Below the pieces are notes generated by a model. The model had not been told where the DNA came from. It searched no databases and was given only the letters and a program-made list of their open reading frames with translations. Below are positions 1 to 64,000 of a DNA stretch of 64,000 bases, piece by piece. The stretch lies in assembly GCA_963790305.1 (NCBI GenBank), contig CAWBOC010000009.1, positions 928,001-992,000 on the forward strand, written 5' to 3'. A program made the position numbers and the translations under genes. Numbering within the stretch: the first letter of the stretch is position 1; the number at the start of each line of letters is the position of its first letter. This DNA comes from an uncultured Gemmatimonadaceae bacterium (lineage in GTDB: Bacteria > Gemmatimonadota > Gemmatimonadetes > Gemmatimonadales > Gemmatimonadaceae).

Positions 1-471
1 AATAATCGCCGTGGCAATGAAGGCGGCGGCGAGGGACAGACGGCTGGCACGAATGCGGTCGTAACCGAGCCACCACCATGAGGTCTTGACGACGGCAACA
101 CCTGCCGCGGCTCCCAGTGTGTTGAAGACCAGATCGCCAACACTGGCATCGCGACCGGGAATGAGCGTCATTTGCGCGAATTCAACGGTGCCAGAGAGCG
201 CAGCGCCGAGCGCCAGCGCGGCAAGCGTGGACCGTCCAGTGAGGGCGGCCGCGGCGCCTAACGGCATGAACAGGATGACATTGACTATGGCATCGGCGAG
301 GCCGCGGTCTCCACAGATCAGGCAGCCAATGTTTCCACCGTCTCCGGTGGGCTGCATGGGGTACAGCGTTGCGACCAGCACAAGCGCCGCGGCTATGAAG
401 ATGAAGGCGCGTGCAACGCGGGAGCCGAGCGATCGGGGGTGCGCGTCGGACCTGGGCGTCGGGTCAGTCAC
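1..471 (-). CDS. VanZ family membrane protein (runs off left edge; absent from the ORF track)
   Basis: Manual translation from GTG at 471 gives ...DAIVNVILFMPLG...GTVEFAQMTLIPGRDASVGDLVFNTLGA..., matching VanZ motifs (N-x-x-LF-x-PLG, E-x-x-Q, PGR, D-L-x-x-N-T-L-G). No stop before base 1. Confidence 0.8.
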   Translation of the reverse strand, partial: MTDPTPRSDAHPRSLGSRVARAFIFIAAALVLVATLYPMQPTGDGGNIGCLICGDRGLADAIVNVILFMPLGAAAALTGRSTLAALALGAALSGTVEFAQMTLIPGRDASVGDLVFNTLGAAAGVAVVKTSWWWLGYDRIRASRLSLAAAFIATAII

Positions 472-510
472 CGCGGGTCGGTACGCTCACGACATACAGC
501 ACGCGATGCC

Positions 511-1741
511 ATGACATGGCAGTTGCGCGAACGGCCCCCGGAAACGCTGGTCATTTGTTCGGTTGATACCGAAGAGGACGACTGGGAGCCGCGGCGCGAT
601 GGCGTGACGGTCAACAACCTCGGCCAACTCCCGCGGCTGAGCGAATTGATGGGAGAGCTGAACGCCCCAGTGACGTACTTCGTCACGCACGCAGTCGCCG
701 CGGATGCTGCTTCGTGCAAGGCGCTGCGCAAGATGGTGGATGAGGGGAACAGTGAAATCGGAGCACACCTGCACCCCTGGAATACCCCTCCGCTGACGGA
801 GAGTATAAGCCCGCCGAATCTGATGCTCAACAACCTGCCGGCGTCCGTGCAGTTCGCGAAGTTGCGACAACTCACGGATCGGCTCGAGGATGCGTTTGGT
901 CAGGCGCCCGCTTCATTCCGCGCCGGCCGATCCGGATTAGGGTCGAGCACGATCGACGTGATCCGTCGTTGCGGCTACACCATCGATAGCAGCGTCATGC
1001 CGTTCTACGATCTGAGCTCGGTACACGGACCGACGTTTGTCGGAGCGCCCAACCGCGCGTACTGCATCGGCGAGAACGGCAACGCTCTGGAACCGCTGGA
1101 TGCGGGACCGGTTCTGGAGATTCCAGTCTCCTCGGCGTATAGCCGAGTGCCCGTTCGAGCTGTGGGATGCGATTCACAGGCGACTGGGATCACGGGTCGG
1201 GCGCGCGATCCGGCTGCCGGGCCTCGCGGCGCGCGCGGGGCTCCTCAGCAAGATCGCGTTAAAGCCTGAGCTCGAGAGCGTCAAGGATATGCTCCGCCTC
1301 TCCCGAACACTGATTGGACAGGGCAGCTCGCATTTGCAGATCATGTGGCACAGCCCCAGCCTGCTTCCGGGGACCTCGCCCTTCGTGCGCACTCCCGCGG
1401 AGCGTGATCGCTTGCTGGCGCGGATTCGTGGCTTTATCGAGGGGCTGCGGCAGATTGGCCCGATGCGTTTCGTCACGCTGAGCCAGGCCGCCAGGAGCCT
1501 GGCTCAGGAAGGCCCTGAGAGGCCCGTGGCCCCGTCTCACACCCCGGTAGCCGAATGTGTTGCGCTGGCGCGCCCGAGTGTTGCGCGGCGACCCAGGCTG
1601 AGGATCCCTGGGCACGAGGGCCGACACCGTAACCCCTATTGGCATATGTTGTTACGCGTCGTTAACCGGGACAGTTCCGCTGGTGCTGAGGGGGCACGTC
1701 GGTTGCCCCCACGCAGGTGCTGGCGCAGCCCGTCAGCCTGA
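511..1741 (+). CDS. Polysaccharide deacetylase family protein (WalW-like), apparent frameshift near 1150; true 3' end uncertain
   Basis: SVDTEED, EIGAHLHPW, FRAGR and DSSV motifs lie in ORF 439-1269. The protein continues in frame 1037-1741 (MWHSPSLLPGTSPFVRT). Confidence 0.75.
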
Positions 1742-1825
1742 GGCCGGCGGGATCTCTTCGACTGGCGTCCGCCGTATCTCGTAAACAGAGGGGACCGCGT
1801 GCCGCTGGGCGTCAACCAAGTTGGT

Positions 1826-2929
1826 ATGGCTACTCTCGACCCATTGCGGCGAACTCCCCGGACCGAAGCCCCCTCCCCTCGGAAAATCAAGGCTGAAAGC
1901 CTGCAGTCGATCCGGGTCGAAGAATTCCGCGGCGATGCCGCGGAGTGGGACGGGTACGTCCGACGCTCTGTACAGGGTACGTTCTGCCACCTGTCAGGCT
2001 GGCGCGAGATCATCACGGGCGTGCTCGGGCACGAGTGCCACTATTTCGTCGCCCGTGATGATTCGGGCGAATGCCAAGGCGTGCTTCCACTGGCTCGGGT
2101 TCGCAGCCGCCTGTTCGGCGATTACCTGCTCTCCATGCCGTTCCTGAACTACGGCGGGCCGATCGGCACGCCCGAAGCGGAGCAGCAGCTTGGTCGTCAT
2201 GCTCACCAGCTGGCGCAAGAGTTCAAGGTGAAACTGCTGGAGCTGCGGACTCGCCATCGGACACGCAGCGAGCTCCAGAGTGCAGATCGCAAGGTTACCG
2301 TTTTGCTGCCGTTGCCCGCTTCGGCCGAAGCGTTGATGGCGAAATTCCCCGGCAAGCTGCGGAGTCAGATCCGGCGGCCGATGAAGGAAGGCATGGAAGT
2401 TCGCTTTGGTGCGGACCAGCGTGACGCCTTCTATGCGGTTTTCGCGCGCAACATGCGCGATCTGGGAACCCCGGTTTTGCCTCGGCGCCTCTTCGATGAG
2501 CTCGCCCGCGTCTTTCCACGGGAAGTGGTCTTCTGTGCGGTTTATTACCAGGGCCAGCCTGTGGCCGCCGGTTGCGGTTTCGTTTGGGGGCAGGAGTTCG
2601 AGCTGACCTGGGCCTCGTCGTTGCGGGAGCACAGCCAGCGCGCGCCGAACATGCTGCTGTATTGGGGATTGATGCAGCACATGATTGAACGGGGCCTGGG
2701 CGTTTTCAACTTTGGACGCTGCACACCTGACGGCGGGACGCACCGCTTCAAGTTGCAGTGGGGCGGCGAAACCGTTCCGCTCCCCTGGCTGCAATGGTCG
2801 TCGACCGGTACCGCGGCTCCTCCGAGTCCCGACCGTCCGCTCTTCCAGATGGCAACACGCGTGTGGTCTCGCATGCCGCTCGCCATGGCCAACACGATCG
2901 GCCCTTTCCTGGCGCGCAGCCTACCATGA
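1826..2929 (+). CDS. FemAB-like GNAT, XrtA/PEP-CTERM system-associated
   Basis: SRLFG..LLSMPFLNYGG, YARNMRDLGTP-like (FARNMRDLGTPV), APNMLLYW and FNFGRCT..GT.RFK.QWG motifs. Confidence 0.85.
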   Translation: MATLDPLRRTPRTEAPSPRKIKAESLQSIRVEEFRGDAAEWDGYVRRSVQGTFCHLSGWREIITGVLGHECHYFVARDDSGECQGVLPLARVRSRLFGDYLLSMPFLNYGGPIGTPEAEQQLGRHAHQLAQEFKVKLLELRTRHRTRSELQSADRKVTVLLPLPASAEALMAKFPGKLRSQIRRPMKEGMEVRFGADQRDAFYAVFARNMRDLGTPVLPRRLFDELARVFPREVVFCAVYYQGQPVAAGCGFVWGQEFELTWASSLREHSQRAPNMLLYWGLMQHMIERGLGVFNFGRCTPDGGTHRFKLQWGGETVPLPWLQWSSTGTAAPPSPDRPLFQMATRVWSRMPLAMANTIGPFLARSLP

Positions 2930-2956
2930 TCCAGCTACGCTTGGCGTCGTCCTGAT

Positions 2957-4910
2957 ATGTGCGGATTCGCCGGACTACTGACGAGCGAGCGCTATCGTCA
3001 CGACGAGCTGCGCGCCATCACCCGTCGAATGGTGGACACGCTGATCCATCGTGGACCCGATTCGTCGGGCGAATGGGTGGACGCGCAGGCGGGCGTCGGA
3101 TTGGGTTTCCGGCGACTCGCCATCATCGATCTATCCGAGCACGGGCATCAGCCGATGATGTCCGCATCCGGTCGCTTCTGGATCACGTTCAACGGCGAGG
3201 TTTTCAATTTCGCCGCACTGCGTCAGGAGCTGGAGGCGGCCGGTGCGCGGTTTCGCGGCCATTCCGATACGGAGGTCATACTGGCGGCCTTCGAGCGCTG
3301 GGGGATTGAAGCCTCGGTCAAGCGCTTCATTGGCATGTTTGCCATGGCGGTGTGGGACACGCAGACGCGCAGCCTAACGTTGATTCGTGACCGCCTCGGC
3401 ATCAAGCCGCTCTTCATTTACAGTCACGGAGGATTGATCTCTTTCGGCTCGGAGCTGAAAGCGTTGCAGGCAGGTCCTGCGTTCGACCGTGCGCTCGACC
3501 GTCAGTCGCTCACGCAGTATTTGCGCTACCTCTACGTGGAAGCGCCGCGCTCGATCTTCCGGCATGTGACCAAGCTGCGGCCCGGGCACATGCTGACGCT
3601 CACCGACCCGACAGCCCCACTGCCCGAGTCGCAGGCCGTTCTGGACTCTCGAGGATGCATGGCAGCGCGGCGAGACCAATCGCTTCGTCGGTTCCGAGGA
3701 CGAAGCGCTCGATGCGTTGGATAGCCTGCTGAGCGATTCGGTTCGGCTGCGCCTGCAAGCGGATGTGCCGTTAGGTGCGCTCTTCTCCGGGGGGATCGAT
3801 TCGTCGACGGTGGTCGCGCTCATGCAGGAGCAGTCGCCGCGGCCGGTGAAGACATTCACGTGCGCGTTCAATGCGGCGGAGCACAACGAGGCGCACCATG
3901 CGGCGCGGCTGGCCAAGCACCTGGGGACGGATCACACGGAGCTGATGGTCACCGGTGAGGATGCGCTTTCGGTCGTGCCGAAGCTCGCCGAATTGTTCGA
4001 TGAGCCCCATGCCGACACCGCGCAGATTCCGGCGTACCTGGTGTGCGCGCTGGCGCGTCGCGACGTGACCGTCGCGCTCTCTGGTGATGGCGGCGATGAG
4101 GTTTTCGGCGGCTACAACCGGTACGCGTACGGCGCGCGCCTGTTGCCACGAATTCAGCGCATGCCCGCACCCGCGCGTCGATTGGTTGCCAGCGGGATCG
4201 GCCTGTTTTCTTCAGACTCGCTCGCGCGCGCACACCAGCGGATGACGCCCGTACTGCCGCTGGCGCTTCGTCAGCGTCTCGCCGGCGAAAAGCTCATGAA
4301 GGTCGGGCACGTGATGGGTCGTGACGGCGATGCCGACATGTATCGCTCGCTGGTTTCCGCCTGGCAGGAACCAGATCGGCTGGTGATCGGCGGACATGAG
4401 GCATCTTCAGCGGTAGACCGCGTGCTCTCGCAACCATGGCCGCCCCGCTTGATCGATCGCATGATGTACGCCGATCAGCTCGGCTATTTGCCGGACGATC
4501 AGCTCGCGAAGATCGATCGCGTCAGCATGGGTGTCAGCCTCGAGGTTCGTGTTCCCTTGCTCGACCATCGGATCGTCGAGTTCGCCTCGACCTTGCCCAC
4601 GCGATTCAAGGTCGCGAACGGCAAAGGGAAGCTGATTCTTCGGCGGGTCCTGTACCGTCGTGTTCCGCAGGAGCTGGTCGAGCGACCGAAGATGGGATTC
4701 TCGGTTCCGCTCGCTCAATGGCTGCGCGGGCCGCTGCGTCAGTGGTCGGAGGATCTGCTCTCGGAGGATGCACTTCGCCGCGACGAGATTCTGCAGGTCG
4801 AGCCGATCCGTCGGAGCTGGAAATCCTTCCTCGAGGGCCGCGGCGAGAACGCGCTCGGTCTCTGGTCCGTTCTGGTTTTCCAGGCGTGGCGCCAGCGTTG
4901 GCTCTCGTGA
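2957..4910 (+). CDS. asnB: Asparagine synthase (glutamine-hydrolysing) / EPS amidotransferase, apparent frameshift near 3635
   Basis: N-terminal MCGFAG Ntn cysteine, HRGPD, FNGEVFN and RDRLGIKPL. The second frame has SGGIDSS, LSGDGGDE, DRVSM..SLEVRVPLLD and RPKMGF. Confidence 0.9.
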
Positions 4911-4920
4911 GGCCTCTCGT

Positions 4921-6030
4921 TCAGGCAACGGCCTCCAGGTAGACAGCCTCATAACGCCGAGTCATCGCGTCGGCGCTGTAGCTCGCTTCAAAGGTCCGCC
5001 GTGCGGTCTGGCTGTAGTTCCTTCTCAGCTCCGGTTGCGCAAGCACGTGCGCCAGCTCCGCGGCGAGGGCGTCGGGATCGCGAGCCGGCACCAGCGACCC
5101 GTTCTCTCGATGGCGAATCACCTTGCCGACGCCACCAACGTCCGAAGCGACCACGGGCGTGCCGGCGGCGAATGCCTCGAGCAACGCCATGGGCAGGCCT
5201 TCCCATATCGACGGCATCACGAACACGTCGAAGGCGCGCACCAGCTCAGGCATGTCCAGGCGCATGCCGAGGAAATGCACAGCGCTGGCAATGCCCAGCT
5301 CCCCCGCCGCTCGCTTCAGATAGTCGTCTTGATCACCCGTCCCTGCGATGACGACCTGCAAACCGGGATACTGCTCGCGCAGCCGTGGTACGGCCTGGAG
5401 CAGATAGATCGCACCCTTCTGCTCCGTCAACCTCGCGGCCAGCCCAATGACGGGACCACTGGATAGACCAAGAGCAGCTCGCTTTGCGGCCACGTCGACG
5501 GGCTGCGTGAAGCGCTCACCATCAATGCCGTTAGGTATGACGGTGATCCGGGAGGGTGAGATCTTCTCGTAGTGGACGAGGTTTTTCTTGGTGTCATCCG
5601 ACACCGCGACGATCTTATCGAGAAAATAGGACGCGACATGTTCGGCGATCATGTAGCGGAGCTTGTCCGGGAAGCTGCGCGCATGGTCCGTGTGTACATG
5701 TCCGCGCACGCCGGTCAATCGCGCTGCCGCGAAGGCATCGAATAGCGGGAGCGTGTTGTGGGTGTGAAACAGGTCGATACGCCGCTTGCGTGCTTCACGC
5801 GCCACTTTCCGGAACGCGAAGTAGTCTCCCTTCCCGGGCGCGCCGCCGATGTCGATGACCTCGACCCCCAGCTGCGTCAATTCCGGCTCGAGCTCTCCGC
5901 TGCCGCGCAGAACCAGAACGGACGGCTCGAAGCGACTGCGGTCAATGGTGCGGCATATCGTCACGACAACGCGCTCGAGACCGCCGACGCCAAGGTCTTC
6001 GATCACGTGCATCAAGCGGATCTTGTTCAT
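4921..6030 (-). CDS. Glycosyltransferase family 4
   Basis: GGLERVV, IPNGID and PSIWEGLPMALLEA..AGTPVVASDVGG (EX7E motif). Confidence 0.9.
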   Translation of the reverse strand: MNKIRLMHVIEDLGVGGLERVVVTICRTIDRSRFEPSVLVLRGSGELEPELTQLGVEVIDIGGAPGKGDYFAFRKVAREARKRRIDLFHTHNTLPLFDAFAAARLTGVRGHVHTDHARSFPDKLRYMIAEHVASYFLDKIVAVSDDTKKNLVHYEKISPSRITVIPNGIDGERFTQPVDVAAKRAALGLSSGPVIGLAARLTEQKGAIYLLQAVPRLREQYPGLQVVIAGTGDQDDYLKRAAGELGIASAVHFLGMRLDMPELVRAFDVFVMPSIWEGLPMALLEAFAAGTPVVASDVGGVGKVIRHRENGSLVPARDPDALAAELAHVLAQPELRRNYSQTARRTFEASYSADAMTRRYEAVYLEAVA

Positions 6031-6159
6031 CTACCGGATCTGGGTTGATCGAAGCATCGCATGATGCATGAAAAGAGGTCCCGGTTGCCCAGGGCCTCTC
6101 CTCGCCGTTGGAGCCAGTGCGAACGATTCAGCGCCGCCGGATTCTATCGGTGCGTTGCG

Positions 6160-7505
6160 CTAGTGGGCAGCGCGCGATGAGCGGACGTGGTTCACGATCT
6201 CGCGCGCTTGCGCCTTGCCGATGATCTCGCTGGCAACCGGCTCAATGTGATAGTCGGTCCGGTTAAAGAGACGTTCCTTCCCTTGATACTCCCGCAGACG
6301 AGGCAGATTGTCGACGAAGACCCAGCCGCTTTCCACTGCCATGCGTTTCAGCGTCTGGTAGAGCTCGAGCTCTTCGGCAACACCGGACTCGTAGGTGATC
6401 GGCAGTTTGCCGATGACTTCGAGGAACGCGGGGTCGACGGGCGTCCGATTCACCAGCTGATAGGAGGGCACAGGGCTCATGACCAGCAGCCGGTTCGGAT
6501 TCTGCTGCCGAACGAGCTCGAGCAGCGCCTTCACGCGCCGGACACTCTCCTCGCGGCTGCCGGGGAAACGATAGAAGAAGAGCTGCTGATTGAGCATTTG
6601 CGCCGAGAAGGCATGCGGATACTCCACGCTATCGGAAGCAGCCTTGCGCAGGTCATTCATGTATCCGCCGACTGCGAGGACGCCTGCCTTTTGGCTCGAT
6701 GCGACGTCACGCAGATAGTGCACGCGCAGCAGGACCCGCCGGAGGCCGGTTTTCTGGTACGCTGATTCCATGAGGAAGAGCACTCGGCTGTCGCGCTTCT
6801 TCTGCGGCGAATCGAGTTGGTACCACACCGGGTCGGCAATGCGGTATCCGTCGCCTTCAGCCTCGAAATAGGGCCGGTCATCGACTCGTAACATGTCATA
6901 GAAGTCGTTGCCGGTGTAGAGATTCAGGACGAACGCGTCGGCAGAGTACCGCTGCATGGGCTCGCGGACGGCCAGGTACGCCTGCAGCGGCGAGTACTTG
7001 CCTGCGCCAAAGGCGAACACGGCGCTTTTCAACGCCAATGCGTTCAGCTCGCGCTCCATCACGCCGAAATGGACCTTGTCATTCGGCTCGCAAAGATCGG
7101 TATGTGAATCGCCACCGACTGCGACCTTGAACGCCCTGAGTTCTGCCGCAGCTCCTGCGCGGAATGCGGAGTGCGAATGCCATCTTCATTTCGCGTGAAG
7201 ACGACGGTCTGCTTCGTCGCGAGACTTGGACAGCTCGCCTCGACCATCCTGCCAGTAGCACGCGCCGAGACCCAGCCGACGGTGGGATGACCGTAGTTGT
7301 ATCTCGGCGGGAACAGGTTCATCGCAATCAATACGCGGTCGACGGCGACTAACGTGAGCGCCGTAACCAGGGCGTACACCAACAAACCGATCGCGATGCG
7401 TTTCGCCTTGCCTCTCGTCTGAGCGCGCGGCTTGCCGTCATCATGCGGCGTTGCCCGTGCATGCACGGGGGGGCTCATCCCGATGGACGTTTTCTCCATG
7501 TCCAA
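6160..7505 (-). CDS. Membrane-anchored SGNH/AlgX-like protein, apparent frameshift near 7135
   Basis: An N-terminal TM helix lies in ORF 7059-7505. The shifted frame reads KVAVGGDSHTD...GAGKYSPLQ...YTGNDFYD...TDYH (GDS, GND and DxH blocks). Confidence 0.7.
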
Positions 7506-8993
7506 TCAGCCAGCCATCGGCCTTTGAGCCGGAAGACCGCCACGCTGCCGGGTCCTGGGGATTGAAGCGGTTCCATGTCGACCAGGCTCCGACTCCACGG
7601 CCTGGACCTCCTCTCGAGGAGCCCTCTGCATCTCCTTGTGCACCAGCAGGTGCAGGCCGCCCAGATACGCGAAGATCACATATGGGACGATCGTGTATGC
7701 GTGCGACAGGAAGAGCGAGGTTACTGCGAAGCCCAGGAAGGACATCGGAAGAAAGAGGCAGGCGTCGCTCAAGAACTTCCGCTCGGCACTCTCGTATTCC
7801 CATGAGGTAGGGAGGCGTCTCCGCAGGCGCCATAGCCCCGCGGTCCCGCCCAGCAGCAGGGAGAGCCAGATCATCAGGGCGGGAATTCCCATCTCCGCCC
7901 CCACGTTGACGTACGTGTTGTGAGGCGCGATCCACTCCACCGACAAGCCCTCGCTCATCCGTGCGCTTGCGATGGGGGATATCGTTCCTTCCGCTCGCGG
8001 AAAATTCGCGACGCCAACGCCAAAGAGCGGGCGGCCTAACATGTAGCCGAGACCCCGCTTGGCGATTCCCTTGCGCCCGTACTCCACCGAGTAGTTGTAG
8101 TCCTCCTTCAAATTCAACAGCGTGCTCATCTGCTTCCAGTAGCCCTCCGGCGCGGCAAAGAAGAGCCCGGCCGCCACGGCAACCAGGATGCACACACGCT
8201 TGACCACGGAAATGCGGCGAAGGGTGATGAAGATGGTAATACCGACCACGACCAGGCCGATCATCGCTCCACGCGAGCCGGTCAGAGCGATCGTGACCGG
8301 GATTCCAATCATGGTGGCGAGGCTGAGCATGCGGGTGAGCCGCTTGCCGTTGAAGAAAAAAAGAAGAGAGAGCGGCAGCGCCATCACCAGGATCATTCCG
8401 AGGTCATTCGCGTCAAACATCCCCTGCCCGCCCCCGAGTCGCCCCAAACCCTCTCGCGTGATCTCGAGATCGAGGACCGTCTGGGCCAGCACGACGAGCA
8501 CCCCGACGCTGGCCACAAAGGACCACATCAGCAACGCAAGATCGTGGACGTTCCGAATCGCGATGACGATCAGGAAGAAGAAGATCAGGTTCCTGCTGTA
8601 CACGTTCAGGATGTAGCTCGCCGAACCGCCGAGGGAGAGACCGAAAAGCGCCGAGCCGCAGGCCAGAACGAAGAAAACGATGACCCATTTGGACGTGTAC
8701 GACGCCTTCATGTTCTTCCACGAAACCAGCGTTGGCTTCAGCAATGCCAACAGAACAGCGAGCGCCAGAAAGGTCATGCCGGGTCGGAGCAGGCGGACCG
8801 GACCCATGTACATCTGGATCGCGGCGATGTTGATCATCATGATGCTGAAGAGGCAGATCCGAACCACGTCCGCCGTCGGCGTGAGCGAAATACGCAACGC
8901 AGCGGCAGCGAGGGGATTCCCCCGAGTCCGCTGGGACTGACGGCGGTTCGGCCTCAATGCATCACGGGGCACGCTTATCGGTCCGCTGTTCAA
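7506..8993 (-). CDS. O-antigen ligase / Wzy polymerase family protein
   Basis: Many TM helices; DANDLG, TGSRGA, PLFGVG and PHNTYVNVGAEMG motifs. Confidence 0.85.
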   Translation of the reverse strand: MNSGPISVPRDALRPNRRQSQRTRGNPLAAAALRISLTPTADVVRICLFSIMMINIAAIQMYMGPVRLLRPGMTFLALAVLLALLKPTLVSWKNMKASYTSKWVIVFFVLACGSALFGLSLGGSASYILNVYSRNLIFFFLIVIAIRNVHDLALLMWSFVASVGVLVVLAQTVLDLEITREGLGRLGGGQGMFDANDLGMILVMALPLSLLFFFNGKRLTRMLSLATMIGIPVTIALTGSRGAMIGLVVVGITIFITLRRISVVKRVCILVAVAAGLFFAAPEGYWKQMSTLLNLKEDYNYSVEYGRKGIAKRGLGYMLGRPLFGVGVANFPRAEGTISPIASARMSEGLSVEWIAPHNTYVNVGAEMGIPALMIWLSLLLGGTAGLWRLRRRLPTSWEYESAERKFLSDACLFLPMSFLGFAVTSLFLSHAYTIVPYVIFAYLGGLHLLVHKEMQRAPREEVQAVESEPGRHGTASIPRTRQRGGLPAQRPMAG

Positions 8994-9002
8994 AGTCGCG
9001 AC

Positions 9003-10187
9003 TCAAACGTGGCGCTGTGTTCTGACCCACGGCTGATCGCCGAGCATGCGCAGCGCCGACAGCTGAAGCCAAAGACGCCACACCGCGTAGAAGGGCAGGA
9101 ACGCGAATGCGCTCAGAGCACGAAGCGGCGACGGATCGACCAGAATCGCGACGGCCGTGTACAGCGCCAGTCGCACAATGGAAGCGGCCAGCGCGATGCT
9201 GAGCCACGCAGCGCCGGGGACGTTCAGCAAGAGCGTGATGGCGACCAGACCGGCGACGCCAGCGAGGTGAACCGCTGGTCCAACGCTGAGCAGCTCGGCC
9301 ATGGCGTCGAGCTTCTGATGGAAGCTGATCTTCTTGCTCGTCAGAAGCGGCAATGCCACACTGCCGAGAAGGCTCATCTTTCCCGCAGCCCAACGTCGCC
9401 GTTGTGATGCGCTCTGCCCCAGCGAACGGGCTTCCTGAGAGTAGAGGCGTGCCTCGAGACAGGCTTCGATGGGTACGCCGCGCTCGGTCAGCTGGGCGTA
9501 GACCTCCCAGTCCTCGCAAATCGAGAACGCGGTCCAGCCTCGCTCGGCCAACACATCGGTGCCGACGCACATGCCGTTTCCCATGAGCGGCAGGTTGATA
9601 CCAGCCGCTGATTTCAGCCGAAACTGCAGCGCGTAGCGAATCGTGGTGAAGACCGCGCCCATGCGTGTCAGTGCACTATCGCCCGGATTACGAATGCCGT
9701 TGTACGGTTGAACCGCCTTGGTCCGTAGATTCGGCACCCGCGCAATGTGAGCGGCGAAGTCGGCGTCGACGACCGTGTCCGCGTCGATGATGATCACCGC
9801 ATCGTACGACCGATAATCGATTTGATCCAACGCCCACGCGATGGCGCGGGGCTTCCCCTTCCGCTCGAGGTCAGTCCGCTCCAGGCAGAGAGCTCCGGCG
9901 GACCGGGCGACCGTGGCCGTCGCATCCGTGCAGTTATCGGCAATGACCACCACCGACAACTGGGAGCTGGGGTAGCGCTGCGAACACAGGGAGCGGACGC
10001 AAGGCTCCAGCAAGAGCTCTTCGTTGTGCGCGGGGATGAATACCAGAAGCCGCGCGTCACCCCTCGCGCACGCCCGGGTGCGGTTCGGCCACAGGGCCAG
10101 CCGGATCACGCACAGCAAGTCGGAAAGTGCCGGGAGCAACAGGGCGGTTGCCAGGACGCCAAGCAGAATCGTCACAACGATCATCAT
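9003..10187 (-). CDS. Glycosyltransferase family 2 (membrane)
   Basis: IPAHNEE, ADNCTD, DADT, ED and QRRRW (D,D,D,QxxRW pattern). Confidence 0.88.
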   Translation of the reverse strand: MMIVVTILLGVLATALLLPALSDLLCVIRLALWPNRTRACARGDARLLVFIPAHNEELLLEPCVRSLCSQRYPSSQLSVVVIADNCTDATATVARSAGALCLERTDLERKGKPRAIAWALDQIDYRSYDAVIIIDADTVVDADFAAHIARVPNLRTKAVQPYNGIRNPGDSALTRMGAVFTTIRYALQFRLKSAAGINLPLMGNGMCVGTDVLAERGWTAFSICEDWEVYAQLTERGVPIEACLEARLYSQEARSLGQSASQRRRWAAGKMSLLGSVALPLLTSKKISFHQKLDAMAELLSVGPAVHLAGVAGLVAITLLLNVPGAAWLSIALAASIVRLALYTAVAILVDPSPLRALSAFAFLPFYAVWRLWLQLSALRMLGDQPWVRTQRHV

Positions 10188-10486
10188 CGATCTTCTGAAC
10201 CTTCAGTTTTTCCGGGAGAATGCGATGGTGTTGAGCACCCGTTCGGTACGCACTCCGTGGGCCCGCCATCCCTGGCCGCAACCAGTTGAAGCACCGCCTG
10301 CGCCCTGCGACTAAGACCGCCTGGCGTAACGACTTACGGGCGTTGGAATGAGCCTGCCCGAACTGAGCGAAGCAGACCTATGTTGCGTGCGCGCCTCACC
10401 ATGGCGCAGACGGGACACCAATGGGAGCTCCGCACGGAGCGCCAGGCCACTGATTTCTCATGCGGCACACCTCGAGCTGCCCACGA

Positions 10487-11692
10487 TCACTGTTCAGGAG
10501 ATGCCAGCGTGACGGGGCGGTGCGTGGTCAGGTCGAGCCCGATCGTTTCATAGATATGCTTAGCCACGTGCTCGGCCAGCATTTCGTTGGCGCTCGGCGT
10601 GAGGTGGGCGTAGTCGGTAAAGACCTGGCCCTTGGCGTCTCTGAAAATGGGCGTCGCATCGACGAACGTGGCGCCGAATTTCTCTACCGTGCTGCGCTCG
10701 AGGTCACGCACGATCGGCACGGCCCGCAGCATGAACTCTTCGTAGTTCGGCAGGTACGACTCCCGGTTGAATTCGAACATTTTCCCCTCGATCTCCGGCA
10801 TCCCGGGACGCCCCCGCTCCATGATGAGCATTGGCTGCAGCGCGAAGACGGCGTGCACCTTTTCCTGCTGCAGGAGCATTGCAATACGCTCCACCATCTT
10901 GAGCGCGTTCTTTGGGTAGACCTCCTGCAACCCGGCAATGGCGGAGTCGACCTGAATCGGTTCGCGGTTGGGCCGGTGGAAGAGCTGCTTGACGACCCGC
11001 GCCTCCCGAAGCGCAACATGTGCGAAGGCGCTCTTGCGCCCCAGCCACCAGAAATTCACGTAGAACAGGGAGCCTAACGTGGGATCTCCCATGATGGTAC
11101 GTGAGTGCTCCTGATAGGCGTAGCTCAGGAACTGGTCGTGCCCTCGCCCGTAGAAATAGAAGTCATTGTAGCCGTCGAGCAGGATGACCATGTCCGGGCT
11201 GTACTTCAGGACCGTCTGGTTCAGATAGATCAGATGATGGTGCGTCCAAATGCTGGGGATGGCGGCGTTGATTACCTCGAACCGCGTTCCCGGAAAGCGA
11301 GCAGTAAGCTGCCGCTCCAGATAGGCATCAATGGTCTCGGAATTCTTGAGCACCTCGTACTGCTTCTGGATGTGCGGCCAGACACCGCCCAGGCCGTACG
11401 CTGTGGAACCGCCCATGAGGAAAATGCGGTACGTCCCCGGTGGCTTCGTCCGCACAACGTCTGAGCTCCGCCGAAACCCTTGCGCGTTGTGAGTGATGCC
11501 GCGGGAGTCAACGTAGCTGGGCGTCGGCGTGATGTTCTTGTAGGGGTCGAACTCGTACTGAAGCAGCTTCCCGCCCGTGTACCCCTTGAACTGATGGAGG
11601 TAAATGCGAGCCGCCCCCTCGGCCAACCCAGCGAACACAGCCAGGAGCAGGAGCGAAAAAAGAAGCTTCTTGCGGGTAGAAAGTTGCGTCAT
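10487..11692 (-). CDS. Membrane-anchored SGNH/GDSL hydrolase family protein
   Basis: N-terminal TM helix; MGGSTAYG, EVINAA, DGYND and DYAH. Confidence 0.8.
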   Translation of the reverse strand: MTQLSTRKKLLFSLLLLAVFAGLAEGAARIYLHQFKGYTGGKLLQYEFDPYKNITPTPSYVDSRGITHNAQGFRRSSDVVRTKPPGTYRIFLMGGSTAYGLGGVWPHIQKQYEVLKNSETIDAYLERQLTARFPGTRFEVINAAIPSIWTHHHLIYLNQTVLKYSPDMVILLDGYNDFYFYGRGHDQFLSYAYQEHSRTIMGDPTLGSLFYVNFWWLGRKSAFAHVALREARVVKQLFHRPNREPIQVDSAIAGLQEVYPKNALKMVERIAMLLQQEKVHAVFALQPMLIMERGRPGMPEIEGKMFEFNRESYLPNYEEFMLRAVPIVRDLERSTVEKFGATFVDATPIFRDAKGQVFTDYAHLTPSANEMLAEHVAKHIYETIGLDLTTHRPVTLASPEQ

Positions 11693-12092
11693 GCTTGCCG
11701 TAGACCGCGGAGTTGATCGTGATCAAACAAACGGCTCTATCGAGCCGGGCCGATCGAACGCAACGCGTATGCCCTATCCACAGGGGCCGCCGAACCCCCA
11801 CTTGATGGCTGTAGACCATTCTACAGCACCATCTTTCCGACGCGTCCAATGGTTTCGGCGCACGCCTCGTTTCCCACCTGTTGCATGGTCGCGCCATAAA
11901 TCCCCGGGCCTGATGTTCAACCGCAACAGGACTGACTCGCCAACACCGCGTTGCGTATAGTTTCCCCGTCAAAAACAAGCTGGCGGGACGGTCCGATCAC
12001 CGGGGTTCCGAGCCTCAATGTTGCTATGACGCCAGCGCTGGCCTGCCTGGTTAGAGCCTCACCGTTTCCATCTCACACGCTTGTCATTCGCA

Positions 12093-13238
12093 ATGCGCGC
12101 CACCCGAGCGAAGAACATTGCTCTCGTTCTCACTTCCATCACCGTGACCGTTGGCATTGCCGCGGCGGCCGGTGAAGCAGTCGTGCGCTATCGTGAGCGC
12201 ACTCGTACGACCGTTCCCGCAAGCATGCCTTTCCTGTTCTACCGCCACGAGCGGCTCCGTTACGCGCTCGTCCGCGATCAGGAGTACTACAAATGGGCGC
12301 ATGTGAATGCGTCCGGGTTTCGTGGCCGTCACGTCGAGGTCGCCAAGCCTGACGGCGTACTGCGAGTCATGGTGGTCGGAGGCTCGACCGTCTTCGATAG
12401 CACGGTCGACGGGGACGATCAGGCGTGGCCGGCTCGGCTGGAGCACCACCTCGGATGTTTGCTGCCAAGCCGCAAGGTCGAAGTGATCAACGCGGGTGTC
12501 CCCGGATATGTCATGCTGGACAACCTCATCCGCCTCCAGTCCGAGCTTTATGAGTTCAAGCCCGACATTCTGGTTCTCTACCAGGCGCACAACGACCTGC
12601 TGGCCGCACTCCACCGGATTCACGAGAGCTATCGCGGCCTCCGAACGCCCCGAGAGGTGGAGTCGGTAACTCCGTGGACACAGTGGCTGCGCGAGCATTC
12701 GCTGCTCTACAACAAGCTCGCTATCAAGGCCAAAGTCCTCCAGCGCGCTGCCTCGGCCAAGACCGCGAGCGGCGAGTCGTCTCCGCAGGCCTACACTGAA
12801 AGCATCGAAGCGGGTGCAGCGCGACACGAGAAGGACCTCCGCTCGTTCCTGCTGATCGCGCAGGGGTTCGGCATTCGTGTCGTCGTCCCACAAACCGCCC
12901 ACATTGGCGGTGACGATCCGAAAACGGTCGACTCCGAGATCGCGTGGATGTGGCAAAACGCGATTGGTGCTCCACTCGAGCACATCCTGTTCGGCTATCG
13001 GCGTTACGAAGAAGTGACCCGACAGCTGACAGCAGCTCTCAACGTGCCGTACCTAACGTTGAACGATACGGATTTGGAGAGCAAGCAATGGTACGCGGAT
13101 GGCGACCCTGTGCACTTCAACGACGAAGGCGCTGACCGCATGGCGTTCTGGATAGCTCGCAAATTGGCTGAGCAGGGAATCATCCAGCGCGAAGTGCAAG
13201 ACAACGGGGATCCGAACGCGTCGGCATGCCGGAAATAG
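12093..13238 (+). CDS. Membrane-anchored SGNH/GDSL hydrolase family protein
   Basis: N-terminal TM helix; VGGSTVF, EVINAGVPG, AHND and DPVHFNDEG. Confidence 0.8.
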   Translation: MRATRAKNIALVLTSITVTVGIAAAAGEAVVRYRERTRTTVPASMPFLFYRHERLRYALVRDQEYYKWAHVNASGFRGRHVEVAKPDGVLRVMVVGGSTVFDSTVDGDDQAWPARLEHHLGCLLPSRKVEVINAGVPGYVMLDNLIRLQSELYEFKPDILVLYQAHNDLLAALHRIHESYRGLRTPREVESVTPWTQWLREHSLLYNKLAIKAKVLQRAASAKTASGESSPQAYTESIEAGAARHEKDLRSFLLIAQGFGIRVVVPQTAHIGGDDPKTVDSEIAWMWQNAIGAPLEHILFGYRRYEEVTRQLTAALNVPYLTLNDTDLESKQWYADGDPVHFNDEGADRMAFWIARKLAEQGIIQREVQDNGDPNASACRK

Positions 13239-13284
13239 AACGCGCCGCGACCGCAATGCTCTATTCCATGAACTGCCACCACGC

Positions 13285-14442
13285 GTGAGCCCGCTTCGGA
13301 GCACACCGACGCCTGGATTCACCGTCATTGATGATTTCGAAGGATTGCAACGGCTGCGTGGAGAATGGGACGAGCTGCTCGCCGCTGACGCGCATCAGAA
13401 TCCCTTTCTGAGCTTCAGCTGGACGCGATCCTGGCTGCGCAGCTTTGCCGCGAGCTACGACCGCTTTCTCGTCCTTCGCGTCGAAGAGCCCGGCCAGTTT
13501 CGCGGCATCCTCCCACTCATCGTTCGACGCACGTGGTCCGGAGGGATTCCAGTGAGATCCCTCGAGTTCCCCGGTGGCGATGACAGCGTATTCAAGGGCC
13601 CGGTCGCGGAGGGCAATGCGGGCAGGCTGGTCGATCGGGTACTGCGTGGACTCGCGAGTGATGTTCGTGGGTGGGACACACTCGGCTTCGATAGCTTGCC
13701 CGATGACTCGCCGTGGGTCACCGAGTTTGCCCGGGCGTTCCAGCAGCGTTCGCTTCGTTGCGATCGACATCCAACGCACGAATCGCCATACCTCCGGCTT
13801 CCCGGCAGCTACGACGATCTGCGCAAATCGCTGAAGAAGAGCCTGCGTCAGAATCTCTCACGCAAGCTGAACATGGCGGAGCGCGAAGGCATCGTATTCG
13901 AGCGACTCACAGGCGCTGCTGTGCGTGCTGAGCACTTTCGTGAAGCACAGGACGTCGAGCGGCGGAGCTGGAAAGGTCGACAGGGCATCGGGATTTTCGT
14001 GGACGAGCCCCATTTGTCCCTGCACGTTGGATTGCTCGACGACAGCCCGCCTTTTGACGTGGATCTGCTTTTTCTCCGAGTCGGCGGACAGGCGATCGCC
14101 TTCCAATACGGCTTTCTTCTGGGCAACCGCTACTACGCGTACAACACGTCCTACAATGAAGCGTTTCAGCGGCTGTCACCGGGAATGCTTGCGATCAACT
14201 CGCTGTTGGAGGAGCTGATCCCCGGGGGAATCGAGGTTTTCGATTTTCTCGTGGGTGAGGACAGCTATAAGCGGGACTGGACCGCGGATGCTCGTGGCCT
14301 GGAAGGATTCACGGTCTTTCAAAAGTCTCTCGCTGGTCAGCTTGCCTTCCGTGTGGAGCGCCTGCGGCCGCCGGTTCGGCGCATACGCAACCTGGTACGC
14401 AAGCTGGTTCAGCCCCCTGCGTCCAAGAAAGCGGTTTCGTAG
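13285..14442 (+). CDS. CelD/BcsL-like GNAT acetyltransferase (Acetyltransf_6)
   Basis: EWDELL...PFLSFSW, LSPGML and FDFLVGEDSYKRDW. Confidence 0.85.
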   Translation: MSPLRSTPTPGFTVIDDFEGLQRLRGEWDELLAADAHQNPFLSFSWTRSWLRSFAASYDRFLVLRVEEPGQFRGILPLIVRRTWSGGIPVRSLEFPGGDDSVFKGPVAEGNAGRLVDRVLRGLASDVRGWDTLGFDSLPDDSPWVTEFARAFQQRSLRCDRHPTHESPYLRLPGSYDDLRKSLKKSLRQNLSRKLNMAEREGIVFERLTGAAVRAEHFREAQDVERRSWKGRQGIGIFVDEPHLSLHVGLLDDSPPFDVDLLFLRVGGQAIAFQYGFLLGNRYYAYNTSYNEAFQRLSPGMLAINSLLEELIPGGIEVFDFLVGEDSYKRDWTADARGLEGFTVFQKSLAGQLAFRVERLRPPVRRIRNLVRKLVQPPASKKAVS

Positions 14443-14489
14443 CTGCGCGTTAGGCTCTCAGTGACACGTTATCGCGTTCTTGCGGCAGC

Positions 14490-15491
14490 ATGCTGACCGG
14501 GATCTTGCGGCCGTTTGCGCGGTCGGGAGCAATCCTCTGCTACCACGGCATCGCGTCGGGCCAGATTGGTTCTCCCGTACATCATACGCTGGCCGAGGTG
14601 GAGGCGGCCGTGGGGGTCGCGCGCGACCTGGGTAGAATTGTTCCGCTGAGCGACTTCGTCAGCATCCATCAAAGCGGAAGGAGCACCGCCGGGCTGTTCG
14701 CCATCACGTTCGACGACGCTTATCTGTCCCTGCAGGCCGCGGCTGCTTTTCTACGCCGGGAACAGGTGCCTGTTACCGTGTTTGCCGTTTCCGACGCGCT
14801 TGATGATGGGCGAGCTTTCTGGTGGGACCGGCTGGGAGCAGTGCTGGGGCGACTCACGCCGGGGAGCATCACGGCCTTGAGCGACCGTTGGGCGATTCCG
14901 GCGTGGTTCCGGGACAAGTGGTCGGGTCCCGATTTCCCTCCGGGATGGGAGCTTCGGCAGTGGGTTGTCGCGCGTTATGCGGGCCGGTGGCCCGCTGAGC
15001 TCGAGGAAGCACTTCGAGAGTTGCAGCCGTCCGCCGAGCTGGCGATTACCGACCGGTCCATGACGTGGTCGGAGCTTTCGGACTTCGCAGGAACGGGGTT
15101 GGTTGAAATCGGCGTTCACACCCGCTCCCATCCGGCGCTGCCGCTGCTTCCGATCGCCGAGCAGCAACAGGAAATCGGTGGGTGTTACGAGTCGCTGCGC
15201 GCCCACTTTCATGCAACGTCGCCGATACTGGCGGCGCCCTTTGGCTTCTTCAACGCAGACACGATCGCGGCAACGCGGGCCAGCGGCCTACAGGCCTGCC
15301 TCGGCTTAGGCGATCGCACGCTGCGGTATGAAGGAAGCAGCGGAGCGCTTCCGCGCTTCTGTATGATGCACCCGCAGTCTCGCGTCCGGCTTGGACCGCG
15401 CCTATCGGGTGTCTTCGACCGGATCCGCGCCTGGCGCGGGAAAGGCGATGCGGAGATCCCCGTGGTTCCCAGTTTGGTTGAAGGCGCGTAG
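14490..15491 (+). CDS. Polysaccharide deacetylase (NodB-like)
   Basis: LCYHG, ITFDDAY, FWWD, EIGVHTRSHP and APFG. Confidence 0.85.
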   Translation: MLTGILRPFARSGAILCYHGIASGQIGSPVHHTLAEVEAAVGVARDLGRIVPLSDFVSIHQSGRSTAGLFAITFDDAYLSLQAAAAFLRREQVPVTVFAVSDALDDGRAFWWDRLGAVLGRLTPGSITALSDRWAIPAWFRDKWSGPDFPPGWELRQWVVARYAGRWPAELEEALRELQPSAELAITDRSMTWSELSDFAGTGLVEIGVHTRSHPALPLLPIAEQQQEIGGCYESLRAHFHATSPILAAPFGFFNADTIAATRASGLQACLGLGDRTLRYEGSSGALPRFCMMHPQSRVRLGPRLSGVFDRIRAWRGKGDAEIPVVPSLVEGA

Positions 15492-15495
15492 AAAC

Positions 15496-15531
15496 CACAG
15501 AGGCCCCGGACGATTGCCCGGGGCCTCTGTG
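15496..15531. terminator. Hairpin between convergent genes, probable bidirectional terminator
   Basis: Perfect 14-bp stem CACAGAGGCCCCGG / CCGGGGCCTCTGTG with an 8-nt loop. Confidence 0.7.
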
Positions 15532-15553
15532 TATTGTCTCTGTCTGACAGCGC

Positions 15554-17974
15554 TTACTGCTCCACCCCTGCCACGGGATACGCCCCGATCCAGTCGTTGC
15601 TGTTCCCGCTCACGCGTGCCGCCAGATTCCCCCACTCGATCCCGTTGCCGACGTACGAGGCCCCGGCTTGTCCCGACAGGCCCCACCGTGCTGTGCGATA
15701 TAGCGCGTCCGTCATGCCCGACATGTTTCTGGTTCCTTCCCCAAGCAAGGTGCCCGTGGAGCTGTACACCCGGAACGTCACGACCCCAGAGGTCGACGAC
15801 GTGCGGCTGAGCCGCCACTCGAGACGCTGGACGCTACCCTTGGGAATGCCAGAGGCGAGCCGGATGTTGCTTTGGGCCGAGTTGGCCACGTCCAGGTCGT
15901 AGGTCCCACCACTCCCGGCCTCAATCAGCCACGCCCACTTCACATCACCGACGTTGCACTGATTGCCGTGATCGGCGCCGGTATTCGCCCCGTTCGGGAG
16001 CGAATTGCGAATGTACATTCGAAGGAAGACGTACTCGCCCACCGCCGGAGCTCGCCACAGGTTGTTCGCGACCCACTGCACGTCGAGCGCACCCGCATGG
16101 ACATTGCGCGCGACGTTGACTGTTCCCGACGGGAAGCCCAGGCCTGACGACGAGACCATCACCACAGTAGCGTTGGACGCCTCCCGAACCAGCCCGCGCG
16201 CGGTCAGGGTACCCGAGCGGAAATCCTCGAACCAGTCCAGCGAACAGGTGCCGGTACACGGGGGCGGCGGCGGCGGTGGCGCCGTAACAGTTATCGCGGA
16301 GGTGTCGGCGAATGCACCCTTCGTCCCGATCGCCCGGAAGCTCCCGCCGCTACTTCCAGCGGTATAGAGCCCGGCCGCGGTGATCGTCCCTCCGGTCGCC
16401 GTCCACGTCACCCCGGTGGCCGTGCGCGAGGACCCGTCGCTCAACACTTCGGTCGCCGCAAACTGCTGCGTCGCGGCCGTCGCCAGCGTTACCGTCGCCG
16501 GTGTCACATCCATCCGCGTTACTACTGGCGGTGCGGTAATCGTCACCGCCGCGGTGTCGGCGAAGGCCCCCTTCGTCCCGATTGCCCGGAAGCTCCCGCC
16601 GCTACTGCCTGCCGTGTAGAGCCCGGCGGCAGTGATCGTCCCGCCGGTCGCCGTCCATGTCACACCTGTGGCAGTGCGCGAGGATCCGTCGCTCAATACT
16701 TCGGTCGCCGCAAACTGCCGCGTTGTGCCTGTAGCCAGCGTTACCGTGGCCGGCGTCACGTCCATGCGAGTCACCACCGGCGGAGGCGGCGGTGCGGTAA
16801 TCGTGACTGCCGCGGTATCGGCGAAGGCGCCCTTCGTCCCGATCGCCCGGAAGCTCCCGCCGCTACTTCCAGCGGTATAGAGCCCTGCCGCGGTGATCGT
16901 CCCGCCGGTCGCCGTCCACGTCACCCCGGTGGCCGTGCGCGAGGACCCGTCGCTCAACACTTCGGTCGCCGCAAACTGCTGCGTTGCCGCTGTTGCGAGC
17001 GTCACCGTCGCCGGCGTCACGTCCATCCGAGTCACCACCGGTGGAGGCGGCGGGGGCGGCGGCGCGGTGACCGTTATCGCCGCCGTGTCGGCCAGCGTGC
17101 CGCCCTGCTGGGTGGCAATCACGCGATAGTTCCCGCCGCTACTGCCGGCGGTATAGAACCCCGCGCCGGTGATCGAGCCCCCAGTCCCCGCGTACGTCAC
17201 CGCGGCCGGTTGCTGCGTGCCATTACTCATGAGGGCCACGGCAGTGAACTGCTGCGTCGCCCCGCTGGCCAGCGTCACGGAGGCCGGGGTCAACACGATT
17301 TGCGTTACGACCGGCGGAGGCGCCGGCGGCGAATTCACCGTCACCACCGAGGTCCCGCTTCTCCCCTCCACCACGGCCGTCATCGTCGCCTGCCCCGCAG
17401 ACACACCGATGACCACGCCCGCCTGTGAGACCGTCGCCGCCGCGCTGTTGCTCGACCAGGTCGCGGCCCGCCCCACCAGCGGCTGTCCGGCCGAGTCGGC
17501 CGCCACCGCCACCAACTGAAGCGCCGACCCGACCACCACCGTCGCTGGCGCGGGGCTCACCGTGACCGTCGCCACCGGCACGAGCGTCACGTCGACCCCC
17601 GCCGTCGCCGAGATCTCCGTCGTCCCGGACAGCGCGGTCGCTCGCACCGTCGTGTGCCCCGGCGCGCGGCCCCACAAGTCTCCGGTCGGCGTCACCCGCG
17701 CCACCGCCGTGTCCTCCACGGCCCACGTGATCGTCACGTTCGGAACCGCCACGCCTAACGGGTCGACCGGCGTCGCGGCCAACGGCACCCGCGTCCCCAC
17801 ACGCACTAACGCCGCGCCCGGCGTCAGCCGAATCGCGGCGATTGCCCGCTCGACACTCTCCACAACCCGCTGCGTGTCGCACGCCATCCCGCTCACAGCG
17901 ACGCCAGCCAACACCGCGGCCAACGCGACCCGCGGACGAAGGAACGCCACACGCGTACCAAGGGAGGAACGCAT
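15554..17974 (-). CDS. Ig-like (Big_2) repeat surface lipoprotein / adhesin with a C-terminal domain of unknown function
   Basis: ATG at 17974 follows GGAGGG. The signal peptide ends at a lipobox-like GMAC. Repeated V.VTPA....GA..QF.A Ig units are separated by poly-Pro linkers. Confidence 0.8.
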   Translation of the reverse strand: MRSSLGTRVAFLRPRVALAAVLAGVAVSGMACDTQRVVESVERAIAAIRLTPGAALVRVGTRVPLAATPVDPLGVAVPNVTITWAVEDTAVARVTPTGDLWGRAPGHTTVRATALSGTTEISATAGVDVTLVPVATVTVSPAPATVVVGSALQLVAVAADSAGQPLVGRAATWSSNSAAATVSQAGVVIGVSAGQATMTAVVEGRSGTSVVTVNSPPAPPPVVTQIVLTPASVTLASGATQQFTAVALMSNGTQQPAAVTYAGTGGSITGAGFYTAGSSGGNYRVIATQQGGTLADTAAITVTAPPPPPPPPVVTRMDVTPATVTLATAATQQFAATEVLSDGSSRTATGVTWTATGGTITAAGLYTAGSSGGSFRAIGTKGAFADTAAVTITAPPPPPVVTRMDVTPATVTLATGTTRQFAATEVLSDGSSRTATGVTWTATGGTITAAGLYTAGSSGGSFRAIGTKGAFADTAAVTITAPPVVTRMDVTPATVTLATAATQQFAATEVLSDGSSRTATGVTWTATGGTITAAGLYTAGSSGGSFRAIGTKGAFADTSAITVTAPPPPPPPCTGTCSLDWFEDFRSGTLTARGLVREASNATVVMVSSSGLGFPSGTVNVARNVHAGALDVQWVANNLWRAPAVGEYVFLRMYIRNSLPNGANTGADHGNQCNVGDVKWAWLIEAGSGGTYDLDVANSAQSNIRLASGIPKGSVQRLEWRLSRTSSTSGVVTFRVYSSTGTLLGEGTRNMSGMTDALYRTARWGLSGQAGASYVGNGIEWGNLAARVSGNSNDWIGAYPVAGVEQ
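16283..17037 (-). repeat. Three near-identical tandem Ig-unit repeats (about 250 bp each) inside the adhesin gene
   Basis: VVTRMDVTPATVTLAT...QFAATEVLSDGSSRTATGVTWTATGGTITAAGLYTAGSSGGSFRAIGTKGAFADT occurs three times. Confidence 0.9.
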
Positions 17975-17996
17975 AAAAAGACCCTCCATGAGGCTC

Positions 17997-18094
17997 GTTC
18001 GGCGGCCCGACTGGCCTGGCCGGGAGCGATACCTCCCAGGCGTTAGCCTCGTAGCTTTGCGTCGCCGTCTTTCGACGGGTTTGCCCTTGTCGCG
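17997..18094 (-). promoter_or_regulatory. Cyclic di-GMP-I (GEMM) riboswitch
   Basis: The minus strand reads ACAAGGGCAAACCCGTC-GAAA-GACGGCGACGCAAAGCTACGAGGCTAAC...GCCAGTCGGGCCGCCGAA. This shows GGCAAACC, a GAAA tetraloop, GACGCAAAGC and a terminal GCCGAA, just upstream of the RBS. Confidence 0.85.
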
Positions 18095-18415
18095 GCCCGT
18101 GAGGGCGGAGCGATCGTGCCGTGCAATTGTGAGCTGCGACACCAGACATCCGGTGCGCCAGCTGAATGACACGTCTTACAGGAGCGACGGTCTAGGAGCG
18201 TGGCAGTAACGCGCTCCACACCGCTAAGAACCCGTGAGCAAACATTGTGCGAAGGCACATGTGCATCGCGGGCGAGTCATCGGCCGAGATTCGCGTGGGA
18301 AAATAATGACCAATGTAGCGATCGCGGGTGACGTGAGTCACGCGACTCGTCCATTTGCTGACTGATTTCACGACTCACGCCGAGGCGCCTCGCGCCTCGC
18401 GGGGTAAAAAGCTCA

Positions 18416-18443
18416 GAGGCCCCGGACCGTAGCCCGGGGCCTC
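18416..18443 (-). terminator. Hairpin downstream of the second adhesin gene, paralog of 15496-15531
   Basis: GAGGCCCCGG-accgtagc-CCGGGGCCTC, followed on the minus strand by a T-run (AAAAA at about 18406-18410). Confidence 0.65.
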
Positions 18444-18466
18444 CGTGTTGTGCCTGCTGAAAGGGT

Positions 18467-21400
18467 TTACTGCTCCGCTCCAGCTACGGGATACGCCCCG
18501 ATCCAGTCGTTGCTGTTCCCGCTCACGCGCGCCGCCAGATTCCCCCACTCGATACCGTTGCCGACATACGAGGCCCCGGCTTGCCCGGACAGGCCCCACC
18601 GCGCCGTGCGATACAGCGCGTCGGTCATGCCGGAGAGGTTTCTGGTCCCTTCACCCAACAACGCGCCGGTCGAGCTGTACACCCGGAACGTCACGACGCC
18701 AGACGTCGACGACGTGCGGCTCAACCGCAATTCCAACCGCTGCACGCTGCCTTTGGTGATGCCCGACGCGAGGCGGATGTTGCTCTGCGCCGAATTGGCC
18801 ACGTCCAGGTTGTAGCTCCCCCCGCTCCCGGCTTCAATCAGCCACGCCCACTTCACATCACCGACGTTGCACTGATTGCCGTGATCGGCGCCGGTATTCG
18901 CTCCGTTCGGAAGCGAATTGCGAATGTACATGCGGAGGAAAACGAACTCACCAACGGCCGGAGCGCGCCACCGGGAATTCGCGACCCACTGCACATCGAG
19001 CGCACCCGCGTGGATGTTGCGCGCAACGTTGACCGTCCCCGACGGGAAGCCAAGTCCCGACGCCGGGACGATGACCGCGTTGGCGTTGGACGCCTCCCGA
19101 ACCAGACCTTTCGCTGTGAAGGTGCCAGACCGGAAATCCTCGAACCAGTCCAGTGAACACGTACCGCTACAGGGGGGTGGTGGTGGAGGTGGAGCGGTCA
19201 GGGTGATCGCGGACGTATCGGCGAGGATGCCGCCCTGCTGCGTGGCGATCACTCGGTAGCTGCCCCCGCTACTCCCCGCGGTATAGAGTCCCCCGCCGCT
19301 GATCGTGCCCCCGGTCGCCGTGTACGTCACCGTCGCCGGCTGCTGCGTCCCATTACTCATCTGGGCGGTGGCCGTGAACTGCTGCGTCGCCCCCGTAGCC
19401 AACGTCGCTGAGGCCGGCGTCAGGATGATCCGCTGCACCACTAGTGGCGGCGGAGGTGGCGGCGCGGTAACTGTCACCGCAGCCGTTCCGTTCCGGCCCT
19501 CGCTGGTAGCCGTGATGGTGACCGGACCGCCGGCGGCAACAGCCGTCACGACACCCGACGACGAGACCAAGGCGACCGCTGGCGTGCCACTACTCCAACT
19601 GATCGCGCGTCCAGTCAACACGTTTCCTGCCGCATCACGCAGCGTCGCCGCGAGCTGGACCGTTTGCCCGGCACCGATGCTTGCCGTCGCCGGGGTCACT
19701 GTCACCGTCGCCACAGGCGCCGGTGGCGGGGGACCTGCGTTGGTCACCGTTAGCGAAGGCGTCGCGCGATGCCTTCCGACACTCGCGACGATGGCAGCGC
19801 TTCCAGCGCCGCGACCGGTCGCCCGTCCGCTGGCGTCAATCGTGGCGTACCCGGGATGATTCGTGTACCAGCTCACCGGTACGCCCCGTGAGGACATTGC
19901 CCGCGGCGTCGCGCGCCGTCGCCGTCAGCTGCATGGTTTGGCCGATCGGCACGCTGCCCGACGCCGGCGCAATCGACAGGAATGCCACCGGCGCCTGAAG
20001 CGATGGCGGTGGTGGCGGGGCGGGGGAGGCGGCGCCGCATCGTGACGGTCAGCCAGACCGAGGCACCGTATGCCTTCGACGCTCGCGACGATGGCAGCGC
20101 TCCCAGCGCCGCGACCGGTTGCCCGTCCAGCTGGCGTCAATCGTCGCGTACCCGGGATGATTCGAGTACCACGTCGCCGTACGCCCGGTGAGGATGTTCC
20201 CGGCTGCGTCGCGCGCCGTCGCGTGAATTGCACGGTCTGCCCGACCTGGACACTGCCCGACGCTGGCGTGATCGACACGGATGCGACCGGCGCCTGCGAC
20301 GGCGGTGAGCCCCCGGTCACCGTGAGCGAGGCGTACGCCGCTCTGCCCTTCGCTCGTCGCGCGCAACACGGTGGTCCCCGCACTCACGCCGACGGCGCGG
20401 CCCGTGCCGTCCACCGTTGCCACGCCCGACCACTGAAGAGGTCCACGTCACCGCGCGACCTGTCAGAGGATTCCCCGCTGCGTCTCGCGGAGTCGCGACG
20501 AACTGAAGCGCCTGCCCGACCGGAACGGTGCCGGAGCCTGGGACCACGGACACGGACGCCACCGGTGTTGCTCCGGCGACCGTGATCGTCGAGCGTCCGG
20601 AAATGCCGCCCGCGCTGGCGGAGATGTCCGCCGTACCATTGGCGAGTGCGGTCGCGAGCCCGCTCGATGAGACACTGACAGCGCTCGGATTCGACGACGT
20701 CCAGGCGAACGTCGTTGCCACCGGATTCCCGGCGGCATCACGCGCGGTTGCCGCGAGTTGCGTCGACGCGCCAATGGCGAGCGATGCCGCCGCCGGGGTC
20801 ACGTCGATCGATGCGATGGTGGCCGGCGCCGCCTGCGAGACGACCACGTCGTCCACATACAGCGTCTGCGTTTGCGCGACCGGCGTCGGCGCGTATTGCA
20901 ATAGCTGGATCGAGCTGATTACGAGGTTCGTCGTGTTGCGAAAGCGGAGCCCCGTCCACTCGCCGCGAAGCGTTCCATCGATCCACATGCGCTGCACGCC
21001 ATTCGCCTGGCCGGGCGTGTTCGCCTGAACGAAAAACTCCACGCGATGCCACGCATTGCGAGTGAGGATGCCCTGCCCCTTGTACGTGGTGGGGAGCCCG
21101 ACGTCGCCCGAGCACTGTGTGCCCGTGCGCGGCATGTCCAGATGATAGGTCGAGAATCGCAGCGGCCCGGGGTCGCCCACGTCGGCGAAGACGAAGGAGT
21201 TGAAGAAATCATCCCCGGTCGGACAGACCCCAACCTTTCCGTGGGCCGACCATTGATTCGTTCGGCGTGAGCCATAGACGCCGAGGAGGTACGTGCCTCC
21301 GCGCCACGCGGCGGGAAAGCGGATCCAGTAGCTGACGTGCACCGACTCATAGCCAGGCAGGAGAAACTTGGTCAGCCAGCTTCCTTCTCCCCCTGCGGGA

Positions 21401-21648
21401 TACGTGACGGCCAGCGCGCGAGAACCCGAGCGCGCCAGAGTGGCGTCGGTGATGATGCGATGAACGGCGGGATCGGCACCGTCGTCCCATTTCGTGAGCG
21501 TTCCAGATTCGAAATCCTCCTGGAACAGCGGCGGCGCCGCGACGACGTCGAATGCGGGTACATCGACGGTACCCGTGGGCGTGTCATTGTCTGCACACGC
21601 GAGCAGGCCGATCGCGACCGCGACCGTGGCGAGCAGTGTGTTGCGCAT
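18467..21648 (-). CDS. Large surface lipoprotein with an N-terminal polysaccharide-lyase/LamG-like domain, Big_2 repeats and the shared C-terminal domain; several apparent frameshifts in 19870-20460
   Basis: ATG at 21648 follows GGAG and begins MRNTLLATVAVAIGLLAC (lipobox). FQEDFESG...WHRVEF...NTPGQANG..RMWIDG is a jelly-roll pattern. Ig units are split across ORFs 20317-21732, 20049-20423, 19925-20383 and 18467-19897. Confidence 0.72.
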
Positions 21649-21670
21649 GAATCTCCGAAAGCTGCGCACA

Positions 21671-21762
21671 CTTCGGCGGCTCGACTGGCGTGGCGCACGT
21701 GTGTGCGCGGTAGCCTCGGAGCTTTGCGTCACCGCCTTTCGACGGGTTTGCCTTTGTCGCTA
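21671..21762 (-). promoter_or_regulatory. Cyclic di-GMP-I (GEMM) riboswitch
   Basis: The minus strand reads ACAAAGGCAAACCCGTC-GAAA-GGCGGTGACGCAAAGCTCCGAGGCTAC...GCCAGTCGAGCCGCCGAAG, ending about 20 nt before ATG 21648. Confidence 0.85.
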
Positions 21763-22068
21763 CCCTCACCAGGGCAGACGATCGTGCCTAGTTCATTTGT
21801 GCGACGTGGTTATTGCCTTGGTGCTTCTCCCAATGAAAGAAGCGGGAATGGCCGCGGCGTCGCGGTTGACGCGTGGCCTGTGCGCAAGGCGCGTGCGCAA
21901 GCGTGCCGCGCATCACGATATCTCGCACAAAGGCCGATATCCCTGCTGCGTCACCACATCGCGGTGACGCGTATCACGCACGAGCACGACATGCCTCACG
22001 AGTGACAAACAACTGTAGCGAGAGGCACGCGAATGGACAACCCGTGAACGAATTTTTTTTCTTTTTTT

Positions 22069-23250
22069 TTAGTCGAGCGCCAGACTCGATGCGGCGCGAC
22101 GCTTCCATCGACTCACGAGGTCGCCACCACTCGCGCGCTCGCCGGTCCACAGCGCACGCATGCCGACGGTGAGATAGCGCTGGTATCCACGCGAGTCCCA
22201 CCAGCGCGCGCCGAGCCAGATCATCGCGACCGACATGGCGAAGTACAACGGCCATGCGCGCGTGTAGGGAAGCTCCAGCAGGTGGAAGCCGACGTAGTAC
22301 ACGTAGAACTGGAGAATGAACGCGAAGAGCGAGGCTCGTCCAAGGATCGCCGACGCACGTACGCACATCGGCGCGTATCCCTTTCGAGCAATCCACAACA
22401 CGCCCGCGATCAGCCACAACCCGAACCCACCAAAGCCCGCCAGATACAGCGGCGCGGCCGGCAGCTTCTGCCACGGCGAGAAGAAATCGAATGTCGTCCC
22501 GCCGACCGACACCTGTCCCGTTCCGGACGGAAGCAGATACCACGCAGTGAACTTGGCGCAGATCACGACGGTTAGGCAGATCACCCCGGCCCAGGCCAAC
22601 GCGCGCTCGGCGCCGCCGGCGCGCCGGAGCTCCGCTCGCACCGCCAGCTGCCCGAGGACGGTACCGGCGAGATAGGTCGCCACCCAGGGCAGCACCGGAA
22701 AATTGTTCGCTCCCACCTCGGGAAACGTGCCAACGAGCAGATACCGCAGGCCGCGGAGCGCACTCGCGTCCGGCGCCCAGCCTAACGTCAACGTCACGCC
22801 GAGCGCGTACATCCCCCCAGCGAGCATGATGCGCTTACCGGGACCGATCCGCTGGACCAGCGTCGGGCCCATCAGCAATGCGACGCCAATCGCGTCGGTA
22901 ATGAAGCCGAGCTGCGCCGCCGATGAGAGGGAGCCTTGCCGCGGAATGGTCGAGAGCATGATGAGCGCGTGCCCAACGGTGAGCAGGAACACGCCACGAT
23001 CGAACAGCGTCAGGCGGAGACGTCCAAAGTCGGCGCGACGCGTCTCGTACAACATCGCGACGGTGATCCCGCTGATGAGCATGAAGGTGGGCGACGCAAT
23101 GCGACCGACGGTGTAGCACAGCACGCGCGCCGGGGGATCGCCCATGAGCCGGAAGTACTCGAGCCCGAAGTGGGAGAGGCATACGAACAGCATGGCGGCG
23201 CCGCGCGCCGCGTCGATTCCGTCGAGCCGTCCCTCCCGTCCACCCATCAC
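22069..23250 (-). CDS. DUF1624 / heparan-alpha-glucosaminide N-acetyltransferase-like membrane acyltransferase
   Basis: RLDGIDAARGAAMLFVCLSH, ASPTFMLISG, FPVLPW and LGRASLFAF; multi-TM protein. Confidence 0.75.
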   Translation of the reverse strand: MMGGREGRLDGIDAARGAAMLFVCLSHFGLEYFRLMGDPPARVLCYTVGRIASPTFMLISGITVAMLYETRRADFGRLRLTLFDRGVFLLTVGHALIMLSTIPRQGSLSSAAQLGFITDAIGVALLMGPTLVQRIGPGKRIMLAGGMYALGVTLTLGWAPDASALRGLRYLLVGTFPEVGANNFPVLPWVATYLAGTVLGQLAVRAELRRAGGAERALAWAGVICLTVVICAKFTAWYLLPSGTGQVSVGGTTFDFFSPWQKLPAAPLYLAGFGGFGLWLIAGVLWIARKGYAPMCVRASAILGRASLFAFILQFYVYYVGFHLLELPYTRAWPLYFAMSVAMIWLGARWWDSRGYQRYLTVGMRALWTGERASGGDLVSRWKRRAASSLALD

Positions 23251-23262
23251 ACCCCCACAGGC

Positions 23263-24801
23263 TCAGGCGTCGGTGCCGACTCCGACAAGGCGGCGGCGAC
23301 GACGCGAGCGGAGCGAGGTGACGAGCTCGCGCAGTATGCGCACCACCGCCGCGCGGTCGCGCGCGGACAGGACCGGTCCGTTCCACACCGCGAGGAGATA
23401 CGCCACGAAGATCGCGGCGCGTACCGGGATCGAGATCGCGAGCGGGACGACCGGGAGGAGGAGCGTCGCACTCCACGCCGCCACCGCGGTCGCCACGACG
23501 TACAGCACGGGGCGCCACCGATATTTCACGGGCCAGAGGCGCTGCGCGATCGAATACACGAGCACGTGTCGTGTCGCGAACGCGATCACCGTCGCCATGG
23601 CGGCACCGACGCCGAGATACCGCGGGATGAGCAGGGCATATCCGGCGAGCGCGACGATGGCGGCAATCCAGTTGGCGAGCGACACCAGCTCCGTCCGCTC
23701 GCGCACGAGGATCCCCGTGTCCTGGAGGCTCGTCCATCCCTGGAGCACGTACGCGACGAGGATGAGCGGGACCAGCCTGGCCGCATCATGGAACGGGGGC
23801 GCGGCCACAATGTGCAGGAAGTCGCCGACGAACAGGGCGATGCCTAACGCCACGGACACGACCATCACGTTCAGATACACAAAGCCGTCGGCCAGCAGGG
23901 CGTCACGGTCCGGGCGCTTCGCGATCTCGAACCGCTTCGGCTCCCATACCTGCATGAACGGCATGTACCCGATGAGAGCGACCATGAACCCGAACGTGTA
24001 CGCAAGCCCGTAGAGGCCGACAATGGCCGACCCGCCTTTGGCCTGGAGAAAGTACCGGTCGCCATAGGTCACGATGAAGGTCGCCGCCCATGTCGCCATC
24101 ATCGGCAGACCGTAGCGCAGGAGATCGCGCGTCGCGCGACGGGAGATGCGCAGTCCCACCTCGCGCACCACCCATGCGGTCATCCACCCGCCGACGATCA
24201 GGTTCGCGATGATGTTGCTCCACAACACGCCGGCGACGCCCCAGCGGAGCTCCACCACGAGCCACAGGTTCACGACGAGACTGATGAGAACCTTCACCGC
24301 GTTCGCGCCCACGAAGAGGAGCGCGCGATCGCGCACGCGGGCGTAGGCCAGCGGCACGGTGAGCATGCTCTGCAGGATGAATCCGACGGCAGCAATCCGC
24401 AAAAGCCCGGCGTTGGCGGCGGATCCCCAGACGAGCTGCGAGATCGGCGCGGCGGCGGTGAGCGCAATGGCGCCCACGAGCACGTAGCTGATCCCCAGTC
24501 CCAGCAGCGCCGTCGACACCACCGCGTTTCGCTCCGCCTCGGATTCGCCCTTGTGGTAGTACCGGAAGATTCCGAGGGCGATCTGCGCGCCGGCGAAGAT
24601 GGCGATGACCTCCAACGTCATCCCGATCAGCTCCAGGACCCCGTAGTCGGCCGGCGTCAGATAGCGGGTGTAGATCGGCAGCATCACGACGCTCAACGCG
24701 CGGCTGAGCAGAATGCCGACCGCATAGATGATCGTATGACGGCCGACACGTCTCATGTCGAAGGGACGCGCTGGAGCGGCAGCTGGAGCCGTGGGACTCA
24801 T
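23263..24801 (-). CDS. wzx: Wzx-like polysaccharide flippase
   Basis: LPIYTRYLTPADYG, LLRYGLP and DRYFL....VGLY; about 12-14 hydrophobic segments. Confidence 0.8.
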   Translation of the reverse strand: MSPTAPAAAPARPFDMRRVGRHTIIYAVGILLSRALSVVMLPIYTRYLTPADYGVLELIGMTLEVIAIFAGAQIALGIFRYYHKGESEAERNAVVSTALLGLGISYVLVGAIALTAAAPISQLVWGSAANAGLLRIAAVGFILQSMLTVPLAYARVRDRALLFVGANAVKVLISLVVNLWLVVELRWGVAGVLWSNIIANLIVGGWMTAWVVREVGLRISRRATRDLLRYGLPMMATWAATFIVTYGDRYFLQAKGGSAIVGLYGLAYTFGFMVALIGYMPFMQVWEPKRFEIAKRPDRDALLADGFVYLNVMVVSVALGIALFVGDFLHIVAAPPFHDAARLVPLILVAYVLQGWTSLQDTGILVRERTELVSLANWIAAIVALAGYALLIPRYLGVGAAMATVIAFATRHVLVYSIAQRLWPVKYRWRPVLYVVATAVAAWSATLLLPVVPLAISIPVRAAIFVAYLLAVWNGPVLSARDRAAVVRILRELVTSLRSRRRRRLVGVGTDA

Positions 24802-24831
24802 GATCTCGGATACCGACGTCGCGACGGATGC

Positions 24832-25743
24832 CTAACGCGCCGCAACCAGCGACGCCGGCTCGGCCGGGCGCATCTCCTGGCGGGGAGGAGCCGGCCAATG
24901 CTGGCTCATCCACTCGGCCGCGGCGCCGACCACGAACTGCTGATGGTCGAGGCCAGTGAAGAGGTGGTCCGCGTCGGGGAGATACTCGACGCGCAGCTGG
25001 TCACGGAAGTCCACCGACCGGAACGCGGCGCGATACTGTGCGCGGTGGTTGAAGTGCTCTCCCTGACCGCCAGAGAACACGTTGAAGAAACGCACCCCAC
25101 GCTGAAGGAGCGTCCGCAGGTCGGCTGCGACCACGTCACGTGGCGGAAACACACGTCGATACTCGGGCGTGACGGCATCAGCGTCCGGACGAGCCGGAGC
25201 GGTGCCTTCCATGTCGGACCCGCGAACAACCCCGGCGAGCTTCCGGCGGAGCCAGTGCTTCCAGACGGACAGCTTGAGCACGCGGTTGCCGTAGTGACGC
25301 ACCCAATAGCCCAGGGTTCGATATGCCCACGCATCGAGCTGCACCATCCCCACGATCCGGGAGTCCGCTCCCGCCACCTTGAACGACATGTCGGCGCCCG
25401 AGCAAAGACCCATGAGCACGAACTCTCGCGCCCCTCTGGTGGCGGTGAGGTAGTCCATCGCCTCCTGCACATCGAGCACGGCGCTCTTCTCGAAGGGAAG
25501 GGTCTCACGACGCGCATCGCTGTCCCCGATCCCCGAATGATCAAAACGCATCACGGTGTAGCCGGCGGGTGCAAGCGCGCGCGCCAGCTTCACATGAATC
25601 CGACACGCTCCGACGTGATGCAGGATTCCGGAATTCAACATGATGACCGCCGGGCTGGTGTCGCGGTTCGCCGCATTCGACGCTTCCGTGACAATGCCAA
25701 CCAGGGACTTTGTCTTCCCGAACCGAACCGCTTTCTCCCTCAT
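24832..25743 (-). CDS. Alpha/beta hydrolase, exosortase-A-associated hydrolase 1-like (Cys nucleophile)
   Basis: ATGA overlap at 25740-25743; RFDHSGIGDS, GLCSGA elbow and ADHLFT. Confidence 0.75.
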   Translation of the reverse strand: MREKAVRFGKTKSLVGIVTEASNAANRDTSPAVIMLNSGILHHVGACRIHVKLARALAPAGYTVMRFDHSGIGDSDARRETLPFEKSAVLDVQEAMDYLTATRGAREFVLMGLCSGADMSFKVAGADSRIVGMVQLDAWAYRTLGYWVRHYGNRVLKLSVWKHWLRRKLAGVVRGSDMEGTAPARPDADAVTPEYRRVFPPRDVVAADLRTLLQRGVRFFNVFSGGQGEHFNHRAQYRAAFRSVDFRDQLRVEYLPDADHLFTGLDHQQFVVGAAAEWMSQHWPAPPRQEMRPAEPASLVAAR

Positions 25744-27053
25744 GTCTTGCGCTCCTCGAGCGGTGGACGCCGCGTCGCCGCCACGGCGGGCGGTGGCCAA
25801 TGCCGGCGTATTTCGTCGGCGAAGGCAGCAGCGACCAGCTGGTTGCCGCGCGCGCTCAGGTGCACCCAACTGACCAGCACATCACGATCCTGATCGAGAC
25901 GGCCGATCACATCGGCGTATGCCACGTGGTTGGTGCGCGCCCATTCATTCAAGCGATCCATGAGAATGGCATGCGCCAGAAAGGTGAGCTCCTGGGGCGT
26001 CATCTTCTCATTCGCGCGCAGCCGTGCTTCGATTTGCGCGCGCTCCTGCCCATACGTCATTCCTTTCAGCGTCTGCCGTCCCACCGACTGCGAGTTCCGT
26101 TGCTGGGACGCAACCACGAACACAATGCCACGCTTCTTACACTCTTCGTTAATGAGTGAAAGGTGGCTCAGAAAATCCTTGGCAATTGCTTCGGAATGGG
26201 TGGCCACCACCTCCGGCGAGTGAGCGCGGTGCCACGGATTGTCCAGGAAATTGGCGATGAACGCGACCGTGAGCACGCGGCCGCCCACCATGCCTGCCAC
26301 CTTGCGGACGGCGCTCTGTTGCGTAAGCGCCTCCTCGAGGTGCATCGCATCGTTGTTGCCTTCGTAGAACGTGATGACATCCGGATTAAGGGGCAGCGCT
26401 TCATTGATCAGCAGCGCGTGTATGTTGGCCACCGTCAAATGCGGGATGCCGAGATTGATCACTTCAATGCTGTCACCGGGCAAGGATTCGTTCAACAGCT
26501 TTTCGAGATACACCGGATAGGTTTCGTCATCGCGCGCGAAATAGCCGAGCGTCGAAGATGCGCCGAGCGTGACCACGCGAATGGTGTGGGGCGCCTTCTT
26601 CTCGCTGAACTCACGTCCACGAAATCCTTTGCTGTTGATCGTCACCGGGAAGCGTTCACCGGTTTCGACATCGAAGTCGAAGCGCGATTGATTGGGATAG
26701 TACTTGGAATAACCACCCGCGACCGCATTCTGGTGTTGCTCGACCGAGCGAGTCGTCCACTGCGCCCGCTTGGAGGCCGCCAGATAGTGCTTCGCTTCCT
26801 TCTGTTGCGAAGTGTCCACCACCGCGGGCGCCTGCTGATCGGTCGGGTCAACCGAGTGACGGGCGAACCCCGTCCCGTACAGCAATACACTCGGCCCGAC
26901 GATCGTGGAGAAGTAAACCCGCACGGCCAGCTCGATCAGAGCGAACACGAACAGGCACAACACGAACGAAAACAAGACGCGCTTGCCACGGCCCAGTTGA
27001 CGATCCTGTTGCATTGAATCAGCCTCGGGGGTTGGGGCGGGGTGGTCTGACAT
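25740..27053 (-). CDS. Membrane-anchored SGNH/GDSL hydrolase family protein (alternative start 27071)
   Basis: N-terminal TM helix; INSKGFRG, LGASSTLG, EVINLGIP, EGNND and WVHLS. Confidence 0.8.
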   Translation of the reverse strand: MSDHPAPTPEADSMQQDRQLGRGKRVLFSFVLCLFVFALIELAVRVYFSTIVGPSVLLYGTGFARHSVDPTDQQAPAVVDTSQQKEAKHYLAASKRAQWTTRSVEQHQNAVAGGYSKYYPNQSRFDFDVETGERFPVTINSKGFRGREFSEKKAPHTIRVVTLGASSTLGYFARDDETYPVYLEKLLNESLPGDSIEVINLGIPHLTVANIHALLINEALPLNPDVITFYEGNNDAMHLEEALTQQSAVRKVAGMVGGRVLTVAFIANFLDNPWHRAHSPEVVATHSEAIAKDFLSHLSLINEECKKRGIVFVVASQQRNSQSVGRQTLKGMTYGQERAQIEARLRANEKMTPQELTFLAHAILMDRLNEWARTNHVAYADVIGRLDQDRDVLVSWVHLSARGNQLVAAAFADEIRRHWPPPAVAATRRPPLEERKT

Positions 27054-27054
27054 C

Positions 27055-27837
27055 TCAGGCAACATTCGCATCGGTTAGCGACGCGACGATGCCCTGGATG
27101 ATCGATTGCGGGAGCAGCGCCGATCCGAAGCGGTCGATCTCGTCCCAGTTCCCCGCACTCGGAATGTGGCGGTAGGTCATGGCGACCCGACGACCCGCCA
27201 GCGCATCCCGGAAGGCCACGAACTCGGGACGCTCTTCGGACACCGTCATGATCACGCGACCGCTTGCGGGAGCAGGCAGGCGTCGAAGGTCGATTCCTTC
27301 CAATCCCTCGCGCATGCGGCTCGTGAGCGGGAAGCCCTTGATGCCGATCGTGCCTAACGTTCCGCCGCGACGTCCCGCGGCATCCGCCTGTTCCGTCAGC
27401 ACCATCTTTTCGACGTACGCCTTGCCGGCGACCACCGGATCCCACAGCACGATGCGGTCGAGATCCTTTCGCTCCCCCGCAACCGCGGCGGCGAGCGAGG
27501 CACCGACGCGCAGGCCAACGAGCGACACCTTGCTCACCCCTGCCGTATCCTTCAGCTCGTCGATCGCCGTCGAGATGTCGTGCGTCCAACGCGCCACATC
27601 GCCAGCGTCACTCTCGCCGGCGGAATCACCGGTCCCGAAGTAATCGAAGCGAAGCACCGAAAACCCGGCCTTGCTGAGCAGCATGGCCAGCTGTCTGAAC
27701 GCGCGGTGCGCGCGCATGTACTCCTGCCAGAGCGGATAGCAGAGAACGACCGCGGTGGGCCGGGCCGTTTGCGCTCTGGGCGGATGGTAGACGCCGTACA
27801 GCGGCTGCTTCGAGTTGCCGAAGAAAAACGGATTCAT
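27055..27837 (-). CDS. Alpha/beta hydrolase, exosortase-A-associated hydrolase 2-like
   Basis: EYMRAHR, RFDYFGTGDSAG, GLRVGA elbow (Arg at the nucleophile position) and LWDPVV.G. Confidence 0.75.
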   Translation of the reverse strand: MNPFFFGNSKQPLYGVYHPPRAQTARPTAVVLCYPLWQEYMRAHRAFRQLAMLLSKAGFSVLRFDYFGTGDSAGESDAGDVARWTHDISTAIDELKDTAGVSKVSLVGLRVGASLAAAVAGERKDLDRIVLWDPVVAGKAYVEKMVLTEQADAAGRRGGTLGTIGIKGFPLTSRMREGLEGIDLRRLPAPASGRVIMTVSEERPEFVAFRDALAGRRVAMTYRHIPSAGNWDEIDRFGSALLPQSIIQGIVASLTDANVA

Positions 27838-30800
27838 CTATCCTCGTGAGGCGGACTTGAAGGCGCTCAGGAACCGCTGGCGCAGTCCCTGCGGCGCCTG
27901 CGCTGACTCGGTCTGCTCAGTGGGCGCAGGCGTCGCCTGCGCTCGCACCGCTCCCGCCTTCTGCTCGCACTCGGCGGCCAGCTGTTCCAGCGTGAGCAGG
28001 TTGAGCGCGGACTGATTGACACGGACACCCGTCTGCTTGGCAATGCGCGTAATGACACGCATCGCGAGCAGCGAGTGGCCACCGGCGTCGAGAAAATTGT
28101 CGTGCACGCTCACCCGCGGGACGCCGAGCAACTCCTGCCAGATCGTGGCGACGGTGCGCTCCATCGGTGTGCGGGGCGCGACGTAGTCGTCCCCGGCCCC
28201 GAAGGGGTTGGGCAGCGCGGCGCGATCGATCTTCCCATCGCTGGTCAGCGGCAGCTCGTCGAGCTCGACGAAGTGCTGCGGCACCATGTCCTCCGGAAGC
28301 CGTTCGCGGAGGAAGCGTCGCAGCTCACTCACCGTGGCGTGCGTACTCTCCTCGTAAATCACGTACGCCGCCATTTGGCGCGTACCCGCCCGCTCCCCGT
28401 GCGAGAGCACGATCCCCTGACGCACCGCCTCGTGGGTGGCGAGCACCGCCTCGATCTCGGCGAGGTTCGCCGTCGATTCCTGAGGCTCCGCTCCTGGAGC
28501 GGCCTTCGGTGCGCGCACGTGATCGAGATAGCGTCCCAGATCCTGCGGGGAAACGACGATCTGCAATGGCATCGCCCCGGCCAGCGCGCGCCGGAATACC
28601 TCGACGCCCTCGGCCGGAGTGATCGCGTCCTCGAGCGACATCGCCGGAGTGGCATCCTCCGCTGGAGTGTCGACATGAATGACGGGCTTGCGATCCTCGG
28701 TCGAATCGCTCGCCATGCGTCCCTTGTCGCTCACCCGCATCATCACGAACTCCTCGATCTCGACCACCGCCTGGCCGTTCTCGTCGAGAATCGACACGTC
28801 GAATGCGGCAATGTCCTTGTCGTCGCTCGGGATGTAGCGAATGTGACTGAAGCAGCCCTGCGGAATCGTCCCCCGCGCGCGAAGCCGCGTATACGACGCG
28901 GGCACGTAGAAGTCCGCGTGCGGATCGAAGCCGTGAATGAGCTGCTGCGCACACGCGGTCGCGACGTCCAGCATCGCGGGGTGCAGCGCAAACCGCGCGA
29001 GGTCGTCCGCGAATTCCTCCGGAAGCTCCAGCGTCGCGATCGCCTCGTCGACTCCATAGTTGATGCGCCGAATGTTGCTCCAGCGCTTGCCCAGCACGAG
29101 GTGCTCGCGCTCCTCGGTGCCGGTGAACCGCTGCTCGCGGGCCGCGCAGCGAGCGATCACCGCATTCACATCGACGCGCGGAGGCGCATCGCCGTTGGCG
29201 GGCAGGGCGATCGCGCGTGCGTGCTCGTGCCATTCGCGGCTCCCATCCGCCGCAACGCCCTCGCCAATGATCACGATCTCCGACTCGCCGCCGTTGCGAC
29301 GAACCTTCACCCGGAGCTCGCGACGCTCATCCGCATGCACGACGAACGGTGAGATGAAGAAAACATCGCGAAGCTCGAGATCGCGGACGTTTCCGGCTTC
29401 GCGAAATGCCGCCTGCGCAAGCTCGAGATAGCCAGTGCCGGGGATGAGCGCTTCCCCGCCCCGAATCCGGTGGCCGTCGAGCAGCCAATGATCCGCGATG
29501 CTGAAGACGGTCGAGAACACGTCCTCCTTCGCGGTGCGGCGCACGCGCCGGTCGAGGAGCGGATGCTCCGCTGGCTCGTCGACCTCGCCCGCCGACCCCA
29601 TCGACGCCGCCATACCGACGTCACGCCACATGCTCCAGTTGATCGCGATCGCCGGCGTCCCATCGAGCGTAGCCTTCCGGTGCGCGAACGCATCCAGGAA
29701 AGCGTTCGCCGCCACGTAATCGACCTGGCCCGCGGGACCGGCAACCGCTCCGCGCGACGAGAACACGACGAAGAAATCGAGCTCGAAGCCGGCGACGGCG
29801 GCGTCGAGGGACAGTGTTCCCTCGACCTTCGGCGCGAGCACGCGCTCGGCGGTCGCGCGATCCTTCGTCGCGATGAGACCATCGTCGAGCGCACCGGCGC
29901 CGTGGACGACGCCGTTGATCGGTCCGAAGCGATCGACGGCGGTGCGGACGATCTCAGCCATCCGCTCGCGATCGGTGACATCCCCGCGCGCCACCATTAC
30001 CTCGGCGCCGAGCGCTTCGAGCGAGCGCACCTGCGCGATAGCGCGGCTCACACGGTCATTCTCGCCGCGACGGGCGATCCAGCCGTCCCACTCTTCGCGC
30101 GCTGGAAACGCACTGCGACCAACGAGCACCAGCCGAGCCTTCGCCGCACGCGCAAGGTACTCAGCGACTGTGAGTCCGATGCCGCCCAGACCGCCGGTGA
30201 TGAGATAGACACCGCCATCGCGCACGCGACTGGGCCGCGTGCTCGGATCGACCGCGACTGACTCGAACGTCTGCACCCAGCGGTCGGCGCCGCGGAGAGC
30301 CACCACCTCATCGGTGACCGGAGAGCCGACCTCGCCAATGAGCTGCTGCACGAGCTGTCGCTCCCGCCAGGAACCTGACGGTGGCAGCACGACATCAATG
30401 GATCGCGAGCGAACGTTAGGCATTTCCTGCGCAATCACCTTGCACGGACCCAGGAGTTGCGCTTTCTCCGGCGTAAGGACTGCTTCGCCAGCAACCTGCT
30501 GCATGTCGCTCGATACGACGCTCAGGCGGATCGGATGCGACAGATCCTCCGCGATCACCCCTTGGGCGAGGTAGAGCAGGCTGTAGAAGGAAAGGTCGCG
30601 CACGTGCCCGGAGGACAGCACTGCCCCCGGCGGCGTGACACTGAAACAGTGCACGATGTCGGCAGGCGCGACTTTCTCCGCCGCGAGATCACGGAACAGC
30701 ATCTCATAGGCTTCGCGGTCGGCCGGCGCGATCGTGAAATCGCGCTCGCCGATGCGCGCATACGTGCTTCCCGTCGCGACGGTCCACACGTCCCGGCCCG

Positions 30801-33663
30801 CGGCGCGCATGCCTTCCGCGACTTTCGCCCCGAGCCCGCCGGCGTCGGCAAAGAGAAGCACCGGACCCATGTCGGGCGACGTGACGATCGCGGACGGCGT
30901 CGTGCGCCGCCACGAAGGTTGATACAGCCACTGCGCAACGTCGGCGCGCTTCCGCGGCGGTCCATCCTCGGCGACCACACTCGATACACCCTTGCCGGGC
31001 GCAATCCAGTGACGGTGGCGCTCGAACGGATACGTCGGCAGCGGGATTCGACGACGGCGGTCTTCGCCATGGAGAGCAGGCCAATCAACCTCGACACCAT
31101 GCGTCCACAGTCGGCCTAGCGCGCCCAGCGCAAAGGCGACATCGGAGACCTGTTCGTCGGGGTGCCGCATCGACGGGTAGATCCCGTGCGATGCCTGCTT
31201 TGCCGAGTGCTGGCGAGCGAGCGTCGTCAGGGTGCGACCTGGGCCGACTTCGAGCAGCACACGCCGCGGATCGGCGAGAAGCTCGCCGACGCCGTCAGCG
31301 AAGCGGACCGTCTGCCGAAGGTGCCGAACCCAGTAGCTCGGGTCGGTCGCATCGGCGTCGGTGATCCACGTGCCGGTCACATTGGATACGAAGGGCATCT
31401 TCGGCGCACGGAGCGCAATGCCGCGCACGAACGCGCCGAACTCCTGGAGAATCGGCTCCAGCATCGCCGAATGCGCCGCGACATTGATGTGGATGCGGCG
31501 GCAGTCGATCTCCTGCGCGGCGAGCGTGCGCTCCAGCGTCTCGATCGCCCTCACCGGTCCCGATGCGACGCACAGCTCGGGCGCGTTCACCGCCGCGATC
31601 GACAGGTCGGGCGGGAGCATCGGACGCAGCTCTTCGGCGGCAAGCGGAACGCTCAGCATGCCACCCTCGGCGAGCCGCTCGAACAGGCGGCCGCGGATGG
31701 TCACGAGAGAGAGTCCCTCCTCGGCCGAGAAGACGCCGGCGAGGCACGCGGCGGTGTATTCGCCCATGCTGTGACCGATCATCGCCTGCGGCTTGATGCC
31801 CCACGACATGAGCAGCTTCGCGAGCGCGAGCTGAGTGCTGAACAGCGCCGGGAGCGCGAGCGATGGACGCTCCAGCTCCAGAGTGGCTTGCTCGGCATCG
31901 TCGAGGAGTGGGAACATCAACGGCGCGAGGTCCACGCCGTACTCCGCCTTCATGAAGGCGAAGCAACGATCGATTTCGGCGCGATACAGCGGCTCAACCG
32001 CGTACAGGTGGGCGCCCATCGTCGCGTGCTGCGCACCGCCGCCGGCGAACATGAACGCCACGGCCGGAGCTTCCTCGCCGGATTGCTGCGTGGCGATGCG
32101 CTTGGGATCGTTGCTCTCGAGCAGCTCGACCGCCTCGGCGGCATCCACGGCGGCGATGGCGCGCCGGTGCGCAAAGGCCTGTCGGCCAACCTGCAGGGTG
32201 TGCGCGACGTCGGCGAGCGAGACATCAGGGCTGTCGCGCAGGAACCGGGCGAGATTCGACGTCGCGGCGTCCAGCGCTGCCGGAGTTTTTGCCGACATCA
32301 CCAGCAGCTGGTACGGCCGCGATGGCTCATCGGAGGGGGCTGCCTTGGGCGCCTCCTCGAGGATGATGTGGGCGTTCGTTCCACCGGCGCCGAGCGCGCT
32401 GACGCCTGCGCGACGCGGGGCGCCAGCTGACGTCCACTCGCGCAGCGCCGTGTTCACGAAGAACGGGCTGCTCTCGAATTCGCAGCCGGGATTCGGCCGC
32501 TCGAAGTACAGGCTCGGCGGGATCTGCTTGTGCTTGAGCGCGAGCACCGTCTTGATGAGGCCCGCGACACCGGCCGCGGTGTCGAGGTGGCCGATGTTGG
32601 ACTTCACCGAGCCGAGGGCGCAGTAGGCCGACTTGCGCGTCTTCGTACGGAACGCCTGCGTGAGCGCGACGATCTCGATCGGGTCGCCCACGGGAGTGCC
32701 CGTGCCGTGCGCCTCGACGTACGTGATCGTTTCCGGATCGACGCCGGAAATCGCGAGCGCCTCGGCCACCGCTTTCGCCTGGCCATCCACGCTCGGCGCG
32801 AGATAGCCGACCTTCATCGAGCCATCGTTGTTGATCGCCGAGCCCTTGATGATCGCGTGGATCGTGTCCCCATCGGCTATCGCATCGACGGCGCGACGCA
32901 GCACGACGACGCCGACGCCGCTGCCGAAGACGGTGCCCTGCGAGCTCTCGTCGAACGAGCGGCAGTGTCCGTCGGGCGAGACGATCTCGCCTTCCTTGTA
33001 GACGTACCCGGCGACGTGCGGCTGCCGGACGGTGGAGCCACCGGCGATCGCCATGTCGCACTCGCCGTTGAGGAGGCTTTGCACGGCCTGATGGATCGCG
33101 ACGAGCGATGTGGAGCATGCCGTCTGCACGTTCACGCTCGGCCCCGTCAGGTTCATCAGGTACGACACGCGCGTGGCGAGGAAATCCTTGTCGTTCCCGG
33201 TATGACGGAGGAGGAAGAACCCGACCTGCTGCACCAGCTGCGGATTGGTCAGCAGGTTGTTGATCATGTACATGCTGGCGCCGCATCCAGCGTACACGCC
33301 GATCGAGCCGTCGAACGTCTGCGGTACGTGGCCGGCGTGCTCCAGCGCGCTCCAGCTGCACTCGATGAAATGCCGCTGCTGCGGATCCATGATCGACGCG
33401 TCCCGCGGGCTGAACCCGAAGAACGTGCCGTCGAACATCTCCATCTCGGGCAGCAGGAATGCAGCCTTGACGTACTCCGGATCGCCGAGGAGCGCCGGAT
33501 CGATGCCCTCGAGCTGCTGGTCGGTGAGCTGCGTGAGCGACTCGACGCCGTCACGCAGGTTGTTCCAGTATTCGGCCAGATCGCGCGCGCCGGGAAAGCG
33601 TCCCGCCATCCCGATGACGGCGATGTCCGTCTCGGCGACCATGATTTCCTTCGTATTCGTCAT
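27838..33663 (-). CDS. Type I polyketide synthase KS-AT-KR(DH inserted)-Asub-carrier; no TE
   Basis: KS: TACSTS, HGTGT, KSNIGHL. AT: GHSMG. KR: GGLGGIG, LDD, YVAAN. DH: HRIRGGEALIP, HPAMLD. AMP-binding C-subdomain: LPLTSDGKIDR. Carrier: GGHSL. Confidence 0.92.
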   Translation of the reverse strand: MTNTKEIMVAETDIAVIGMAGRFPGARDLAEYWNNLRDGVESLTQLTDQQLEGIDPALLGDPEYVKAAFLLPEMEMFDGTFFGFSPRDASIMDPQQRHFIECSWSALEHAGHVPQTFDGSIGVYAGCGASMYMINNLLTNPQLVQQVGFFLLRHTGNDKDFLATRVSYLMNLTGPSVNVQTACSTSLVAIHQAVQSLLNGECDMAIAGGSTVRQPHVAGYVYKEGEIVSPDGHCRSFDESSQGTVFGSGVGVVVLRRAVDAIADGDTIHAIIKGSAINNDGSMKVGYLAPSVDGQAKAVAEALAISGVDPETITYVEAHGTGTPVGDPIEIVALTQAFRTKTRKSAYCALGSVKSNIGHLDTAAGVAGLIKTVLALKHKQIPPSLYFERPNPGCEFESSPFFVNTALREWTSAGAPRRAGVSALGAGGTNAHIILEEAPKAAPSDEPSRPYQLLVMSAKTPAALDAATSNLARFLRDSPDVSLADVAHTLQVGRQAFAHRRAIAAVDAAEAVELLESNDPKRIATQQSGEEAPAVAFMFAGGGAQHATMGAHLYAVEPLYRAEIDRCFAFMKAEYGVDLAPLMFPLLDDAEQATLELERPSLALPALFSTQLALAKLLMSWGIKPQAMIGHSMGEYTAACLAGVFSAEEGLSLVTIRGRLFERLAEGGMLSVPLAAEELRPMLPPDLSIAAVNAPELCVASGPVRAIETLERTLAAQEIDCRRIHINVAAHSAMLEPILQEFGAFVRGIALRAPKMPFVSNVTGTWITDADATDPSYWVRHLRQTVRFADGVGELLADPRRVLLEVGPGRTLTTLARQHSAKQASHGIYPSMRHPDEQVSDVAFALGALGRLWTHGVEVDWPALHGEDRRRRIPLPTYPFERHRHWIAPGKGVSSVVAEDGPPRKRADVAQWLYQPSWRRTTPSAIVTSPDMGPVLLFADAGGLGAKVAEGMRAAGRDVWTVATGSTYARIGERDFTIAPADREAYEMLFRDLAAEKVAPADIVHCFSVTPPGAVLSSGHVRDLSFYSLLYLAQGVIAEDLSHPIRLSVVSSDMQQVAGEAVLTPEKAQLLGPCKVIAQEMPNVRSRSIDVVLPPSGSWRERQLVQQLIGEVGSPVTDEVVALRGADRWVQTFESVAVDPSTRPSRVRDGGVYLITGGLGGIGLTVAEYLARAAKARLVLVGRSAFPAREEWDGWIARRGENDRVSRAIAQVRSLEALGAEVMVARGDVTDRERMAEIVRTAVDRFGPINGVVHGAGALDDGLIATKDRATAERVLAPKVEGTLSLDAAVAGFELDFFVVFSSRGAVAGPAGQVDYVAANAFLDAFAHRKATLDGTPAIAINWSMWRDVGMAASMGSAGEVDEPAEHPLLDRRVRRTAKEDVFSTVFSIADHWLLDGHRIRGGEALIPGTGYLELAQAAFREAGNVRDLELRDVFFISPFVVHADERRELRVKVRRNGGESEIVIIGEGVAADGSREWHEHARAIALPANGDAPPRVDVNAVIARCAAREQRFTGTEEREHLVLGKRWSNIRRINYGVDEAIATLELPEEFADDLARFALHPAMLDVATACAQQLIHGFDPHADFYVPASYTRLRARGTIPQGCFSHIRYIPSDDKDIAAFDVSILDENGQAVVEIEEFVMMRVSDKGRMASDSTEDRKPVIHVDTPAEDATPAMSLEDAITPAEGVEVFRRALAGAMPLQIVVSPQDLGRYLDHVRAPKAAPGAEPQESTANLAEIEAVLATHEAVRQGIVLSHGERAGTRQMAAYVIYEESTHATVSELRRFLRERLPEDMVPQHFVELDELPLTSDGKIDRAALPNPFGAGDDYVAPRTPMERTVATIWQELLGVPRVSVHDNFLDAGGHSLLAMRVITRIAKQTGVRVNQSALNLLTLEQLAAECEQKAGAVRAQATPAPTEQTESAQAPQGLRQRFLSAFKSASRG

Positions 33664-36600
33664 TTCCGTTCCTGAGGAGTCGCCAGCTCTTCCCAGCTGG
33701 CCGCGGCCGGTCCACGCCGGCGGCGCATCATGGCCTGCCGGCGCGTTTCGGCGCGATCGAGACTCTCTTCCACGCCGCTCACCGTTGCGACACCACCGCC
33801 CATGTGCTTGGCGAGGGAGCGAATCGTCGGGAAGCGGAAGAGGTCGGTAAGCGACACCGGGCGATCAACCGCCGCACGCAGGCGCGAATGCACCCGCACC
33901 GTCAGCAGCGAGTGGCCGCCAATGTCGAAGAAGTTGTCCTGTACACCCACGCGCGGCACGTTGAGAATCTCCTGCCAGATGCCGGCGATCGTGCGCTCGA
34001 GATCATTGTCGGCGGCCACGAACGTTTGTGCCGCCGCGACCAATGCGCCGCTCTCGGGCGCCGGCATTGCCTTGCGGTCGATTTTGGCGTTAGGTGTCAG
34101 CGGGAACGACTCGAGCACCATCACGTGCGACGGCACCATGTAATCCGGCAGCTGAGTCTTCAGCGCCTCGCGCACCGCCACCTGGTCGATCGTCTCCCCT
34201 GGAGCCGCGACGACGTACGCCACAAGCCGTTTGTCGCCCGGGCTGTCCTCGCGCGCGACCACCACCGCCTCGCGAACGCCCGGCTGGAGGGCGACGAGTG
34301 CCTCGATCTCTCCAAGCTCGATCCGGTGTCCGCGAATCTTCACCTGGTGATCGATGCGGCCGAGGAAGTCGACCACGCCGTCAGCACGGAAGCGAGTGAG
34401 ATCGCCCGTGCGATAGAGGCGGCCACCATCCGCGCGGAACGGATTCCGCACGAACCGCTCGGCCGTGAGCTCCTCACGGTTGTAGTACCCGCGGACGACG
34501 CCCGCGCCGCCGATCAGCAGCTCACCCGGGATTCCGACCGGCACTGGCTGGAGATTCCGATCGACGATGTAGAACTCCGTGTTCGCGATCGGCTGGCCGA
34601 TGGGAATCGAGCCGGCGTCGCCGTTCACGTGATACGTGGACGACCAGATCGTGGTCTCCGTCGGCCCGTACATGTTCACGATCTCGGCGCTCGTGAGCGC
34701 TTGCAGCTCGGTCGCCAGCGTCGGCGGGAATGCTTCGCCGCCGATCATGAGCTTCTCGAGTGAGCGGAGCGCGGTGCGTGCCTCGTCCTGCGCCAGCAGC
34801 ATGCTCGCCATGGATGGCGTGCACTGCAGGTGCGTGACGTCATGCCGCGCCGAGCTGCGCCGGCACCGACCATTTTTCGGCGTCGCGCGCTTCGTCACGC
34901 GCGCTACGCTCGCGGACGTTCGCGAGCATATCGAGGCTCTCGAGCACCGAGTCCTCGTCAACGCCGAAGTCGATCAGACACGCGATCTCATCGATCCCAA
35001 CGCCCTTGAGGCGGTTCACCATCCGGACACAGGTGTCCGGCGTTCCCATGAGGGCGCTGGTGTCGAAGTAGCGATGGAACCCGTGATCGAGGATCGCTTC
35101 CCAGTCGTCGGGAGTCAGCGGTGTGGAGCGAATGTCCTGGCCGCGACCCTCGGCGAGATCCTTGATGAGATCGACCGACGTGCGGAGATACTCGCGGAAC
35201 GGGCCGCGCACCTTGTCCTTCACGACCTGCATGTCGCCGCCGACGAAGGTGTGCATCATCAGCGTGACGTGGCCATCGCCGGGGTGACCGGCGTCGCGCC
35301 ACGCCTTGCGATAGATGGCGACGCGCTCGGCGAGCTGCTCGATCTTCTGGCCGAGCAGGTGCGTGAGCAGGTTCGCGCCGATCTCGCCCGCCTTGCGGAA
35401 GGTCTCGGGCGTCCCAGCAGCGGTGATCCAGATGGGCAGGTCCTTCTGCACCGGGCGCGGCAGCGTCTTGACCTCGACGTCCTTGCCCGAGCCACCCTTC
35501 GTCGTGATCGACTCCCCGCGCCACAGCTTCCGCACCGTCTCGATGTACTCGAAGATCACGTCGCGGCGACGCGCGTAGTTGTCAGGCGCGAAGGCGAAGT
35601 CACGGTCGTGCCAGCCGGAGGCGACGGCGATGCCCGCCCGTCCGCCGGAGATGTTATCGACGACCGACCACTCCTCGGCCACGCGCAGCGGATTGTGAAG
35701 CGGGAGCACCACGCTGCCGGCGCGAATCTTCACATTCTTCGTGATGGCGGCGATCGCGGCGCTGGTCACGGCCGCGTTCGGGTAGAGTCCGCCGAACGAG
35801 TGGAAGTGGCGCTCCGGCGTCCACACGGCCTCGAAGCCATGCGCGTCGGCGAACTTGGCGCCTTCCATCAGTAGGCGGTACTTGTCGGCACCCGCCGTCT
35901 GCTCGTTGCTGGCGAAGTAGAAGAGGCTGAAGTCGATCTTGCGATCGACGAACGGCTCGGCCGCCTGCGCGGCCATGCGGGACGCGTCCTGCTCGGCCTG
36001 GATGACGACCTTGAAGCCGCGCGTGAGCGTCCAGAACAGCTCGAGCACCGAGATGTCGAACGAGATGCTGGTGACGGCGAGCCAGGTACCCGGCGCGTCG
36101 GCACCGAGGCGCTCGTCCATCCCGGCGAAGAAGTTGACGACGTTGCGGTGCTCGATCATCACACCCTTCGGCTTCCCGGTGGAGCCGGAGGTGTAGATCA
36201 TGTACGCGAGGTTGCTGGAGCCGGCGTCACGAACGGGAGCGTCCTCGCGCTCGCGCGAGATGGCGTCCCAATCCCGATCGAGGCAGACGACCTTCGCGTC
36301 GCTCTCGGGCAGCCGGTCGAGCAGTCGCCGCTGCGTGAGCACGACCGGCGCGCCGGAGTCGGCGAGCATGAACGCCAGGCGATCCTTTGGATAGGTCGGA
36401 TCGAGCGGCACGTATGCCCCACCAGCCTTGTGAATGCCTAACAAGGCAACCATCATCTCGATCGACCGCTCGGCGAACACGCCGACGAGGACATCGGGAC
36501 CGACGCCAAGCTTCCGCAGTGCCTGGGCGAGCTGATTGGCCCGCGCATCGAGCTCCCGATACGTCAGCTCGTCTGCTTCGAAGACAACCGCCACGGCATT

Positions 36601-39600
36601 CGGCGTGCGCTCGACCTGCGCCTCGAACTGGTGGTGGATGCAAGCGTCCGTCGGAATGACGGTCGTGGTGTCGTTCCACTCCTCGAGCATGACGCGCTGC
36701 TCGGTCCGCGTGAGCACCGGCAGCTGCGACAGGCGCAGCTCCGGATTCGCCGCGACGCCTTCGAGCATCGTGACGAAGTGACCGGCCATGCGCTCGATGG
36801 TCGCCGCATCGAACAGATCGGTGTTGTACTCGAGGTGGCCGGTGTAGCCTGCTTCACCCGCCACGAGCGCCAGCGTGATGTCGAACTTCGCCGCACCCGC
36901 ATCGACGTCGAGCTGGCGAAGGGTGAGCTCCGAGAGCGCGAGCGGCACCAGCGGCGTGTTCTGAAGAATGAAGAGCACCTGGAAGATCGGTGACCGGCTG
37001 AGGTCACGCTCGGGATGCACCGCATCGACGATCCGCTCGAACGGAATGTCCTGGTTCGCGTAGGCACCGAGTGCAGCTTCACGCGTGCGGGTGAGCAGCT
37101 CGCGGAACGTTGGATTGCCGGACAGATCGCCGCGCATCACCAGCGTGTTGACGAAGAACCCGATGAGGTCCTCGACCTCCACTCGACGGCGGCCGGCGAC
37201 CGGCGAGCCGATGATGACGTCGTCCTGTCCCGAGTACCGCCCGAGCAGCGCCTGGAACGACGCGAGCAGCGTCATGAACAGCGTCGCGCCGTCGGTCGCG
37301 CTGACCGTGCGCAAGGCGTCGACGAGCTCGGCCGGCAGCGCGAAGGTGTGGGTCGCGCCGCGGAACGTCTGCACGCTCGGGCGAGGACGATCGGTCGGCA
37401 GATCGAGCTTGGGGAGCGGACCAGCGAGCTGCTTGCCCCAGTACGCAGCCTGTTCGCTCAGCACGTCTTCCTGCAGCCACTCACGCTGCCACTGCGCGTA
37501 GTCCGCGTACTGAATCGGCAGCTCGCTCAGGGGCGACGGCTGGCCGGCAGCGAAGGCCTCATAGAGTGCACCGATCTCGCGGTACAGCACGCCGCGCGAC
37601 CATCCATCGGACACGATGTGGTGCATCGTGAGCACGAGGAGGTGATCGCGCGGGGTGATGCGAACGAGGAGGGCACGGAAAAGCGGCCCGTGCTCGAGAT
37701 CGAAGGGTCGTGCGGCTTCCGCGCGAGTGACGCGGGCGACTTCGGCGTCGATCCCCGCAACGTCGCTGGCGTCGAGATCGCTGATGGAAAGCGCCACATT
37801 GCGCGGCGGCTGCACCATCTGGCCAGGCGTTCCGTCGACTGACGGGAACACCGTGCGGAGTGACTCGTGACGGCGAACGATCTCGCTCAACGAGCGCTGC
37901 AACGCGCCGAGGTCGAGCTCACCCTGCAATCGGATGACCGCCGAAAGATTGTAGGCTGCACTGTCCGGCTCGAGCTGGTTGAGGAGCCACAGCCGCTGCT
38001 GCGCGAACGAGAGCGGAAGCGCGTGATCGCGGGACGCCGCACGAATCGGCGGCATTGCCCGCCCCGCCACCGCGCGGCTCGCTGCCTCGATCGACTCGGC
38101 GAGACGCGCTATCGTGGGGGCCTCGAAGAGGCGGCGCAGCGGGACGTCGACGTTGAACGCCTGGCGAACGCGCGCCATCACGCGCATCCCCATTAGTGAA
38201 TGGCCGCCGAGGGTGAAGAAGTTGTCCTCGACACCGACGCGATCAATACCAAGCACCGACATCCAGATTGCGGCGAGCACCTCTTCGACTGGCGTGCGCG
38301 GTGCGACGAAGCCGGTGCCAAGCTCGAGCGATGAAAGGTCGGGCTCGGGAAGGCGCATGCGGTCGATCTTGCCGTTGGGCGTGCGCGGCAGCGCATCGAG
38401 CGCGACGAACGCCGACGGCACCATGTAGTCCGGGAGCGTCCTGCCGACGAAGCGACGCAGCTCGTCCACCGTAGGCACGGGCGCCGGCGAGTATGCGGCG
38501 ACGATATACGCGACCAGGCGGCGATCGCCGGGTGCGACTTCACGCGACGTCACCACCGCTTCACGAATCGCCGGGTGCGCGCGAATGGCTGCCTCGACTT
38601 CCTCGACCTCGACCCGGAAGCCGCGGATCTTTACCTGGTTGTCGGAGCGCCCGAGGAACTCGATGATTCCGTCCGCGAGCAGGCGCGCGCGGTCGCCGGT
38701 CCGGTAGAGTCGGCCGTTGACCGATTCACTGAATGGATCGGCGATGAACCGCTGCGCCGTGAGCTCCGGCTGATTGAGATACCCGATCGAAACGCCGTCT
38801 CCGGCGATGCACAGCTCACCAGGCACTCCGATCGGAAGCGGACGCAGCTTCGAGTCGAGCACGTAGGCCCGCATGTTCGCGATCGGGCGGCCGATGTGCA
38901 CGATCTTGACGCTGTCCTCGATCACGGCCGGAATCGGATAGACGGTGACGATACCGGTCGTCTCCGTCTGGCCGAACATGTTGATCAGGCGCGCCGGATG
39001 TGCGAACTCGCGCGACCAGATCCGCGGGAGCTCGGAGGGCAGCGGCTCGCTCGCCGTCAGGATCAGTCGCAGCTGATTCTCCAGAACCCTGCGGCGCGCG
39101 TCGGTCGACAACGTGCGAAGCGCCTGAGTGCAATGCTGCCAGTACGAGGGAACGAGATCGATCACCGTCACGCCGCGCGACGCGATAGTCTCGAACAGCG
39201 CAACCGGATCGGCGAGCAGCGCCGGCGAAGCGATCACGATCGTCGCGCCCTGCGTGAGTGGCAGCACGAGCTGCCGCACCGAGGACGAGAACGCCATCGA
39301 GGCGGTGTGGAGGTAGCGATCGCTCGTTGCAATGCCGAGGGCTCCGCGCATCGCCTGCGCATAGTTGCGCAGGTTGCGGTGCGTGACCATGACGCCCTTC
39401 GGCGCACCGGTCGAGCCCGACGTGTAGATGACGTACGCGAGCGAATCGGCGGTCGTGGCGATGCGCGGATCGTCCTCCCGTTCCGAGGCCAGCGCGGTCG
39501 CGTCGTCGAGGCGGATGACCGGCACCTCGATCTCCGGAAGCGCCGAGAGGACGCGCTGCTGCGTGACCATGGCGACGACGCGGGAATCGCCGAGCACGTA

Positions 39601-41268
39601 CGCGTTGCGATCGCGCGGGTACCGCGGATCGAAGGGCACGTACGCCGCGCCAGCCTTCAGGATGCCGAGCACGCCGACGATCATGTCGGGGCCGCGCTCG
39701 ACCGCGAGGCCGACGAGAGCACCCGGCGTTACGCCCGCGGCACACAGGGCATGAGCCAGCTTGTTGGCCCGGCGGTCGAGCTCGCCGTACGATACCACCG
39801 TCCCGTCGAACTCCACGGCCGCGGCATCAGGCGCGTGCGCAGCGTGCTGTGCAATGACCTCGTGAACGAGCGCACCGCTGGTGCGCTCGTGGCGCGTGTC
39901 GTTGTAGTCGATCAGAAGGCGCTGACGCTCCTCGTTCGTGATGAGCGGGAGCTCGCTGAGTGTGCGACCGGGATCGCCTGCCATTCCCTCGAGCAGCGTC
40001 CGCAGATGGCCGACCATTCGGGTGACCGTCGCATCATCGAACCGGTGACGGTCGTACGAGATGCGAAGCAGGACGTCCGGTTCGAGGCTCGCGAAGATCG
40101 ACAGGGGATCGGTCATCTGCTCGATCGACCGCACATCCTGACGACCCCAGCGAGAGCCGAGCATCGCGCGCAGGCCCTGGGTGATTCCCGTTTCGACCAG
40201 CATGAGACTTTCGAAGAGCGGTCGGCCTCGCGGGATCTCCGACCACTCCTGAATCCGCGACAGCGGAGCATGCTCGAACTCGCGAGCGCTGTCCTGCTGA
40301 CGCTGCAGAGCGACGAGCCACTCGAGCAGCGAGCACTCCGGGTCGACGTGCACGCGCAGCGGAACGGGATTCAGAAAGAGGCCAACCATCGAATCTCCGC
40401 CCTCGACCTGTGACCGCGCACGCCCGCGTGCGTCGCCGAAGACGACGTCCGACTCCCCGCTATAGCGGCTGAGCAGAAGCGCCCATGCCCCCTTCACCAT
40501 CGTGTGCAGGGTGAGCCCGTGTCGTTGCGCGAGCGACCGCAGCGCGCTCGTCACGCCCTCCGACAGTCGCAGCTGCTGCTCTCCGAAGTTGCCGTCGGAG
40601 GCGAGCAGCTCGCCTGGCGCTCTCGCCACCATCAGCGGCGTGGGCGCGAGGAACCCACGAAGCAGCTCCGTCCAGTACGTCTCGGCGCGCCCAAGATCCT
40701 GCCGTTGCAGCCAGCCGAGGTAGGACTCGAAGGCGGCCGGCGTGGGGAGCATCGGCGCCTCTCCCTCGACGAGCGCGTCGTAGGCGAGGAAGACCTCACG
40801 CAGGACGATGAGTCGCGAGCGCCCATCGAGCAGCGCGTTGTGCGACGTCCAGACCATCTTCCACTCGCTCTGATCGACGCGGAACATCGCGAGGCGCATC
40901 AGCGGCGCGATCGCGAGGTCGAAGCCGCGACGGCGATCGACGCGCAGGTAGCTCTCGAGGCGGTACTCGTGCTCGGTCGGCGTCAGCCCGCGCCAGTCAT
41001 CGAGCTCGATTGGCAGCGTAACTCCGGCGCCGAGCTCGAGCAGCGGAACCTCGACACCCTCCCACCGGAAGCCACTCCTCAGGACCGCGTGCCGATCCAT
41101 AACTCGTTCCCATGCAAGGCGGAACGAATCGGGTTGCAGGTCGCCGTTGACCGCGAACACGGTCTGCTGAACGAACGCGCCGGACTGCGGCGCATCCAGG
41201 TTGTGCAACAGCATTCCCTGCTGCATCGGCGACAGCCGGTACGCGGTGTCGAGTGTGGTTACGCCCAT
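33660..41268 (-). CDS. Bimodular NRPS C-A-T-C-A(LLM monooxygenase insert)-T, apparent +1 frameshift near 34850
   Basis: C1: SHNALLDG. A1: YTSGSTGAPKG, YRTGD. T1: GGHSL. C2: HHIVSDG. A2: YTSGSTGKPKG, FDISV. The LLM insert has FSLFYF, WTPERHF, AEEWSVVDNISGGR and EIACLIDFG. A2 resumes at THLQCTPS, NMYGPTETT and YRTGD, followed by T2 GGHSL, in ORF 33660-34961. Confidence 0.9.
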
Positions 41269-41564
41269 GTCGCTTACGGTTGAGGCGGGAGACGATTGGT
41301 TTGTGGAACGCCGGCGATCATGCGCGAGAAAGCCACCGATGCCGCGCGCGACGGTTTCGCAAGAACCGAGCGCTCGGCGACCACTGTGTTGGTGGTCGGC
41401 TAAGTCGTTGTCGAGTATAGGGATATCGGCGGTGTTACCACGCTCGAATGCGTGCCACGCGCAGGCCCGTGTGGCGGGTGCGCAACGAGAGCCAATGCCG
41501 CGCAACACCTGATGATGGGGTTCCACACTTCGCGCCTCGCCGCCTCGCGGCGAGGGGTAACGGG

Positions 41565-42872
41565 CTATCGGGCGGAGCGTCCTTCCTCGATCAGCCCGAC
41601 CGCCGGAATCCGCGGGCTCAGGCCGCCCAGATCGGCACCGGACGCGATGGAAACGGGCGCGTCAGACGGCAACGGGCCTGCGACTCCCCGCCGCTCATAA
41701 TTGAAAAAGCGCTTCAAAGCCAGAAAATGCTTCTCGAAGAGATGCCAACTGGCGAAGGCGAGGGCGTAGGAGATGCCAATTCCGGCTAGCAGTACGCCGA
41801 CCTGTGCCGGTAGCTGCGAGCCGAGGACGGTCGGAAGCTTCCCGTCCAGCTGCGTCAGCTGCCCGTGGAAGACGTTGCGGACGACGATGTGGATCAGATA
41901 CAGCGCATAGCTGTACCGGCCGAACGCGGCGAGTGTCGCCGAGCTCAGCACCCGCGCCGTCCGTGAGGAATCCGGAGCCGCTATCGCTCGCACCAGGAGC
42001 GCGCCGAAAAGAAGGGAAATCGGCGTGTACGCTCCCAGCTGGACTCGAACATCGAGCGGGGGGAGGATCCCGCCAACGGCGACCAGCGTCCACCCGATGA
42101 CGATGGCGAGCCAGACTGCAGCACCGAGCATCACCGGCCGCGAGAAGCGGAGCAGCATTGCCGCACCGGAGGGGTCTCGTGCGAGCACCGCTACGAGCGC
42201 CCCAACCGCGAGCGCGTCAATCCGAGCCGGCATCAGCGCGTAACCCGCGATGCCATCCGCAGCCGAATAGTGGAGGCCGAGGCGCGTCAGCTCGGCAAAT
42301 ACGATCGCACCGACGCAGATCTGAACGAGGCGTCGTCGACTCGCGAAGAAAACGATGAGCGGCCAGAGCAGGTAGAACTGCTCTTCGATCGCGAGAGACC
42401 AGAGATGGGTCGTGTGACCCGGCATGCCCTCCCAACCGACTCTCGCGAACATGACGTTGCTGAGGTACGTCCAGAGCCAGAACTGCGTCCCGGCGGGGAC
42501 CGCGGTCGCCGGGCGTACCATTGGGAGCAGGATGAGCACGAACACGAGAAACGCGTAGTACAGCGGGAAGATTCGGAGCACCCGCCGCATGTAGAAATTG
42601 CGGAAGAAGTGCGCGCCGCCCTTCGCGTCGTACAGGATTCCCGTGATGAGGAAGCCGGAGAGGACGAAAAAGAGGTCGACCCCCACCCACCCCACCCTCG
42701 TGACCTCGAAGAAAACGAGCTCAGCGCCGGTCACCGCATTCACGAGTGTGAAGTGGAGGACCATCACGCAGAGGACGGCGATGCCCCGCATTCCATCGAG
42801 CACGGGGATGTGAGGGCGAGTAACGCGGGCCGAAAACGCGTTCGCCGACTCGGATCGGAGAGGAGCCGTCAT
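41565..42872 (-). CDS. Acyltransferase family 3 (OafA-like)
   Basis: LDGMRG, GVDLFFVLSGFLIT, FYMRRVLRIFPLYY, HLWSLAIEEQFY and SYALYLIH; ATGA overlap with the PPTase gene. Confidence 0.92.
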   Translation of the reverse strand: MTAPLRSESANAFSARVTRPHIPVLDGMRGIAVLCVMVLHFTLVNAVTGAELVFFEVTRVGWVGVDLFFVLSGFLITGILYDAKGGAHFFRNFYMRRVLRIFPLYYAFLVFVLILLPMVRPATAVPAGTQFWLWTYLSNVMFARVGWEGMPGHTTHLWSLAIEEQFYLLWPLIVFFASRRRLVQICVGAIVFAELTRLGLHYSAADGIAGYALMPARIDALAVGALVAVLARDPSGAAMLLRFSRPVMLGAAVWLAIVIGWTLVAVGGILPPLDVRVQLGAYTPISLLFGALLVRAIAAPDSSRTARVLSSATLAAFGRYSYALYLIHIVVRNVFHGQLTQLDGKLPTVLGSQLPAQVGVLLAGIGISYALAFASWHLFEKHFLALKRFFNYERRGVAGPLPSDAPVSIASGADLGGLSPRIPAVGLIEEGRSAR

Positions 42873-43690
42873 TGAGTGGTGCCTTCGGTCCATCGCCACG
42901 AGAAAAGCCGGCCGACTGGACCGTTGATCGCCACCGCACCCAGGTATCCGTTGGCGGGAAGCAATTCATAGAGGTTCCACCCAGACGCCTCTCGCGGCTC
43001 CTCGAGCGAGGGAAGATCCGCCGGCACCGCCGACAGCATCGTGTCGAAGCCACTCAAGGCGACGGAGAGGTCACCCCCGGTCGCTTTCGCGTACGATTCC
43101 TTTCGCGTCCAGCACCGGTAGAACGCGTCGCGCCTGGCTGTGTTTTCCAGCGTGCGCAGCGTTTCGCGCTCGCGAGACGTGAAGTAGCTCTCGACGATCG
43201 AATCGAGCTCGGAGATCGGCCGCACACGCTCGACGTCCACGCCGATCTCGCGACCGAGCGTGACGGCGATCAGCGCCATGTCTTCGGTGTGCGACAGGTT
43301 GAAGCGCAGGGCCGTGGGCCCGCTCTCATCGGACAGCGCCGGCTTGCCGTTCTTGCCGATCGTGAACCGCAACAACCGCGGGTCAGTCTTGCGGTATCCG
43401 GCGAGCACGCGACGAAGAATGCCGTGCGCCACGACGTACCGCCGCCGGTCGCCCTCGCTGCGAAACCGCTCCGCCCGGTTGAGCTCCTGGAGCGACAGCA
43501 GCGACTCGAGGGTACGCACGCTCGCAGCCGGCTGCTGGAGGGACGCCGCCCACACGTGGACTTCGTCCACTTTCAGCGTCGGCCGCACTCGCGGCACCGG
43601 CCACAGCAGCGCCTCGGTGGGCGTTATCTGCTCAGCGGACGTGTGCAGCATGGACGTCGGCCGGGGTGGCAGGGTCGGAGGCGCGCGCAT
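42869..43690 (-). CDS. Sfp-type 4'-phosphopantetheinyl transferase
   Basis: GKP, FNLSH, IGVDVE and WTRKESYAKA; GGAGG RBS upstream. Confidence 0.92.
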   Translation of the reverse strand: MRAPPTLPPRPTSMLHTSAEQITPTEALLWPVPRVRPTLKVDEVHVWAASLQQPAASVRTLESLLSLQELNRAERFRSEGDRRRYVVAHGILRRVLAGYRKTDPRLLRFTIGKNGKPALSDESGPTALRFNLSHTEDMALIAVTLGREIGVDVERVRPISELDSIVESYFTSRERETLRTLENTARRDAFYRCWTRKESYAKATGGDLSVALSGFDTMLSAVPADLPSLEEPREASGWNLYELLPANGYLGAVAINGPVGRLFSWRWTEGTTQ

Positions 43691-44888
43691 CCGCCTCCTC
43701 CCTGCGATCGAGTGAGGTTGGTGAGACTTCCAGGCCGCGAACCCATCGCGCGAGCAGCTCGCGCTCCCGCAGCGACAGAAAGCGATGCGTGGGAAGCGTC
43801 ACGAGGGTACGTCGCAGCGCGCGAGCGCCGGGATGCTCCCGCTCGCCGACGCAGAGGTGGGCCCGGAGCTCCCCCTGCTCCATCAGTGTCAGCGGGTACC
43901 CGCTCGACATCCCGAGGCGCGGATCGATCGGTCGACCGAGTTTGTTGCGCACCGCAGCCCGGAGATAGCCACTCTCTCCACCCGCGAGGACCCGTACGGG
44001 CTCGATGCCGCGGCTTCGCTCGGCACCCACCGTCATTGCTGCCGCATTCCGACGCCGGAGGTTTGCCTCGGCGTCCTCATAGGCGAGCGCGTCGCGCACT
44101 AGCACAGCGGCCGCGCGGGAGAGAGAAGATGGCTCGTGCGCTGGATGATAGACCATCTCGCCGAGGTGGAGCATCGGGAGACTGGCGGGCAGCGCGTAGA
44201 GTGAGGGTCGCCCGAGCAGCCACTGCGCGGTGGCGACGGCCGCATCGGACCAGCCTCGCGGCGGATCGCCGAGTCGGAGCGCCGCGGCGCGCTCAGCGAG
44301 CGCCGTGTCACGGAGCAGCAATGCGCCGCCTCGACCGCCTGTGATTCCCTTCCCCCGTCCGAAGCTGAGGATGGACAGCGGTGCGAGCGCGCCGAGCCGG
44401 GTGCCGTCGAGCGTTCCGCCGGTGCCCTGGGCTGCGTCCTCGATCACGCTCACGCCAGCCTCGGCCGCGATGCGCGCCACGCCCGGCACATCGGCTGGGT
44501 AGCCGTAGAAGTGGGCGACGACGATAGCGTCCACGCCGCGCGACACGGTGCGGGCCACCGATTCGAGATCGGGGCTCAACGTGGCCGGATCGACGTCGTA
44601 GAGGCGAGCACGAACGCCGGCGAAGATCGCCGCGGCAGTGAGATCGATGCAGCCGTAGGCCGGAAGCGCGACCGTGCCGCCTGCACCGGCCGTTAGGCGC
44701 ATCGCCAGCACCAGCGCCGACGTGCCGCTGTCGGTGAGCGCGACGGCCGCCGCGCCGAATCGTCCCGCCAGCGTCGTCGTGACTTCGGCATGAGCGCGAT
44801 CGCCGGCGACGACGGCGCCGCCCATCGCCCTAACGAGGGCGAGGGGCCGGATGGGCGAATGAACCGGCGGCTGCCGTCGACCGATCAC
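43632..44888 (-). CDS. DegT/DnrJ/EryC1/StrS family PLP-dependent protein
   Basis: TDSGTSAL, HFYGYP, IEDAAQ and SFGRGK; GTGA overlap at 44885-44888. Confidence 0.8.
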   Translation of the reverse strand: MIGRRQPPVHSPIRPLALVRAMGGAVVAGDRAHAEVTTTLAGRFGAAAVALTDSGTSALVLAMRLTAGAGGTVALPAYGCIDLTAAAIFAGVRARLYDVDPATLSPDLESVARTVSRGVDAIVVAHFYGYPADVPGVARIAAEAGVSVIEDAAQGTGGTLDGTRLGALAPLSILSFGRGKGITGGRGGALLLRDTALAERAAALRLGDPPRGWSDAAVATAQWLLGRPSLYALPASLPMLHLGEMVYHPAHEPSSLSRAAAVLVRDALAYEDAEANLRRRNAAAMTVGAERSRGIEPVRVLAGGESGYLRAAVRNKLGRPIDPRLGMSSGYPLTLMEQGELRAHLCVGEREHPGARALRRTLVTLPTHRFLSLRERELLARWVRGLEVSPTSLDRREEADARASDPATPADVHAAHVR

Positions 44889-45781
44889 GCCGTCGCGACC
44901 CCGATGCCGCGCGACGAACGCGGGGTAAGATCGCGCCACTCACATCGACGCGCCGCCGACGTGAACCGGAAATCGCCGAGCAGCCGCTCGAGCCGCGCGT
45001 GCGTTCCGGCGATTCCGCGATAGTGGCGGAGCCCCGTCACCCACGAGACGGGCAATCGCGGCTGCGCGTCGTCGAGCTCCCAGGGGTGGATGTAGAACGT
45101 CCCGGTCCGCCCTTCCTGCTGACATTGCCGAAAGGCGTGACGGGTAAGGGCGTACGGGAATTGGCGGAAGTATCCGCCACCCGCGGCGGGAATTTGCAGG
45201 CCGCCGATTCGCGCCGTGGTGAGCGGAAACTCGACGATGACGCCGGAGGGGGTCGACCTCAGGTGGGGCGAAGTCGGCGCGGCTGGATAGCCGTATCCCG
45301 GTCGGCGAATTGGGAAGAGGCTGGAGTCGTACCGATAGCCTTCCTCGAGCAGGACCTCGAAGGCCCACTCCAGGCCGGGCACGATCGAGAAGCTCGGTGC
45401 GCGAAAACCCTGAACGAGCTGCCCGGAGATGTCCTCGAGCAGGCGTCGCGAATCACGCACGTCGGCGCGAAACTGCTCGGGTGAAAGAGTGCCGACCCGG
45501 CGATGCCACCAGCCGTGGGAGGCGATCTCGTGACCGGCATTGGCGATCCGACGAACGATCCTCGGATTCGCCTCGGCGATCCAGCCGAGACAAAAGAAGG
45601 TGCCCGTCGTGGCGTGCCGGTCGAGAAGGGTCAGTATCGCATCTACCCCAATGTCGACGCGCGACGCGTACGAAGGCCAATCCCGTCGCGATACCACTCC
45701 CTCGAACGCGTTGACCTGGAAGTACTCCTCCACGTCAACCGAGAAGATGTGCGGATGAGGAGCGGGATCGGATCGAGGCAT
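44885..45781 (-). CDS. XrtA-system polysaccharide deacetylase (DUF3473)
   Basis: FSVDVEEYFQV, HEIASHG..H, GFRAPSFSI, YDSSLFP, GGGYFR and FYIHPWE. Confidence 0.9.
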   Translation of the reverse strand: MPRSDPAPHPHIFSVDVEEYFQVNAFEGVVSRRDWPSYASRVDIGVDAILTLLDRHATTGTFFCLGWIAEANPRIVRRIANAGHEIASHGWWHRRVGTLSPEQFRADVRDSRRLLEDISGQLVQGFRAPSFSIVPGLEWAFEVLLEEGYRYDSSLFPIRRPGYGYPAAPTSPHLRSTPSGVIVEFPLTTARIGGLQIPAAGGGYFRQFPYALTRHAFRQCQQEGRTGTFYIHPWELDDAQPRLPVSWVTGLRHYRGIAGTHARLERLLGDFRFTSAARRCEWRDLTPRSSRGIGVATA

Positions 45782-46034
45782 CGAATTGGATGGGGATCGG
45801 GGCGGCCGGGCGGCGCACTCGCAGTTAGCCTGCCACCGAACCAGCCCTGCGCGCGCGGGTGAGCCCTTACCCTAAGCCCTTATTGGGCAATCGGTAGCGG
45901 CGGACCAATCCGTCGTTGACCGGGGTCGCGGGAGCGCGGTCTGTGGCGGATCCGCCACATCCGCACAGCGGGTGTTGTTACGCCCCCCCACCTGCCTCGT
46001 CCCGTGCAATGATGCGCCGCCCCTCCCCCCCTCT

Positions 46035-46658
46035 ATGCGCACACTCATAGCACTCATCGCGACCGTCGCCGGCGTCTTGCCGCTGGCCCGAGGCGTATGC
46101 GCCCAGTCGGCCTACGTGCTCGATCGATCCACCTCCCGCGTGACATTCCGCGGTCGAGCCTTTATCCAACAGATCATCGGACGAAGCGAGGAGCTCGCCG
46201 GCAGAGTCGTCATGTCCGGCAGCGACGTGCGGTCGCTCCGTGGTGACGTGCGCTTCAATGTCGCCTCGATCGCAACCGACCCCGTGGTGGAGTCCGAGGC
46301 CCTGCTGAAGCTCTTTGGCGGGGATCGCCATCCGACCGTCACGTTTCAGGTGGATTCCGTCGAGCGCGGATTCGACGGAGGCCCGTGGACAGTGCACGGC
46401 CGGCTCTCCATGAACGGAGTCACCCGCCCCGTCGCCTTCTTCGGGCAAGCCAACGTCACGGGTCGCCAGGTGGTCGCGAGCGGCACAACCTCTGTGGATG
46501 TGCGCGACTGGGGCATAAGTCCACCGCGCCGCTTCGGGGGTCTGATCGGCATGTCGCCTCAGATCACGCTGAGCTTTCGCGCGGAGTTCCGGGCGCGCGG
46601 TGGCGGCGTGCAGACTACGGCACTCTCCTTCCCCGACGGTCGCACCAATCACCGCTGA
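46035..46658 (+). CDS. YceI family secreted protein
   Basis: Signal peptide; S.VTF, G.LSMNGVTRPV and DWGI motifs. Confidence 0.75.
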   Translation: MRTLIALIATVAGVLPLARGVCAQSAYVLDRSTSRVTFRGRAFIQQIIGRSEELAGRVVMSGSDVRSLRGDVRFNVASIATDPVVESEALLKLFGGDRHPTVTFQVDSVERGFDGGPWTVHGRLSMNGVTRPVAFFGQANVTGRQVVASGTTSVDVRDWGISPPRRFGGLIGMSPQITLSFRAEFRARGGGVQTTALSFPDGRTNHR

Positions 46659-46754
46659 GCGCCACTAGCGCGGCGCAAACGCTCCTACCATAGATAGGTC
46701 GAATTCGCGCATCGTCGTGCGCGGTCGTGGACCAACTCACATGGTGGGCACGCA

Positions 46755-48314
46755 ATGCCGTCTCAGGCTGCCCCGCGGCGCGCGGTCGAGTCGCTCGACC
46801 CCGCCACGGGCGAGGTATGGCGCACCTGGACTCCCCCGGATCGCGCCGCCATCGATGCCGCCGTGTCTCGCGCTCGCGCGGAGCAGCCCGGCTGGGCGGC
46901 TCGACCGTTGGGTGAACGCCGGCGGATCCTGGGAAAATTCCGTCTCGCGTTGACCGACGGCCGTCGGGAGGTCGCCGCGCTCATCGAGCGCGAGACCGGT
47001 AAGCCCGCGGCCGAGGCGATGGCGGCCGACATCCTCACGACGCTCGACGTCGCCAGGTTCTGCCAGCGTGCCGCACCTCGCGTGCTTCGTCCGACCTCGT
47101 TCACGCCGGCGAACATCGCGATGTGGCGCAAGCGCGTGACGATCCTCCGCGAGCCTCACGGGGTGATCGGGGTCATCTCGCCCTGGAACTATCCGCTGCT
47201 GCTTCCCGCCAGCGCGTCGCTCGCGGCGCTCGTCTCCGGAAATGCGGTGATCCTCAAGCCCTCGGAGCTGACCCCCTCCACCGCGATCCGGCTCGCCGAG
47301 CTCCTGCATGCGGCGGGTGTTCCGGACGCAATCTTTCAGGTGCTGCCAGGCGATGGGGCAACCGGTGCCGCGCTCGCCGCCGCGCACGTGGACAAGATCA
47401 TGTTCACCGGAAGTGCGGCGACCGGCAGAAAGGTCGCCGCCGCGTGTGCCGAGCGGCTGATTCCCTGCTGCCTCGAGCTGGGCGGAAGCGACCCGGCGAT
47501 CGTGCTCGACGATGCCGATCTCGCGACGGCCGCGAGTGGCGTTCTCTGGGGGCGATTCACCAATGCGGGACAGACGTGCGTCGCGCCGAAGCGGGCGATC
47601 GTGATCGATTCCGTGTACGATCAGTTCGTCGGTCACCTGCAGACGGCCGCACAACGTTTGGTCGTTGGCGCGGGCTCCTCGGGAAGCGACGTCGGTCCAA
47701 TGATTCGGCCGTGGCAGGCGGATGTCCTCGAGGCGCAGCTTGGCGACGCGGTCGCGCGCGGCGGGAAGGCGCATGGCGCAGCACGCACGTCGCGCGAATT
47801 CTTTGCGCCAACGGTCGTCTCGGAAGTGACCTCGGAGATGCGCATTGCGCGCGAGGAGACGTTCGGACCGCTGCTCGCCGTCATACGCGCGCGCGATGAC
47901 GACCACGCCGTCTCCATCGCCAACGCCACTCCCTTCGGATTGAGTGCGAGTGTGTGGGGCCGTGATCTCACTCGCGCGCAGCGAGTTGCGGAGCGTGTCG
48001 CGGCCGGGACCGTCCACGTGAACGATGTCGTGTCGGTCGTCGGTATGGCCGACGTCCCGCATGGTGGTATAAAGGAAAGCGGCTTTGGGCGGATTCATGG
48101 GGATGCAGGACTTCGTGAGTGCGTCCGCGAAAAGTCCATCGTCGTCGACCTGTTCGCGCGTTGGCGTCAGCCCTGGTGGTTCGGCTACGGCGAGGATCAC
48201 GCTCGGAACATCGACGCCTTCGCTCGCTTCTGGCATGGCCGAGGGATGGGGGACCGCGTGAGCGGCGCGTGGCGATCGATGAAGATGCTGTTCTCGAAGG
48301 CTCGCCCCATCTAG
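46755..48314 (+). CDS. Aldehyde dehydrogenase family protein
   Basis: ISPWNYP, KPSELTP, FTGS, LELGG, NAGQTC and EETFGP. Confidence 0.92.
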   Translation: MPSQAAPRRAVESLDPATGEVWRTWTPPDRAAIDAAVSRARAEQPGWAARPLGERRRILGKFRLALTDGRREVAALIERETGKPAAEAMAADILTTLDVARFCQRAAPRVLRPTSFTPANIAMWRKRVTILREPHGVIGVISPWNYPLLLPASASLAALVSGNAVILKPSELTPSTAIRLAELLHAAGVPDAIFQVLPGDGATGAALAAAHVDKIMFTGSAATGRKVAAACAERLIPCCLELGGSDPAIVLDDADLATAASGVLWGRFTNAGQTCVAPKRAIVIDSVYDQFVGHLQTAAQRLVVGAGSSGSDVGPMIRPWQADVLEAQLGDAVARGGKAHGAARTSREFFAPTVVSEVTSEMRIAREETFGPLLAVIRARDDDHAVSIANATPFGLSASVWGRDLTRAQRVAERVAAGTVHVNDVVSVVGMADVPHGGIKESGFGRIHGDAGLRECVREKSIVVDLFARWRQPWWFGYGEDHARNIDAFARFWHGRGMGDRVSGAWRSMKMLFSKARPI

Positions 48315-48323
48315 CTTCCCGCC

Positions 48324-48917
48324 ATGCTTGGTCTCGTTGGGGTGCTCGACGCAGTCCTGGGCGTGCTGCGATTGGTCGTGTTCATCATCGCCGCGGCGGC
48401 GCTCGTCATCTTTACGATCGACTGGCTCGTGCGCACGCGGCGCGTGAGCCCGTTCGGGGCGGTCGCGCGGTTTTTCCGGCGGGTCGTCGATCCGCTGATC
48501 GTCCCCATCGAGCATCGTGTGGTGCGCGCAGGCGGCTTGCCGTCGAGCGCGCCGTGGTGGGCGCTCATCGCGGTCGTCATCGGCGGCCTGGTGGTGCTTG
48601 CTCTCCTCGAATTCATTAGAGGCCAGCTCGAGTTCGCGGCGAGCGCGAGCGGCGCTGGCGCTCGCGGCTTCATCGCGGTGCTGGTCACGTGGATATTCGG
48701 TATCCTCCAGCTCGCGCTCATCGTTCGGGTCATCTCGTCGTGGGTGCGGCTCTCCGAGTGGTCGAAGTGGATTCGGTGGACGATACCGATCACGGAGTGG
48801 TTGCTGCGGCCGCTGCGAAAGTTCATCCCTCCGCTCGCGGGCACCATCGATCTATCGCCCCTCGTGGCGTGGCTTCTGCTGGCAGTAGCAAAGGGGATCA
48901 TCCTGAATGCCCTGTGA
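48324..48917 (+). CDS. yggT: YggT family membrane protein
   Basis: ITEWLLRPLRKFIPP...IDLSPLVA motif and a duplicated YGGT unit. Confidence 0.85.
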   Translation: MLGLVGVLDAVLGVLRLVVFIIAAAALVIFTIDWLVRTRRVSPFGAVARFFRRVVDPLIVPIEHRVVRAGGLPSSAPWWALIAVVIGGLVVLALLEFIRGQLEFAASASGAGARGFIAVLVTWIFGILQLALIVRVISSWVRLSEWSKWIRWTIPITEWLLRPLRKFIPPLAGTIDLSPLVAWLLLAVAKGIILNAL

Positions 48918-48941
48918 GCACCCACCAGACTCGGTGAACGC

Positions 48942-49361
48942 ATGGCGATCGTTTTCCTGATTGGGGCCGAAGCCGCGTTGCTCGAGGGCATCGCGCAGAC
49001 GCTCGCCGCCGCGGGCCATCAGCCGCGGGTGTTTCACGGCGTGGCTGATGCACACGTCCGCGCGCGCGGGGAGGTGCCGCTCGTCGCCGTCGTCGAGCGC
49101 GCACTCGCCGCTGCCGATGCCGCGGCGCTGCGTCTTCCGCTCGCGGTCGGGGGTGCGACTCTGCTCTATCGGTCGGGCGCCGACGCCGAGGCTGACCCCG
49201 CGCTTTCGCTCGCCGTCCAGCGCCTCGTCATGGCCGAGCTCACACTTCCATTGGAGCGGCACCGGCTCCTCGCGCTCATCCAGCGGGTGGAAGAGCGCGC
49301 GCGGGTCACGGGCCGTGGAGCGCGCGGGACGGACACGCCGCCGGAGCAGCGCGCACCCTGA
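48942..49361 (+). CDS. Hypothetical protein, possibly a degenerate receiver-like fold
   Basis: Co-oriented ORF with typical codon usage. Its beta/alpha pattern resembles REC, but the acidic pocket is missing. Confidence 0.55.
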   Translation: MAIVFLIGAEAALLEGIAQTLAAAGHQPRVFHGVADAHVRARGEVPLVAVVERALAAADAAALRLPLAVGGATLLYRSGADAEADPALSLAVQRLVMAELTLPLERHRLLALIQRVEERARVTGRGARGTDTPPEQRAP

Positions 49362-49399
49362 GGATGGGGATTGCACGCAAAAGAACGACAACGGCTATT

Positions 49400-49459
49400 A
49401 ACGCAGAGGACGTAGAGGACGCAGAGGTTGTCCTCCGCGTCCTCTGCGTCCTCTGCGTT
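49400..49459. repeat. Palindrome of 9-bp tandem units (GCAGAGGAC)
   Basis: AACGCAGAGGACGTAGAGGACGCAGAGG-ttgt-CCTCCGCGTCCTCTGCGTCCTCTGCGTT. Confidence 0.85.
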
Positions 49460-49494
49460 CAGAACGGCTTGGTTTTGCCTTTCACTCGTCGGCT

Positions 49495-49785
49495 TTGACG
49501 CCCATCGCGATCAGTATCCTCGCTGACGCAGTCCGCTTCCACGTATACGTCCAGCCCCGAGCCTCGCGGAGCGAGATCGTTGGCGCGCACAATGGGGCGC
49601 TGCGGGTGAGACTGACGTCAGCCCCGGTGGATAACGCGGCGAACGAGGCGCTCGTCGAGCTGCTCGCGAAGGCACTGCACGTTGCGAGGCGCGATATTCG
49701 CATAGTCGCGGGCGCTGCATCTCGCCGAAAAGTCGTTGAGATAGATGGCGTTAGCCGGGATCAGGTCGCCGCGCTTGCCGGGTGA
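49495..49785 (+). CDS. yggU: DUF167 / YggU family protein
   Basis: VQPRASR, APVDNAANEAL and GAASRRK. Confidence 0.88.
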   Translation: MTPIAISILADAVRFHVYVQPRASRSEIVGAHNGALRVRLTSAPVDNAANEALVELLAKALHVARRDIRIVAGAASRRKVVEIDGVSRDQVAALAG

Positions 49786-49799
49786 GGCGACATTTGTTC

Positions 49800-49828
49800 T
49801 TGCCGCCAGTCGCGCACAAGGCTAGGTT
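49800..49828 (+). promoter_or_regulatory. Putative sigma70 promoter for the met operon
   Basis: TTGCCG-17 nt-TAGGTT, about 18 nt upstream of the riboswitch. Confidence 0.45.
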
Positions 49829-49846
49829 GCAGCTAACAACTGAACC

Positions 49847-49894
49847 CGTGGCGATTTAACGGCAACTTGCGGCCACGTTAATCAACAGCTAAAG
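49847..49894 (+). promoter_or_regulatory. SAM-II (SAM-alpha) riboswitch
   Basis: CGTGGC-GATTTAAC...TTGC-GGCCACG-TTAATCAACA-GCTAAAG matches the SAM-II pseudoknot pattern and lies directly upstream of metH. Confidence 0.8.
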
Positions 49895-49933
49895 CGCCGG
49901 CGCGAAGCCGGGACGGCTTAGGCGCCTTTTTTT
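49891..49933 (+). terminator. Terminator-like hairpin plus T7 run overlapping the aptamer 3' end
   Basis: AAAGCGCC...GGCGCC followed by TTTTTTT, just before the metH ATG. Confidence 0.5.
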
Positions 49934-49945
49934 CGTCGGTACGTC

Positions 49946-52900
49946 ATGAAGAACTCGCTTCTCCTATCTCGAAGCCCTCGCCAACCGCGTCCTCATCTAT
50001 GACGGCGCGATGGGGACGAACATCCAGCGGTACAAGCTCACCGCGGAGGATTTCGGCGGGAAGGACCTCGAGGGATGCAACGACAACCTGGTGCTCACCC
50101 GTCCAGACGTCATCCGCGAGATCCACGAGTCCTTTCTCGCTGTGGGATGCGACGTCGTCGAAACGTGCACCTTCCAGAGCACCCCGCGCCGGCTCCACGA
50201 ATGGGGACTGGGCGACAAATTTCACGAGCTGAACGTGAAGGCCGCGCAGCTCGCCCGCGCCGCCGCCGACAAGTACGCGACCCCCGAACAGCCACGGTTC
50301 GTCGCCGGCTCCATCGGGCCGACGGGAATGTTGCCATCGAGCGACGACCCGACGCTCTCCGCGATCACCTTCGATGAGCTGAGCGAGAACTTCTATCGGC
50401 AGGCGAAGGCGCTCGTCGAAGGGGGCGTCGACGTGCTGCTCGTCGAGACGGCGCAGGACATCCTCGAGGTGAAGGCGGCGCTGGCAGGATTCGAGCGGCT
50501 CTTCGCGGAGATCGGCCGTCGCGTCGCCGTCCAGGCACAGGTAACGCTCGACACGAGCGGCCGCATGCTCCTCGGCACCGACATCGCCAGCGCGATGACG
50601 ACGCTCGAATCGCTCCCCGTCGACGTGATCGGGCTCAACTGCTCGACTGGTCCCGAGCACATGCGCGAGCCGGTACGGTACCTCACCGAGCACGCCACGC
50701 GTCCGATCTCGGTGATACCTAACGCGGGCCTTCCGATCAACACCGGCGTCGGCGAAGCGGTCTATCCGCTCGAGCCTGGGCCGATGGCGAAGGCGCTGAG
50801 TGAGTTCGTCTCGGAGTTCGGGGTCCGCATTGTGGGTGGTTGCTGCGGAACGACGCCGGAGCACCTGAAGGAGATCGTGGGCAGAATACGGAATGCGGAA
50901 GGCGGAACAAGGTCGACAACAACCATTCCGCATTCCGCCTCCCGCATTCCAAGGGTCTCCTCCGCGATGAGGGCCATCACTCTCCACCAGGATCCCCCGC
51001 CCCTCCTGGTTGGCGAGCGCGTGAACTCCCAGGGGTCGCGCAAGGTGAAGCGGCTGCTTCTCGCCGACGATTACGAAGGCATCGTCGGGGTGGCGCGCGA
51101 CCAGGTCGATTCGGGAGCGCACGTGCTCGACGTGTGCGTCGCGCTCACCGAACGGGCCGACGAAGCGGAGCAGATGGCGCGCGTCGTCAAGCTGCTCTCA
51201 TCGACCGTCGAGACGCCGCTCATGATCGACTCGACCGAGGCCAACGTCATCGAGGCGGCGCTGCAGCGCGTACCGGGTCGAGCGATCGTCAACTCCATCA
51301 ACATGGAGAACGGCCGCGCACGTATCGAGGCGGTGCTGCCCCTCGTGAAGAAATACGGCGCCGCCGTCGTCGCGCTCACGATCGACGAGATCGGCATGGC
51401 GAAGACGCGGCAGCGGAAGCTCGAGATCGCTCGGAAGATCCACGACATCGCCGTCGACGAGTACGGGCTGGCGCCGGAAGATCTCATCTTCGACGCGCTC
51501 ACCTTCACCCTCGCCACCGGCGACGCCGAGTGGATCGACTCGGCGACTGAGACGATCGAGGGCATTCGCCTCATCAAGCGCGAGCTGCCGGGCGTGCTCT
51601 GCATCCTCGGCGTCTCCAACGTGAGCTTCGGGCTGTCGCTCGAGGCGCGCTCGGTGCTGAACTCGGTGTTCCTGCATCACTGCGTGAGCGCTGGCCTGGA
51701 CGCCGCGATCGTCAACCCGGCGCACGTGACGCCGTACGCCGAGATCTCGGCGGAGGAGCGCGGGCTCGCCGACGATCTCGTGTTCAACCGCCGCGCCGAT
51801 GCGCTCCAGCGCTTCATCGGGCACTTCGACGTCGCCGGAAAGCGCGAGGGCGCGCAGGAAGCCGCCATCGACCCCACGGCGACGATGGCGCCTGACGAGC
51901 GGGTGCACTGGCAGGTGCTGCACCGCAAGAAGGAACGGATCGAGGAGGCACTCGACAACGCGGGCGTCCGGGAGAACCCGATTCGTGTGCTCAACGACGT
52001 CCTGCTGCCGGCGATGAAAGAGGTTGGCGACAAGTTCGGCGCGGGCGAGCTGATTCTTCCCTTCGTGCTGCAATCCGCCGAAGTCATGAAGAAGGCGGTG
52101 AAGCACCTCGAGCAGTTCCTCGAGCGCAAGGAAGGCTACACCAAGGGCAAGGTCGTGCTCGCGACCGTGTACGGCGACGTGCACGACATTGGGAAGTCGC
52201 TCGTCAACACGATCCTCTCCAACAACGGCTACACCGTCTTCGACCTCGGCAAGCAGGTCCCGGTCAACACGATCATCGACAAGGCGGTCGAGGTCGGCGC
52301 GGACGCCATCGGGCTCTCGGCGTTGCTCGTGTCGACGTCGAAGCAGATGCCGCTGTGCGTAAAGGAGCTCGACAAGCGCGGCCTCAAGTTCCCGGTCCTG
52401 ATCGGCGGCGCCGCGATCAATCGGCGCTTCGGGCGGCGCGCGCTCTTCGTCGACGGCGAGCGCGCGTACGAGCCGGGCGTCTTCTACTGCAAGGATGCAT
52501 TCGAGGGACTCTCGACGGTCGAGTCGATCGTGGATGAAGACCGGCGCCCCGATCTCGTGAAGCGCGTGATCGCCGAAGCACGGGAGGACGTCTTCCTGCG
52601 TACGCAAGTCGGCAAGGATCAGGCGGCGGGGGATGTCGTGGACAGGCGCAGCGATGTGCCCGCCGACAATCCCATTCCCGCGCCGCCGTTCTGGGGTACG
52701 CGCGTGTTGCGCGACATTCCCCTCGACGAGGTCTTCCGCCATCTCGACCTCGACGAGCTCTATCGCCTGCAGTGGGGCGGTCGTGGCTCGGGCGCCGAGT
52801 ACGACGCGACGGTGCGGGACGTCTTCAAGCCGACGCTGGATCGGCTGACCGAAGAAGCGACGCGCGAGGGATGGCTCGTGCCGCGCGCCGTGTACGGCTA

Positions 52901-53521
52901 TTTCCCGGTGCAGTCGAACGGCCGTGATTTGATCGTCTATGATCCCGCGGCGTATGGGAGCGATGGCGGCTCGCTGCGCGAGATCGCGCGCTTCAACTTC
53001 CCGCGTCAGGAAGGGCGCGAGCGTCTCTCGCTGGCAGACTATTTCCGATCGACCGAATCGGGCGACGTCGACGTCGCCGCGTTCCAGATCGTGACTGTCG
53101 GCGACGAGGCGACGCGTCGCTTCGAGGCCACCCAGGCACGCGGAGATTACAGCGAGGCATTCTTCGCGCACGGTCTGGCGGTGGAGACGGCCGAGGCGGT
53201 CGCGCAGTGGATGCACGCGCGCGTGCGGAAGGAGCTGGGACTCCCTGCCGGTCAGGGCAAGCGCTACTCGTGGGGTTATCCTGCCTGCCCGGATCTCGAG
53301 GGCCACGGCGAGCTGTTCAAGCTCCTGCCGGCCCGTGAAGCGTTAGGCATGAGCTACACGGAGTCGTTCCAGTTGCTCCCTGAGCAGAGCACCGCCGCGA
53401 TTGTCGTGCACCATCCCGCGGCCAAGTACTACGTCGTGAGGGCGAATGCGGAAAGCGGAATGCGGAACATAGAGGAAAATCCTTCCGCATTACGCCTTCC
53501 GAATTCGTCGGGGGTTGCGAC

Positions 53522-53525
<4 letters not shown>
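49946..53525 (+). CDS. metH: Cobalamin-dependent methionine synthase; apparent frameshift in the first codons (about 49955-49965)
   Basis: YLEALANRVLIYDGAMGT precedes the ORF start at 50010. GLNCSTG, GGCCGT, GERVN, DVHDIGK (B12-binding motif) and RYSWGYPACP are present. Confidence 0.95.
50883..50950. repeat. In-frame palindrome of 7-bp units (GGAATGC) inside metH
   Basis: agaatac ggaatgc ggaaggc ggaacaa ... cattccg cattccg cctcccg cattcc. Confidence 0.8.
53443..53507. repeat. Second in-frame GGAATGC palindrome at the metH 3' end
   Basis: cgaatgc ggaaagc ggaatgc ggaacat ... ccttcc gcattac gccttcc gaattcg. Confidence 0.8.
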
Positions 53526-55426
<1,901 letters not shown>

Positions 55427-55448
55427 CTCGGCCGCCCTTCAGGGCTAC

Positions 55449-55645
55449 CATCCAGGTTCAAAGTTGGGACGCGGATTACGCGGATGCAGCGGATTGGGCG
55501 GATCGTTCCTGGCGCTGAAAAGCTCTCCTCGCGCAGGAAAAAGCAACTGCTTTTTGCTCCTGTAGAGGAGAGATCGGGACACAAGGAGCAATCCGCCGAA
55601 TCCGCTGCATCCGCGTAATCCGCGTCCCACCTTTGAACCTGGATG
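55449..55645. repeat. MITE/REP-like nested palindrome with 9-bp units (GCGGATTAC-like)
   Basis: About 55-bp arms CATCCAGGTTCAAAG..GGGACGCGGATTACGCGGATGCAGCGGAT and its reverse complement, enclosing an inner hairpin. Confidence 0.85.
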
Positions 55646-55703
55646 CCCGAGTGCTGTTGCCGGGGCCAACGTTCGCCCGCGACGAAACTATCTTCGAACG
55701 CGT

Positions 55704-56081
55704 ATGAAAGCCATCCTCCTGATCGACCACGGCTCGGTTCGCCAGGAAGCGAACGACATGCTCGAGAGCGTCGCGGCGCTGGTGAGACAGATCGCCGGCC
55801 CCGGCGTCGTGGTGCAGGCGGCGCACATGGAGCTCGGCAAGCCCACGATCGCCAGCGGGTTTCGCCACTGCGTCGAGGAAGGCGCGACGGAAGTGATCGC
55901 GTTTCCCTATATGCTGTCGCCCGGGAAGCACTCCACGCGCGACATCCCGCGACTCGTCGCGGAAGCGGCTGCGGCCTTCCCGGACGTGACCTATCGCGTG
56001 ACCGACGCGTTCGGCGTCCACGAGAAGCTCGCCGAGGTGGTTCTCGAGCGCACGGGTGTGGTGACCCCAGCGCACGCATGA
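55704..56081 (+). CDS. Small CbiX/SirB-family chelatase
   Basis: DHGS, AHMEL..PTI and PYMLSPGKH..RDIP. Confidence 0.85.
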   Translation: MKAILLIDHGSVRQEANDMLESVAALVRQIAGPGVVVQAAHMELGKPTIASGFRHCVEEGATEVIAFPYMLSPGKHSTRDIPRLVAEAAAAFPDVTYRVTDAFGVHEKLAEVVLERTGVVTPAHA

Positions 56082-57245
56082 GCACCGAGGTCGACAGCCG
56101 GCACACCCCACTCACCATTCTCTCGGAAGAAGAAGTCATGTTCCGCGACGCGGTGGCCGCGTTCGCGGAGGAAGAGGTGCGGCCGCGCGTGCACGCGATG
56201 GATCAGGCGGCCAAGCTCGATTCCGACCTCATCCCCAAGTTCTTCGAGCTCGGCCTCATGGGCATCGAGGTTCCCGAAGACCTGGGTGGCGCCGGCGGCT
56301 CGCTCCTCATGGTCACGCTCGCGGTCGAGGCGATCAGCCGCGTCGACGCCTCGTCGTCGATCATGGTCGACGTCCAGAACACACTCGCGAACTATCCGAT
56401 TCTCCGCTACGGCACCGATGACCAGCGGTCGCGGTACCTCCCGCGCCTAACGTCGGACACGGTCGGGGCCTACGCGCTCTCAGAGCCGGGCTCGGGATCG
56501 GACGCCTTCGGCATGGCGTCGCGCGCGACCAAGAAGGGCGACCGGTGGATCCTCGACGGCCGCAAGATGTGGATCACCAACGGCGCCGAAGCTGGCATCT
56601 ACATCGTCTTCGCGAACGCGAATCCATCGGCCGGGTACAAGGGGATCACGGCGTTCATCGTCGAGCGCGAGTTTCCCGGCTTCTCGGTCGGGAAGAAGGA
56701 AGACAAGCTCGGCATTCGCGCCTCGAGCACGACGGAGCTCATCCTCGACGGATGCGAAGTGCCCGAGGAGAACCTCCTCGGAACGCAGGGCCAGGGGTAC
56801 AAGATCGCGATCGAGACCCTCAACGAGGGCCGGATCGGGATCGGCGCGCAGATGATCGGCGTCTCACGCGGCGCGCTCGACGCCGCAATCGCGCTACGTG
56901 CAGGAGCGCAAACAGTTCGGAAAGTCGATCGCCGAATTCCAGGCGGTGCAATTCCAGATCGCGCAGGCGGCGACGGAGCTCGAGGCGGCGCGCCTCATGG
57001 TCTACAACGCCTCGAGACTAAAGGATGGTGGTCATGCGTTCACCGCTGAGGCCGCCATGGCGAAGCTCTTCTCGTCGCAGGTGGCGGAGCGGGTGACGTC
57101 GTTGTGCGTAGAGCTCTTCGGTGGGTACGGGTACACGAAAGAATATCCTGTCGAGAAATTCTATCGCGACGCCAAGATCGGAACGATTTACGAAGGCACC
57201 TCCAACATGCAGCTGCAGACCATCGCCAAGCTGCTTCTGAAGTGA
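56078..57245 (+). CDS. Acyl-CoA dehydrogenase (short/branched-chain-like), apparent frameshift near 56890
   Basis: [31 protein letters not shown], then RKQFG, GGYGY and IYEGTSN. Confidence 0.9.
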
Positions 57246-57259
57246 AGATCAACTTCCGC

Positions 57260-57358
57260 AGACGTCAGGTCTCAGACGTCAGGTGTCAGAGTTCAGAAAG
57301 GGCACTTTGCAGTTGAGGTTTCTGACTACTGATTCCTGATGTCTGATCCCTGACGTCT
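57260..57358. repeat. Imperfect palindrome of 7-bp units (xxxTCAG / CTGAxxx)
   Basis: agacgtc aggtctc agacgtc aggtgtc agagttc aga ... tctga ctactga ttcctga tgtctga tccctga cgtct. Confidence 0.75.
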
Positions 57359-57381
57359 TCGGGTTTTAACCTGAGCCAACC

Positions 57382-58889
57382 ATGCGCCTCTTAACGCTGT
57401 TCGCCGCCTTGACGGTCGTTCTGCCCGGATCTGTCCACGGGCAGATCTCGAGACAAGAGTATGCCGCCCGTCGCGACTCGCTGATATCAAAGGTCGGAGA
57501 CGGCGCTCTCGTCGTGTTCGGCGCCCGCGAGCCGCAGAAGGATTATCTCTCCTTCTTCCAGGAGCCGAACTTCCTCTACCTCACCGGCGTGCGCGAGCCG
57601 AATGCGGCGCTGGTGATCGTGAAGCGCGGCGGGCGCGCCACGGGAACGATCTTCGTGCAGCCCAACAACCCCGCGGCCGAGGTGTGGACGGGGGCGCGGA
57701 TGGGACTCGACACGGCCAGGGCACGCACCGGGTTGGCCTCCCGGGCATCGGAGGAATCTGATGCCCGTCATCGACTCCCTCGCTGGCGTCGTGCGGACGA
57801 TCTACGTCATCGGCGAGTTCTCGGAGGACGAGGATCCCCTCGAGCCGAGCGAGCAGGGGATGTCGTTCGATCAGGAAGTGATGCGCGCGATCGCTGGGCG
57901 TCATGACTCGCTGGCGTTGAGCAACCTGACGCCGGCCGTGCTCCGTCTTCGCGCCAAGAAGTCGCCGGCCGAGCTCGAGCTCATTCGCACCGCGGTCAAC
58001 ATCACCGTCGAGGCGCATCGTCAGGCATTCCAGGCGATCGAGCCCGACATGAACGAGTTCGAGGTGCAGGGGCTCATCGAGTACATGTTCCGGCGCAACG
58101 GCGCCGACCGTCCGTCGTTCGCGACGATCGTCGGCTCGGGCCCGAACTCGACGACGCTGCACTACAACGCCGACGATCGCTTCATGCGCGCCGGCGACGT
58201 CGTGGTGATGGACATCGGCGCCTCATATCGGGGCTATGCCGCCGACGTCACGCGCACCGTCCCCGTGTCCGGCACTTTCACCGCCGAGCAGCGCGCGATC
58301 TACCAGCTCGTGCGCGACGCGCAGGCAGCGGCCGAGAAGGCGGCGACGCCGGGCGCCTCGTTCGGATCGATGTCGCAGGCGGCCTCCGAGACGGTCGAGC
58401 GCGGCCTCGCCCGGCTCGGTCTCATCGAGGCGGTGGGCGCGGTGGTCGAAGGGGGCGAAGCGTTATGCGGTCAGGAGGGCGCGACGTGCCCGCAGTGGAC
58501 GATGTACTACATGCACGGCCTGGGGCACGGCATCGGCCTCGACGTGCATGATCCCGAGCAGGCGTACTACCAGGGCGGCCGGATCAACGTTGGCAGCGCG
58601 TTCACCATTGAGCCGGGCGTCTACGTCCGCTCGAAGCTCCTCTCGATCATCCCCAACACCCCGAAGAACCGCGCGATGATCGCGAAGATCCGCCCCGCCG
58701 TCGAGCGCTACGCGAACATAGGGGTCAGGATAGAAGATGATTACATCATCACGGCGCAACGGCGTCGAGTGGATCTCTCGAGCCCCTCGAGAGATCAGTG
58801 AAGTCGAGGCGCTGATGGCGCAGAGGTGGGCGGGGGTGCCCGCTCGTAATGCGGAGCTGGTCAGAAATACGAGAAGACAGGGTCAGTAG
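57382..58889 (+). CDS. Secreted Xaa-Pro aminopeptidase (M24B), apparent frameshifts near 57750 and 58760
   Basis: Signal peptide; AMP_N-like FLYLTG; LHY, DIGA..GYAADVTRT, HGLGHGIGLDVHD, TIEPG and GVRIEDD. A tail GVEWIS..PREI.EVE lies in a shifted frame ending at TAG 58889. Confidence 0.85.
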
Positions 58890-58998
58890 ACGGCAGAGGC
58901 AGAATTCAGAATCAGATTCAGATCAGGAACGCGCGGGGAGCGATACTGGCTCCCCGTTGGTTTTCTGATTCTGATTGATCTGAATCTGCCTCTGCCGT
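58890..58998. repeat. Palindrome of about 6-bp units (GGCAGA/TTCAGA) between convergent genes
   Basis: ACGGCAGAGGCAGAATTCAGAATCAGATTCAGA ... TCTGATTCTGATTGATCTGAATCTGCCTCTGCCGT. Confidence 0.75.
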
Positions 58999-59603
58999 TA
59001 CGGACTTGATCCCCAACCCTCGAGAGCCTTGACGTCAGCCTCCAGCTGTGTCTTGAGCTGGCTGAGAAGCTGCTTCACCGCCTCCGGCCTCGTCTCCACA
59101 CCGAGCGCGTCATCGATCTCGTCGATCAGCTCTTTTCGCGTCTCGACGGCCTGATCGATGTAGATCTCATCGAAGTCCGACCCCGCGCGCTGGCGCATCA
59201 GGGCCATCGCGTCCGCATGGCCTTCGACGGGATCCAGGTCCGGCAGCACCGGCGCCACGCCCAGTCGCTGGGCAGTCGCGATCACCGCGCGGCGCGATGC
59301 CGCATTTTGCGTCACCGCCCGTGAGGCAAATTGCCGTACCTGCTCGCTGTCGGTGCGGTCCATCGCCAGCTGGTCGGCTTCCAGCATCGCGTCGTAGGTC
59401 GTGTCGAGCAGCGCGATAATGTTCTCATCGGTGAGCAGGGCGGCCACCGAGCGCGCCGTCGTCGCCGGCGCCGTGTCCACGACGCCCGCGGTCGTGTCGG
59501 CAAGGGTCCCGCGGTCTTCCTCGGTCCGGTCGCATGCGCTCATCACCAGTGTGCCCGTGAGCGCCAGCGTCATCGCCAGCCCGTTCGATTGAATGCGCGT
59601 CAT
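58998..59603 (-). CDS. DUF4142 domain lipoprotein
   Basis: Lipobox MSAC; LTDENI.A, V.QFA and G.DFD..YI pattern. Confidence 0.7.
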   Translation of the reverse strand: MTRIQSNGLAMTLALTGTLVMSACDRTEEDRGTLADTTAGVVDTAPATTARSVAALLTDENIIALLDTTYDAMLEADQLAMDRTDSEQVRQFASRAVTQNAASRRAVIATAQRLGVAPVLPDLDPVEGHADAMALMRQRAGSDFDEIYIDQAVETRKELIDEIDDALGVETRPEAVKQLLSQLKTQLEADVKALEGWGSSP

Positions 59604-59644
59604 CGTTCGCTCCTGTTGGATGCCGCGTGAGGCAAAAAACGTGC

Positions 59645-59729
59645 AGAGGCGCTAGAGGCGCTAGAAGCGCTGAACGCGCTCGCGCTAGCGTCTAGCGCCT
59701 CTAGCGCCTCTAGCGCCTCTAGCGCCTCT
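59645..59729. repeat. Palindrome of 9-bp units (AGAGGCGCT)
   Basis: (AGAGGCGCT)x2 AGAAGCGCT ... (AGCGCCTCT)x4; abuts the M61 stop codon. Confidence 0.85.
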
Positions 59730-61531
59730 AGTTTCCAACCGTCCCCCTCAATATCCCCGACCTAATGCGTGCCGCCTTCGCACTCGCCCCCGACACCGCC
59801 TCCATTCGCATCTCCACCCTCGCCGCCATCCGCACTCGCGTCTGCAGCGTCAGGTCCTGCTCGCCACGCTTCACCTTGATCTCGAGCGGTGCGCCCTCGC
59901 GCGAGCCGAATTGCTGCCGAAAACGCTGACCAAAGGTCTGGTCCTCGATCGGGATGTTTCCGATCGAGATCAGCAGTCGCCTTCGCGAACGCCCGCTTCC
60001 CCAGCCGCACTGGTCGGGTCGACCGCGCTCACGACGACGCCGCCACTCTCGCCCGCCACGGTGCTGATCCCCAGGCGCGGCTCTCGAATCGTGTCGTTCA
60101 CGAGTCGCATGCCACCGAGTGCCAGCGTCGCCTCCCATGGGAAGGGCTCGCGGCCGTCGATGTACCGCTCGCTGAAATCGGCGAAGGATTTGCCGCCCGC
60201 CACCTGCGTCACGACGCGCCACCAATCCGCGTTCGTGAATCCCTTGCCGCGTTTGAACGACTCGGCATACACCTGTGCCATGACGTCGTCGAGCGACCGG
60301 CGGTTGTCGGTCGCATCGCGGATCATGATGTCGAGCAGGAATCCCGCGAGTGAGCCCTTCGGATAGTAAATGTATCCCGTCCCGTCAGTCGGATGCACCC
60401 AGGTCGAGAGCGATGCGTCCTCCAGCGCGACCGGACGCAGCTCCGTCGACCTCGGTGATCTTGCCGGCGGTGACACCGAAGAACCCGGCCGAATCGATCA
60501 GCCCGCCGCGCACCATCGAGAGGTCGGCGTAGTAGTCGGTGATCCCCTCGCTCACCCAGAGCAACGGCGTCGGCGCCTCATCATCGTAGCGATACGGCCA
60601 CAGCTCGGCGGGACGCATGCGCTTGACGTTCCAGGCGTGGAAAACCTCGTGCGCGTACAGCGAGGCGAGGAACGGATTGCCGATCGCGAACGGCGTCACG
60701 ATGTCGATGTGCGAATTCTGGTGCTCGAGCCCGCTCGCTCCGCCGTACGAGGAGTCGGCGATCTGCATGACGGTGTACGTTCGGAACGGCGTCTCCTTGA
60801 ACACCGCGACCTGCGGCGGGATCATGCGCTTGAGCCAGTCCCACGCCATGGTCCGCGCTTCTCCGCTGACGCTGCCCGCCGGATACGTCGCGAGGCGCAC
60901 CCACGTGTCGGAGATCCGGGTGCTGTCGAGGTCGAACCGGCCGACGAAGAAGGGCATGTCGACCAGGTCGTGATAGTTAGGCGCCGTGTACGTCTTGGGC
61001 TGCGGGGCCGACGTCATCCCCGTCGCCACGATCCAGCTCGCCGGCGCCTCGACGCGAACGGTCGCCGCGAAATTGAAGCCGCGCCCCTCCGGATAGAGGA
61101 AGACCGTCGTCCCGTTGAACATCGCGAAGTCGGGCCGCGCCCACGCCATGGCGTTGTCGAGCGTATCGGCCAGCACGTCGAAGGTGACCGTCACCCGCCG
61201 CCCATTGGCGCCGTGTACCCGCCAGGTGTCGTGATCGCTCTTGTCCCAGTCGAGCGTCGCGGTCCCGGCGACCGCGGCAAAGTTCGAGACGTACCGGGCA
61301 AAGTTGGAGATCTCGTACGCCCCCGGGCGTCCAGGCCGGCATGGAGAGAATGACGGGCGTATTCCCCGTCGTCGCGAAGCGCATGGCGACGCGAATGGTG
61401 TGCGCGGCGCCGAGCTGGGAGTCGACGGTGACGGTGTACTGGATGTCGGAGATCGGGGCCGAGGCGGGTGGCTGAGCTGTGAGAGAAGCGAACGGGAGGA
61501 CGAGCGCGGCCGCTAGGGCGTAGGATCTCAT
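59728..61531 (-). CDS. M61 glycyl aminopeptidase with C-terminal PDZ domain, several apparent frameshifts
   Basis: Signal peptide; MPAWTPG, GLEH.NS, HEVFHAWNVKR, LWVSEG.T.YY, YYPKG and PDZ-like LGI...SAAG.AG.R.GD. Confidence 0.85.
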
Positions 61532-61637
61532 GTGTCGGGCGAATTGGAGGTGTGCCGCCGGTGCTGCTCCAAGCAAAGTCTAGCGGGCGCGCGGTGGGCG
61601 GGGAACGGGCGGCCACTCCCGCAAGGATCAAACTGCC

Positions 61638-61727
61638 TTTACCACAGAGGCACAGAGGGCACAGAGGACGGCAAACTGCAGCGCTGCAGTTTGCCGTCCT
61701 CTGTGCCCTCTGTGCCTCTGTGGTAAA
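61638..61727. repeat. Perfect 90-bp palindrome with 8-9-bp CACAGAGG(G) units
   Basis: TTTACCACAGAGGCACAGAGGGCACAGAGGACGGCAAACTGCAGC followed immediately by its exact reverse complement. Confidence 0.9.
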
Positions 61728-61822
61728 GCAGTTGGGCTCGTCGCGCCACGAGACCAGGGTGGCGCAGTTCCTGCCAATTATGCCTTGTGCGCCATCGGCG
61801 GCGCGACGCATTCAGCGAATCA

Positions 61823-64000
<2,178 letters not shown>

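Follow-up and report, generated by a model that had tools for sequence, protein, structure and literature searches.

The Dlt (DltA/C/B/D) and AlmEFG systems carry out carrier-dependent aminoacylation of envelope glycopolymers. Polysaccharide loci without an NRPS frequently contain AT3, SGNH and CE4 genes. The product of a thiotemplate assembly line is normally freed by a cis thioesterase, and MtaG-type interrupted adenylation (A) domains are a related precedent for the line examined here. The exosortase A (XrtA) set consists of a ligase (TIGR03098), an ACP, a decarboxylase (TIGR03099), hydrolase 2 (TIGR03101) and hydrolase 1 (TIGR03100). The available text of PMC4337385 and PMC5014874 describes a conserved orphan NRPS/PKS/glycosyltransferase/phosphopantetheinyl transferase (PPTase) cluster in the Roseobacter group, which the former counts in 28 of 57 Roseobacter genomes. 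Among single enzymes, the accessible parts of the respective papers report that carrier-dependent α-hydroxylation was shown for MupA (PMC10953402) and proposed for the PuwE monooxygenase domain (PMC4219810; PDB 6ket), and that the Cys-nucleophile thioesterases ObiF and SulM catalyse non-hydrolytic release (PMC10510592). The main text of Haft 2006 does not mention hydrolases 1 and 2, and the literature searched (few subscription journals, no supplements) assigns no product or glycan role to this NRPS/PKS family or to these hydrolases.

We analysed a window of 64,000 nucleotides from a Gemmatimonadaceae genome (contig CAWBOC010000009.1, GCA_963790305.1), to which all coordinates refer. A glycine-plus-malonate assembly line is located midway in the main polysaccharide gene cluster of the genome. 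The cluster is of the Wzx/Wzy type, measures about 69 kb and extends past the window edge, continuing upstream with two GT4 and two GT2 genes, a carbamoyltransferase, an initiating transferase, Wza and Wzc. Initiating transferase, glycosyltransferases, Wzx, Wzy, Wzc/Wzz and Wza thus occur together, as in Wzx/Wzy-dependent loci, and the only initiating sugar transferase of the genome shares the locus with wza, wzc, wzy, wzx and the assembly line. A saxitoxin pathway, considered from the carbamoyltransferase and SxtJ-like genes, was rejected, with no further pathway genes seen in the locus. A promoter and terminator scan remained at chance level.

Table 1 Features of the assembly line and the surrounding polysaccharide locus (window positions).
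Feature	Position	Strand	Basis or content
Remaining polysaccharide locus in window	439..21732	.	CE4 x2, FemAB-like, split AsnB, GT4, Wzy, GT2, SGNH x2, GNAT; also three Ig-like repeat protein genes
HGSNAT_cat (PF07786)/AT3-like membrane acyltransferase	22069..23250	-	profile match
Wzx flippase	23263..24801	-	PF01943/PF13440
Hydrolase 1-like α/β-hydrolase	24832..25743	-	profile match, alignment
SGNH/GDSL protein, one N-terminal membrane segment	25740..27071	-	profile match, hydropathy
Hydrolase 2-like α/β-hydrolase fold	27055..27837	-	Arg110 at nucleophile position; conserved C-terminal His absent
Single-module PKS KS-AT-KR-DH-Asub-T, no thioesterase	27838..33663	-	domain matches, motifs
Asub + terminal carrier of PKS	27973..28458	-	identity to C-A-T tail; carrier tree
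NRPS second piece: remaining A2, Asub, T2	33660..34847	-	domain matches; relatives
NRPS first piece: C1-A1-T1-C2-A2 N-part-LLM insert	34840..41268	-	domain matches, motifs
Extra base splitting NRPS frame, probable assembly error	34852..34852	.	absent in covering contigs; relatives intact
MupA/PuwE-family luciferase-like monooxygenase (LLM) within glycine-type A2	34912..35931	-	TIGR04020
AT3 (OafA-type) membrane acyltransferase, no fused SGNH	41565..42872	-	PF01757; 7 hydrophobic segments
Sfp/HetI-type PPTase	42869..43651	-	profile match
DegT-like PLP protein	43632..44888	-	PF01041 match limited to residues 55-222; translation
XrtA-type CE4 polysaccharide deacetylase, no membrane segment	44885..45781	-	TIGR03006 above cut-off; hydropathy

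Profile matches bear out the gene order read by an earlier note on this DNA, a single minus-strand run of CE4, DegT-like, PPTase, AT3, NRPS, PKS, hydrolase 2-like, SGNH, hydrolase 1-like, wzx and PF07786/AT3 acyltransferase genes. All four of its start/stop overlaps of four bases (44885, 42869, 33660 and 25740) are present, and hydrolase 2 begins directly after the PKS stop codon (27838/27837). Coupling does not extend over the entire run, since 297 bases lie between AT3 and the probable start of the NRPS. The CE4 deacetylase scores 334.6 bits against TIGR03006 (cut-off 276.2). The DegT-like protein combines an N-terminal PLP region containing EDAAQG and SFGRGK motifs with a divergent C-terminus, and its gene occurs with those of CE4 and FemAB-like proteins in the related loci L066, L069, L070 and L058. 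The PPTase is the sole Sfp/HetI-type enzyme that our own profile found genome-wide.

The NRPS has the architecture C-A-T-C-A[LLM]-T and the PKS KS-AT-KR-DH-Asub-T. The C1 motif, HNALLDG, is missing its second His, while C2 has HHIVSDG. A1 has no Asp at the amine-binding position and carries Arg at 239; a search with this region returned intact orthologues of 2530-2535 aa and no characterised domain that would name the starter. A2 has a glycine-type code under the position numbering that we take to apply, and the glycine foreseen in the product by the earlier note is accordingly predicted by the code. The LLM insert scores 534.5 bits against TIGR04020 (cut-off 244.45) and matches PuwE 6ket with an E-value of 8.7e-143.

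In the assembly, the NRPS reading frame breaks within the second A domain, leaving two frames that overlap. We rejected a reading as two genes, as the NRPS is a single frame in four genomes of the same genus (G004, G005, G007, G008). The extra base at 34852 is absent from all six covering contigs, which come from four runs (one contig of 370 bases has 5 other letters), and 154 split-like ORF pairs occur among 1996 ORFs with a paralogue genome-wide, a count that has no clean-genome control. Both pieces are 92-96% identical to intact orthologues, with fourfold sites at 57-72%. The frameshift is probably an assembly error.

The PKS contains a hybrid-type KS (NDKD), a B-type KR (LDD) and the DH His and Asp motifs, and is 45% identical to the Ruegeria conchae PKS over 1749 aa. 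Neither megasynthase contains a thioesterase or reductase domain, in agreement with the earlier reading; the four PF00975 matches of the genome are on other contigs. The Asub-carrier region shows 53-55% identity to the C-A-T tail of G002/G003, versus 43-44% to the PKS ACP of the same genomes. The key group received an SH-aLRT of 94 in a quick carrier tree of 83 columns. Judged by these sequence comparisons, the Asub and terminal carrier are what remains of a third C-A-T module, of the glycine type, that was deleted.

The PKS is followed by the hydrolase pair. All 17 aligned homologues of hydrolase 1 have Cys114 and His260, and most have Asp137 (Cys-Asp-His); the protein is the probable unloading enzyme of the line. 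Hydrolase 2 is a probable pseudo-enzyme partner. The SGNH gene separates the two in this genome, not so in G004/G008. Structure models were predicted with pLDDT of 85 and 89 for hydrolases 1 and 2; fold searches with them returned only generic esterase/lipase folds (12-21% identity), and an atlas search matched only unnamed α/β-hydrolase clusters. The proteins score 91.6 of the required 168.45 bits (TIGR03100) and 104 of 202.75 bits (TIGR03101), and the genome, 94% complete, contains no match to the exosortase profile PF09721. The 'exosortase-A-type' label of the earlier note therefore holds by homology only. Two loose PEP motifs were the only PEP-CTERM candidates in the genome, neither with a membrane tail.

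The position of the pair is conserved. Among 20 hydrolase-2 loci fetched from Gemmatimonadota, 14 come after the final carrier of a line that lacks a thioesterase (one as a fused T-hydrolase 2, one with an intervening gene), and the other 6 adjoin a stand-alone ACP/dehydrogenase cassette. In canonical XrtA loci, an ACP-like gene lies directly upstream of the pair in 12 of 12 fetched. The megasynthase was proposed to replace the stand-alone ligase and ACP: its last carrier does occupy the ACP slot, but a separate ligase-ACP cassette is present elsewhere in the genome. Twelve metagenome lines with this PKS type include eight with a thioesterase, two with the pair and none with both, and no line among the loci seen ends in both. 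Since the pair follows the last carrier as it follows the canonical ACP, and excludes a cis thioesterase, it very likely unloads the line. We rejected the idea that every thioesterase-less line uses the pair, on the basis of G622, the Deinococcus version and G021, which has the same PKS end and no pair in the 3 kb remaining on the contig.

Related lines recur beside glycan genes. TIGR04020 was found in 27 of 401 Pseudomonadota genomes, and 26 of 28 matches were examined. Lines with this PKS type have at least one glycan-family gene in 19 of 21 cases and at least two in 16 of 21 (15-20 kb fetched); other LLM loci of the phylum have them in 0 of 5. This is far above the background in genome G000 outside the locus (one glycan gene in 33 and two in 12 of 410 10-kb windows), a background of one genome scored with our own profiles, seeded from these very loci. 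Many of the glycan-positive lines are closely related and have the same cassette of four genes in common. A-embedded LLM lines from 11 of 251 Gemmatimonadota genomes lie beside glycan genes in 8 of 11 cases (2 unjudgeable, 1 not), and all six plasmid matches inspected are among polysaccharide genes; at judgeable metagenome lines the figure is only 6 of 10. The LLM-interrupted A domain alone was rejected as a mark of glycan loci, since of the 31 metagenome LLM-A loci that lack this PKS and could be judged, 12 had a glycan gene. Related LLM modules adjoin hexapeptide transferases, MBOAT+SGNH pairs and DegT/sugar-dehydratase genes.

The synteny suspected in the earlier note is thus frequent but not constant. 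Homologues occur mostly with polysaccharide genes, with exceptions: the thioesterase-bearing lines G018, L034/L035, L143 and L135 (an EamA transporter gene adjoins L034 and L143); the thioesterase-less G014, both flanks inspected; the complete genome G282, in which the NRPS is far from the PKS and pair, and which also has a large PKS-NRPS ending in the hydrolase pair; and G622, whose thioesterase-less megasynthase has a stand-alone thioesterase at its end.

These exceptions bear on the leading alternative, which we consider unlikely. The product could be a free oxidised acyl-glycine-ketide acid, amide or lactone (a signal, chelator or cross-linker), merely co-regulated with the polysaccharide and released by the pair as a general split thioesterase. 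An ordinary thioesterase of the Ser type terminates the line in most relatives (a cis thioesterase is present in 20 of 21 Pseudomonadota lines). The pair also ends the line of G014 and large PKS-NRPS lines around which some 70 kb were inspected and no glycan genes were seen (G282, L209/L208/L080/L050), and some relatives that lack glycan genes are flanked by genes for EamA or ABC/FtsX transporters. However, the locus contains no dedicated exporter, placement in polysaccharide loci is strong and repeated in Gemmatimonadota, Pseudomonadota and Deinococcus, and in Deinococcus the last domain of the line is a condensation domain, which serves transfer rather than hydrolysis.

Considerably less probable is a non-polysaccharide envelope acceptor that the locus encodes or modifies: a glycolipid or lipid anchor, or one of the Ig-like surface proteins or a glycan on it. 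Ig-like repeat genes adjoin the line in this genome as well as in G002, G003, G004, G008, G067, G197 and G249, PMT_2-type transferase genes flank L034/L035 and G186, and exosortase-like genes occur in related loci of G186 and G249. Against this stand the lack of an exosortase match in this genome and the gene order in this genome, G004, G008 and G486, where Wzx comes directly after hydrolase 1. Least probable, though compatible with the family-level readings, is a line dead in this organism: the frame is broken in the strain's only available sequence and no same-strain run was found (best share of words 0.19), but the covering contigs, the frequency of split pairs and the conservation of both pieces argue against a real frameshift.

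We favour, at a probability of roughly 55%, a dedicated thiotemplate branch of the Wzx/Wzy polysaccharide pathway that passes its product to a glycan acceptor. The gene context suggests a product bound to the sugar polymer; because several relatives lack glycan neighbours, we infer this acceptor with about the same confidence. In the proposed pathway, the PPTase would prime three carriers, whose motifs are present. A1 would load a non-amino starter acid, with C1 probably idle, and A2 the predicted glycine, allowing C2 to form R-CO-Gly. The PKS would add and reduce one malonate-type unit and may dehydrate it. The LLM would introduce oxygen at the glycine α-carbon or, MupA-like, at the α-carbon of a β-keto thioester. 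This would leave a short oxidised 4-acylamino-butanoyl/butenoyl group on the terminal carrier inherited from the deleted module. Hydrolase 1 would take the group onto Cys114, with the probably inactive hydrolase 2 as a putative docking or structural partner, roles assigned because of gene order, fusions and exclusion with thioesterases. The simplest acceptor would be an amine, which either the cytoplasmic CE4 enzyme frees or the DegT-like enzyme makes, ahead of flipping by Wzx; an AT3/SGNH relay is a candidate alternative for the transfer.

More tentatively, a portable cassette of carrier, dead Arg hydrolase and Cys hydrolase, widespread and previously undescribed, may graft varied NRPS-PKS acyl-glycine-ketide groups onto Wzx/Wzy polysaccharides, uniting the Roseobacter cluster and XrtA hydrolases 1/2 in one glycan-decoration chemistry. 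The grafted group possibly equips the polymer with a reactive function, enoyl or hemiaminal, through which it could cross-link or adhere. If true, this would provide a function for the orphan cluster and the exosortase-associated hydrolases together, account for the lack of a reported free product from the cluster, provide thiotemplate enzymology with a release mechanism of two proteins, and make assembly-line products polysaccharide substituents.

By its domain make-up, the line is a thioesterase-less variant of the Roseobacter cluster. In both, a monooxygenase of the MupA family interrupts a glycine-type A domain, and both have a single-module KS-AT-KR-DH PKS, a PPTase and polysaccharide-gene surroundings. 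While the Roseobacter cluster starts with a formyltransferase, here an extra C-A-T starter module caps glycine; the GT2 between the synthases and the cis thioesterase are both absent, and the last carrier is an Asub-PCP relic followed by the hydrolase 2/1 pair. With the XrtA set the locus shares the order carrier, hydrolase 2, hydrolase 1 (interrupted here by the SGNH gene), the Arg and Cys nucleophile elbows and the polysaccharide context. It differs in the elbow (GLCSG instead of GLCD[AG]A, with both hydrolases below cut-off), in a carrier that is part of a megasynthase, and in having no ligase, decarboxylase or exosortase. The insert belongs by family match to the LLM family of MupA and PuwE, but MupA, in the available description, requires β-keto acyl-ACP and acts in trans, whereas this LLM is inserted in a glycine A domain. 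Hydrolase 1 shares the replacement of Ser by Cys with ObiF and SulM, which the accessible text presents as cis type I thioesterases forming strained rings; it is instead stand-alone, from another α/β-hydrolase branch and paired with a probably dead partner. Adenylation, a carrier and transfer to an envelope glycan, the last proposed here from gene context, recall Dlt and AlmEFG, as do the MBOAT and SGNH genes of related loci. While those systems move one unmodified amino acid, this locus combines a multi-module NRPS-PKS, oxidation, extension and an α/β-hydrolase pair.

The polysaccharide locus around the assembly line is larger than the earlier note stated. It spans about 69 kb and contains wzc, wza, GT2 and GT4 genes, wzy, wzx, a carbamoyltransferase, four CE4 deacetylases, four SGNH proteins and the only initiating sugar transferase of the genome. 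All eleven genes of the run described in that note were found on the minus strand and in the same order, and the four start/stop overlaps claimed for it are genuine. Thioesterase and reductase domains are absent from both megasynthases, as had been claimed; PF00975 has four matches in the genome, none of them on the contig of the locus. The label "exosortase-A-type" is justified by homology alone; a search of the 94%-complete genome gave no PF09721 exosortase. The best match to the TIGR03098 ligase (342 bits, cut-off 592) is on another contig, as part of a hexapeptide-transferase/dehydrogenase/ligase/ACP cassette. A carbamoyltransferase next to an SxtJ-like gene, found upstream of the window, recurs in the polysaccharide loci L047, L130, L145 and L218. 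Three Ig-like repeat proteins are also encoded in the window, and one of them contains a polysaccharide-lyase-like domain. This region is a single 1252-aa protein in the compared genomes G004 and G008, and the pieces may be assembly-error splits or a rearrangement.

Features of the locus and of related loci (window positions unless a locus or contig is named)
Feature	Position	Remarks
AsnB	2957-4910	split or truncated
Ig-like repeat proteins	15554-21732	
Hydrolase 1-like	24832-25743	
Hydrolase 2-like	27055-27837	start directly abuts PKS stop
PKS	27838-33663	KS-AT-KR-DH-Asub-T (Asub, A-subdomain; T, carrier)
NRPS ORFs	34840-41268; 33660-34847	
NRPS + PKS	27838-41268	compared with G004
Base missing from covering contigs	34852	
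Start/stop overlaps	44885; 42869; 33660; 25740	
Acyl-CoA dehydrogenase	56078-57049	split or truncated
Xaa-Pro peptidase	57761-58801	split or truncated
Polysaccharide locus	contig C9, 905-974 kb	
Carbamoyltransferase + SxtJ-like gene	L043:7247-9662 (C9, 915-918 kb)	upstream of window
Hexapeptide transferase - acyl-CoA dehydrogenase - acyl ligase - ACP	L219:4276-8078 (contig C5 of the same genome, 530-534 kb)	separate operon; no glycan genes in view
Cassette with fused hydrolase 2/1	L053:4160-10558	

The NRPS has the domain order C1-A1-T1-C2-A2(LLM)-T2, in which a luciferase-like monooxygenase (LLM, TIGR04020) is inserted into A2. The C2 motif is HHIVSDG, and the C1 motif, HNALLDG, is missing the catalytic second His. 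Since A1 has no Asp to bind the α-amine and carries an Arg at 239 (code read by eye, in what we take to be the A-domain numbering), it probably loads a non-amino acid. In genome G186, an A1 of this type occurs on its own, upstream of the LLM module. A2 is a glycine-type adenylation domain, with DILQxGMxWK present in all 79 distinct LLM-interrupted A domains whose ten positions were readable by script. The closest solved relative of the insert is the PuwE domain. MupA, of the same family, is described as hydroxylating the α-carbon of a carrier-bound β-keto thioester (PMC10953402), and a 2-hydroxy acyl product is described as proposed for PuwE (PMC4219810). Many LLM-A modules have no KS after them. 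MtaG hydroxylates glycine at Cα, and a reaction of this type would fit such modules better. With the MupA/PuwE precedent set against these KS-less modules, the oxidation site in the studied line may be either the glycine Cα or the α-carbon of a β-keto thioester.

Because loci L113 and L124 have the LLM-glycine module in fusion with a carbamoyltransferase, formyl, acyl and carbamoyl groups appear to be alternative glycine caps. In L127, L128, L129, L132-L134 and L136, a ~224-aa protein (assigned by Pfam to the hexapeptide-repeat transferases in L127) comes directly after a Formyl-A(LLM)-T NRPS, and neither a PKS nor a thioesterase is present. A stand-alone LLM lies immediately downstream of DegT and sugar-dehydratase genes in L146, L147, L151 and L160.

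The break between the two NRPS ORFs, just past the monooxygenase insert, is very probably an assembly error. Both pieces form one frame of ~2530 aa in G004, G005, G007 and G008, and the extra base is missing in six of six covering contigs from four public runs of other strains, one of which is a 370-base piece that differs at five other letters. Split-like neighbouring ORF pairs number 154 among 1996 ORFs with a paralogue, a count from this assembly alone without a clean-genome control; AsnB and the carbamoyltransferase of the polysaccharide locus are among them. The split or truncated genes in the window are in line with frequent indel errors of the assembly.

The PKS motifs look intact, and its relatives at 88-92% identity are Gemmatimonadaceae MAGs. 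Identity of the tail is 53-55% with the final C-A-T module of G002/G003 and 43-44% with their PKS ACP, and the terminal carrier falls inside a 22-carrier group that includes 17 of 19 carriers preceding hydrolase 2 (quick tree, SH-aLRT 94, unstarred). A third, glycine-type module has apparently been deleted and its carrier retained beside the hydrolase pair. The fused tail is common in homologues (PF13193 in many matches of the homologue search). Fourfold-site identity to G004 (L032, L014, L013) is 0.57-0.60 for the two megasynthase genes and 0.36-0.46 for every neighbouring gene compared (PPTase, AT3, hydrolases, wzx, ALDH); this difference suggests a more recent in-place exchange for both megasynthase genes than for the genes around them.

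Structure models of both hydrolases have an α/β-hydrolase fold, with only distant solved relatives. Cys114 and His260 of hydrolase 1 are invariant in 17/17 aligned homologues, and Asp137 is found in most. Hydrolase 2 and its aligned homologues all have Arg110 as the residue in the nucleophile position, and they share no conserved His. Matches to TIGR03101 (exosortase-A-associated hydrolase 2) occur in 26 of 251 Gemmatimonadota genomes, none above cut-off, and ten of the 11 LLM genomes of the phylum are among them. Loci were fetched for 20 of the 36 matches. Thirteen come immediately after the final carrier of a TE-less NRPS/PKS of varied architecture (one is a T-hydrolase 2 fusion, two are near-duplicates in G249), and one is a single gene away. 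In the remaining six, the pair is fused or adjacent and neighbours a stand-alone ACP/acyl-CoA-dehydrogenase/DUF1839 cassette, called by Pfam in L051 and L053 and by size and order in the other four. A conserved order of ACP, acyl-CoA dehydrogenase-like, unknown, DUF1839, GH2-like 836-aa protein and fused hydrolase 2/1 is seen in L053, L059, L060, L063, L023 and L051, where the pair has a carrier source of a third type. In canonical loci of TIGR03100 (hydrolase 1) from the Pseudomonadota sample (12 of 31 inspected), an ACP-like gene immediately precedes the pair in every one of the 12, hydrolase 2 was recognised in ten and a ligase is in view in nine; TIGR03098 and TIGR03099 were each above cut-off in both of two loci scanned.

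Across all lines seen, a cis thioesterase and the pair never end the same line (12 metagenome lines with the KS-AT-KR-DH PKS, among the best 80 of 577 matches: thioesterase 8, pair 2, both 0). Because of this exclusion and its position after the last carrier or ACP, the pair is likely the unloading unit of the line. The pair-after-carrier order and the exclusion also support the earlier proposal that the megasynthase replaces the simple ligase and ACP. Exceptions among TE-less lines are G622, with a stand-alone thioesterase, and a Deinococcus line with a terminal C domain; G021 has no hydrolase pair in 3 kb at the line end. Cys-type thioesterases of ObiF and SulM are described as performing non-hydrolytic release (PMC10510592), a precedent consistent with, though not proof of, a transfer role of hydrolase 1.

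A four-gene NRPS/PKS/GT/PPTase unit of unknown product is described as conserved in 28/57 Roseobacter genomes (PMC4337385; PMC5014874). The Ruegeria conchae PKS, 45% identical to the studied PKS over 1749 aa, belongs to this unit. Six of six plasmid matches hand-picked from the top 40 (Ruegeria x2, Aminobacter, Shinella, Paracoccus, Deinococcus) lie among polysaccharide genes. In Pseudomonadota, TIGR04020 has 28 matches in 27/401 genomes; 26 were examined, omitting two at contig starts, and 21 have a KS-AT-KR-DH PKS alongside. Within the 15-20 kb fetched, 19 of these 21 lines have one or more glycan-family genes, 16 of them two or more, and none of the five other loci has any. The 11 A-embedded inserts of Gemmatimonadota (11/251 genomes) comprise eight adjoining glycan genes, two on too-short contigs and one without (G282). 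G282 is a complete genome; its LLM NRPS is ~2 Mb from the matching PKS and hydrolase pair (L061, L072/L073), neither beside glycan genes. Among the best 80 of 577 confirmed metagenome matches, 12 lines are of the KS-AT-KR-DH type, with glycan genes in six, none in four and two unjudgeable; 12 of 31 judgeable LLM-A loci without this PKS type have a glycan gene. The counts include non-independent kin, profiles seeded from counted loci and short flanks; as background, 33 of 410 10-kb windows elsewhere in the studied genome have one glycan-family gene and 12 have two.

What the sequence shows directly are the genes, their domains and motifs, their context and their conservation (93-94% amino-acid identity, with fourfold sites at 57-72%). 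By inference, the line would join a starter acid, glycine and one extender unit, oxidised once. The oxidised acyl group would be unloaded onto Cys114 of hydrolase 1, then passed to a glycan amine or hydroxyl. As CE4, DegT-like and both hydrolases have no membrane segments whereas AT3 and SGNH do, transfer could take either of two routes, acylation of a lipid-linked repeat in the cytoplasm, ahead of the Wzx step, or a relay through AT3 and SGNH. We give attachment of the product to the polysaccharide a probability of roughly 0.55. Several observations count against it: relatives without glycan neighbours (G014, G018, G282, G622, L034/L035, L135, L143), some adjoining EamA or ABC transporter genes; the ordinary thioesterase at the end of most Pseudomonadota members; and large PKS-NRPS lines, with no glycan link in view, that the pair also terminates. 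Release of a free product would suit these cases and is a real if rather unlikely alternative, set against the glycan neighbourhoods of the PKS-type lines. Attachment to another envelope acceptor is improbable.

The component gene sets are already known, as uncharacterised sets, and in literature searched without most subscription journals we found no paper giving the components a product or a glycan role. Compared with the Roseobacter-type orphan NRPS/PKS cluster, the studied line is a new variant. Dlt and Alm are carrier-dependent decoration systems; the studied line would work alike but is not a member of either.
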